A stretch of DNA of 64,000 nt from Trichosphaerium sp. ATCC 40318 (Eukaryota > Protista > Tubulinea): contig JALMLS010000064.1 in assembly GCA_038496445.1 (NCBI GenBank), forward strand, positions 124,001 to 188,000, read 5' to 3'. Of this stretch, positions 1-64,000 are shown one piece after another (the first letter of the stretch is position 1; each line of letters begins with the position of its first letter). A program made the translations under genes and the position numbers. Below the pieces are notes generated by a model. That model did no database searches and was not told where the DNA came from. It worked only from the letters and a program-made list of their open reading frames with translations.

Positions 1-810
1 CATCAAACAAATAAATGACTAGCGCACTTTGTAAATGGTCTGACAAGTTTTTTTGCCCACTCACTGACTGGTACGCCCTCTGCTGCACATCGTGCAAAAC
101 CAAGTAGGCACATTGTGGCCTTTTTCTGAATAAGGGGAGGCGTTAACCTACTCTTATGTTATAATATGCTCCTTAGGTTGAAACAAAGAAATATGCAGTA
201 CTCGTTGAAAACTTTGTGTTCTACAGTTGACATCAACGTGTCTAGACAAATTATTAGAATGCAGAATATAATCTCCACATGTCAAATCGACGTACTAGCC
301 ATTTCTTTTCCACCAATGTTGCATATCGCAGCAAGTGCAAGACACTGATGGTGCTGAGCATCAGATGTCAAATCCTTTTGAAATGTGTTTATAACAAGAG
401 GCACCATTGGATGGTTTTCATGCAAAACAACACCAAATGTAGTGTACCCCTTTGAGCAATCGTTATTTTACACGCTGTCAGATTTAGACTCGAATGGCGT
501 ACAATCAATTTGTCCAAGTATTTAGGAGATGCCAGTAGCTGTAGAACTTCGTTGTACCCGAAGTCAGGTTCGTAACCGAGTAAATACATGAATAATATTT
601 TACAGACATATTTTCGCCTATCATATGATCTTATTGGTTTGCTACCCTTCTGCGCCAAGAATTGCTTTTTTATATGTCCCAATTCTCTCTTAATACGCCG
701 TTCTATCCCAACGCATGTTAATGTGGGTGTGGTACTTGATTTCATGTACCTTCATCGTCTTTGGTTGCGCAAGCGCGTATGTCAGCAATAAAAACTGCCA
801 ACCCGCGCAT
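1..810 (-). CDS. AP2A: AP-2 complex alpha adaptin, 5' part (runs off left edge; multi-exon)
   Basis: First exon reads MRGLAVFIADIRACATKDDE (ATG at 810). Next exon reads IKRELGHIKKQF...YDRRKYVCKILFMYLLGYEPDFG...LLASPKYLDKLI, the alpha-adaptin N-terminus. Confidence 0.93.
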
Positions 811-988
811 GTACTGTTTCCCGTTCATTTTGGCACCAAATTGCAGTGTAACCTACGTATTTATCATGCGTTAAATAGAATTAAAATAAATGTGACAATT
901 TGCGAGGTTTTCGTTCCTGCAAAAAAAGTCAATCCTGTCAATAGTCAAGGAGCGGTTATTATCAGTAGAGCCGAGTGATCGTAGCGTG

Positions 989-3900
989 ATGGCCGGTTGG
1001 ATCACTGACGACCAACTCCAAGCCTTTACGAAAGATGAACTCTTTTCACATGCCAAACTACATATTAAAAGCTTGGAGGAAGGTGTAGTTCAAGACAAGT
1101 TCGATGAAGGTACATCTAGGCAATAGATTTAAAAAACAAAAAAAACAAGCGCGTAACTCGCCCGTAGAACAACTATTTCATGACCTGGAACAGCAGCTTC
1201 ACGCATCCCGCCAAGAAAACATTGCTTTGGCGAAAGCGCAAGCGGAAAATGCCAAAAAACTGGCTGAGCAAGGCAAGTACCACTGTTTAACCCCTACAAG
1301 CGTTAACAGAATCGCAGAAACGATAATAAATGCCAGTAAATTAACACATGAGGAAACGGCTGAAAAATTAAAACTGGCACAACAAACAAACAAAGCACTT
1401 GAATTGAAAGTAGCTGAGGTAGATCAACGATTACGTTCTAATCTGGCGTTCGTGGCTAACAAAGATAATGATATTGATAAACTACAAGGTGACGCGCAGA
1501 AGAAGCTCGTGTGGCTTTGTCTAGATACGTTATTCTGACATTTTTATTTTAGATCAAATCAAGCGAAGCCAAGCCGCTCAAGAGGCGATGTTGCAAGATA
1601 AATTAACATTGCGCAAGCAAGTAGTCAGCCTTGAGGAGTCATTGTTGTCTGCCAACATAGCAAAAATGACAGCAATGCAACAAAAGAACAAGTTGGAGAC
1701 AGATTGCAACACCCTAACCCTTGAGTTGACAAAAAAGACTGAAGAACTCAGTGTCATGAGACAAAAATCGGTACACTTTGGTGTGCTTGCGCAAATATAG
1801 AAAACTTACATATTGTCAAGGATGGTGAGATGGCCAAGCTGCAGCTTGAACTCAAGAACGAGACAGAAGAAAAAAAGAGAATTGAAAGCTTGTCCGAGAT
1901 GTTGAAGGGCAACCTTCAGTCCCACCACGAGCGTGTTCAACGCCTCACACTCCAACTCAAGGAATTGGGCGAAGACCGTGACGTAAACGAACAACACATG
2001 CGCAAGCAATTAGATGCTCAGACTAAATTGAAGTCTCTCTATGAAGAAAAAGCCAACAAGGTACCGACAGTACTATCAATCAACATGTGGTTTTTATTTT
2101 AAATGCCACACATATTGTTTTTAACAGTCATTACAAATAGGCACAAAAAGAGGTTGAGTCACTGCGATGCGCTATAGATGCTCTTCAAAAGTCAACTTCA
2201 GATGAAAAAGCAAAGCTTGCAGCGACTATTTCAAATTTAGAAACAGACGTGGCTGACCTTGAAGCAAAAATAAAGGAGCTTAATGCAGAAAACGACGAAT
2301 TGCTGATTAATGTTGAGACTCGAGCAGTTGGTCACATCCCTGTTGGGCCCCTTGACGAGCAGGCATTGAGACAGCGTGTGGATGAGATTTATGGCGCTGG
2401 AGGCAATGAAACCAAATACTTGAAAGAGCTTTTAGCACTAGACCACGCACATCAACAGCTCCAAGCCGAACTGCAAGAAAAGAATTCAGAAAATAGGCGA
2501 TTGAAGACCTTTACCAAGTACATCATGGATAAGGCAAATGCGGCTGGTTCGAGTATACTCGATCAGAGACGTGAGTACGAGGACACAATTGGTAAACACA
2601 AGCAAATCACACAGGAGTTGAGGATAACAAGGAACAATCTCAACCAAACTTCACTCTCCCTCTCAAAGTGCACTGACGAACTAGACCAACTCAGGTGCGT
2701 GGCAGCGTTATTAAAATGAGTATATCTCCTTCTATTAAATTGTCTATAATTTGACGCAAAATTTAGAGTACAGAACCGTGACCTTGCGAAACAGGTGCAA
2801 CGGTTGTTGCTTGAGCAAACTGTAGATAACAATTACGTTGATACCCCCGCTGTCATGGACAACAGTGATCCAAATGCACTCGTCAGTCAACATCTCGTCA
2901 CGTTCGGAACCATCAAGGTGAGAACTACAACTAGAACTAGAACATACTAACAAAAATTACTCTGTAGGAATTGCAAGAGAACAACAAGCGCCTTTTAGAG
3001 ATTGTCCGTCGGTTCAACATGGAGAAGCAAAAGGAACAAGAGGTCAATAGAGAGCAGATGCTCGCCAAAATAATGAAGGACATGCAAACACTACAAGATA
3101 AAACAAAGAAACAAGAAGAAGGTATTGCAGCGGTTGTAAAACAGAGAGATATGTACAAAGTACTCTATGAGAAGGTAAGTACAAACAGTGCGATTGACTT
3201 TAAACAGCTTTTTCTTTTTTTTGATTGACAAAGAACCAAAACCATGTGTGACACATACTAATACGTTCTTGCATGTAGGCACAAACCATCACACAATCCA
3301 AATCAGTACCAGATGTTGCTGTAGCTGTTGCAAACAAAGCCGCAGACCAGACTACGCAGGAAGCTTTTGACCATTACAAAGAGGAAACCAACAAAACCTT
3401 GAAACAAGCACAAGCCGAATGCTATGCACTAAAAAATGATACTCTTAAGCTCAAGTTAGAGCATTCCCAGGCCGTGACATCTCTAGAGATGTACAAGGAG
3501 CGTTTGGAGTCATTGAGTCTATCACAGCAACCTATTATAGACGAGAACAAGTCGCTCATAACTCGCGTCACAGAGCTTCAAGCGGAGATGTCGGTGGCGA
3601 AGGAGAGTTATGCTCGCCTCATGGCCAAGTCTGCCGATCTCGAATCAGAAATACGCGTAGCCAAGGTAGAGGTTGGCAAACTCGAGCATAGATTAGAAGT
3701 AGCCGGTGAAGAGCGCAACAGAGCGGTAATGGAGAGGCAACAAGCACAACAGCAAAACAAACAGCTTCAAGAACTTGTTTCAAAAGTGAGCCAAATCAAG
3801 GAGCTGTCTTTACAATCCGAACAAGAACTCATCAATAGATTGCGAGAAGAGGTTCAGACCAAGACTGGTGAGTGCACTACTGTTCGTATGGAGTTACAGA

Positions 3901-6900
3901 CAACGACCGATAAGTTGACGACTGCCTTGAAGGAAGAAAATGTTAAAGTGACAGCAGCTGAACTCAAGGTTGCCTCACTAGAAAAGAGTGTTGCTGATAA
4001 AACACAACGTCTTGAACTTGCCACAAATAACTTGATGCACGCGACACAGCGTGTGAAGCACTTGGAAGACAGGCTCGCCATCGCTGACACCAAGTTGAAA
4101 CTGGCACTGGAAGTTAAGAATTCAGGTTCAACGCCTTCTATAGCGCTAGAACTCCTAAACACTGACACCACCGACCTCAAGGAAAAGTTAGAACAAGCGC
4201 AGAAACAACACAAACACTTTGAAGAGCGTGCCTCAGCGTTAGCTAATGACCTCGAAGTGTTGTCTACAGAGTCCAAGAAACAGCTGGAAGAGTTCAAGGC
4301 CCTTATTCAACAACGTGATGCTGCCCTTGAAGAGGCGAAAGCGACTGTCAAGACATTGTCCGAACAGGTCGCAGCGTCAGAGAAGAAGTTAATCTCAGCG
4401 ACTAGTGCAGATAAGCAAACTATTCAAAAACTACAAGACTCGCTTCGTTCTGTTACCATGGCGAAAGATATCGCACACCACGCCCTCGAACAAAAGGAGG
4501 AAGGATACAAGGCCATGGAGCAACAGGTGGAGATGCAAGAGAGTCTCTTGAAGCAAACACAAAAGAATTACAAGGACAGAATGCATGAGTTAACGCAGAC
4601 CTTGGATAGAGCTGAAGCTCTTGAAGACAAGTTAAGGCAAGCTACAAAAGCCATAGAAGATCGTGATGTACGTTTTTGTGAACTCTCTATTACGTCAAAC
4701 AATGTTGTAAATGACTTATATGTTTTGTATTAGCAACAACTAGACCAAATGACGACAGAACATGCAGCTGCCTCTGACAAATGGGCTGTAACAAACAAAG
4801 CCAACCTACAAAAGGTAGTGGACTTGCAGGATAGGTACAAAGAGCTGTCGGTGTTTCAATAACTAATTTACTCTTAGAGTCGATGACCTGTCAGAGCAAA
4901 ACAAGTTGTTGTACAGTCAAGTCGACACGCTCACAAAATCTGTTGAGGACAAAGCCCTAAATACGCCTATCGCCCTCACTTCTGGTGACATTAACCAAAA
5001 AACAATACAAGAATTGAGGAAAATGGTACGTTCTTTGCGGTGTCCCAACAATCTATTCTTACTCTTTTTTCACTAAAGGTTGACTACCTCCGCAAAGAAA
5101 AAGACATTATGTCAAAGGAAGCCGAAGTAAAGCAGAGTGAGTGTGAGCGCTATAAGCAACAATCCGAATTGTTCTTGAAGGCGAAGGAGGAAGCAAAATA
5201 CCAATTGCGTCAGGTGCGATAATTGTCTAAAAATGACAAGTGTTTTTGTTAGTTACACTGAAACTAATGTTTTTATGTAGCTTCAACAAAAGGCAGAATC
5301 ATTTGCTTTAACAGAAGAGGACTACAGAAAGGCCAAAACGCAGTTGCTAGAGTTGAACATGACGAAAGAATCCAATGAAACACTACGCCGCAAACTCCAG
5401 GAGAAATCCCAAGAGTTTACTACGACCGTTGGGTCATTAAAGGCATTAAAAGCCAAGGCGCAGAGTATACTGGGTGCGTCCTTATAACATTTGTATCTTG
5501 AGTACTTTTATGGTTTTGTTTAAAAATCTAACGTCTCTGCGCATAGAGGACAAGAAACAACTAGTTGCAAAAGTAGCTGTACTGGAAAAAAATACGAGTG
5601 AGCTACAAGCGTCCATAACAGGTCGTGATGAGCGCATCAAGAAGTTGATTGTACGTAAACGAAAAAAAAAGTTTTTTGACACTCAGGGGATTTTGTTGAC
5701 TTGGTTTATCATTTAAGGACAAATACAAACAAATCGATCCAGTCGAGCACGAAAGAATACAAAAGCAGGTGAGCGAGCTCAAAGTACAGGTTGAAGACGG
5801 TAAAAAAACAGCAGCAGCGTCGAAAGCACTTGTGGAGAAGCTCAAAGCACAGCTTGCAGTCGCTACAAGCAATGCAGAAAAATTAAAAGCCAGTGCAGAA
5901 AAATTGAAAGGCCTTACGACAAAGCTCAGGGACAAGCTTATTGCCGAGAGGCGTGTTGTTGCCCAACAGAAAAACCAAATTGAAGCAATGAAGAAAAAGA
6001 GTACCGCCATAGCAACCGCAAAAAAGACGACAGCTGCGGCCAAAAAAGCAGAGGCGAATCGCGTTGCACCAGCCAAAGCAGCGGAAGCCAAGAAAGCGGC
6101 TCTCGAAAAAAAGAAGGCAGCCGATGCAAAGAAGGAATTAGAAGCCAAGAAGCAACGAGCACGTGAACGCACTGAAGCAGCCAAAGCAAAAGCAGCAAAG
6201 GAAGCCGAAGCGACCAAGGCTCTAGAAGCCAACGCTCAAACGGCCCAAACACCTCAAACACCTCAAACGGCTCAAGCATCTCAAACACCTCAAACGGCTC
6301 AAACACATGTCCCATCTGTGCCAGATGTTGCTACTACGCCTACAACCGCTACTGTCGCCACAGAGAGCCCCAAACCTGGAAATATGGCGGCACTTCTACA
6401 GCAGAGACTGGCTCAAGAGAAGGCACAGTTAGAGAGCCATAATCCAACACCAATGGAGGTAGAAGTGGCTGCATCGCCACCTTCAGCACCTGTTCCTGCA
6501 GTTGTGGTCGCCATACCGAGCGATCCGACGGTGACGCCTCTTGTACGTATTTCATTTAATCAAGTGGGCCGCCGGTTGCTTAAAGATAAACTATTAGGAA
6601 GCAAATATCATCCCTCTCCCAGAACATGTCGAAATTCCAGCGAGTAGTATTGTCAAGTTCACACCAGCACGCAATCTAACCGCAAGAGCCAGAAAATGGA
6701 ATGCAAGAACGAGGTATGCGACACACCATTCTGTTCTCGCTGTTTTGTATTTACTCAATTTGCAAAAAGGAACCACTACTCGCACACAAACACAAAGCTC
6801 ACCGGAAGAATAAGGAAGAGGGCGGAGAGTGCGCTTTGTAATTTTTATTATTATTATCCTAAGTTGTTGTTGCAGGCCAACCTTTGCCGGACCCTAAGCG

Positions 6901-6967
6901 CATAAAGAAAGATACACCAACGAAAGATGAAGAAAATGCCGAGCCCAAAACAGAGGGACAGAATTGA
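989..6967 (+). CDS. TPR: Nuclear basket nucleoporin TPR/Mlp1/NUA-like long coiled-coil protein (multi-exon)
   Basis: Long coiled-coil exons. Spliced motif HLVTFGTIKELQENNKRLLEIVR plus VKQRDMYKVL and VDYLRKEKDI match TPR/Mlp1. Low-complexity C-terminus. ATG 989, TGA 6965-6967. Confidence 0.85.
6234..6305 (+). repeat. 9-nt coding tandem repeat (AQT/PQT) in TPR tail
   Basis: About 8 units of (g/c)ctcaaac(a/g) encode AQTAQTPQTPQTAQASQTPQTAQT. Confidence 0.85.
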
Positions 6968-7347
6968 CGCACCAGATCTGGCTGTATTTTTTTTTCTTTG
7001 TACAATTCAGTAAATAAACCTAATACAAAACACCACGTGAAAAAATTGGACTGCAACCTTTTTACTTAGAAAAAGACTTGGCTGGACTCATGCATTACTT
7101 ACAGTTAAGAGGTTTGAGTACAATGCGTAATGACTTGTAAACAGTATGAGTGACAGTGATATTATGTTGATCGAACACGTACGATTTTACCGCCAGTGTG
7201 AAAATAATTACATGTTGGTTAGATGCCTCAAGATATATACAATCCGAAGGTTGTACCACAAAAAAAACAAAAAAAGACATACAGCAGTAGTACGCAATTG
7301 ATTTTTAATCGTTGAATTGTAACACGCAAAAAGAACCGCCCCTAAAA

Positions 7348-9253
7348 ATGATGGGTCTAGGACGTATTCGTGCGCCTCCTATCTCCAGAAACACGCGTAG
7401 AGCGTCCGCAGGTGCAAAAATGTCCACAAAACCTCTAAAGCGTAAACGAGAGAGCCGTCAGCAGTCCTCTCCTCGAAAAAAACAAAAAAAGCAAAAAAAC
7501 CCAACAATTAAAGATAAACCACAGCCAGTCATAGACTTAACCTGCAGCGACGATGCAATCGTAAAACTCAAGGCGAAAGGGTGTCAAACGGAACTGGGTT
7601 ACAAAAAAAGCGATATGTTGATACACTTTACAGCGAACACCCTTTCATTCGAGCCATCTAGTCAACACGATGTCCGACACGAGATTGAAGCGGCAAGGTT
7701 GTCAAGCGTCCGTGTTTGGTATGTATACAATTAACGACGACGATCAATGGCAGCCGTTAAACGACAACCAAGTTTGTTCTCAACTTGTACTTAACTCATG
7801 GTTCGTAGTTGCGAGGCGGCAAGTATAGTGCTGGACATTGAGGATTTAAAGTTAACAGACGAATTGAGTATCCTCATACCACTAGGACAAACAACTATCG
7901 GTCAGGACACTGCAAATTGTATTATAATTATGGCTGGCACAGAAGATAAGGCACATTGCAAACAACTGTTGTCACTATACAGCAACATTGCCTCTAACAT
8001 GTACGTTCAATATGCCTCGAGGGGCTCATTGCATTTTGTTGTAACACACCTTTAGATCGCAGGATGAGTTGCAAACACTGTGTACAGACGAAACCAGACA
8101 GCATATGCCAGTTCAAGTAAGAAGAAGAACGCGATCTCGGACCAGAGCGATGAAGTACGATCCTATATTTGGGTATTGCATTTTGAGTATGGAGCCACTA
8201 ACTTCAGCAGGAAGGGGACGCGTGCGCTTTTACCACGACATTTGGTGTGGCATCCGAAAGGAGCTAAACACGCCATTACTCTCACTGATGAAGACGTTGC
8301 TAGGCTCGAACCTGAAGAGTTGCTGAACGACAACCTGATACACTTTTGGATCCGGTACGAACCATATTATTTTACCAAACTTATTTTTTTGATTTGATGG
8401 ATGACACGTGGAAATACCATAACTTTGTTGTCACCACTGATGGTTGCCTTGTAGATATCTAGTTGAAAGAGAAATAGACAAAGGCCAAACGAAGGCGTTT
8501 CATTTCTTCAATTCCTTCTTTTATGCACAGCTGGTGAAGAAAGGATACGAACACGTTAAAAAATGGACCAAAAACGTGAATATATTTGACAAGGACTTTT
8601 TGGTGGTACCCATCAACGCTGCGTACGCACTTGCAAAAAATTATCCACAAAAATGTTTACAGTGATTCTTTAGTGCGCATTGGCGTGTTGCAATAATATG
8701 CTTTCCAAGACTCGTCGCTGAAAATCAAACAAATTCTGAACAGCGCGCCAGCAAACACAAGTGTGAGGACAACGATGTTATCAAGCGCCCTTGCATATTG
8801 CTTTTAGATTCCCTATCGTGCAGCCGAGATAAAGTAACCCAGAAATTGCGGACGTATCTGGAGAAGGAGTGGGACAAGCACTACGGCCAGGACAACCCAA
8901 ATGAAGAGAAAGTGAAATTCACTTTGAAAACACTGCCCTTCGTTAAAACAACCCCTCCACAACAAAGCAATTCGTCTGATTGCGGCATATTCATATTGAA
9001 GTATATAGAACAGTTCGTTAGGACCACTCCTGTTAATTTTGAGCGCAAGGCACTCAGCAAGCGGGTACGCTTTTTGTAATTAATCGTTAAACATCATTTT
9101 TCAAGCACCACCTGTGGTCAATACTCACGCAAATTCCAGCTTGGGCCAGAATGGTTCGAAAGCGATAGTATAGGCGACTATCGCAAAACAATCAGAAGCA
9201 GTATCAAGCGCCTAGTTGCTGAGCAGCCAAAGCATAAAGACGAAGGCACATAA
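7348..9253 (+). CDS. SUMO-specific protease, peptidase C48 (Ulp2/SENP6-7-like; multi-exon)
   Basis: LEPEELLNDNLIHFW, FHFFNSFFY, VVPIN..HW, LLDSL and PQQSNSSDCGIFILKYIEQF give the His-Asp-Cys triad. Basic NLS-like stretch and SIM-like PVIDLT near the N-terminus. Confidence 0.93.
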
Positions 9254-9378
9254 AAAAGACAGAAAGTAACAGTTTGTAGGCCAATCTTTAATCATAATAT
9301 TATTGTACATAAATTTGATTGCGCTCTCATTACAAAACACATTTGCTCATGTTTATTGTCGTACCGTTAAGGATCACT

Positions 9379-11361
9379 CTACGTACCTATGGATCGTTAG
9401 ATGTCATGATATGCTGACGGTGGCCAGAGAAACTACTTACCCCAGCCCTTGCCAGCAGTAGCGTTGAAGCCTTTCATGCCCCACCCACTGAGTGCGCCAG
9501 CGTTGGTTCCAGTAGTGTTGCCGAAGCCCGTGTTTGTTCCAGTGTTGAGTCCGCCAGTGTTGCCGAAGCCTGTGTTTGTTCCTGTATTGAGTCCTCCAGT
9601 GTTGCCGAAGCCCGTGTTTGTTCCAGTGTTAAGTCCCAAGTTTTTTGGTACATTTAACCCTGTACCCCAGCCTCCTCCTGTTGTTCCAGTGTTGAGTCCT
9701 CCAGTGTTGCCCCACCCGCTATTTGTTTTGGGGTTTACAAAGCCACCTGGACTCGTCGTGGGTGTGTTGAGGTTGAAACCTGTATTTGTAGTGGTATTGC
9801 CAAAGCCTGTGGTGCCGAGATTACCAAACCCTTTATTTTGAGTGGGATTTACAAAACCAAGGGGCGATGCCGTGTTGCTACCAAACCCTACGCACCTCAC
9901 TTAATAACCAATAATAATACAGCGCCAACGATCACAATAAACCGTACCTCCTTTCTGTTGCTGCTGTACCGGGGCTTTGCTTGGTGTGTAAAGTGCTGGT
10001 GGAATAGATGGGAACACAGCATCTGGAAGTCAAAGTCAGATATACTCGCCATTTATACAAAGTAATGACAATGACTTTGGGCAAAATAACAAAAAGTATT
10101 GCTCGCATGAAACGCACTTCTTCCTTTGAGGCGCGTGTTGTTCGGCTGTCCAAATGTCGTTACTTGTTGCATCTGCTTTGTATACGCTATGGAAAGTGGC
10201 GTTAACAGTTGTTAGAGCAGAGAGAGTGGTTGACGTGCGTATGAATGGATCTTTGGTGTCTTTTATTCTTGACTTTCTGTACTTCATGTACGCGCCTTGT
10301 AATTTCATCATTCTGTCGTACAGCCCAGATATGGATGCTGCCTAAACAAACGTGCGTGTCAGCTATACTGGCTGCTCTAAACATGTTTCTTCATTTGAAA
10401 GCATTCAAATACTGTACGTACCAGGTTGTTTGAGTATGCAACTTGCTCTTTGATCGTGTCTTGAAGTTCTAAAAAAAAAATCAAAAAACCAAACACACGG
10501 TGTTAAAAAACGGCTAACAATTGTCCCAAAGACATTGGTCGTTCTTTCAAGGACTCATTTTTACGAATCAGATTGTCCATACCTTCTGGTGGATGTGGTT
10601 TTTGATTGTCATCCATTGTGTCCAAGTATTGCTCTACCTGGTTCATTGACGCTTGCAACTGTGTCAGTTTAGTTTTAAAACTCTCTATTTGAGTGTCCCA
10701 ATACTGCTTGAAGGGATCACTATCTGTCATCCAGTCCCTTATCAAAAAAGTCACCACGACGCGAAGTGTACCCTCATTAAAAAAAAAAAGGGATCGTACC
10801 TCATTGCATTCGCATCCAACATGCCATTGTTAGCACGGAATCTGTGAAGCCAGTACATTTGTTGTTCTGCAAAGTCTATGGAGAAGCGCACTAAAAAATA
10901 GGTTGTTAAGACGTGACAAGCATAGATTGTTTCAATGTTGACACATGCGTGTATGTACATACCATTTTTTTGAATGTCCCGCCCTCTGGTCATTGCGTGA
11001 TCTATTTCTCGTAGAGCACACTCTAGGCTCCTTGACAGCGCGGTGGCGCGGGTAGTAATGTCATCCAGTGGTTTAGTCGAGTGTTGTTTTACTTCCTGCG
11101 ACGCTAATTTATGCTGTTGTATGGTAGTACTCGTAGCGTTAAGGATATTTTTTCTACAATTACGACAAAAACACGTTTAGGATACTGAATATTAATTATA
11201 GTAGCCTGCAGGTCTTGTGGTAGCTTAGCAAACTCTGTTGTGGGACCAATAGTTGTATTCGCTACACTGGCGGCAAAATTCTTGTTCATTTGCTCAGGCG
11301 TCAGTCTTGGAACCTGCGGTTGGGGTTGTTGAAACCTCGTAGGCGTAGCATTAAAGTTCAT
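9379..11361 (-). CDS. NUP58: Central-channel FG nucleoporin NUP58/Nup49-like (multi-exon)
   Basis: TEFAKLPQDLQATIINI, coiled-coil PFKQYWDTQIESFKTKL and YMKYRKSRIKDTKDPF resemble plant-type NUP58. C-terminal GFG/GWG repeats. Stop at 9379 if the last gtaagt...ctaac...ag intron is spliced, otherwise 9433. Confidence 0.75.
9513..9637 (-). repeat. 42-nt tandem repeat x3 encoding GLNTGTNTGFGNTG
   Basis: Three near-identical 14-aa units visible in ORF 9433..9900. Confidence 0.9.
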
Positions 11362-11556
11362 GTTGATGAAGTGGTTACAATAAAGCGCTAACGGAGAGAA
11401 TATTCAAAAAAATTCCTCGAGTTGATTAATCTCAATTGGATATCTTATTTTTTTGACACAACAAGTATTACAAAAACAGTGGAGGAGTACAATGTGTGCC
11501 ACAAAGCTGGAGACTGAATACATAGCGTGTTTGCAAGATTGTAGGGGGTGTGGTCA

Positions 11557-12400
11557 TTACCATGACATGTAAGGATCGTCAATGTGGTACAAGTTTTCAC
11601 TTGCCAATGTGGTCGCTTCAGCCACTGCTTCTTCCCAATTTTCGCCATCGAGCTCGTATAAGCGTTGGATTTCAGCCTAATTAATAAAAAAATAAACAAA
11701 ATGAAAGAAGCGTTGTACAAAAAAAAAACGGCACTGGTACTTACCGTAGAGATGTAACCGCCTGTTCCTTTAGTGTAAGGCTCGAGAATAGCGAGCTGTT
11801 CCATGAAGTTCTGGTTTTCTGGGTTCTTTTTGTACATATCTGTGAAGGTGTATGGCCCATTAGCGGCTACCCAACCAAGAGATCCGCCTATACGATTATT
11901 AGATAAAATGAAGGTGATTACTGGTTATAATTGAGTTTTTCATTATTTTGATCACTGTAGCGCTGAAAATAAGCGAACACCTACAGGTGTACACGCACCG
12001 TGAATTATTTCGACGTTTGTGAAACCAGCAGCTTCTAGTCTTTCAGCTGCGATGTTCGAGCGGTATGCGCTTCTGTTACTAGCAAGGAGTATGCGTGTGT
12101 CTTTTGGTAATTTTTCAGTCTCAGTTAAAAGATTGTCCAAGCCTGTGTGATTAAATCCATCCAAAAGTACATTGTCATGGTGGTAGTTCTTGCGAACGTC
12201 CAAAAACACTCCTTCACCGCCGGTTTTTAAAACTGAAACAGCTTCCTTTCCACTCACCTACATCACACTTTAGTACAGAAGCAAAATAAGCGCTAATTTA
12301 CCAGTTGGTAATTGCGGACTTGCAACTTTTTGGTAGAGGTAGCAGTAGACCTGGTACTACGTTGTACAGGCTTGCTTCGTGAAAAAGCTGTGCGCAACAT
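11557..12400 (-). CDS. Rhodanese-like domain protein with probable mitochondrial presequence (multi-exon)
   Basis: N-terminus MLRTAFSRSKPVQRSTRSTATSTKK is R/S/T-rich with no acidic residues. VFLDVR and RSNIAAERLEAAGFTNVEIIHG are rhodanese motifs. Confidence 0.75.
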
Positions 12401-12529
12401 TGTGTATTTGACTCAAAATAAGTTGTAAGAAGTGCGTAGACCCGCAAAACTTTTTTTGGACTAAAAAAATACACCCAAATAATAGTTGTTTCAAAACGTG
12501 TTTGATGTGTATTGTCTATTGTACAGGAT

Positions 12530-15500
12530 TTAATCTGGGTGATCTGGAAATAGGGTCATTGGTAGTGTTGTTTTTAGCGTAGTGATGTCCAAAGCATTGA
12601 TGCTCGGTCCTCTAGACACGTGAAGCAATTCAAGACCAGCCAGAGAGTGAGCCAACTTGATTAGAGCAGTTGCTGACACTAGAAAAAAGAGTGAGCGCTA
12701 TCTTCAATCTGGAAGGTGTAACGTACCCTTGGTACATGCTGCTAAGTTCAAGATTTGCAAATTAGTACACTTTTCAAGGTAGGTGAGACTCGTGTCTGTA
12801 ATGTGCTGACATCCACCAAATGTCAAGGCTTCGAGCGTATCTTCACGGTTTTGTACAAGCAGTTGTACTGTATTGTCATTTACAGAACAACCAGAAAGAC
12901 CAACCTTGGACAACAGTTTGCAATGTGTTACGATAGAGTTTATGCACTCCATATCTACACGGTCGCATCCTTCCATTTGGAGTTCCCTATTGTTCAATTA
13001 GAGTTAGACAATCACCAAAAGAAACAAAAAGTTATGTCGCCAGCACGTACTGTAATCGCTTCAATTTGGTGAGATGTGTCATAGATTCGCCTGTAATGAT
13101 GGAACAGAAGCCTAGATCTAATCGCTCCAAGTACAAGCAAGCTTGTAGTACGGGTTTAACGCCCTTGTCAGTGAGTCCACCAATACCCCTTTATCAATAG
13201 CGTTAGTTGAGGTGTATTAAACATATCTTGTTGCACCTTATAAATAGCGTAGTGAGGTATGGACAATACTTGGCAATTTGGATGAGGCCATTGTCTGTCA
13301 GTTGTGGTTGTAGTGATCTATTGCCCTTTATCGACAACACTTTCAGATTAGATGTTGCTTTTTCGACAATAGCAGAGATGGTATCATCCTTGATACCGCA
13401 GCAGTAGTCGACTACGAGCGATTCCAGGTTATTACAAGCGTGTCGTGCTTTTGTCTATTGAATGCAATGAGAACGTATAAAACAAGGGTGTAGTCAAGAA
13501 AGTGGCGTACAAGGTTAGTCAATGACGTGCAAAACGTAATGTCCAGCTTTTTGAGTCGCATCTTCTTTTCTCGTAGCAATTGCATTGTATTTTCGTTTGT
13601 CAAGTTGTAGCAATAGCTCAAGGATAGTTCTTGTAGATTTACCGCAATCTTAGCAAGCCCTTTGATGGAGCTCTTGTTGTTCACCGCCGAACACCGAGAT
13701 AGATCCAGTGTGTCAAGGCGAGGCAATCTATTGAGAGCCTTGAGTACCTTTTCAGTTGCATTCTTGCACTCTGACAAATCCAATGTCCTCAAGTGTTGGC
13801 AGCTCTGTACGACTTGAATTAAGTGATCCTCTTCCATGTTTTTCCATGGAGAAAACTTGATGAGACTGTGCATTGTCTAGGCACCAAAGTTAGGCACAAC
13901 AAATAACAGCAAAAGAAAAAACCGTTGTGTGAGTAAAATCGAGGTTACCTTGACTGCGTTTACAGAATTGTATGTGAGCTGATTGCACCCAACGAGATTG
14001 AGCGCTGTTAGATTTGGTAGAGCAGATGACATGTTTTGAATTGCCGTGTCAGTAATACCACCACAGTTGTTCAAGTTGAGGTGGCACAAGTTAGTGTACG
14101 CGCTGCACAGCTTGCCAATGACGTCGTTATTGACCATGTTGCAATGATCAAAGTTAATACGTGGTAGCGATGAATAATCCAATTTACGGGAGCTATCCTT
14201 TCTGCTAACAGCCAGTGTAGAGGCGATATTGCGCACTGAAATGGCACTGAGCTTAACGTCACGATCTGGTTGGAACTCCTTTTCGCGTAGAAACGATCTA
14301 TCGAGCGCCATTGGGAGCATAGCGTTAAGCAACGGGCTATGATTCACAACACGGAACAGAGAAGCGAGGCTGGCACGGTGGTTTTGAACACCTTCTTTGA
14401 ATAGGTCATACCTACTCTCATACAGCGGTCCCCACAATGTTGGCGTGTGTGGATTAACCTTTATCGCGTTGAATCCACGCAAATCCATGGATTGTATAAC
14501 AATTGAACCGCCCTTTGGAGGCACCATTTCTAAGTCGGTTTAGATTGCATAGTTTTAGACAAAGTCATTTTTTGGAGTATCATTCAAACTACTTACTGAT
14601 CACAACGTATGACCCAAGTGGTGGCGATGCAACTGGGAACTCGTGGCCATACCTAGTACACGTGTAATTAAAATATATTCTGGTCGGTCAAACTGGTTAT
14701 GAACGTACTTGCTAGGCTCTAAGTTTTTGAAATTGACATCTAAAGCCACTTTGCCGTCCTCGATAGCCTTGCGCTTGCTGGCATCAGAGAAGTCTTCAAT
14801 TGAAGGTTCCTCTAAACAGATATGTAAGAACAAATTGAAAAGAGGTGACAATAAGTACCTTTGCAGACTGTTATGAGTAACTTGCCGCTTCGCTTCTTTC
14901 CATTATTGGGGAAACGTAGGTACACCGTTGTTAGCCTAATCAAACTTTGAGCTACAAGTTATAGTTGATGGCGTACCGAAATGTACCAGAAGCGTAATGC
15001 AGGATCATATTGGTGACATGCTTCGTTGCATAGTACTTTTGGTCGTGCCTACGAACGTATTTCGTCAGATTTTGCGGTATCTCTTATCGAAGGAAAAAAA
15101 AAGCCATACCTCAAAAGGTTAATTGTTACGTTACCAGGCATCTCCTTGATTTCGTCTGTCTAATTGACTGTAAGAATTTGCCATCAATGATAGGGAGGTT
15201 TAAAAATGACATACCTTCAATATAGTAAACCAAAGACGGTGCGGTCTTGATGCATCAGGCAAGTCGCTGCGTTTAACCAGTTGCTTCTTTGCAATGTCAT
15301 AAACGTCAACAGTGTAATTAATGAACTTTTGATCCTCTGATTCCGTCAATGGTGGAGGCTCAAGCTTTCTAGAACCCCGCATGAAACGGTGTCTACGAGG
15401 TGATAGTTAGTAAACGCACTCGGGTGAATTGGCTGTTTAATTATATTATACCCAGACAGTAACCTTTTGCTTTTTTTGCCCTTCCTTTCACTTTTCGTGA

Positions 15501-18500
15501 GCTCTTGTGCATCAGCGTTGGACTCACTCGACGTGAACAATTTAGGATCATCCAAGGAGCCAGTGCTATCGTTGGCTTTTGCCAAAACATACATATAGTC
15601 GCCGTCTGCGAGAACCGGATTAAGACGCAGCATTGCCTCGAAAAGCTGTCCTGCGCCCATGTACAGATTCTCAGCATCGACTTGATCGTCCGAGATACGC
15701 GCCCACATTTGTAGTATATCACCAGCTTGATAGTAGAGGCGATGTGTCCTAAAACAAACAAATAAGAAACAGTAGAACCAACCAATCGCGTGCGCACCGT
15801 GCGTGGTAGCATAGAGCAATTTTGTGCAGTTGGAATGCTTTACGTAGCACTGTTATTGTATCTGCAATATATTCGCTCTCTTTCTTGGCTCGTTTATAAA
15901 TAGTTGGATTAATGCCAAAATCCCTCAATTGCTCAGAAATATTGGTTTTTGCAAGCCACAACCGAACACTTTCGAGTTTGGCGTACTCCTGTACACCAAC
16001 GTTAGAATGAGGTAGGAAAACCCAAATAAAGCCAAAAAGCAAACACGTGCCTTATTGGCCTTTTTTAATATTCGCGTTTTATACGACTTGTTGCAGAGCA
16101 TTGCTTGGTGGTAGAATTCGTAAGCCTTTGAAAAGTACTCCTCCTGCTTTTCCCACGATGAATCCAAAGCGCCCAAGTTTACACAGGCCTATTCCAAACA
16201 TTACGTACATGAAAATGTAAAATGAGGGGTAAACACATACCATAGCTCTAGTTGCATAACCCTTGTGATGATCTGGGTCCAGATCGCAGCAGCTTCTAAA
16301 CTTATCCTCAGCAGCGCGGAGCAAGTCCTTTTTCCTGTTCACATCTGTTCGGGATTGTTTGTAGAGACAGTAACCCCATTGAAACATAGTGTCTGCGTCG
16401 TGAGTAGATGACGCAACCTTTGGTTGTGTTATTTGTAACTACTACATATCATCCCGGATTATTGTACGTACGGCTGCTTTGAACTTTTCATTGGCGAGAT
16501 CCCATAATCTAGATCCTTGACCCTTATCTCCTGACACTGCTTGCAAGTACAAAGCCTTGGCTTCTGCCTCGTCAACGATATTTAAATGTCTAACAATCTC
16601 TCGCATCCCTGCGATATCTGCCTTGTACAGTTTGACTCTGTTCGGGTTCTGCCTTATCGCTTCTTGCGCTGTCTCCGTCAACACGACACCGGTGAGACGT
16701 TGGAGTCTCTTGAAGAACTCAGTGACTTTGATAGCACTATTTAAATGATATGTTGGACGCTATCGCCAGGAATGTTAGTTTGCAAAACATGTTGAAATAT
16801 TAAAAATTTGTGAAGCACACATACTTGCTCTCGTTGTGTCAGTGTGTTCATGAATTGTTTCTTTATCTTTCGCTTGATTGTATGTGACCACCATATATCA
16901 GAGGACGTCTGTGTTAGCAGAAAGTCCCTTGACTCTAGTACGGCTTTGGCTTGTTCGTAACTCATTTTTCTATTTGCACTTTAGGACGCTGCTTGTTGAG
17001 GAAAAGGAGTTATTGCACAACGTACTCTTTGCTTTTTAGGGCAATTAATTGAGCTTGATTCATTTCGGACAGTTGTTTACCGTCTATTTCATGCCTAGAT
17101 AAAATATCACAGGCTTCTTTGGGGACACCAGAGCTTGATAAATACCTTGGATGTTTGGTTAAAACAAAAAAGTATCTCAACTGATGCCAACTTACTTTAT
17201 GAGCTCCCTTGATCGCCATTTCTTAAGTACGGTTCCACTACCGTTACAAAGTAATCTATTAAAAAAATCTACAGTAACGCGAATGTATGGCTCGGTAGAT
17301 GGCATCTTAACTTTCTTCATTTCTAGCCGCAACAATCGTCTGTAAAAAAAATAAGTGCACAAATTCCCTTTTTGATTACTACGTTACCTCAATTCGTTCT
17401 TGCAGACCCTTGCAACGATCTACAGCACCGAGTTAACAATACACCTTTAAAGTATTAATGGCGTACTTCATTTAGAATGTATTGCTTCTTTCTTGAGTTG
17501 CCAACAATTAAACTGCGAATATGTCCCAAGTGCCGCGTGTTAATCTAATAACGCCAAATGAGGCTTGGTTGAATGACAGTAAACGTACGCCATCGCGATG
17601 AAGTTGGGCGGTTAAACTGAAAGTAGGCTCGTTCAGTACGGTTGGTGGCGTTTTACTGAATCGTTCAACAAAAGCAGGAATAACTACTTTGTACAAACGC
17701 GCAGTTGCCTCCCGTATTTCGGCATTATCAGATCTTTTATCACGTGACCATCCCGTGTAGGCATCACTACTCAACGGACAGTATTTGGCACTCGCTCTGT
17801 TGGATTAAGTGACAGTGTTAGCAGTTAACTACAACCAAAAGAATACATTACCTAACGAACTCTGGTCGCAACAGCTTGTAGTACATACAACGTTCATATT
17901 TGTCATATTTGGGTGGCAGCGCCTCAGGAGGGAATACTCTCGCAAAATCAACGACACTAAAATACAATAAATGAGATGACACGCAAAATCTAAAGGGGTG
18001 AAGAGTACGTACTAGTACTTGTTGTCTGTGCCTTGATGCCCTTCGATATCTCCAGGCAAATGAACAAAAGTCTCTAAATTACATGTGAGGGGACAGAGGT
18101 AACAGGTAACGAATGAAAAAGGTACCTGAAGCGCCAGCACGATGGCCTTTGAGATTGAGGACTTTAGCTACATCTTCCATCATGTCATTTAATTCATCTA
18201 TGTCCGCATGCACCATCATTCCTCCATCACAACTGCCATATCTATACGCATGTTAGTTACTGGTATGGAACATGTTCTATCAACTGCAATGAATTATAAC
18301 TATGCACACCTGATTGTGTATTTGTTGATTGGCAAAATGCTCAGCGCAATGAGCCTATATCCAAGATAGTCGATGAGCGCCATGAGTGGGTAATACAAGC
18401 CCGGTACTTTGCTATTGTACATACCAATGAGGCCCTCTAAAAAAAAGTCATAAGCCCCGGTGTCACACATTATGAAAAGTACGCACTCAAGTCGTGGCCT

Positions 18501-19609
18501 GCAGCTTTAGCAGCCAAGCGATCAGAGCTCGAACCTTGACCACCATACATATACATATTCAAGTCCTCGTCAATGAGTTGATCGACAGCAAATTTAAATA
18601 AAATGTCTTGAACAATAAACTTTTCGCCTGGTTACTCTTTTGTTAATACCTAAAACACCAAGCTATGAATCTTACCTCCAGCCATGCCACCTATAGATAC
18701 TGGTTCAATAGTTTTTTTATCTAATGGCATGTGACACTCAGAAATGATAATTTTACCATACGTCTAACAAAATGGCGTCAATCACACTTTTAAAACTGTT
18801 TCTTAATATCAATACCGTAGCAGCAAACACAAAGTCAGACGCAATGCTCGACAATCTCTCATATTTGCGGAAGCTTAGAGAGGTAAGTTAGCGTTCTGTA
18901 CACACGATGCATTGACCCAAAGATGACATACCCTTCAGGCTCGTCTAATATACATTGAAAGCGCTTGGACCAGCCCAATGGAGATCCTATGGTCGTTTCA
19001 ATACAAACTACCCTGAGATTGTATGTTACCTTTCTTTCGTGCAGACTTGTTGTTTCTGTAAGACCTTGCGCCTGCGTCTGATCCTGAGTTATCGTCTAAC
19101 TCTTCTTGCCCTGATACTGTATCTGATCCTGCGCTCGATCCCGCCTCAGACGCGGCGAGCAGGTATGCGTCAGGCTGTGCATCGTCTCCCCCAGCGCTTG
19201 CTTCTTCGCTATCCGACGCCGATTCTGTTTGTAAACCGTATGCATTTGTTTCTTGCACGTCATCCTCTGAACCAGATTCAGACACAGACGCGACGTCTGC
19301 GTAAGCGTTAAATTGGGCAGTTTCCTCTGCGTCATCAAATTCGTCGCTATCTGATACTACAGGAACTGTGTAGGCGGAATACGCGGGAGCTGAGTCCTGT
19401 TGGGGTTTTTTTGTATTTTTTGCGCTTTGTTTCGCTTGTTTAAATTGTGGAACCTTTGGTGGTGGTCTACTTGGTTTAGCAGCTCTTTTTTTTTGTGACT
19501 TGGGTAGTCGAGGTGCTGGTCGGGTTGGTGCGACGTCATCTATGTCCTCTAGACAGCTGTCGCTACTATCCTCAGCACTCTCGGCATCAAGGTACGCATT
19601 ATAGCTCAT
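12530..19609 (-). CDS. Large CLU-domain protein 1: acidic N-terminus - CLU - SAM - TPR-like - Cys-containing LRRs (multi-exon)
   Basis: CLU motifs ILFKFAVD, AAKAAGHDL, YYPLMALIDYLGYRLIALSILPI, PGDIEGHQGTDNKY and VDFARVFPPE. SAM-like LSRHEIDGKQLSEMNQAQLIAL. TPR-like FQWGYCLY...AAEDKF. Many F-box/AMN1-type LRRs (LNLNNCGGITD, LDLSECKNAT). Confidence 0.85.
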
Positions 19610-19872
19610 CGACTATAACACGGGTTTTTAACTGCCCTGATTGTTGCCAATTACCCTTACAACTCGATTGGTAATTTGTTAAACGGCCAAAAACTGCGAT
19701 TTATTCAAAGTTTATGACTAGCGTAAAAAGTCAAGCTATTTATTAATACTAGTGAATAACGCGTTATTTATCGTTGACAAAACACAAAGTGCCTTCTACA
19801 GTGATACAAACAATACAAAAAAAAATAGTTTACAATAAGTGTAAAACAGGGAAACGTGAAATACACGTGGTC

Positions 19873-22800
19873 TTACACGAAGGTACCATGCTGTCGCATG
19901 TATTCCACATCTAAGAGAATGATCACTGTTTTGTTGCAATTAAGAGAATAAGTGTACCTTCTTGTGCGCGGACAAGCGATTTTCGATAGTTAAAATTGGG
20001 CGTGCGGCTAGGTATAGAATTTTTGTCTTGCACGTTGTACGTGTTAAATCCCATAAGTGAGTTGCCTTGGCTTATTTCCTGCACGTAATTGCTAGGTACG
20101 TAGCCAGTTCGTCCATTGAGGTAACCAATGAACCAAACATCATCCTTATTGATGATGTAAATAATCTCACCAGCTTTAAAACTCAAATCTCCTTCATTCA
20201 TTGCTTGGTAATTATGAATTGCACGTGCTTTAGACACGACCTTAGCACGTTTCATGGTAGTCTAAATTGCTATTTTAGCCACGAAAATGTAAAGTATTGC
20301 AGTAGGTAAGAAATAGCGTACTCCTTTTTGTGCTAAGCTGAGCTTGCGACTATCAAGCTGACCCTCAATGTTACCAAGTTGTTGATACTTATCACGCAAG
20401 GAGGTAATCTTTCTTTGTAACTCCCTGTTTTGAGCGTGCATTTCATCACGTTTTCTGGTCTCAGATATGCGTCCACGTTCTTGGTAAGCCGCCAATTGAT
20501 TCTCCATCGCACGGCGGGCTTGCCTTAGTTGTTTTACTTCTGAAGAAACGAGGCCCAGTTGAGACTTTAGTCCCTTTAATTTATGTTCGAGTTGGTCTTT
20601 TTGCTTGTTGAGCCTCCCTGCTTGCTGTTGTAAAGCAGCATGTCGTTCCAACTGTGCACGCTTGCGAACAAGATATATTGACCGTGCTAAAAATCGTCTG
20701 CACACTAAAGGGTTTTTTTAGTGAATGTAAAGAATTGCTGAGGTCGTACATGATTGCATAAAAGTAGCAGAACGTATCATCTGGCCGGCATAACCTGCGT
20801 ACCAATTACGCACGTCCCATCCCCTAATGCGGTCTTTAATACAAATGTGGGCATGATTTGAATTACCTTATGTAGGCTTGTATTGTAGTAGCATATTCCC
20901 CTAGCCTCCTGTTTCTACGATCTACCAATATTTGTAAGTATGTTACTGATGACCCTTATGATTTGTGCTCACCTTCTAATTTTGCAAGTATACCGGCCTT
21001 CATAAATAACTTTGTAGTACCGAACTGAACATTGTTCGTGTCCACCTCTGGCAAGTGAGCCAAAAGTTTTTGAACAGCTGGCTTGGGATTACGAATAGCG
21101 AATATCTTGCGAAAGAAGACACAATAGCGATTCCAAAACTCTTGGTATGTCCTATGCGTTGGAAATCCTTTTTTCGCAATTTCGACACCCTGCAATATAC
21201 CAGAGTACCGTAATTGTTCCAACACCTTGTGCTTGTTAAATTGTGCTGCTTGTTTGGTTTCGTTAGGTTTTATGCATCGTATGTAATGAGACGAGGTTTG
21301 AGCTATTTCATTGATCAAATTTGTGAGAGAAACCTAAACATGGTGAGAAAGTAGCATCCCTCCAAATGCTACTAAACCTTAAACTGAGCGCCAACAGAAA
21401 CGAATTTACGTTTTGAACGGCTTTGTCCTTCATCTGCAAACAGAGTTCCAGATACAAAGGCATTGTTACTGCGCGCCATTGCGTCTAAATGCTCTGGAAT
21501 AATGAAATCTTTGTTCTTCTCTAGAAATCCAGCCTAATGAAATCATTATTTGGCATATTATAGCAAGACAACATGGTGGACAAGGTCACGTACAGCATCA
21601 TAAATAATGGTACCAGCATAGTGCTTGATACCAAACGATGTTTTAGATATCTTAGGCCTCTCGAAAAAGGGGTTACGACCAACGTGCTGGTATAGTTTTG
21701 AACAAAGAGATTCATCACTGCCCTTTGGGAATTTGCACTCTTCGTCTAAAAGCTTCAAAATAGACAAGCCAGATTCTATCATATCCAAAACGCCTTGATT
21801 ATCTTTGTACTCAATATAAGTCCAAGGCACCGCTTCTCTCTGGTACTCAACTTGTTCTTTTTTAAAAATATTCTGCAAAACCACTAATTAGCAATTGGAC
21901 ACAAAATAATAATAAACTGCGGACCTGGTTGAATTGATGTTGTAACTTTTCATTTGCGTAGTTAATGCAAAACTGCTCAAAACTGTTCTTGGCAAAGCAC
22001 TCAAATCCATATATATCAAGAACACCAATTGACCTCCTACAATGCACACTTGCATCTAGCGACATGTTCATGCGCGTCACCAACCAATCAAATATGCGCG
22101 AATATAACGTCATAGCCAAAGAATCACGAGCACCTTCCGCCTGTGATACAGTCAACCCAATCTTGTACGTTGAATTACGATTGCCAGCTGCCATTTGTTT
22201 GGTAGTCAGAGTTGTTTCCATGAGTTCTTCACTTATTCCAAGGAGATCACAGAAAATGTTTAGTGGGTTGTACCCACCTTTATAATGCTCTATCTGCGCG
22301 GCTTCGCCATTGGCGCCAAACCTCACGTTACCCAAGTGGAGAATCGCAGCAAGCACGTTGAACAACTCATTTTGTTCCTCGTGGTTTATGCCCACCAATG
22401 CCAAAGCACGTATTGTAGCGCGAAATTGTGCAGCGTCATCAACTCCTAGGCACAACAGTCAACACACACTATGAACAAAGATTTTTTTGTAGCAAGTCCA
22501 AATAATACTCACCATCGACCACAATACAACCACTCTGAGATAGATAATAAAAGGCCTCAGCTTTAGGAACTTTCCAGGCGCGCCTTTGGGAATTGTCTGC
22601 ACCAGCACATAACTGATAGAAAATATGATAGTTCCGCTCAGATTGCGCTTGCCTGACAAGCCTAATTTTTTCCAACAGGTAAGTTTGGAGCCTTGCGCCA
22701 ACAATGCGCCCTTGTGTATCAAATTGAACTTTCATATATTTACCAAAACGACTGCTATTGTTATTTCTAATATTTGTGTGAGTACAAGGACATGTCACTT

Positions 22801-23713
22801 TTTCAAGCGTCAAAAAAAAATTTAACCTTGTAGTCTTCGCGTTACCAAATGCTTCGAGGACAGGCGTGGTACCTAGGACGCCTTCTTCAATGCCTCTACT
22901 ATTTCCTTGTGTAGATGGACTCATAGCAGCCAGATATTTTAGAATTTGCTAATACGTACAGTTATAAAGTGTTGAGGTGATGCAATTTGTTTCGCGTGCA
23001 AAGAAAAAATTACCTTGGATGTCTAACACAGCATTAATATTTAATATGAAACAATCAATCATTTGTACCTCTGTCTTACCAGCTCCCGACTCCCCAGATA
23101 CGAGTATAGATTGATCTCCAAAATGATTCATTTGTGTGTAAGCCTGTTCCACAATGCCAAAGACATGAGGAGGTAATCCTTCGCGAGCGTTATTAGCATA
23201 TTTTGCAATGTGTTCGCGTGAGTAAATAGGCAATTGTTTGTATGGGTTGACAGCCACCAGAGTCGGGCCACTGTATGTGTATATTTCATCAGCCTCATAG
23301 CGTAAGGAAAGCGTTTGCAAAATTCCCGGCTCGTGCTTTCTTTCGGTCAGTGACAATTAACCTAGGTTACTAATTGCAGAAACGTACCAGCAAAGACATT
23401 TGAGTCAAGTCTGCGATGCCTAAAAAGTAAAACGTTATTACCAGCGAATCATCATGCGCGTAAAAAGTATGTCGTACCATCTGTTATTTTGGGGTTTCGT
23501 TTCCAGTACTTGCCAGAGCGAACCGTACGCTCCTGTAAAAGCAATGTTAAACGTATTGATTTTCACTTTTATGTGTACTTCACCAGTAGCCAATTCTTTG
23601 GCAGTTATTTGGTTTCCTTGAGCTCGTACCACGGTTGCTTCGACGAATACCTCTGTTTTTGGTAAGTTTAATCTTAAACATGCAATACCATACCTTGGCG
23701 ATCCTCTATCCAT
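19873..23713 (-). CDS. Unconventional myosin heavy chain: motor - IQ - coiled coil - SH3 (multi-exon)
   Basis: IYTYSGPTLVAVNPY, GESGAGKT, LEAFGNAKT, NNNSSRFGK, DIYGFE, NSFEQFCINYANEKLQ and HYIRCIKPN. IQ motif IQAYIRG. SH3 ARAIHNYQAMNEGDLSFKAGEII...WFIG...GYVPSNYV. Confidence 0.95.
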
Positions 23714-23966
23714 ACTGTATCGCCAGAGCTTACAGCAACAGCCATTATCGTAAAATACTAATTGCACAAATTCCAACACTGCTCTACAACTTCCCTGCTG
23801 TTCTCACAAGTATAGCTTTGAGCCATCCATACAACCGGAGTACTAAACAGCCTGCAAAGTAGGCACGGAGCGTAATTAGGATTTGACAGTAAAAGTCAAC
23901 AACTGAACAGCTTTGTGCTCGAATTTCTTGTTTAATTCTTTAACGCGCCAAACAAATCACGTAAAC

Positions 23967-25489
23967 ATGGCTGATAAGAAGGATCAAGTGAATTTACCAC
24001 GTAGGGTCGTTGATCCCCACTACCGTTACAAAATGCCTGTATTGAAGACTCAAATCACTGGTAAACATCAAGGAAGATCGACAGTCATTCCCAACTTGGC
24101 TGAAATTGCCAGAGCATTGGATAGACCTCCGATCTACATAATGAAGTATTTTGGAGGCGAACTCAACACTAGAGTTAAATGCGACGACAAGGCGGGTGAA
24201 TTCTCTGTTCACGGTATGTTGCGGGTTGTTTTAGCTCTATCCGAACCGTTTTTGTATAAAACCCATGTAAATCGATGTGTAATACGTTCTTGTACCCTTC
24301 AACTACTTATAGATGCGTAGGAAGCTACACATCTGAAGAATTGGCACTGGTACACTAATTTAATTATAAATAACATACAGCTAATTCGCGCAGGTGTTAG
24401 ATAAGTTTATTGATGGCTATGTTTTATCGGATGTGTCAACCTATCCAGAAACTGATTTAATTGTAAAAAAGGGCAGGGTAAGGCTTATTGATCGCGAGTG
24501 CCTAGTACACTGACGTCAAGTTAGATTATCCTCCATTGCCGTGCTTGCGGTGAAGATACATACCCAGATATGTCGCACAAGCTGTCATCTTACATCCTCA
24601 AGAACCCACCTTCGAAAATTGGCTTTGTGCGTAGTTGTTGTTATCAATTCCTGCTAACAAAGTGATCAGGTACAACAAAAAGGTCAACAAATGAGGCGAA
24701 CTGGTAAAACAGGACAACAAGACGAACCTGCTCTCGCAACCAATGTTATAGAATCCAAGGAAGGAGCAGAAGACGCTTGGTCCGTTGACACGAGCAGGGA
24801 AGCAGTTGAACAGAGGCGCAAAGCTATGATGGGTGCTGATGTAATGCCGCTTTTAACCTTTGTGTTTTTTACTCACCAGTACTGTAGGGCGAGGAAGAGG
24901 CCGAAGAAGATCCATTGCAAACATTGTTGTCTATCGCTGCTAAAGTAAGCTTTTTACGAGCGCCAGTGTATTTACGCTTTCATTAAGGATCCACCAATGG
25001 AAACAGGAGCGTTCGTTAGAAAGGTTTTGGAATTAAAAAAAATAACTGGATGGAACGAGAGAAAAACAATACAGATGGTTTTCGTTGCTTTGTTTGATGA
25101 AAACATTGCCACGCAGTCTGTCAAAAGAGCTCAGTTACTTGAACCGTTCATTCAAGCAATGAAGTACGTTCTTGCAGTGGCACTAACAGGACTAGTACTC
25201 ACTTCTGTGTAGAGACCAAGGTACAGTTCTCAATTGCTTTGAGAAGCTCTGCCAATCCCGAAGCTCTGTAATTCCTCACACCAGCGCAATACTGAACGCA
25301 TTTTACGACCACGACGTGTTGGAAGAAGATATTTTAAACAAATGGTACAAGCACCCCAACAAGAAGATGGACAAAAAATTATCTGCTGCTATCCGAGCAA
25401 AAGGAAAAGCGTTTATTGAGTGGCTTGCCAACGCTGAGGAGGATTCTGATGAAGATGATGAAGACTCTGATGAGTATGACTCAGAATGA
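23967..25489 (+). CDS. EIF5: Translation initiation factor eIF5 (divergent; multi-exon)
   Basis: DPHYRYKMP, IARALDRPPIYIMKYFG, CRACG and HKLSSYILKNPP. C-terminal W2 domain FYDHDVLEEDILNKW...FIEWLANAEEDSDE. Confidence 0.92.
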
Positions 25490-25722
25490 TTTTGAGTTTA
25501 ATGTAATATAAACGCTTTTGCTGTCTCCTCTGATTACTGTTATATTACTGTTATGAATTTCATTAAAAGTTGTTGTCGCGTGTATCTGTGGGTCATTTAA
25601 GATCGTTCGCACCAGGTCTAGTTAAGTAGCATTTTTTTTGCTTAAAGTGCTGCCATTCGTGTTTATTTGGGTATTGTTAACTGTAACTGCGAAAAGCAAG
25701 GTGATTGCGCAATATTTGAACC

Positions 25723-27148
25723 ATGACAATATTATTTGCACTTGTTAGCAAAGGGACTATAGTTCTTGCGTCTCATGCGACTGTCAAGGGTATGTGCTGC
25801 TTTTTTTTGCATGCGTTTTAAATTATTAGGTAACTTGGACTCCATCGCACAGAAAATATTAACACAGTTACCACAATCACAAGACAGTTTACGTAAGACG
25901 TATGAAACTGGAGAGTACGTAGAATTGTTGGTAACATTGGTTTAACTTTCAGCTATCGTTTCAATATACTCATGTCAGGCGGAATGACGTTCCTTTGTAT
26001 GACAGATAGAGCATTCAGTACGAACACACGGTATTCGTATTGAGTGTATGTAACACGTTTTTTGTAGGCACCCGTGTTTCCTTCCATTTTCTTGGAGACA
26101 TTTACGACAAATGGCTTGGACGGTACTGAGATTCTAGTGACCTTTTGGTCTGACTCTATTAGATTTGGTATTGGTGACAACAGTGTGGTTACTACAGGCA
26201 GTAAGAATGATGAGTTCGGTCGCACTCTCCAAAAACAAATGGTACGCTAGCAAAGTGTCATTCTTTGATTGTTCAGATCACAAACAACTATAATAGGAAT
26301 ATTTCTCGCACGATCCAAATGCGGACAAAGTCAGAAAAGTAAAAGAAGCTGTCAAGGTAGTGAAGGAACAACTGGTGTTAAATATTGGTAAGAAAGAATA
26401 TGTTTCATTTATTATTTCTTGCAAGACAATACGACAAATCCATTTACAAACTTGCCAGATGCACTGTTGGAGAGAGGAGAAAATATAGAAGCTCTATTAA
26501 CTAAAACTGAAGAGCTTGAGACAGGGTCATACGCTTTCAAATCGAAGGCAACAGAACTAAAACGGTTTTATTGGTGGAAAAGTTGTAAATTATACTTCAT
26601 ACTTGTTGCTTTACTCATTGTACGTGGTGTCAACAATCATTTACAACTCATCTAATGTGCTTAGATTATTGCTTATGGGGTCAGTGCATATATTTGTAAA
26701 AGTCCAATTTACAAAGGTTGCTGGGGAAAGAAGCACAGTATGCCTTTTTTTCATTAAATGTAATCCTGTTGATTGCTTTTTAGGTTCTCCAACGCCTTCA
26801 GGGGCACCTGCAATACCCCCACAGGTTCCAACAGAACCACCTCCTACCATCCCATCAGTACCACAAACGACAACTAAACCACCTAACGCAGCGGCTACCA
26901 CAGAACCGCCAGTTCCGCATACAACTACTACAGCCCCGCAAACTACCACTGAAGCTCCACAAGCCGAAGCTCCACAAACTACTGAGCCTCCACAAGCTAC
27001 AACTGAGGCTCCACAAACCACCGATGCTCCAACGACTGAGCCTCCACAAACCACTGAGGCTCCACAAGTTGTTCCTAGTCCAGGATCTATAACAATCCCA
27101 TCAGCAGCTCCTACCGAACCTCCATCAGCACCTACAATGGCCGCATAA
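25723..27148 (+). CDS. VAMP7: Longin R-SNARE VAMP7-like with long luminal Thr/Pro-rich extension (multi-exon)
   Basis: Longin start MTILFALVSKGTIVLA. R-SNARE motif LLERGENIEALLTKTEEL...FKSKATELKRFYWWK. TM segment LYFILVALLIIIAYGVSAYI. Spliced in frame to the PT-rich exon 26783-27148. Confidence 0.88.
26936..27067 (+). repeat. Coding repeat TTE(A/P)PQ, about 7 units
   Basis: Recurrent actgag(g/c)ctccacaa units encode PQTTTEAPQAEAPQTTEPPQATTEAPQTTDAPTTEPPQTTEAPQ. Confidence 0.9.
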
Positions 27149-27402
27149 GTTTGTAAGTCACGACGTGTACAAATAATTGTAATGAACCTTGGATGGTTGA
27201 CTGTACAAACCACTCCACTCTGTTATCAAAAGGCTCAGAGCATGGGAAATTTAAGCAACTTGCAAAGGTACAAACAGCGCCAGAGTAAGTTACTACAATG
27301 GTATAACATTCTCTTCGAACAAAAAAGAAGTCGTTCGCTATTCATTGAAACAGTCAGGGTGATTTAAGTTATTTGAGTTTTAAACTGAACGTCAATTTTA
27401 AA

Positions 27403-28779
27403 ATGCGCACCTCAACCTTAATCAACGTGCGAATACGAAGCCCAGCTGGTCAGAAGATGGTTGCTCTAGCGCCACAAACCTTGTTTAAGGATTTACGAAC
27501 TCTGTTGAAGCAAGTAACTGGCATGCCTGTCGGAGAGCAAAAGCGTACGTTGTTATGCGTTTAAAACATACCCAAGGCTAAATTGTAAAAGTTTTGGTTG
27601 GATATCCACCAGCAGAGTTAAAACTATCCCCAAACGAAGCAATTTTTGGTCATGTCAAACCAAACGAAACGTTAATTGTACAATCGTCTAAAACAACAAA
27701 CCAAAAACACACAACATCAAAGTACAAGAAAACACGCGCGAAAAAGAAGAAAACTAGTGTACGTAGCTGCATTACATTAATTTCGAATTGACGTTTTATC
27801 AAGCCCAAATCCAAAGCTAGGGCGAACCCTCAGTACGTTGTTCATTCCATTAATGCGCCTGATTGTTGGTTTAGGCAGATTCAAGACGATATTTTTTCTC
27901 TGGGTGAGAATGACATTGGTTGCATGCTTGCAGAGGCTACAGGCTCCGAGGCAAAGGAAGGTGAACACAATGCAATGGTGTACCTGAGAAAAGCGTCAAA
28001 GCTAGCGCTCAAAGGTAGTGATGCATTATTTGTTACAAGTAAATTCACGCTTTATTTCAGAACACATGAAAGAAGTCACAGCCAACCATCGTCTACGCGC
28101 TTCCTTAGCCAATGATTACTCAGTATGTAAACTGCTGTAATAGAGCGATTATTGATTCATTTAGTTTCACGAGTTGCCTGTACATAGACTCGGTGATGGG
28201 TATCAACCAATTGTAAACGTAAAGTACAAGGTGGAACAACATTGGGAAGAAGAGGTGGTAAATGTCTTTACTAAGGAGGAGTTAAAAGTACTTTTAATCT
28301 TATTGCAATGTTGCCAATACTTACTCAGACAAGGGCATAGTTGCCGTAGTTCTCACACAAAAGGGTGGCGTTGGACGTGAATTGCTGAAGCCTTTCAAAA
28401 TGTCTCTGGTATCACCGAGAGTGCGTCACCATTCAACCAAACCATTACTAATTTCTATCAGGTATTTTGGAGCTTTGTTAAGCACTTTGATGGAAACGTA
28501 AAGGATGGGTTAAAGTCGCTATTACCTGGTATGGACTGGAGTTTTTTAGACCAACGGCAGAAAAAAATTAGTCAAAGGGCTGAGGAGGCTGCTAAAGTAT
28601 CTGATTTTTTCGAAACTGTGGATGATGTCGAGATTAGACCCAAGAAGCGAAGGCGGAAAAAACCTCTAAAAGATGAGCTTGACTATGAACCAGAAGGACT
28701 CTGTGAGGATGAACCTATAGTCGATGCAGCGATGGATGATGCCAATGGGGCTCCTGGCTCTACTGAGGCTAAATCTTGA
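27403..28779 (+). CDS. Ubiquitin-like (YOD1/OTU1 N-terminal type) domain protein of unknown function (multi-exon)
   Basis: INVRIRSPAGQKMVAL...LKQVTGMPVGEQK...VGYPPAEL...ETLIVQ. C-terminal ELLKPFKMSLVSPRVFWS...MDWSFLDQR, with no OTU catalytic motif seen. Confidence 0.65.
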
Positions 28780-28899
28780 AAATGTAAATAAAAATTGTAA
28801 ATTTTTTATAGAACAGACTGTACGCGAAATTTAGTTCATTTGTTACCAAAACCAACCTCACCAAACGCAGTTGACGTTTGGTTTAATAGTGGTCCAAAG

Positions 28900-31800
28900 A
28901 TGAGGGCTATGACGTGGGGTAGTAACGAAAGCGGTTGTCTTGCATTAGGACGACTGTCCACTGATGACGAGGCGGTACAGTGGTCTCCACAACCAGCGCA
29001 AGTCGATAAGGTCGTACTTGTTGCCGCGGGTGCTCATAATACCTGTTTTGTCACAGGTACGCACGCTAAACGCTGCAAAGTGCTGTTGTAAATGATTGCA
29101 AAGCCTAATGCAGAAAATAGAAAAAAATCAGGCTTTGGTGAGTGGCACGGTGTACAGCGGCAAAAGGAAGAATTCCTCGCTGTGTGGTAAACAAGATGGC
29201 GAAAATGGAGTGGTAACAGCAGGTACTGCAACAAATTACAACAACCCATGTTAAACGTCATAAAGGAAAGCCAGTACCAATACCATTTACATTTCCGTCA
29301 AGAGTGAAACAAATAGCACTTGGAAACTATCACGCAGCTGCTCTAACAAGTGCGATTTTGCTAGTTTATTATTAGTTTTATTAAACACAGATGTTAGGTA
29401 AGGGTAACGTTTTCACATGGGGCTGGAATGGCAATGGACAATTAGGTATGTACCTGTTTAGTTGCACAGCTAAAACGTTGACGTAGGACATGGAGATAAT
29501 ATTAACGCCAATCTTCCAAAGTTAGTACAAATCAAATGCGTACAATACATTGCATGTGGTACAAAATATACAATGGCATTGACAGATTTTGGTGAAATTT
29601 ATGGATGGGGTTCTAATGATACAGGTACAAACGACTCTTTGTTCTCTTTTATTTTCAGTGGCTTCAATGTTTTGACATTTGTGTGATTGTGTTCAAATAT
29701 TGGTTTTAGGTACACTTGGTATTGGTAGTACAGACTCCAAAAACGCCCCTACTAAGGTAAAAATGATAAGCAATGTAACTGCTATTGCTTGCGGCACATT
29801 TCACACCGCAGCTGTTGGTACGTAGTTAAAATCCTTCATACATTTTACTCATCACATTTTGTATCTTAGAGGGTAATGATAAGTTCTACATGTGGGGTAG
29901 TCTCGCCAATGGCAAAATCGAGCCTCGACCAGTCCTTGTAAGGTCGCTATCTGATATAAATGTAACTGAAATTGCCTGTGGAGAATGGCATACGCTTTGC
30001 AGAACGCTCGGTGGTACTGTATACGAGTGGCGTACAAAACAAGAGCCGAGACAAGTAGATGCTTTACGTGGTGTTTCCATTCGCCGTGTTGTTGCTGGCG
30101 TACGCTTATTGCAGTTATTTGAATTAGTGCCAACAACCATAACACATTGTAGGCCCACCACTCTGTAGCTGTTTCTGACGAAGGCAAAATTTACACGTGG
30201 GGCCGTAACACCTCCGGTCAGTTGGGCAGGTAGTCACACTAGTCACACAAACGCGCACTTCTTTGACACTAAGTAGGAAAACGCCAAAGGATGATGATAA
30301 AGCGTATTCGAGCACACCTAGATCTATACCTCCTCTTGAGATTGAGGCAATCGATCAAATCGCTGCTGGTGACTACCACAGTGCAATTTTAGCCAGTACG
30401 TAGTGTTGATAAGGCAATGTAAGTAGCATCCCCTAATGTCTGGCAGCAAAGTCGAAGCGTCGTCAAACGATATGGAAGCTCGTTCAACATGAACGCGCAT
30501 ACTTTCAGAAGCTTACTATAGTTGTCAAGGTACACTGGAAATATTTGTGGATTCCGCATGCCTCACATAGTGTTTTATAGCATTACATGAAAGTCTTGGA
30601 AAAATTTGTAGGCGCTAGCACCACACCCTCCCTGCGTGAATCTTCTGGTGGTATCAAGTCCTCTAACAAGCTACGGCAACTTGCCAAATTCCAGACAGCA
30701 ATATTTCAGAGTCCTAAGAACATTGTACGCAGTGAAGCAACCCTTATGTCTGAAGCAGATGTACTCACCTTATATTAGATACCTACCATCTTTTCCAATA
30801 TAAAAAAGATATACTTGATTCACAGAGAGTTCTTGGCACACATGGATAGGTTGATTTCAAGGGATTGGGATCAATCTGAGGAAGTTGGCCAAGTTCTTAG
30901 AAGCATTGTATGCTTGTTTTTTTATATCCTTGCTGCGTTGATTGTTAACCTCGTTTCTCTTTAGATGCCACGATTTAGGGCGTACCTTCAATTTGCTGAT
31001 GATTACAACAATGCAGCTATGACATTGACTACCTTGACACGAGATCAAATACAACTTCAAGGCATACTAAAGACTGAGAAAGATAGAATTGAGAACACAT
31101 ACCAAAACATTACAGCAGATAAGAGGAAGATAAACTTTGAGTTGAAAGAGTTGTTAATTGAACCAATCAAACAAATTGCACGATACATTACATCTATTGG
31201 AAAGCTCAGAGATGAGACCAGCAAGAAGCATCCTGATTACGACAATGTAGTGTGGTGTTTGGCACGATTCGAGGGTAAGTTATACTGTTTTCCTTCCGTT
31301 TTATGACCAAGGCTGCTAGGTATTTTGGAGCGTATTTGCAAGAACTTCGAAATGGAGAACCCTATGGAAATTCTAAGTTGCACCCTCAATGAATTTGGTC
31401 ATCCACAAATAGGCGGTGGTAACGTCAGTCTCCTGATAGAGCGTCTCACACATCATAAATTTATCGGTAAGAGCAATTGATTTTTCTCATTGCACTCAAA
31501 TGTTATTGTATCACCTGTTCATGAATTATTGCAGATATCGACTTTGAACACGATTTCTTCTTAACATACAAGAAGTTTACGGAGCCAAAGGTGGTATTGG
31601 ATTGTTTGATAAAACGATTCAATGTATCGCCAAGCAATGAGGTCATAGACAAACAACACTGGATAAAGACCGCACAAAGACCTATACAGCATCGTGTTGT
31701 AAATATAATCAGAAATTGGGTTCGTCACCCAAGTTCGAGTCATGACTGGAAGGACAAGTCAAAAAAATACTACAAACAACTTTGCAAATTTCTCGACAAG

Positions 31801-32865
31801 CTCAGCAAAGAGCAGCAGTACAGTGATCACAAAGTAATAGCATTGAACATCAAGGTACACTTTAATTCTTAATTCCTTCCTAAAACCCCGTTTAGGCACA
31901 CTTGCAAGGTTCTACACGAAGCATCAACATAAAATCAGGTGTTCCGCCAATGGAAGCGCCTCCAGCCGTGCCTAAAAAAAGCAGTACCCTAAAATTGATG
32001 CAAGTTGATGCGACTATTCTCGCTCAGCAAATAGCGCTTCAAGATCACAATTTGTTTTGCCAAATCAAAGCCAGGGAATTCCTTCAGAAATGGAACAAGA
32101 CAGATCTTGCTGAAGAAGCAATACACATTAAGGAGTTGACAAGTCACTTTAACAAGGTTGCCTTAGTTTGTAGTTGACGTTTCTAATCAGTTGTAGCTGA
32201 GTTTGTGGGTGGCACATGAGTGCATAGCTCCTGATTCTATGAAAGAGCGTACTGCCGCTATTAGTTTTATGATTTCAGTTGCGGAGGTGCGGTGTTCATT
32301 ATCAAAGCGTTCTATTTAGCTTACTTGCTTTAGAAATCACGTGATCTCAATAATTTTAATGCTGTCGCCGCAATTATTAGCGGCTTAAATAATTCGTCTG
32401 TTTGTAGAATGAAGAAAACGTTGCAACGGCTTTCGCAAGCTAAGCGAGATAGTCTAGAGTTAATGAACTCGCTCATGGATAGCAGCGAGAACTATGGTTC
32501 TCTACGTACATTAATGCAGGATATAGACTTCCCTGCAGTTCCTTTTGTAGCTATTGCTTTGAAGGATCTAACGGGCTTACAAGAGGGTACCGTATTGAAA
32601 TAACCTGGATTTACTGACACTCGATTTAGGCAATCCTGATCGCCTTGAGAATGGTGGTATTAATTTCTACAAATGGCGTCGTATTGCACGTACTGTGCAA
32701 GAAGTTACGCAATACAACATGACGCACTACTCGTTCAAAACAGATCACAATGTTCTTCAAGCGTTCAAGAGTCAACTCGCAAAAGTCTCCGAAATAGGAG
32801 AAGCTAAACTCTACAAAATGTCAAAGTCAAGAGAGCCTACTACAACAAACAAAGGCAGCACGTGA
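28900..32865 (+). CDS. RCC1 repeats - RhoGEF (DH) - REM - RasGEF (CDC25) protein (multi-exon)
   Basis: RCC1 repeats (TWGSNESGCLALG, IACGEWHT, TWGWNGNGQLG). DH domain LVQHERAYFQKL...LKELLIEPIKQIARY...HPDY. REM FFLTYKKF. CDC25 LAQQIALQD, DLNNFNAVAAIISGLN, PAVPFV, INFYKW. Confidence 0.92.
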
Positions 32866-33076
32866 TTAACAATAAATTGAATAAAATAAAATTTTTGTGG
32901 ATGTATGTAAATGATTGAAGGGCTTGTGATGCTTTCCTTAACCTTAAATATTGAGGTACAGCGTAGTTGTTATTTGTTGCCGTGACCCACAACATTGAGA
33001 AATGGCAACGAAACAAGTCAACATTTTTATCTAACATTTTAACTTAAAAAGCACCAGTACAAACTCACACCTGCGT

Positions 33077-35414
33077 ATGCAAAAGAGAGGTCGTAAACAA
33101 CGTACTGTTGGTTCTAGTGAGACCATTAAACGGGCTTGTTTAAAGTGCCGTTCACGGCACGTCAAATGCGACGGTATGGTCCCTTGCGCACGCTGTAAAC
33201 GCAATAGTTTATCGTGCGTGTACGCTTCGCCTAAAAAACGGGGACCAAAGCAAGGTACGAGGTTTTTTACGTTATTTTCGGTACAACAACGGTATTTACC
33301 ATGCTCCTCAAGGTCTGAAAACTCGAAGGACTACAGCATTACAACAAGCGAAATTCCAGTTAGCTGTAAAACATATAGAAGCGGAACATTGGCGCAAAAT
33401 GTACGAGCGTATAGCGAGAAACCAGGCATGCACGTGACTTTTGTATTGAACATATTTTTCTAACGCTGAACTCATAATAGACCACCCTTTGGGCGTTATC
33501 AGCGCATTTGGATTTATCAGCAAACATTGCAACATGGCTTAAGCTTTATCAGCTCAATTATTTTCCTTGCTATGTACGCCCAATGGCACTAAAAACGTAT
33601 AAGATCCTCAATCGTTCCTGACGCGTGTCTTAGGGCATTCCGACTAGACAATGGGACGCACAAAATATTATAAGCACATTCAAAACAGCCACCAGTACGC
33701 TCCTGAAGCATATGAGACTTGGTTCTGACTGCTTGTCTTAGCTTGGGGAGTAGATCCAAATCTGTTAGAGATCACTGCCATTTTGGCATTTGGAGCGCGG
33801 TGTGCAGGGTCTAACGAGCCGGCAACGCATTTCAACTCACTGTGTAAAAGAATGCAAGCCAACTTGGGCACTTTACGTCATCCATATGTAGCGGGTATGA
33901 ACAATGTGGTACACAGCACCCAACAATACTCATATTTTATTACAGGCGGATTAATACTACTCGGCGATTATGGTCTCATCATGGGTGACATGGAATCTAG
34001 TTACACTACTATATGTCAAGGTGTTGGTACGTTGTGCACACTTACTATAGTTGATAAGAGTGATTCTGTTGATAGACATGATGAAGACATTGAAGCAAGA
34101 AATGCAGAATCATCAAAAATGTTTGGATTACTTGGTGACGCTGTGTAACACCTGTAGGGTCTTCACACCACGTATAAGAATGAATAGGTAAGGCACCGTG
34201 ATTTGTGGTTATTGTGAGCGATGGTGTTCTTAATGTGATTTAAATTAGATCAGAAGTGTTACAGGAGGTTACTGTACATCCTGATTTGCCCAAAATGGAC
34301 GTGACAGAGTTTGTAGATGTTAAAAACTCAGAAACACTCAAGGAGAGGCAGATGCAAGTACTCTGGTGTATCATTGGAAAAGTATGTACTTCTAGTCAGT
34401 ATTTGTATTGAGTATCACCTAGTTATGGCTTAGCGTTTCCCGACCTGCAGTTATCAATGGCAAACCCTGTTTTCATCTCTTCATTCAGAAACATGTACCA
34501 TCTCGTTTTTCTTTTGTTGTTGTTCTAAGGCGGCTAATGCTTATGTTAGTCTGGTGATGATTATTACCAATTTTTGAAAAACACAGCAACATTGAACATG
34601 TCTAGCGTGTCCTTTTCGCAGTCGGTGAAAAGAGGGTGGTTGGTAGCTGCTGACTTGTTCACAACATTCTCGTGTTTTTCAAAAAACGCGGTTAATATTG
34701 ATAGAGCGTTACAAGCACGTGCCTTAACTCATTAACACCAGAAAGCGATAGTACTAACAGAAGCTAGCACGCCAAAAGTGCTTTTAAAAAGTTTATTGAA
34801 GCAGAACACAACGAAGATGATTGCCCTGGAGCTATTTGCAGTATGTATGACATGTGCCTCATAGCCATACGATCTAAGGACACGGCCTTGTTTCATGAAG
34901 TACATATTTTTGAGCCCATGGAATTTGTGGTTTTTATCGTTTCTGACTACTGGATTTAGAGTTTTTCTCACTTCTATGAGCATTATGTAACCGAAAATGG
35001 TAGGGGAAAGTTTTACTTGAGGCACGTGGCGTTTTCGTTTACCGCTCAGAAATCCTAACATTGATAGGTCCCTTGCCTTTTTTGCTGATACAGCCGGCAT
35101 GGTGTATGATAAATCATTAATACAAGGATTTATTGACAAATGTCCTGATATGCCAGCTTTAAAAAGGTACACTTGTTTGTTACACAGGTTACTCACACCA
35201 AATTCGTAGTTTGCCTGAACAGGCGAATCCAGAAATACATACTATGCAAGGTGGTGAAGAACTTGACCAATTCAATCCTTTGACACCATTCTCCTTGCCC
35301 GAAGATGCGAAGGACGAAATGGCTTGGCTAGCAAGTCCCAATCACCTCACTTCTGAACTTAGCGATGACTTGTTTGCTGTGGATGTATCATTCTTTGACA
35401 GTGTGTTGTTTTGA
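33077..35414 (+). CDS. Zn(II)2Cys6 binuclear-cluster transcription factor (multi-exon)
   Basis: ACLKCRSRHVKCDGMVPCARCKRNSLSCVY then KKRGPK and a coiled coil. Acidic/hydrophobic C-terminal activation-like tail. Confidence 0.9.
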
Positions 35415-35463
35415 TAAACCCACAAAATAAACAAAGAGCTGTTCTTTTGTAATTACATTTATT

Positions 35464-38400
35464 TTACATGATGACCAAAAAAGGCTGGTAAGAACGCTCC
35501 AGGTAGCATCGCTTCAATATCCGCTGCTACAGATATGTTTTTACACTTTGAGATATTCAAATGCTCAAGCGAACTGCAACATTTAACGAGTCCTAAGACA
35601 CCAGCATCTGTCACTACAAGGCAATAGTTAGAAAAAACCTAAAAAGTGTAATGTACCATTTGGGTTGCCTCGAATGTTGAGCACACGCAATTGTGTTGAG
35701 TGCAGTCGTAACGCCTTATTGATATTAGTATTGTTGATTGTTGTTACTGGCAAGTCGTACGTCAAGCGAGACATTGGTGATTTCATCACAACCTCCAAGC
35801 AACAATGCACGCAGCATTGGATGATGGAAAGCGAGAAGATGGACAGTATCATCGGTTATACCACAACCGGCCAAATTGAGCTCTGTCAGTTTCGGACAAT
35901 CGACAGCAAGATCATTTATTGATGTTCCCGTTATATTAGGCATACACCCTTCCAACCTAACGATGACTCTTTAGTAAAAAAACTCCCAAAAATAAGTATC
36001 CAACGTACGCTAGCATTTCTAGTTTCTTGCAACTTCTGAGCTTGGCGATAGACTTGTCTGTCAGTAAACAACAGTACGATAAGTCCATGACACGCAAGGA
36101 TCGCGAGCAATGCCATGCGAGCTGTTCAATAGCGTGGTCCGTTATATCAGTACATCTAAAGAAAGGTGTCAACATAGGTGTCTGGGTTTAGTTTGTTGTT
36201 TTGTACCTGAAGAGGCGTATCACTTGGATTGTTGAATACGCGCCAGAATCAAACATGATGTTGTCCATTCTTCGTGGAACTACTGATTCTCTTGTATCCC
36301 TCATATTGGTAGACTTTGATTTTGTACTCAGTATGCTCTTAGGAGTACGCATTTTCTTCTTCTTGGTATCTACCATACTCGCTGTTTCTGGAGGCGATTC
36401 GTCTGCTGGTTTCAATTGAGCCATTGCTTTAGCAAAGTTCACCAGAGATTGATCAGTCACGTTAACTTTAACATGTCTATCACAGCTATAGTTGAAGGTT
36501 TTGTCAGTTCAGAAGTTCAAAAAGAAAAATTTTGAACAATGGAGGTGAGGCGTTTGGTTTTATTTGCCAACGTACTTGATAGATATTTCAACTATACGCA
36601 GATGTGAGTTGGATACAGCATTGATCACTGGGTCACCAAGTTGGCAACAAAAATCGAGATTCAGTCTTTTAAGATTTCGTGCTTTGGCTATTACCGGTAT
36701 AACCTGCCAAATAAGTGTAAGTGTACAGTCGTCTTAATACCAAAAGTATGTTGACGTACACCATTGTCTGTAAAGTTGCATTCCTCGATAGAGAGATATT
36801 CAAGGTTGCTTGCGTTCCTAGGAAGCGATTGTATAGCTGTATCATCCAGCTGGGTACATCTAATAAACCAGTAAGCAACACTGATTACAAGTTAAAGAGT
36901 TTTACCCTCTCAAGCATAAGCTACTCAGGTGTGGCAAGCCTTTGAGCACTTTGTTCAAAGTCTTGGATAATATGGAGGTACAATTGCTCAGATCAAGCTT
37001 TTTCAAGTTTACAGCCCTAGCAAGGGTAGCTGCTGCCTTGTCTGATATCGTTGACCATAACGTCAACCCCCGAACCGGGAATTTTGTGAAATGAAGTATA
37101 GCAGTATCAGTAAGGTGGTCGCAATCTGACAAGTTCAATACACGAGGGCCTGTTGCTATCACTTTTGCTTTTCTGCCCACAATGCTACTATTGCTACCCG
37201 CACTTAAGTGCGTAATAGCTGCGTCGGTTATACCGGTGCACCCAGTGAGATCTACATTAAGTAAGTTTCCTTTACTGTAACCATGTATTTCTTACCGAGG
37301 GATTCTAGCCTCTTGCATTTATCTGTAAGAGCAATTATAGCTGCATCTGTGATACGTGTACATCCGGTGAGGATAAGGCTTTCTATGCGCTTTGCGTAGT
37401 AAAAGTTGGACCAAATAGCTTCCAATACTTCATTAGTGCATTGTAATGCACAATCTTTAAATGACAACGTATTTGCTGCCAGTGTTTGGTTCTGTGGAGG
37501 TGGGTTTGATTTCAAGACTGTACTATGACTTGCGTTATCGTCTGGGAAGTCTATAGGAGGTTGTGAACCATCACGAGATCTATAGGACAACAAATTAATT
37601 ACAAATCATTTGTGCGTTTAAAAGAAACAAAAAATGATTAACGCACGTGTTGGATGACGCAACAAGCGATTGGTAAATAAATACTTGAAGAATAGCATTT
37701 AATAACGGGCTGTTGTTCGTCGCACGAACTAAGATTGCCAATTTTTTGCCTTGGTCTTGCAGTACGTTGTATGCAAATGTTTTGTTTGTGTATGATGACA
37801 TGCGCTCGCGCAAGTCCACTGTTTTAGTATCGAGGGACTGAAACTCTATTCGAGAGTTTAACAAAAATGACTACCGCATACAAAAAAAATATTGACATGC
37901 CTGTTTGGCGACCACGCAATACAATGCGCTCTATTGTGAGGAAAGGTGCCTTGATATCCTCTGGTGTATGTGGCAGCAATTTGATGAGTAGGTATTTGTG
38001 ATTTACATTATATACATGGGTCTCTAGTTCGTTGCTACCAGGTTGGAGGTTGCAGGTATCGATCGCAGCAATCTACAATTATTAGTGTCATGTTTTTTGA
38101 GTTTGTTAAAACTGCAAACACAGGACTAAAATCCGTACTGGGTCTGGTTCATTTCTGACTTCGGAGTGAATAAGTTGATCTACAATATCACTCGGGTATT
38201 TGTTAAGACAGAATTTGTATTTGGCTTTCTCTTCGACTTCTTTCTTGTCTATCAAATATTTAGCGAATTGCATATCACCATGTATTTAGCATACCGTTTA
38301 AACCAAACATAAATATTCTGCCACTGCCTGCTTTTCTATTTTTTGGGCGTTAGTTCAAAGAAAGTATCAAGCAGTAGATAGCGTACTCCTTAGGGAATGT

Positions 38401-41400
38401 AACAGTGACACGTGTCAACTGAAATGGAGCTGGGTACTCAACAAGTATATCTACTACATCACGTGCTTTGTATACTTGATGGTTTGACTGGAACATGCAG
38501 ACAGGAATGTTGCTATTGTCTTTTTCTCTTGGCGCTTGTACTATTGTTGGAATAATTGGACCATCTAAAATCAATAGCTTTTAGCATACACACCACTTGG
38601 TTTGAACGATGTACCTTGGTCTAACCCTAATACCATCGCAATATTATGTTTAAATTTTATTTCGCCTACACTGCCTTTAGAGTCTCGCAAAGAAATTTCA
38701 AAAAAGAACATACCATTTGTGGTATCATAAATTTTAATAGTATCTTGTCTTTCAGTATCATCTCTTGTGAGTCTTCTCGATCTGGGCTGTACTGAGTGCG
38801 TTCCTTCTTTTTCTTTGGTGTCTTTAATGGTTTTGTGAGACACTTTAGATGAGTATCGGCGAGCTAAGACAGACGATGAGTATCGACGTACTAAGATAAA
38901 CGTGTATAAGCCGTATGTTACAAAAAAAAACTTTACCCAAACTTTTCTTATCCTTCGACTTCTTAGTCAACGTATGACTTTCCGTCTCCATTGTGATTGC
39001 TGTTTCCAGTTTTACGGCATTGGCTGGTGCTCCACCTTTATGAACAACGTATATGTATTTTCCATCTGATACTATAGGGCATAGACGAAGACTCTGCTCT
39101 AGCCATTGTGACGCCTCAATAATACGGTCTTCATGACCATCGAGGCGTGCCCATAACATCAATACGCTGCCCAACATGTAGCATGCTTCACTGGTTCTTT
39201 GGAAGCCTATAACTACCTTTAACATTTGCTGCGCAGTGTTGAGCATCAGATTTAATCTTTGAGTATTCAGCGGTTTCTCTTTGGACTAATGTAAAAAGTT
39301 GAGACTACCAATATTTTAGATAGGGTATACCTCAAGCATGGCTCTAACTCTATCCGATATGAGTCGTGCTTTTGTCAATAAATCATTCCTAAGAGCTCAT
39401 TAATCGAAACTGTATAGTCTTTAGAAAACAATATAGTACACATAATCCGGCTTGTGCTCGAATGCTTTCTCGTATTTTGTGGCTGCCTGAAATCGAAAAT
39501 AAGTAAACAAAAACAAACCAAAAAAAAAATTACAACATACCTCAGAGAACTTTCCAACTTGAGCCTGGTACTCTTCCTTTCGAATACCAAGGTCAATAAG
39601 TACGTTTCCCCATTCGAACCACGCCTGGTGAAATCCTGCGTGGAGGTGCACGGCAGACTATGGTCAAAATAGGTAAGTAATAAATCGGGCATAGAAACGT
39701 TACCTTAAACTTTTCTGCAGCACTTTCCAATAGTTTTAAGCCTTCTCCAGGCTTCGATGAGCGTTTTCCTTGCTCTAAAAGCAGCATACCCCACAAATAT
39801 ATTGTTTGTTCAGACTGTGTGCGTGCTGCTACAGCCTTGGTGAACTTGTCGTTTACCAATTGCCACAATCTATCCGCCTACAGCGACAAGTCAACAAAAA
39901 AAGAATTACTACAGCTTTGAGATTGACACGCACTTGTGCACCACTAGCATTTTTGAATTTGTAAAATAGTGCTTTAGCTTCGGCCTCGTCAATAAGTCCA
40001 AGATGCTTAACTTTGGCTTTAATTTCCACTATATCCGCGTCTAGCAATCTACACCAATACCATTAGCACTTACTCGCTTCTTAAGGTTGTTGTTACGTAC
40101 CGAATACTGTGAGGATGTATTTTAAGCTCAACCATCATTTGCTCGCTAAGGCGTACACCTGAGAGCTCTTGTATACGTGTGAACAATAGTAAAAAGTCAT
40201 CTGGAAGCCATCCACTCTTGTACAGAGCGTAAGAAAAACAACACATTATTTAGTGGTACCATACCTGCAACCTGCCTTCCTCGGATCGTTCCTTCTTTGT
40301 TAGTGCAACTGTTCCAAACTTGGCTTGTATTTGTAGTTTGACAGTACGCTTCCAAAATATCTCAGAACGCTGGCCATTTCGGCCCAGGATAAGATTCAAG
40401 AAATCAACAATAACACTCCTGGCTGTGGTTTAGACTGTATTCACACTAGCGAGAATTTGTACCTGTATGGTTCTTCAGATGGTATTCTTATGGATCTCAT
40501 TTTTCGTCTTAGCAGCCTGTTCAGCCTGTTTTTTACCACTCTACTTATCAATTCAATTAAAAGCAACCTCCGTAGACCACCTGGAGCTACAGAATCACGT
40601 ATAAAACCAAGGTGACGAATATTAATCTAACACAAAGTCAACATCACTTTTGCAACTGTTTTTTTTGATAAAATGACGTACCCCCTCTCGATGCATTTCC
40701 TCAGTTAATCTGAACTGAGAACTATCCAATAGATGGTAGATTGGCATATTTGCTAACTTGGCAGCGAATCTAGGAACGATAACCTCAAGAAGGAACCGTG
40801 AAGCATTTTCCACTTCCTTTTCATCTTGCTTCTTGTGATCACCCATACACCAAGGCGTAAAAGCATCACTGTTGAGTTGTATTCCATAACGCCTTTATAA
40901 GAGTGAGTAATGAAAAAAGATGCTTTGTGTTTTTACAACGTACCTCACTAACTCAGGACGCAACTTATTGAAATAAACACGCCTATCATCAACTTTGACA
41001 TCACGCAATACAGCCTCAGGTGGAAATACCCTGGCAAAATCGAGAACGTAGTATCTACCGTCTGTGCCCAAGTGACCTTCAATGTCTCCTGGTCCAGCTA
41101 TCGACTTGCCTCGCAAAAGGTGGGGTTTGATCAACAACTGCCTTGCTGCTATTTCCATCTTTTCATTTAGTTCAGGTATATCAGCGTGTACAGTTCTAAT
41201 CATGATAAGTCAGTGTATTCTTTTTAAGAAATATGTAACAACAAAAACAAACCTTCCACCATCACTACTTCCGTATCTTAGCGTGTCACCTCGTACAGGT
41301 ACAATAGACATGGCCACCAACCTGTAGCCTCTGTAATCGATGAGTGCCATCAATGGATAGTGAAGTTCTGGGACTGTAGTGTTGTAGTAACTCATCAAAG

Positions 41401-43317
41401 ATTCTGTTAAATGGTGAGGTTAGTATCAATGTATTAAATAACCAAATTGTTTTAATGCGCGCTTACTTAGATCATGACCAGCTGCTTTAGCAGCATTCCT
41501 ATCAGATTTGTGAAAGCCACCGTACATCCAGAATTCGTTCTCGGTGAACCCTTTGTCTTGGAGATTTACATCGACCGCAAACTTAAACATGATGTTTTGG
41601 ACGACATATTTTTCACCTCCAGCCATACCACCGAGTACTTTAGGTTTTATTGTTTTTTGTTCGTCAGGTAAGTAACGTTCAGATATCACAATACGACCAT
41701 ACGTTTGTGCGGCGTACACAAAATCATGGGCCAAGTTTGACAATTTCGAAAACTTCTCGACACTTTCGGGCATTGATAAAATACGTTGAAACTCTAAACA
41801 CAATTTTAAAAACCATCTTTTGAATGACTTGATGTTGCGCTTTTGTAATAAAAAACAAAAGAGAGCTCGTACCTTTGTTCCAGTCTTTTGCCATCGCCGC
41901 GGCGTTGCCAGCTCCTGGACTCCTTAGCATGTCATCTGCATCCTCCTCTTCCGATGAATGGCTCTCCGCACTATCAGATTCATAATAATCACTATCAGAG
42001 TCGCTAGAGCTTGAGTCTGTATCGCCTGAACTGTCTGGTATTGCTTCTGGCGAGTAAAAAGTGGGTGTTGAGCCATTTGACGGACGGGGAGGGTCTTCTG
42101 GCTCAAAATCTGCAGGTTCAAGAGGTCCATGAGCATACATTGGTTGACGCGGCTGAGACGAAGAGCTATCATCAGTGTCCTCGTCACTATCGGTGTCAGC
42201 ATCCGTATCGGAGTCGCTTGATTCATCAGACGAGCTGTCATCAAAACCTAAAGGCGCTTGTGCGTAGAGTACTTGTGTTTTTGAAGTATTCTGCCGCGCT
42301 GGTATGCGAGTGTCGACATCATTGCGAGGACTTTTTGTATAACGTTGCCGTTCAATATTGGAGTGTGGTGGTGTGGATTTAGGTGGTGAGCGTTCAGTAC
42401 CGGAATTCTGGGGACGTGGAGAATATGGAAGAACGCGTGAGCTGCTGCGTCTTACTCTTGCTGGTAAGTCTACAACGGAATCTCCAACAAATGTAGATTT
42501 GATAGGGGATTCTCCACGCATAGGTCGCAATACAGATATAATGCGCTTCCCTGGCTCTTTTGTGGAAGTTAGTAAACTAATGACAGCATAAAATGATGAC
42601 CGTACCAGGTGACAATTTTGACGAAATCTCTGGGGACGACTTGGACTTTAACAGAAATGTTAGCATCATCACACTACTACGCCTTTCAAAAAAACATACC
42701 ATTCTGCGATTAATGTAAAGTTTCTGCTTGGGTAACTCTACGGTTTGTTCTTTCACTAGTTTGGTGCTCTTTGGGTGTTGTCTACCGACGTATAGCGAGT
42801 GTCCAGTTGTTGCAGGAAGTGTCACTTTTGACGGCTTCCTTCGTTTCTCTCGCGGCACGAATGGCTCCTAGAGGAGTTGGCTTTTGGTAGTATATATGAC
42901 GTCGTACAGGTGATGGTTCGCGTTTTGTAGCGAATTGTTTTTGGCTTACTACTTTCGTTGTTTGTGGGTGCGTTGAGGGTACGCTTGGGGAGTTTATGGC
43001 ACTTCCACTAGCCTTAAAAGCCTTATGAGCTCCGATTGCTTTGTATGATAGCTTCCGTGGCTTGTTTTGCACGAACCTAGGTGGGTATTAGCGAAAAACG
43101 GTTTTTGCTTTCTATTACTTCGTTTTAATTGGCGAATTGAGCGTATTACGCCTTGGTGAGTCCGGTCTATAAACAAACGATGATTGAGGACTACGTGACG
43201 AGCGGGCAGTAGAAGCTACATGAGTTACAATGCTATATCGCCACGGTGTTAATTAAATAACGTACTGACACGTCTTTGTGGAGAGGTTGTGTGAGGATGT
43301 TCACAATGTTTTTCCAT
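35464..43317 (-). CDS. Large CLU-domain protein 2: S/P/D-rich N-terminus - CLU - TPR-like - Cys-containing LRRs (multi-exon), paralog of 12530..19609
   Basis: IMFKFAVD, AAKAAGHDL, LHYPLMALIDYRGYRLVAMSIVPV and PGDIEGHLGTDGRYYVLDFARVFPPE. TPR-like YLWGMLLLEQG and AWFEWGNVLIDLG. LRRs LILTGCTRITD, LNLAGCGITD. ATG at 43317 inferred by splicing. Confidence 0.85.
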
Positions 43318-43797
43318 CGGTTATATTTGTAAGTGAGACATTGTAGGGACAACTGTACAGGTAAACAGTTTGTTGTACGCGATAAAAGCAGATTTACCAA
43401 TTTAAGAACACCTCTGACCCATAAAAAAAAGCCACTTGTGGCGCTATGTGACATAGTTTGGATAACATATGAGAAGCTTACTTTTTAAGCAACCAGTATA
43501 AATTTCACAAATAAGGGATGCGGTATAAACCAGCTTGAGCCCAACGCTCTCAATAGAAGGTGTTGTAGGCACATGCCGAAAAGCCATGTAAAAAAACACG
43601 TTAAGCTGTTGTACACTCACAAGATGATACGCTGTGGATGTCTTACGCGTCTGAAATGTGCCTAGATTCATACAACATTATAGGAAAGACACAATAATGG
43701 ATTTGATAATTTCTGGCGTTTTTTTTCTGAATGCGATTATCGTACTAAGTTGTGTATCGCTTTAAAACCTCAAAAAACGGCATCAAACAAGTACCCA

Positions 43798-46700
43798 ATG
43801 GAAAAGGACCCCGAAAAAACAGTTCAGAGCGCTGTTGTAATTACTTTACCACCAACACTTTGGCAGCGTATTCAAAGGATTCGTTGCCTTCACGACAAGA
43901 GCTTCGTGCGTTGGATGCCTCACATTAATATTTTATATCCTTTTGTTGCGGCAAGTGCGCTCTCAGATGCAAGTACAGATATACAACAGGTAACTAGGCT
44001 CTATTTTAAAAAAATAACATAAAAATAGGCCGTACAGAATATAGAGCCTTTCACAGTGACTTTGGATAGCGTTGATTGCTTCGTTCACGCTAAATCATCA
44101 ACTGTATTTTTAAAACCGTCCGTTGAGGTAGTATAAGCTCTCATCTTTTATTTCACTTACATTAACTAGACAACCAAAGATATAACAGGCTTGCATGATG
44201 CATTGGTGGCTGCGTTTCCCTTTTGCGATGACCTAGACAGTATTGGATCTAATGGTTTTCAACCACACATGTCTGTTGCATCGTTTTCTGCTGATGCGGT
44301 ACGCTCGAATACTTCCTAGTTTTTTTGACATTAATCAGCGCTTAGAATTATACAAAAGAACGTGTTCAAGAATTTTCAGTGACATTTGAACCTATCACAT
44401 TTACAGTTGATCACGTGTATATTATCAACCGTAATGGTAAGGTCCCATTCGCAATTAAACACGCTATACCACTTATGGGTGTGAAATCTACGTCATTACT
44501 ACAAGATATAAATAAACAGGTGGCAACTATTCGAGCTGTATGTCAAAAACTAATCCCACGTGACATTTCTTGAAATGTTTGACTTACGTTTGTTATCAGG
44601 AAGCAGATGCAGAAAAGAAGTTGTGCAAGGAAGGAAATTCGTTTCGAATTTCGCGTTGCCAGAAATACGATAGTTCAAGTAAAGAATGGAGTAATGTTCC
44701 TTGCGAATCTATTGAAAACTCAACTGTAAAAGAAATGACAGTCGTTTCCTTTAACGTTCTGTTTGACCTTTACAACAAATCACAGATTCACACAAAACAC
44801 AGAATACCTATGCTATTGAAAGAACTAAAGAAAACCGATGCAGATATCATTGGGTTGTGTGAAGTCACAATAGGTTTTTTGAAGACACTCACCGAACAAG
44901 ATTGGGTTCGTCAAAACTATTATATCTCAGACTCAGGTAATTAATTGACTTCGTCGTATAAATCATTTGACTAATCTCTTTTATTAGATGGATACAGTGT
45001 AAGTCCTTACGGTCAGATTGTATTATCAAAGTTTGCGTTCACTCCTTTGTGGCATCCATTTTCCATACACAAATCTGTCGTCATTGCTCAATTTCTTATC
45101 AATGACACACCTCTGTTTGTTCCTGTAATTCACTTGACATCAAATCACTCCACTTCTTCGACACTATCTCAAAGACGTGCGCAAAATATGAATCAAATTT
45201 ATACGCGAGTTCTTGCCAAAGGCAAAGGCGATTGTATCGTCATGGGAGATTGGAACATTGCTGATGGAGAAGAAGACACAAACAAAGTCATGCACTCTCG
45301 TAAGTTATAAACATTTTGTTGTTATTTTAACATTTGGGATAGAATTCACCGATGTATGGACTGTACTCAAGCCTTCTGATCCAGGATTCACGTTCGAGCC
45401 TTCGAAAAATACCATAGCAGCAGTTAACTCAACAAGTGGAAATGATACAAGATTTGATCGCATAGTAGTGAGGTAGATAGCCCTTAAGGTTGTTATTTTA
45501 TCTTAACAATTCCTATAGACGAACTACAAGGATTAAGGCAAAATCAATCGATATTATTGGCAATAAAGGCGAATGTTTAGATGTCGGTGATGGTGTCATA
45601 AAGGAACTCTTCCCGTCCGATCACTACGGTGTTAGGTACTTAATTGACTTGATTAAAAACAAAAAAGTACTCACACTTTTGTCAAGGTGTACCTTCACGT
45701 TTGGCGAATTTAAGGAACAGAGTTCTGACCTAACAAAGACTGTTGTTCAAAAACATGATGCTGTTAACTCTTCGTTTGATATAGTTGGCATGCTTCGCAG
45801 AGAGAACATGCTTGAAACTGATGAGGGCAATAAGAGACGAAAAGAAGCTCTTGCTATCCTTGAACCTCTCTTGCACAAAGTAACCCAAGACGAATTTGAA
45901 CCCCAGATAAAGCTGCTCACTATGGGTTCTGTCCAGTTCAATATTCATGGCCCTAACGACGATATTGACGTTGTATGTGTTGGAAACATGGGCTATAAGC
46001 TTTTCTTCCAAGTTGGTGCAAGAATCCTACAACAGTCCAAGCCTCTTGGCGTCGAACTCAAACAGGTACAGCAACGCCTACAATAGATGTAGATCTAACA
46101 GTCACCGTAGTGCGTTCTTGACGCAAAAGTGCCTGTAATGAAACTATCGATTAATGGTGTGGATATTGATTTGCTCTATTCGTGCATAAACAAACCAATT
46201 GACAAGTTTTTTGACTTAAAGTCATTAACACCAATTGAAATCCGCCGTATGGACTCAGTTTCTGCCATGAGTGTATGTTAACCATTTTACCTTGTTTTTG
46301 CGCTTACCCATGTGCTCAGGTGAATGGATACCGCGATGCTATAACACTGTTAGAGCTTATTCCGAACAGAAAAAACTTCACTACGGTTGCTAGGTGTATA
46401 AAACTTTGGGCAAAACGTAAGTGTTCGTCATTGTTGGTAGCACTAACACAGTTTAGGACGTGGTTTGTATTCCAACAGACTTTGCTTCTTTGGTGGATAC
46501 GGTTGGGTAGTATTAGCTGCCAAGATTTGCCAAATGTATCCAAAGTAAGTGTTCTGTTATCTAGTTCTGTGACTACAATATATTAACTTTGATTAGAGCT
46601 GACGTGCCTACGCTCCTAGCAAACTTTTTCAAAGTATACAGCACGTGGGATTGGAGAAAACCAGTATTTTTAGAGACTCTTGACAAACCAAGATACGCAA

Positions 46701-47900
46701 TGAATCCCCAGGTATAGAAACAACGCTCTATAGTTTTATTAACTGGTTGTTAACAGAAAGACATCATGTGCCTCCTTACAATCAACTCTCCATGGCGTAA
46801 TATTGCAAGGAATATTACTAAATCTACATCTAAGCTAATACTACGAGAAATGGACAAGGCAAAGCAATTCATTGAGAGCGGGTCTTGGTCGAATGTATGG
46901 GCTCCTGTTGACTTTTTCAAGCGCTTTAAAGCCTTTGTTCAAATCAATGGTATGCTCTTAGTCAACTTGTTTATAACTCACTTAAAATACTAGTATCTGC
47001 CATGACTAGGAAAGAGTATGCGAACTGGAGAGGAATGGTAGAGTCACGCATAGTTGATCTAGTAATTAAGATAGAAAATGGTTTCCCTATTCTTGGTACG
47101 CACTCTTTTTGTTACTTTTGGAACAATTACTAATCGTTAACTCAGCTATTCCATGCACGCTCAAATACAAAGAAACATTATCTGGATTTCCATACAGTTG
47201 TACCTATTTTGTTGGATTGAAGCTGTTGAATTCCGAGGACAAGAATAAAAACCATGACATTGCATCCCCAATACAACAATTTGAAGAAGGAGTCTTAAAA
47301 TGGCCTCAAATGACATCTGGCATGTTCTTACAGACTGCTCAAATTTCAAGGTAGCTAAAAAACTGCACACATTGTCTTTGTTTTGCATAACTTTTTGTGT
47401 AGAGCAAAACTACCACATCTTGAGGAAGATGACGAATCTGCACTTGAACAAGAAGAGGAAGTAGAACAGGAAGAAGTTACACCAACACCTGAAGAAGAGG
47501 TGAAGAATACACCTGACAAACGCGTTCACACATCCAAAAAAATAAGCAGGTCAAACAAAGCCAAAAAGCAAAATCCAAATGAGGATGATAGGCCAATGGC
47601 GTTTACGCCGTCGGACAAGATTCTGAATAGGTACTTTTTGCACTTACATCCTGAGTGGTAACTAACGTTTGTTTTTTTTGCAGAATCAAGTGGGACCCAA
47701 CATTTGACACATCAGAGTATGTCATTGTTTATGAGGATAGATTTGTTGGTAATAAGGAAATGCAGTTCGATGATTTCAGAAAGGATGACGATCACTGGTT
47801 TCCGTTTCATCGTATAAGACAGATAAAACGTAACGGTGTTGTTGTGTGGGATAGGTCTAAGAAGCTTGATAAAATAACCAACAATATGATGGACGAATAA
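43798..47900 (+). CDS. Multidomain RNA-processing enzyme: 2H phosphoesterase - EEP phosphatase/nuclease - poly(A) polymerase - MJ1316 domain (multi-exon)
   Basis: 2H motifs PHINILYPF and PHMSVASF. EEP motifs VVSFNVL, DIIGLCEV, IHLTS, MGDWN, RFDRI, PSDHYGV. Nucleotidyltransferase GSVQFNIHGPNDDID...VDIDL and CIKLWAKRRGLYSN. MJ1316 RIKWDP...IVYEDRFVG...PFHRIRQIKRNGVVVWDR. Confidence 0.92.
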
Positions 47901-48242
47901 ACAACTGTTCACTTACCTTACTTGATTGTACAACAACCAAACAAGTGCTACCAAACAAATTAAAGTGAAAACTAATTACTAAGCAATACGGAGTTTAAAG
48001 TACTTGATGACTAAGACATACCAGTCTGTTCAGATGGTGTAGGATGCGTCTTATAAAAGTTGATTGAGAAAAAACAAAGAAAACAAAAAGTATTAACCAC
48101 CCTAAAACCGATTTTTCCGTACATTGAATTCATTGCACTTGATATGTTTACACTTATCTAACCCATGTTAAGATATGCTTTCGCTACTCTAGATGACTCT
48201 GTTTCTACTGGTACCTATGCTTCAGAACTTTTCAAGGGTCCT

Positions 48243-48288
48243 ATTGGACAAGTTCACGTGACTAGCTGTTGTTGTCATTTCAACCAAT
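48243..48288. promoter_or_regulatory. Candidate promoter: E-box TCACGTGA between two oppositely oriented CCAAT boxes
   Basis: ATTGG 48243-47, CACGTG 48255-60 and CCAAT 48284-88, 75-120 bp upstream of the F-box gene ATG. Motif match only. Confidence 0.4.
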
Positions 48289-48361
48289 AGCTTAAAACAT
48301 AAGCGAGCTTTTTTGATTGTTGCTTAAATCAATGAACGTCACAAACATAAATCAACGTGCA

Positions 48362-50172
48362 ATGCAAGCCAGTCCTAATAAAAGAAAAGGATCGCCGACA
48401 ACTGTCACATTGCAACATTTCCTTTCTTTACCAAGTGAGATACACGATGAAATATTCTACCTTCTGAGTAGTTGTTCCCTATTAAAAGTAAAACTGGTGT
48501 CTAAAAGCTGGAAAAAGCGAGCTTGGTACGACATTCTAAATAAACTGTACTAACGCTCATGTCTACGCAGTAAAAACGTATTCTGGCATAAATTTTGTGA
48601 AGATGCTCTTGGCGTGCAAATTGCGCTCACGAAACAACCCTGGTTATCCTTCTACCGCCAACTCTACGCGCAAGGTACCCACAGACGCGTTAAAGTCTTG
48701 TTTTAACCAACGCAATTAGGATTACGCGTTTCAGCTCTTAACACTCTCGATATCAGAGACGATTACGCCGACTGCATACGTATATCCGAAGATAACTTGT
48801 CAATATTGAATGGCACCTCTGGAACAGACGGAGACCACGTACGTCTATTACAGCCCTTGGAAATTTCATATTTTTTTAATTTTGATGCCATCTGACACCC
48901 TTACAGATTGTTGTTGCCAAGTGTTGCTGGGGAGATTCGAATCCAACAATAAACTTGAAATGTTGTATTAACAGCAGCACTGGAGCTAAGTACTTTAAGT
49001 TTGTTGAGCAAGAATACATGTACTACGAGGTGACAATAAAAGAAAAACCAAAAATATTGCGGATATCACAAGAAGAAAGGTACATGCGCCCAACTGCAAG
49101 TTTTTACCTGCGCCCCAAGTTTTATACTGTAACTTACTTTGTAATAGGCGTGATATGACCCCATGCGTTGCCATTGGGCTTGCGTTAAAAGGAGTATTTC
49201 CTTATGTAAATTGTCAGCCTGGATGGCGCAGAAATTCTATTGGTTACCATGGAGATGATGGCAACGTGTTTGCACACAACGAGTCAATCCCTGAATATGG
49301 CCCAAAGTTTGGTATAGGCGATACTGTCGGCTGTGGAGTACATATTAAAGACCGGTATATATTTTTTACATTCAATGGTGAACCCCTCGGTATGTTAGTA
49401 ACCCGCTCGTTCAAAGTACTGATTCCATTCTTTTTAAAGATATTGCTGTAAAGTCTGTAATTAAGAAGTTCAGCATGAACTTCATCTGCCCCACAATAGG
49501 ACTAGATACTGATGAGATTGTACGCTTTCACTGAACCAAGCTTGTTGTTTTCAACCCAAAAAAAATGAACGCTTACACCGTTATGGAAAATAGGTTGATG
49601 TCAATTTCGGAGCTAAGCCATTCAAATACAACTTTGAGAAGCTCCCTAAATTCTCTTCAAGAGCATTAGAAGACTTTGGCGCTACTGTAGACTTTGATAG
49701 AGGTAACTTACTTACTTAGCCACATATCCAATTAATCGTTTAAAAATTACTAAATTATCCATTTTAGAAGCAATTGTCCGCCTCCTATTAAACTTTCAGA
49801 ATATTGTGGACGCGTATCAAAATGAGTTTGAAGAAGATCAAGATGATGATGAGGAAGAGAATGACGATGACGATGAGGATGCCATTAACGATGATATTGA
49901 TGCAGAGGCATATGGCATTGGTGAAGATGGTGAATTGGTGCGCTACTAGTTGGTTCTCCCTTTCTGGTCTAACTGTGATAAAGGGAGAAGACCTGGACGG
50001 TTTGAATGATGAGATTGCGTTCGAGGAGGCTCTTGAAGAGATTGAAGACATAGCAGTTGAATATGGCATCACTCTACAGCACTTGCGCGCTTTAGCTAAT
50101 GAGCAAGGTGAAAATGATGACGAAGAAGACGAAGATGATGAAGAAGACGATCAAGAGGAGAACAATGCCTAG
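48362..50172 (+). CDS. F-box + SPRY (RanBP9-type) protein with acidic tail (multi-exon)
   Basis: F-box FLSLPSEIHDEIFYLL...KVKLVSKSW. SPRY YYEVTI, VAIGLA, PGWRRNSIGYHGDDG, GPKFGIGDTVGCGV, FFTFNGEPLG. D/E-rich end. Confidence 0.9.
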
Positions 50173-50234
50173 AGACAAAATAAACATGAGTTTTTGTATC
50201 AATTTATTCACCATTGTATCCGCAGTTACAACTA

Positions 50235-51856
50235 TCAGGAAGAGTAAGGCCCAGTCACGGAGAGAGATGTGTCGTATAAATCAGACAAGTAAATGGAATT
50301 TTTGTCATCAATACTGATAGTGGCGGTGTCAGGCATCATTTCGGCTTGAATCGAAAACAAAGGAGCCCATTTATCTCCAACATACAAAGAATCAAAAGAG
50401 CCTATAGCAGTGCCTAATTCTTTGCCTTCAGAACTGGTAAAGACATACTTGAGCGTGTTAGCTTTTATATCAATAGTAAGGCATAGCGTTATCGAGGTTT
50501 CTGGCAATACCAGTGTTTTGGTGTACGGACATGAGCACAAATCCTTTAATCGCATGGACACGCTCTTACACTGTATCTGCTTACTCTGTTCCTTGTCATA
50601 TTTGCCCATGCCTGTGACATAGTAGTTTAGACCTGATAGGGTTACAACAGGGTTGTAATCAGGTAAATCCTTGTCCATGAGTTGTTCCAAGGAAGGTTCT
50701 TGATATTTCTCGCCTGTTGCAAGATTCAGATTAGTTTTTTGTTTTTTTGTAAGTAATAGTGGTACCATTCACGATTGCCTTTACGGCTGGTAGCAGAACT
50801 TTTTTGAATTTAGCAATCTCTTCTGTGTACATAGGACCAATATCTTTGTAAAGGCCATCTATGAGCATGGAACCACGCAATTCTTGTTTAATTGTGAAAT
50901 CCAGAAACTTGAAGTATCTTGGCCATGCAAAGCTGAACATAGATTCTCCCGTAAAACCACCTGCAGCTCTTGCCGTTAGTGCGGCTGCATAGTGATGACA
51001 TTGTCTATGAAAAGGATGAACGTACTATCGACCTTATCGTCCATGGTGTCACTGTCAATGTTGTACCGCATGTAATACTTTGCCATGAGTAAAATCGCAT
51101 TTCTGATGCTGTCTGCGGGTATATCTGGCATTGGATTCTGTAGTTGTCTTCCAGCGATAAACTGCAATTACATTTAAAACCCATCATTAATAAAAGTATT
51201 CGTTGGTACCTCCATGACGCATACAGTAACATACTTGCCAAGATAGGCAACAGAAATGTTGTCGACAGTTTCCACTTCTTCTTTAATTAAAGCAACTACA
51301 AAACAAGTCAATGGTCAGCCACTAAAAAGTCTAGTATTGCACCTAATGCCCTTTCAATGGTGGCAGCTTCAGACTAAACAACACTTAAAAAACGACTTAA
51401 AACACCTTAGCACCAACCTGGTCATCACGTGCAACTGATACCGGATTGCCCGCTAGCAAATCATCTACGCTGATACTCTTACACAAGGTATTAGCAAAGA
51501 GAATAGAGGAAGGATAAACAAGTCTTTGACACGCACTTTTATTTTGCCCTTGAAGTTTGTGAAAAAGTCCGTTAAATCGGCTATCTTTGCTGTAAACGAT
51601 AAACGTGGACATAACTGCCCGCTTACGGTATAGCGCACAAAAAAATTATGCTAACAAAGCGTAAGAGGCTAAACTAAGCAAATGGTTGCAATCTTACTTT
51701 AGGTATTGATTTTAAACCGTCTCTAGCCTCTATACTGACTCCGTAGTATTGTTTATAACGTTGAAGACTATCTAGCTTCGGATCGAATTGGAAAGGCTCA
51801 ACAACTGGCGCAGGTTCTGCTGCTACGCCTCCAAATCTCCCTAAGCGCCCAGCCAT
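50235..51856 (-). CDS. Hypothetical protein, possible degenerate SPRY/B30.2-like C-terminus (multi-exon)
   Basis: Spliceable exons from MAGRLGRFGG. C-terminal LTIDIKANTLKYVF...GKELGTA...WAPLFSI resembles SPRY end strands. Confidence 0.6.
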
Positions 51857-52547
51857 GTTTATAGTCGTAGTTGGACAACACAAATGGCTCTTTTTCAATG
51901 AAGGTCCACAAGTTAAAAAAACAGTAGATTTCGAAAAAATTACTTAAACCGAAAACCAACAAAGACCAAAGTTTTTTTTGTTTGTCAATTCAATTAATTG
52001 TTTATAATTGTGTATGTACAACACAGCCGATTACGGCTGATCTTATTAAATTAATATTTAGGGGATCTTGGCTAGAAGGCTAAAAAAAGGCGTTATAGCG
52101 GTTTTAATCAAACCATGTGAAAGATATTTGAACCCTGGACACACTCTTGTTTTTATTGAACCTAAACCAAAAAAAAATCCAAGTTAGTCCACGTCCAACC
52201 CACGGGAGTTGTTTGTAAGCAAACCAAATAAAATGAGTTGACGTACTTTTTCTTAAAACCATCTGAAGGTGTAATAGTGAACCAATACATACTACCTGGT
52301 GAGTACCTCTCACCAATATCTGAAATAGCTACCTATAAAAGAAATGAATTGACTGCTTGCAACTTGTATTTGGTTTAAGAGGACCACACAAAAGTAGACG
52401 TACTGAAAATGAACCTAAAACAGTTGGTACTTTCTTTTTATAAAATTTGACATGGAATGTAATTAGTTCTCCCATTGTCGCTGGTTCACTAAAAAACTCA
52501 AGTTAATAAGTATTTGACTTATTATCAGGCTTAAAAACAATTTAAGT

Positions 52548-55219
52548 TTAAACGTGCATTATAAATGACTGAGCAAAGTTTGGGCTGCTCATTTTTTGCA
52601 TTATAGTCCCGTAAGAAGCTCCTCTATGTCTCATTTCCATAAAAATGCCATCTTGAAAAAATGAGTTAGTGTTTCATTACAAAAAAAAAAACCAAAAATT
52701 GTTTGTGAGTGTGGTGTGTACCTATGCCGTCAAGTGTAGGTAAATCTTTCCCTAGGGCAATCACTACCCTCATTAAACCAGGTACTTCAGAAGGTGTGCC
52801 TTCTTGGGCTTTTTGCTCCTAGAAGGTTGTGTAAGCATAACAATCTTGTAGTGTACAATTTTTTTATGTACTTGTTTAGTTGTTGCAGCGCTTTTCATCC
52901 TTCGATGTTTCTTTTTACTGTCACTATGCACAGATTTTGGCGATCCAGGCATTGAACTTGATGTTTTACCATGTATACCAAAGCCGCGTGGATCTATGAT
53001 ATTGTGACCGTGCAGTGCGTCCTTGTCCTTTATGACAGCCTAAAATTAGGTCAAAACAATTAAAAAAAATCGAGTTTCTTCGACGGCAGCACACGTACGT
53101 CTATGACCGCTTGGTTAGATGCATTATCAGCAGAGCGTCCACTATCTATTGTGGCAGAACGCCACACTCTGTTTTTTCCAGTTGACTTTGATTTTGACAA
53201 ATAATCCTTTCCTGCATTGATCTTTCCCATCTCCATTTTAGGTATTTTAGGCTGTTTATGGCTTTCATGCAATGATCTTTCTTTCAACTTCTTCGCAGAT
53301 TTGCGTGTAACAAGAGCCTTTTCTGTACTATTTGCTCGGCTCTTTAACTTCTTTTTACGTGTTGGTGGCAACACTTTTTGTTCCATACGAGGTGTTGGAG
53401 GTAAAAACACTGGAAGTTGTTCATCATCATTCATTGCTTGATTCAAGCTAAATTGCAGGTCATCTAAACCTCCCAACTTTTCTTTCAATGATGTCACTTG
53501 ATCTCTATGTCAATAATGGTTAATAGAGGAAGAGATACACGAGTAAGTGAGACTACGTCTCTTCAGTACGTACAAACCAGTTGAAGGACTTTTAGGTGTG
53601 AAAGAATATCCTGTTGTAATTCCGTTTTCTGTAGGCTCTTCTACGTCTCTCTTCTTTATAGTAGAGAACTTAGTCATATAATTGACTTCCGCAGCTAGCT
53701 TATCTTCAAAGGCATCAGCCTCCGGCTTTACATTCTCATACTTTTTGAGCTAGACAGGTAACACATTAATCATTCTTATTTATGAAAAAAAAAAAACACA
53801 TGTGTTGGTAAGTTTAGGTTAGCGTACTAAATCCAAGTTCACATCTGGTAACCCTTGTAATGCAAGTTCAAGATCAATATCATGATTATGAAAATCAAAG
53901 TCTTCCTGAGCAAATCCTATTGAAGGTTCTAAAAAAAGAAGGAGCGTTAGTGAATATTGGGTAGAAAGTTGATTTTTTTTTGTTTTGTTGTACCTTGGTC
54001 ATATGACCTTGATCTTGATCTCGAAGATATTGGTGCTAACACTAGGCCTTCAGCAAGTACACTCAAGTCATTCATGAGATCATTACCCATGGACTTCCCA
54101 GAGGCCGTTGTACTAATCTGAGAGCCAGTTGAATCAAACGATGCTTCAGCACTATCTGATTTTTGTGTTGAGCTCGTAGTAAGCAAAGCTGCATTAGGAG
54201 CAACAACGGGTTGTGTCTTACTGATATTCTGCTCCCAAAGAGATATTCTATTCTGCACATTGTTTCGTGAGTCTGGAGGTGTTTCTAGGCCTTCCAGTGT
54301 TTTAAAATCAGGCGTCGATAGATTTGTACGCATCCCATTCGTATAACTGTTAGGACGTCCAGTTAGTGGGGTAACAAAGCGAAGAACAAAGTTTTTTCGT
54401 ACAACTCTTTTGAAACAGGCGCACTACCAACGTTTTGACTGCTTAATCCTCTTGAATTGTGTGATAGCTTAGAGGACGATTGTCGTGACCCAGGCGATTT
54501 TTTCCTACGGTTTCCAATTTTAATTGGCTTTGCTCTAGTCTCTGATAAGTCCAAAGACATTGATAGGTCGCTATCATGAAAGCTTTTCAAAACGTTAGCC
54601 AAAAACGTCAAGTGATACACGGCTATGGCCAAAAATACGATAAGGGCGTACTGTTTGTTAGAACCACGAGTGCTAGAGTCTTTACACAGAACGATTAGTA
54701 TTTTTTCGTAAACGGCAAAAAAAAAACCGTGACATACCTGATGAATAGTCTAACATGGACTCGAACTTGCCAGATTTTTTGCTTTTGAGCTTTTTCTTTT
54801 TGGGTGGTTTTATTTTCTTCGAGCTGCTACGAATTAGTTAATCAAGCCACCATTACGGTACGCCTTGATTAGTGGAATTTAAGTGCAGTATGTACCTGCT
54901 GGCTTGTTTTTTCCATTTTCGTCCCTTAGGTTGCATAATCTTTGCTGGGTGTGATCGTGGCGAAGGAATACGTTTGTCTACACCATTCAAATGTAACGCC
55001 AACTCCTTTTGCTGGATAAGCTATGAAAATAAGCGATAACCTCACTGACACCAGTACCTCATCGTTTGTTGCAACCGTAGCGCGTCGCTTGCGTTTCCTA
55101 TTAAATAATTACACCGATTCGATTACTACCATTCAAATGTCACTATTGCGCATTCTTACGCACCCCTCTCCTTTTAGAAGCTTTTTTTTGCGCACGTCCT
55201 TAATAGATTTAGAGCTCAT
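52548..55219 (-). CDS. Hypothetical Ser/Lys-rich, largely disordered protein (multi-exon)
   Basis: Chain of minus-strand exons separated by GT-AG introns (ORFs 53060, 53947, 54363). No domain recognised. Confidence 0.6.
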
Positions 55220-55604
55220 TGATTAGGCTTCTTGAAGGACAAAAGGGACATATGGTTGCAGGAAGAGAAGTGGTGTAGCGTTACTATCCAAAATTCTACA
55301 AGAAGAAGATGGTTGATTTATTTCTTTTTTCGCTTTAGCGAATTGTACTTACGAGCAAGGTTATTTAGCAATCTTTCGGACACGGAGTTTTCTTTCTCAA
55401 CCTGAAAAGCAATAATTTCTTTTTCTTTACTCGCTTTACGCCTTTAACTGCGCTCTGCACGTATGGTTTTGGCAATGAACCGCAGGTGTGGCGTGTTTAT
55501 CCTTTTTAGGACAAAAGAATCGTCTGTACCGATTCAGTCAGCAGTAGTGCACTGGCCAACATAAAAAAATTAGACAGTTTGTGGAATATTTGTTTAGAAG
55601 TTGT

Positions 55605-56510
55605 CTACAATACATTCTTAACGAGGTAATCTAACCCACCGACAACAGCTGCTACTTGAGCGTTGGTGCAGTCTTCATCGTTAACTTTTGGGCTGTCTGG
55701 GTATACTTCGGTTGTAGTGGCGTACTGAGCGTTTGTGAACCCCATACAAAGAAAGACGCTCTTGGCATCATAGTTTACGACGCCTTCTTGTGCAAGTGGC
55801 TCTCCAATAATATTGCCATCCTCGTCAGGGAGAGCAATATGCGTTACCTTCTTGACAGAGGCGATGACTGCCTTTTGAAACGCTGGCACAGGATTTTTGG
55901 TGTCACCGACTGTGTAGAAGCCATCTGGGATCTCGTCTGTGTCTGGTTCTGTGCCATCACGAGCAGCTTTAGCAGGTCTGAATTCGGTGTTATCAGTGTC
56001 GGTTGTTTCGTGTAGATCAAAGTGAACTAACACATCCCCCAATGGAAGTACAGCTTTCATTACGTTCGCTGCTTCCTCACAAGGGCTGTTTGGGTAGAAT
56101 GAACGATTTGGATCAACGGCGTTAGGGTTCCATCGGTTGATTGTTTCGTAACCCCATGGGCTAATACAAGGAGCAACAACAATATTAAAGTGTTTGCTGT
56201 AGCCTAACGCTTTTGTCTCAAGGAACCGCATAGCGCCGTGTACACCGCTTGTTTCGTAACCGTGTACGCCTCCTGTGACAAGCAAAGTTTTTTTCTTGGT
56301 GTCCCAGTTCCTCGTTTTGGCCAAGAACAACGGATATTTGTCTGAGTACGATAGCGCACCGTATTGCTCAACATCAAAAGATTTCTTCCAGCCCTCTACG
56401 CGAGAGAGTACATCATCCTTGTACGAACGTTTAATCGTTTGTTTTTCTTTCCAAGCGAGCCTTTCAGCTGCTCCCCAGCCTTTTTTTGTTGTTTTTTGTT
56501 CAGTAGCCAT
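55605..56510 (-). CDS. M14-family metallocarboxypeptidase (AstE/AspA-like), intronless, bacterial type
   Basis: Single 906-bp ORF with GGVHGYETSG (HxxE), INRWNP..VDPNRSF, FDLHETTDTD and TTTEVYPDS. Confidence 0.92.
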   Translation of the reverse strand: MATEQKTTKKGWGAAERLAWKEKQTIKRSYKDDVLSRVEGWKKSFDVEQYGALSYSDKYPLFLAKTRNWDTKKKTLLVTGGVHGYETSGVHGAMRFLETKALGYSKHFNIVVAPCISPWGYETINRWNPNAVDPNRSFYPNSPCEEAANVMKAVLPLGDVLVHFDLHETTDTDNTEFRPAKAARDGTEPDTDEIPDGFYTVGDTKNPVPAFQKAVIASVKKVTHIALPDEDGNIIGEPLAQEGVVNYDAKSVFLCMGFTNAQYATTTEVYPDSPKVNDEDCTNAQVAAVVGGLDYLVKNVL

Positions 56511-56621
56511 CTTAGTGATATTTTTCAACATTTTTTTTGTTAGTAAGTCATTTCGGACTTAAAAATTAAAGTGTCATAAAAAAACTCGACTGTACAATGT
56601 TTATTTACTCTCTCCCTTATA

Positions 56622-58679
56622 TCAATAACCTTTACACATACCAATTTGGTATGTAGTAAGCGTCATTTGTTTCCAAGTACGCCTTAAAGGTACAATATTT
56701 CCCTTCTTCAAATTATCGCGATACTGTGATCCAGTGTGCATAGGATCGTAGATCAATAATGCAATATCTCCATTCTTACGGTGCTTATCAGCCCCTATAA
56801 TAGTCCTAGAATGACCATTTTGTTGAAGGTAAAGAGGTGGCATAAAGGCCTAAATAAAAGTTATATTGTGAAACAAAAACGTTTTTTTTTTAATCACCTT
56901 TTCTTGACTAAAATAGTCCCATGCATATTGAAATAATCTCTCGTGCTTTTTCCTGAATGTAGTTAGATAATGTGAACATGATAAATTTATAAAAACGCAC
57001 TCTGGAGGCTTGGAGTTATCAGCAAAAAAGTCTTCAAACCGAACTCTGGAAAATAAGTTAAAAACAGCAAAGTGTTTTAATATAGCCACATACGTTACTC
57101 TCCATTTCTTGAGCAAGACAGCATATTCTGTTGTGCCAATAAACTTTTTTGTATTATACAGCTTGTTTCCTAGAAGTCCAGCACCAACTTTGTCAAGACC
57201 ATCTTCTTTCCAACATCGTTCAATCCATTCTTGGATTGCCAAAATATTTGGTATATAACTAAAAATTAACTTTAAAATAACGCACGTCAGAGTTATATTA
57301 CCCGCAGCCACCAAAGATATACTGGCTGAAAAGCTTATGTTTCATAAGATATGAAGCCACCATTTGTATATTTCTGTATCCACAGCCCCATCCACCATCT
57401 CCATGCCCGTATCCGTAATGATCTATATGTCAATATGAGCCCCAAAAAAAACACATATGAAGGTACAGTACCTGCATAAGGACACAAGTGATACTCATAA
57501 TCGTTGTACTTTTTATAAAACTTCCTTACATAAGGTATTATCTCTAATCACAAGTCAGCCATGCCACTGTTGAACAAATAAAAAAATAAATAAAAAGCCC
57601 ACGTGCGTTCTGCAGGTGTAACAGACTCTGTATCTGCATTCCACTTAGAGTACTCTATGTCATTCACAAGCTTCTTGGCTTTACGTTTTGTCATCTCCCC
57701 TCGCTCTACTGCCTCCTCTACAGTCCGTTTATATTGTCCAGTGTATCCTTCTGCCATGTATGGATTTTCCTAGCATAAATTTTAATACTTATTGGTACTG
57801 ATAAAAACTGGATGAGCGTTAAATATTCAGCCTCCTTTGCGCGAAATTATAGTGGGCGTACTGGCTCTTCAGGCTCGCTCGCGCCGCCTGGCCCTTCCAT
57901 TCCTTCCATACCTCCCATATCACCTTGTACTTAAATAGAGTTAGTTACCACAAATACAGGTTTAACCTACCAGGTGCGCCAGAATACTCAGGATTTGGCC
58001 CACTTATTTGGGGATAAGGTACCCCAGGTGTTTGGCCAGGCATACCACCAAGAGGGCCTCCTGGAGGACCATAACCAGGAGGTATGGCAGGGTTTGGAGG
58101 TTGACTGGCGTATGGTGGTACAGGGCTGCCAGGATGTGGCGCTCCTTGTGGATACGCTGACTGCTCTTGAGGTGGGATTGGTGGCTGGACGCCATGAGGA
58201 TCCGCTTGAGGTTGTTGGGGATCACGTGGTCCAGTTGCATTAGGATCTACAGGCTGTTGTTGTGCGCCTAGCATTCGAATGAGACGTAAGGGATTAATAA
58301 ACCTGAAAAAATAGGAACTTGATCAAATAAATGTTGTTTGCGCTCTCTTACGCATAGATACCTGCTAGATGAGGTTGAGGGGGAGTAACACCATTTTTCA
58401 CCATTTCTTTTATAATTTCGGCTCTACCTAAGTATTCTTTCATTTTTAGGCGCACTGTGTCTCGTTTTTTGGGGTCTGACTCCTCTTTGTACCAAGTCAG
58501 TGAGCTAAACCAGTAAAAGTCGACGAGGTACCTGATAGAGTGCCGATCAATAGCTCACACGCTTTTTGGTAATAAAAGAAGGCTGGTTTGAATTCATGTT
58601 TGTGATCAAACTCTATTGCTTTGAGAGCGTATGTACTGGCGTGTCTATAACGGCTCGCGAGGCCAGCTCGTTTATCCAT
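56622..58679 (-). CDS. ZUP1: MIT domain + Pro-rich linker + peptidase C78 (ZUP1/ZUFSP/Mug105-like deubiquitinase; multi-exon)
   Basis: MIT A..YALKAIEFD...AFFYYQKACELL...KEYLGRAE. C78 motifs DGGWGCGYRNIQM, IQEWIERCW, KKFIGTTE, PPLYLQQNGHSRTIIG, LIYDP. Confidence 0.85.
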
Positions 58680-58775
58680 TACGCCTGTTAACGTGTTCAG
58701 AGAAATTAAGGACTTGGCGGTTGACTTGTAGCTTAACTGCTTAACGAATCTAGCCGTTTCTCAATACAAAGCAAC

Positions 58776-59508
58776 ATGGACTCGAAGATAAAGGTAGCGC
58801 TTGCCATTGGCGGCATTGCGTTAACCGGTGCGATAATGTATGCTATATACCAGTTTACAGATACGAAACGTGACGATAATGAGAGTACGCACCGTGATGA
58901 AGTTTATTTAACATTTATGACAAAAGAGCAACCAAGTATAGCCAATAGACGTATCTTACGCGCTAGGAGCTCCAGTAACATGAAGAAACAAGAAGTAGAC
59001 GTGCCACCATTACCGGTACAACAGAATTTTATCAGCCTTCGCTCCGTTACATTGAGACTAATCAGCGTTATCAAAGGCATCTCGCGACTGGGTTGTGACA
59101 CAAAGTGGGGTACTCAATCATACCAGTCGGCGTCTTCTTACATTTTAAAGGCCCAAGATCCAGTCACTCCTCCCCGCAAGCGCTCAACCGATTCTGTGGA
59201 GGCAAAGGACGAGGAAGAGGAGCTGGCACGCAGCCAGGCAGCACTTCAAGCCAGTGTAAAACTTAGGTACACCAAATTGTCTTTCCCTCCTTACTAACGC
59301 CACTCAAAAGCGAAGACCACGCTCAAAAAGAAGCAGAAGAGATTAATAAGATCAAAGAGAAGAAGAGAAAGATTGAGCAAAGACAGCAAGTCGAAAGGAT
59401 AGAAAGTGATCAAAGGTAGGTTATTACATCAAACTGTACCCCTTGTGACACCTTCGTAGGGAAGTCAAAGCATTACAAAACTCTCAATGGCGTGTTATAG
59501 AGAGTTGA
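58776..59508 (+). CDS. Small protein with N-terminal membrane anchor and C-terminal coiled coil (multi-exon)
   Basis: KIKVALAIGGIALTGAIMYAIYQF hydrophobic segment followed by E/K-rich helical exons. Confidence 0.6.
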
Positions 59509-59820
59509 TCTAACAATGAAACAAGGGGTTGCTGCAACACTTAACCTTAGTTCTTACAAAGATATTCATTATTTACAAAAAAATCACTTCGCTTGGAAAT
59601 TTTTATATCAAAGCACGCAACCACGTGGTATGTTCATGGCTCAGAGAAGCTTGCACGTTTTTTTTGTCTCGTAAATAAAATGTTTGAGGCTTGTATAGTA
59701 ATAACTTGGGTTTATTGTACAAATGGTCAGTAGTCCTATTAAGTAAGACTCTGTAGCGAAAAGTGGATGAGCCGCTAGAGTTTTTAACACTCATTCGGTT
59801 TGGCTCAACTAGTTTGGCTG

Positions 59821-60532
59821 CTAATTAACTGGTAGTGTTGCAAGGCCTTGTAGGGCGCTTGCAGCTTGGTGTAAAGTATGTTGTGATATATTTTCACAAA
59901 GTTCTCCTTGCTTGACCACTGTAGCCAATGTGGCCAATGAAGGGCTGGCACTAGGTGCCTTTCGTGGGTAGTAACCAGTAGATTCTTGTTGAGATCCAAC
60001 AACGCCTTTAAAAGACAAAAAATAAGCATTCGAGAAAAACATGGTGATAATGACTTGAAACTCCAGGTTACGTACTCGTAGTTGCTTTCACAGGAGCATC
60101 AGACGTCTGGTTATTACGAGATTGATTAGATTCCTCTTCAACGCAACCGTGGCGTTTTTGTAGTTGAAATAACTGCGCTTCTTCAAGTAATTTAACGTTT
60201 TCAGCGTACACGTGGGAATACATCTGTTCAAGGCGCGAAATATAGTTGATTGCTGTGTCCAGAATTTCACTTTTGCTCTTGCGTTTACCATTTTCCTCGT
60301 GAGGTAGTAATGCTGCGAGCTGCTTTATATTCTCGCTTATAGTGTCTCTTCTCCGCTTTTCGGACAGGCTGTGCAGTTTTTTGCGTGTTTCTGATGTATT
60401 ATCTCCGTAGCCATTACTGGAGTGTTTTCTAGATGGTTTTAGAAACTAGTGCAAGGCATACTCTTGAAAAACGTGCCTCTTGCGCTTTTTTGTGTTGGTG
60501 CTCTCTTTCTTACTAGTTGTTACGTTTTGCAT
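59821..60532 (-). CDS. bHLH transcription factor (group B, E-box binding; multi-exon)
   Basis: RKKLHSLSEKRRRDTISENIKQLAALLP...KSKSEILDTAINYISRLE, read from 60220-60385 on the minus strand (absent from the ORF track). Confidence 0.88.
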
Positions 60533-61118
60533 TGCGAGAAGTGGTTTTAGAGGTGCGGTATATCGGTTTTACTTAAATCGCACAAGATAAGCTGGGGTGT
60601 AACTAAAGCGTTGTGTATGTGCTTGTAGACCTTGCAAAGACAAAATTAATGAAAAGCGGTGGAATCTTGACCAAAAAGCAGAAAAGTGCGCGTTTCTATC
60701 ACCAGACATAGAATTCTGTTACAGCAAACACTGTATACACCTCACACCAAAATAACAACCCACGTGAACAAACACAACGTGGCTACAGCTACTGCAATTG
60801 TCACAACGAATATAAAAGCGTACGCGTCTGCAATAGCACATAACGAAAAACAAAGTCTGTTTTCTACTTGGTTACAACTTTAATTACAACCGAATCCCCT
60901 CTACGAAACACAGTCGTATGTTCGTTGTCTAATTATAGAAGCACACAAACTTCAAAGTACTTTGGAGTTTTTTTTTTTTCTGGTTGTTGGACAATAAAGC
61001 ACAAAGGTGAAGTCGACTTTGTTGGCTTTTTGTGAAAAAAAAAAGTTGAAAAAATTGATTGTTTGTATTTGAGTTTGTACATTGGTTATTGGTTGTTCCA
61101 TAAGGACAAGTTGACAAT

Positions 61119-62837
61119 TTACATCATGGGTGCTCCTGGTACCATCGTGTCATTTAAGAGCATTGTACAATTCTGAGCCATTGCGACTACGTCATCCTCA
61201 CCGTCACCAATAATTGTCTCTAAAAACCATCTAATAACAAATGATAATGAGCATTCAAAAGTGCCAAGGCATCAACAACTACATTCAAAAAAAGTAACGA
61301 ACCCAATAAGGAAAGCAGCACCTGCTGCAGCGGCACCATTCAAGGATACAAGTAAACCTGCAGACCACCATGATTGAGAACCAAAGAAGCTCTATAAGCA
61401 GAAGCGTTAATAAAATACATTTTTTGGTTTACTGAATATCTGCACGTACAGAAAGTGCACCGAGACCGAACAGCGTAAGGAGAGTCAATGCAATTGCCAA
61501 TCCAAAAACACCATCGACTGCAGCTTTAGATTTACCTGATATACCTAGTGCAGCAATGTACACAAGCTAAAAATAAGAGGTAAGCGAATACTGCAAAGTT
61601 TTTATAAACTTGGAAATTAAATTTCTGAAGAAAAAAGTCTGACTTACAAGAGGAATCACACCGAAAGTCAAAAACGAAAAGAAAGTGACAACACCATTCA
61701 TCATTGGGTTTTCATCACCTGGTGGCATGATACCTAGCTCTTCTACCATCATAGCTAGAATACGCGGTTAGCAATCGTTCAATTATTAGCTAGCTTTAGA
61801 GTGTTGGACGAATGACGTACTGTCAACAAAAATATCATTATATTTCATCATCGTGTCTATAATTGTTATAGCGTCTTCTGCCTCCATTCCTTTATCAATG
61901 TATATGTCAATCATCTCCTTTCGTTCATGTGCTCGTAAATTAAGCGTTTCACTATTGAAGGAAAGAACAATAAGTAATTGTACACAACGAAAAGAGTAAC
62001 AAAGGGAAATTTTGGAAATGAAAGTTGACTTGATAGTTGGTTCGTCCGAAGAGTATTCGCAGTAACATGTCTACTGTGGTACGTACAACATTTCTCTCTT
62101 TCTCTCCTTTTTAGCATGCTCAAGTTCAGCTCTTTCAGATAGATAATCACCAACACCCATTGATAGACCATCAGCAATGAGATTGGCAAACCTGTATTTA
62201 AAAAACAAATTCGTTATGAAACGTCATTTTGAAAATTCTTTCAAAAAAAGCAAGCGGGCAAATACGAAAACCAAAGAAATATTGAGCAGTTCAGTCAAAG
62301 CAATACAAAAACTGACAGTCGGTTGCTTCTTACCCGAAAATGAGTACAAGATTAATATTCAGTCCTGCTCCTGCTACACTTGCTACTACCTTTACGGGAG
62401 AAGTCAGGGAATTGGTGGGGGAGAATGTTACAACAAACGTACTGCAAATGTTGTAATAATGCCGTCTAGTCCACCAAATACGATAGATTTGATATAGTCG
62501 GCTATGGCACCACATACACCAGTTCTGCGCGCTCGTTTAAGCATGTATTTTGGTTTTTACGCGCGTACTGGTGTTTTTCGAATAGGAATGGTTTTGAGGA
62601 ATCTTCTGAGTCTGCGTCTTCACCTGGGTCAGAATATGAGTCTGATGACTCTCCTCGTTCAATTTTTTCCATTTCCTCCTCGTCAGAACCTGAGGGGTCT
62701 TTTACTGTCTTTACCTCCTCCTTTTTCTTGTGTTTTTTGCGTTTCTTTGGCTTCTCTTCAACAGTAATTTGTTCCTCATCAGAAGACTCCTCTTCTGGTT
62801 CACGGATAGCGTCCTGTTCATCACTAGTGGTTGACAT
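61119..62837 (-). CDS. VIT1: VIT1/CCC1 family vacuolar Fe/Mn transporter with acidic N-terminal extension (multi-exon)
   Basis: YIKSIVFGGLDGIITTFAVVASVAGA, FANLIADGLSMGVGDYLS, EMIDIYIDKG and MMVEELGIMP...GVVTFFSFLTFGVIPL. Confidence 0.93.
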
Positions 62838-62944
62838 ATTGTCGTTTATTAGTTGCACCGAAATGTGAAACTCGCTTATTGGAGCAGGATGTTAAGGCAA
62901 AGCGGACAAATACCACACTAATTTAGAAAATCGAACAACTTTGG

Positions 62945-64000
62945 TTATGAAGCTTTCTTTGTTGAGGACATTTTATGTACAATTACGACAGAGGCAATAA
63001 GTAATCCAACAACATCTTCATGTGCCATAACGCGGACGCCTTTTGTAGGTGTTAACAAAAAAATGAGAAGAAAATCAAAAAAAAATGTTGTCGCACTCAG
63101 TTCTTTTTCAGAATCACGTGTCATCGTGGCTATCACCCTCGGACCTCTATCTACACGTCTTGATAGATAAATCAGTTTAAAAAGCATTCAAGCAAGCAAA
63201 GGATTGGGCGTACCGGACAAATTGAAATCTTGGTTTGTGATGTTTTGTTGAGCCTATTACTTCTATTGAACTACCAGGGCACTCAATTACAAATGATTTT
63301 TCTGTATTCGTCTGTTTAAGTACGCCATATAAGCGTTTAATAGATCCGCTAACAGAAAAAACAGTTAAATATAAACACCAAGACAGGCACCAAAAAGCAA
63401 GTGAACATTGTTCACATATTTTTTCCACTTTCATCGTACCTCCTTAACATAATAGTGTGCTCATTGAACTAGTTATTATCGTCAATTTTACGCACTAATA
63501 TGTAGTTTTGGTGTCATACCTTAAATTTAACAGAGCCAATAACTGTGTTACCCTTTAGGACATCGAGTGCTTTGATTTGTTGTTTCGATATTTGGAACTT
63601 GAAAAGCTTGTTCTTTTGATTATCGGACACACTCGCGTTACCTTTTGTTGGTAAGTGGTAAACGTAAGCAGGTTATGGATGTACCTTTTGAAAGGCCTAC
63701 GCCAAAAGACATATCAGAAGAATAAACAATGCCACCCTGTTGTATCACGTGTTAATACAAAAGAAAAAAAGCAATACGTACGTTGTCCATTGATTTCCTT
63801 GACACTACCTCTTGTACAACAAGTTCGCCCTTTCTAATCACTCAGTAGATGTACAATAATAGGTATAACGTACACAGCGGATTTTTTTTGGTGAATAGAC
63901 TTTGGTGACGGGTGTCTACGCTTTGGAGACTGAGTCCTTCTTTTCGGCTCTTTTAAATTAGTTCGTTAATATTTCTTACAATTAATGTATGTACCTTCAA
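62945..64000 (-). CDS. 3' part of a multi-exon gene, possibly Tubby_C/LURP-one/scramblase-like
   Basis: Beta-rich exons ending GVRVMAHEDVVGLLIASVVIVHKM, like the terminal hydrophobic helix of tubby/scramblase barrels. Truncated by window edge. Confidence 0.45.

Follow-up and report, generated by a model that had tools for sequence, protein, structure and literature searches.

A paralogous pair of CLU-LRR proteins from the amoebozoan Cld family in Trichosphaerium

The window analysed here, a 64,000-nucleotide stretch of the genome of Trichosphaerium sp. ATCC 40318 (contig JALMLS010000064.1, positions 124,001 to 188,000), carries two large genes, A and B, in which a CLU domain is joined to an array of LRRs. 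Which proteins do these genes encode, and are they of a new kind? An earlier note on this DNA had proposed an undescribed family coupling a putative enzymatic CLU module to a ligand-binding LRR solenoid, in the manner of an intracellular receptor. Within its family the pair is unremarkable. It falls in the CLU-LRR branch of the Clu-domain (Cld) proteins, a large group that has received little study and is spread across Amoebozoa, and it represents no new kind of protein. Our preferred reading, to which we give a probability of about 55%, is that A and B are single, intron-rich genes for large cytosolic Cld-family proteins of this branch that work as signalling scaffolds.

Gene models and domain layout

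Gene A reads as a single open frame from ATG to stop through 15 confirmed and 16 predicted introns, and its ends are those given by the earlier note. Its parts are as follows.

12530..19609, minus strand: gene A, 32 exons, ~1761 aa; ATG at 19609, TAA at 12530-12532
18940..19609, minus strand: N-terminal tail, acidic, Ser-rich and disordered; its model shows six [N/D/P/S]-A-Y motifs
17796..18939, minus strand: CLU domain on 7 exons (PF13236 exon matches), with a kinase-like fold predicted from a relative's CLU region
16484..17795, minus strand: helical central region, CLU-central/eIF3_p135-like by BLAST to relatives' PF12807 regions
16846-17221, minus strand: SAM-like insert in the central region (SAM_2 E 0.0014, below cut-off)
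16547-16588, minus strand: motif HLNIVDEAEAKALY in the central region, located in frame
15598..16483, minus strand: TPR-like helical repeats, by homology to residues 1000-1108 of the relative P0002, which match TOM20_plant
15586-15633, minus strand: motif MLRLNPVLADGDYMYV at the end of the TPR-like stretch, located in frame
14183..15328, minus strand: private middle region of ~270 aa, its introns RNA-confirmed
14315-14353, minus strand: motif RVVNHSPLLNAML in the middle region, located in frame
12533..14182, minus strand: LRR array of ~17 Cys-containing (FBXL-type) repeats, from LRR_4, LRR_6 and related families and the repeat list

The confirmed GT-AG introns were read from RNA-derived contigs, whose 15 CT..AC joints (GT..AG on the minus strand) lie between 13.9 and 18.7 kb, and two additional introns are hinted at by loose contig ends. 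Between strains, the coding sequence differs in 14 places, distributed from the CLU part to the LRR part; 13 of these differences are synonymous and one nonsynonymous, which confirms the reading frame and indicates purifying selection. Could the long models nevertheless be a wrong fusion of a CLU gene with a separate downstream LRR gene? The gene A contigs are short (150-350 nt, with gaps at 15.7-15.9, 16.7-17.5 and 18.9-19.3 kb), and none of them spans CLU to LRR, as such a fusion would allow. However, the frame is uninterrupted across the confirmed introns and requires neither a stop nor a start, spliced exons form a chain across the junction region at 13.9-15.6 kb, gene B is collinear with equal layout, and full-length relatives include single transcripts, among them Vermamoeba P0183, one Trinity transcript whose one complete ORF covers both CLU and LRR. 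A fusion artefact is thus extremely improbable, and each of A and B is most likely a single gene.

The gene B model is a prediction that draws on a splice-site model trained on gene A introns and on collinearity with gene A. Its stop codon lies at 35459-35461, which corrects the end at 35464 proposed earlier. The start at 43317 and the first ~200 residues are prediction only, and an open model also results from alternative ATGs, among them 43221, 42702 and 42521. These predicted first residues are basic and the acidic part comes after them.

35459..43317, minus strand: gene B, ~33 predicted exons, ~2003 aa, with an uncertain 5' end
40871..41758, minus strand: CLU domain (PF13236 on three exons)
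39016..40870, minus strand: central helical/TPR-like region that holds two of the motifs (39964-40005 and 39046-39093)
37468..38753, minus strand: private middle region, 23% identity to gene A
37688-37726, minus strand: motif RATNNSPLLNAIL in the middle region, located in frame
35462..37410, minus strand: LRR array of ~17 Cys-type repeats (LRR_6 27.3 bits, above cut-off; repeat list)
36236-36448, minus strand: basic insert of ~70 aa within the LRR array

Pfam and other domain searches were run exon by exon, with joined models used only in local comparisons. PF13236 scored 36.1, 28.1 and 21.5 bits on exons of gene A (cut-off 24) and 66.9, 50.8 and 56.5 bits on three exons of gene B, where profile positions 5-223 of 225 are covered. 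LRR_4, LRR_6 and FBXL-type LRR families match the 3' exons of both genes. The CLU domain and the LRR array named by the earlier note are directly supported. TPRs had no direct Pfam match in the exons of A or B, and TPR-like repeats are suggested by homology to relatives that match TOM20_plant or TPR_17 over the corresponding part. Similarly, PF12807 (CLU-central/eIF3_p135) reached the Pfam threshold on no exon of either gene, and the central region aligns (E 1e-13 to 1e-34) to relatives in which the equivalent segment is a PF12807 match; the exon scan of the central/TPR-like region of gene B returned no Pfam match. The N-terminal exons of A and B, including the tail of gene A, fall in no Pfam family, and the CLU_N and GSKIP-like N-terminal parts are absent.

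A duplicated pair with private sequence

The earlier claim that the two genes share their whole architecture as true paralogs is borne out. Residues 175-1742 of A and 409-1995 of B, in the locally spliced models, form a single BLASTP match (28.5% identity, E 4e-157), tblastx gives 20 collinear matches from CLU through LRR, and the two are sisters (support 84) in a rough CLU tree with 41 other CLU loci of the genome. The pair comes from a duplication within this lineage.

The six motifs quoted in the earlier note as three private pairs were all located on the minus strand and in frame (16547-16588/39964-40005, 15586-15633/39046-39093 and 14315-14353/37688-37726), and none occurs in the 287 family proteins collected. 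For the exon that holds the first of them, weaker relatives exist among other CLU paralogs, the motif alone being private to the pair. Profile and single-sequence searches of the same 287 proteins found no homolog of the middle region (residues 1046-1318 of A and 1205-1475 of B), a search of the genome with it matched only the query itself, and exon scans of the region in A and B found no Pfam family. When a single LRR exon was searched against the genome, only unrelated LRR genes were matched and gene B was missed.

Identity between A and B is 57% in CLU versus 23-31% in the middle and LRR regions. Greater divergence of these parts is what one would expect of intracellular immune-type receptors, with LRRs that detect molecules of pathogens or prey and a CLU module that signals, and the large number of CLU genes would also suit this idea. 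We nonetheless consider it improbable: the exon scans of A and B gave no NACHT, NB-ARC or other switch domain and no TIR or death-fold domain (NACHT and NB-ARC across 40 scanned exon segments), the LRR type is that of F-box proteins, and the strain differences are nearly all synonymous, the middle and LRR parts included.

The Cld family in this genome and across Amoebozoa

The count of paralogs called for in the earlier note came to ~56 CLU loci genome-wide. The genes with a CLU-LRR layout counted among them are A, B, L031 and L043/L044, which is a lower bound, flanks having been taken from 16 weaker loci, and further CLU-LRR loci are suggested by best hits alone. Beyond this genome, a large protein search returned 1755 CLU matches, at least 22 cluster representatives combine CLU with LRR, and public protein sets show the CLU-LRR layout in nine or more genera of Amoebozoa. 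Proteins with CLU, eIF3_p135, TPR and Cys-type LRR parts occur in dictyostelids, Acanthamoeba, Vermamoeba and Archamoebae; those of Tieghemostelium (KYQ96957.1), Polysphondylium (KAF2070452.1), Vermamoeba (EP00029_P005506) and Mastigamoeba (EP00727_P013397) are single chains of 1600-2400 aa with CLU, eIF3_p135, TPR-like and Cys-type LRR regions, the layout that A and B resemble. Between the TPR and LRR parts, other amoebozoan CLU-LRR proteins do not align with A and B, and several uncharacterised ones have a villin headpiece or an E2 at the C-terminal end, neither of which is present in the pair. The villin-headpiece member is seen in D. purpureum and T. lacteum, and Dictyostelium has a further CLU-LRR gene in DDB_G0276089.

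A 2010 study dealt with two Dictyostelium members of the family, CldA and CldB, which bind the SH2 domain of LrrB in a phosphotyrosine-dependent manner (PMC2906285). As distant paralogs of A and B, CldB (DDB_G0276091, P0263) and CldA (DDB_G0278895) share with them a Cld-type CLU followed by CLU-central (PF12807), the latter suggested by homology in the pair. CldB also has a low-complexity tail at its N-terminus, in which a Tyr motif recurs (RYDN five times), and Cys-type LRR units near its C-terminus, at about 1100-1260, but the array is short, and it was not reported in the 2010 paper (PMC2906285). CldA, unlike A and B, has SH2 and TPR in place of LRR, and both CldA and CldB lack the private middle region and the three motifs. 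Our literature search found nothing on CLU-LRR proteins or the amoebal CLU expansion beyond two LrrB papers. The claim of an undescribed family holds only in part, the motifs remaining private to the pair. A separate canonical CluA gene of this genome lies at locus L032.

The best solved relatives of the LRR arrays are FBXL2, FBXL17 and SKP2 (FBXL2 at E 3.8e-17 for A and E 2.8e-7 for B), which share the Cys-containing LRR type and differ in possessing an F-box; none was detected at E <= 0.01 in the exons preceding the LRRs of A or B. This kinship makes it conceivable, though not probable, that A and B are substrate receptors of the ubiquitin pathway, with FBXL-type LRRs choosing targets and the CLU/TPR part as a platform. 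Ubiquitin co-purified with CldA and CldB (PMC2906285), and three amoebozoan CLU-LRR relatives (P0213, P0226 and P0239) are fused to an E2 (PF00179). However, no scanned exon of A or B matched an F-box, E2, RING, HECT or U-box, and no E2 locus adjoins a listed CLU locus of this genome.

The CLU module and a signalling role

The CLU region of CLUH is already known to have a kinase-like fold, and the human protein has reportedly lost the catalytic residues (PMC10041065). The predicted model of the CLU region of a relative of A and B (P0002:500-865, pLDDT 94.7) matches kinases at Z 5-6 (OspG Z 5.9, HopBF1 Z 5.3, also Bud32, Rio and JAK), which is modest, as values under 8 may reflect merely a common arrangement. 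CLU kin aside, the structural matches over its alpha/beta part are kinases, and the tail matches in Foldseek are kinases only. Among solved structures, only the Toxoplasma conoid proteins CGP and PCR10 (PDB 9YA0; Z 17.6, 334 residues aligned; sequence similarity at E 4e-9 and 3e-6) show a clear CLU-like domain; unlike A and B, these are ring proteins of the apicomplexan cytoskeleton, 2300-5000 aa long, with an otherwise unrelated architecture.

Four motifs, GGxAGGxK, FKF, DxEGH and DFAR, are found in the CLU of both gene models, are invariant in 54 diverse relatives and occur in 70-89% of 193 sequences. The canonical CluA of this genome has none of them: Gly-rich loop, FKF lysine, DxEGH and DFAR are all missing. 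A census of the motifs across the CLU loci of the genome was set aside as unreliable, since introns split them. Judged by the conservation of the motifs and their order along the predicted strands, the lysine of A and B appears to be positioned like the strand-3 lysine of kinases. The module (with the central region, residues 196-575 of A) could be enzymatic, having a kinase-like predicted fold with conserved motifs at what appear to be the expected active-site positions, and the earlier suggestion of a putative enzyme holds as a possibility. A tentative and rather doubtful extension is that, in contrast to canonical CLUH, the Cld-type CLU domain is an active enzyme, either an atypical kinase or one that uses nucleotides in another way. 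In that case the CLU-LRR proteins of Amoebozoa would form a hitherto unrecognised class of signalling proteins in which a kinase fold is coupled to LRRs, with dozens of genes here and the A/B pair specialised by its private middle domain.

Canonical CluA, Clu1, Clueless and CLUH share with A and B the CLU domain with its probable kinase-like fold, a helical CLU-central-like region and the TPR-like repeats, and on the strength of this common core the pair might likewise bind mRNAs and ribosomes and support mitochondria. Yet the canonical proteins carry CLU_N and GSKIP-like N-terminal parts and a C-terminus of TPRs, whereas the pair lacks the former and ends in the LRR array; the genome encodes its CluA at a distinct locus, and A and B keep active-site-like motifs that this CluA lacks. 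We regard a CluA-like role as quite unlikely.

The signalling scaffold that we favour would be laid out from a disordered tail rich in Tyr motifs through CLU, the helical central region, the TPR-like repeats and the private ~270 aa to the ~17 FBXL-type LRRs. Its LRR solenoid would bind a specific protein partner, and its CLU module would bind nucleotide and might catalyse a reaction. The tyrosine motifs of the tail, once phosphorylated, may recruit SH2 proteins, as CldA and CldB do with LrrB. The CLU domain of the family retains motifs at apparent kinase active-site positions that were lost in the well-known CLUH proteins, and the family is large, conserved, Amoebozoa-wide and nearly unstudied; A and B are therefore useful on two counts, as a practical route to the biochemistry of the CLU fold and as a route to how amoebae connect phosphotyrosine-SH2 signalling with target recognition by LRRs. 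Repeated Tyr motifs are present in the tails of gene A, gene B, P0002 and CldB, the motif types differing among relatives, and the genome holds 46 SH2 matches, probably about 40 loci.

Gene models of the CLU-LRR pair and expression of gene A

The window has a G+C content of about 41% and consists of intron-rich, eukaryotic DNA, in which two CLU-LRR genes of the Cld family occupy one strand, with 16 kb between them. They and their neighbours are located as follows (window positions):

12530-19609, minus: gene A
16846-17221, minus: insert of about 90 aa in the gene A central region, missing from gene B, with a weak SAM_2 match (E 0.0014, 19.2 bits) below cut-off
19923-23779, minus: myosin gene (Myosin_head matches up to 183 bits), ending about 300 bp upstream of the gene A start codon on the same strand
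30965-31306, plus: RhoGEF gene, between genes A and B
33077-33463, plus: Zn2Cys6 gene, between genes A and B
35459-43317, minus: gene B
36236-36448, minus: basic Lys/Ser/Thr-rich insert of about 70 aa interrupting the gene B LRR array (from the repeat list)

The earlier note had called for spliced models built from RNA, and such a model was obtained for gene A, using a public sequencing run guessed to be RNA (X1) that contains 23% of gene A words. Contigs from X1 and a second public run (X3) show 15 joints over the window with CT..AC ends, i.e. GT..AG on the minus strand, so the contigs derive from spliced RNA, either of this strain or of one very close to it. Splice-site weights were trained on the 15 RNA-confirmed introns of gene A, and a dynamic-programming search then found a single open frame, from ATG at 19609 to TAA at 12530, threading these and 16 predicted introns. 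After two predicted introns had been adjusted to fit homology and contig coverage, the final model comprised 32 exons and 1761 aa; two further predicted introns are compatible with two loose contig ends. The RNA strain differs from the assembly at 15 places in gene A, distributed from CLU to the first LRRs (13 synonymous third-position, one nonsynonymous and one intronic), and this mostly synonymous pattern provides an independent check of the frame and demonstrates purifying selection. The X1 and X3 contigs are each only 150-350 nt long and none spans CLU to LRR of gene A; a single transcript carrying both parts is strongly implied. Gene B, modelled with the gene A-trained weights, has about 33 exons and 2003 aa, exons 1-4 being predicted only and unsupported. 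Both genes are confirmed as real and under constraint, and gene A is expressed.

Two local features of gene A deserve mention. Its model requires a 13-nt micro-exon (18932-18944, minus strand), flanked by good splice sites and predicted in a stretch that the RNA contigs do not cover. A spliced RNA contig has a loose end at 14905-14934 that mismatches the assembly at 4 of 30 bases, a rate far above that of the rest of the gene (about 15 differences per 5,951 bases compared).

Shared layout and amoebozoan relatives

Domain searches used stop-to-stop segments of both loci, exon by exon, and the joined proteins were compared locally only. CLU (PF13236) was matched by three exons in each gene, at 66.9, 50.8 and 56.5 bits in gene B (profile positions 5-223 of 225 covered) and at 36.1, 28.1 and 21.5 bits in gene A. 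The 3' exons of both match LRR_4, LRR_6 and FBXL-type LRR families, with about 17 Cys-containing repeats in each gene. The claim that the two are paralogs with a common architecture holds throughout: tblastx gave 20 collinear matches from CLU through the last LRRs, and BLASTP of the models gave one match (A175-1742 versus B409-1995, 28.5% identity, E 4e-157). Identity is 57% in CLU, 37-40% in the central region, 30% in the TPR-like region, 23% in the middle region and 31% in the LRRs. Genes A and B come out as sisters (support 84) in a rough FastTree on the CLU and central regions, which covered the two models, 143 database proteins and 41 other loci of the genome. The pair is an old local duplication.

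The HMMER and architecture searches suggested previously recovered the CLU-LRR layout in many amoebozoan genera. A full HMMER search with one CLU exon of gene B returned 1755 proteins, many of 1600-2700 aa, and at least 22 cluster representatives match gene A in CLU and LRR alike by local BLAST. Four database proteins (P0117, P0002, P0064, P0092) carry CLU, eIF3_p135, TPR/TOM20-like and LRR matches by Pfam, with a villin headpiece added in two. Named members come from Tieghemostelium, Polysphondylium, Dictyostelium, Acytostelium, Heterostelium, Cavenderia, Acanthamoeba, Vermamoeba, Mastigamoeba and Pelomyxa; MMETSP transcriptome entries, one labelled Mayorella, match too. The same CLU module is also fused to an E2 domain, Rab GTPase, RCC1, WD40, family-3 GPCR or PAS.

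Dictyostelium CldA was described as Clu, SH2 and TPR, and CldB as Clu only, as then seen (PMC2906285). At its C-terminus, CldB (P0263, DDB_G0276091) matches the LRR arrays of the pair (E about 1e-4) with Cys-type repeat units visible, and CldB is therefore a short CLU-LRR protein, sharing the LRR type of the pair in a shorter form. Our literature search found no paper that treats the CLU-LRR layout or the expansion of CLU genes in amoebae. The proposal of an undescribed family thus needs narrowing, as the layout recurs across Amoebozoa and Cld proteins are published (PMC2906285), but the family is barely studied, and genes A and B are new members of it.

Fold of the CLU module and possible role

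In human CLUH, the CLU region is reported to adopt a protein-kinase-like topology that is most similar to HopBF1 but has changed catalytic residues (PMC10041065). An AlphaFold model of P0002 (residues 500-865, 54 aligned relatives as input) reached pLDDT 94.7. In Foldseek, Toxoplasma conoid proteins from 9YA0 come first, followed almost entirely by kinases with weak E-values, while an exhaustive structural aligner gave Z 17.6 against 9YA0 and Z 5-6 against OspG, JAK, Bud32, RIOK3, ASK1 and HopBF1 over model residues ~26-270. These modelled matches agree with the published fold assignment and are not independent proof of it. GGxAGGxK, the Lys of FKF, D-I-E-G-H, and the Asp and Arg of D-F-A-R are invariant across the 54 sequences; the motifs are present in 70-89% of a wider set (n=193), and all are kept in genes A and B. 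By strand order in the model, they would occupy the places of the kinase Gly-rich loop, strand-3 lysine, catalytic-loop end and DFG motif. In 9YA0, chains EA and JA, the conoid proteins CGP (TGME49_240380) and PCR10 each include a CLU-like domain (sequence E 4e-9 and 3e-6), and no other structure of the CLU fold family appears to have been solved.

The best solved relatives of the LRRs are FBXL2 (E 3.8e-17 for gene A, 2.8e-7 for gene B), FBXL17 and SKP2; Pfam found no F-box in the scanned exons of either gene. The N-terminal tails carry tyrosines in repeated contexts: gene A has eight, six within [N/D/P/S]-A-Y, gene B has Y-A-[Q/H]-x-P-L twice, P0002 has A-Y-G-[D/G]-L four times and CldB has R-Y-D-N five times. 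Since the genome also holds 46 SH2 matches (probably ~40 loci), it is plausible from sequence that SH2 proteins would dock on the tails once these are phosphorylated. In Dictyostelium, the LRR protein LrrB has an SH2 domain to which CldA and CldB bind in a phosphotyrosine-dependent manner, ubiquitin was present in the same gel band as CldA/CldB, and the genes misregulated in cldA- mutants are also those misregulated in lrrB- mutants (PMC2906285). The earlier note's reading of the pair as immune receptors has no support yet; genes A and B are most likely signalling scaffolds that join a kinase-fold module to an FBXL-type binding solenoid.

CLU loci of this genome

The paralog count that had been proposed gave 95 PF13236 matches in the 70-Mb genome, grouped into about 56 separate CLU loci, whose best database matches belong to many subfamilies (LRR, LRR+E2, RCC1, GPCR, TPR). 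One locus is the canonical gene:

L032:1300-3950 (G000:C84:49273-51922), plus: canonical CluA/CLUH gene, GSKIP-like part WNPPPGNRRLRGDLFYL

It has FFS where the Cld-type has FKF, reads EAKGIRGIDDRIYVMELVR instead of the two Asp motifs and lacks a Gly-rich loop, whereas the Cld-type CLU of genes A and B retains the loop, the lysine of FKF and the two Asp motifs.

All six motifs that had been quoted as private to the pair lie in frame on the minus strand, at 16547-16588/39964-40005, 15586-15633/39046-39093 and 14315-14353/37688-37726, and the three motifs are absent from 287 family proteins. Other CLU paralogs of the genome show weaker similarity to the exon that carries the first motif. The middle region has no kin among the 287 proteins or elsewhere in the genome.

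Two CLU-LRR loci on different contigs, L043 (G000:C417:14722-24721) and L044 (C136:26236-36235), have identical best matches and repeat spacing and could represent haplotigs or a duplication of very recent date. On contig C178, two SH2 matches are arranged head to head with a CLU locus, within 3 kb (G000:C178:96835-97170, minus; C178:99617-100076, plus).
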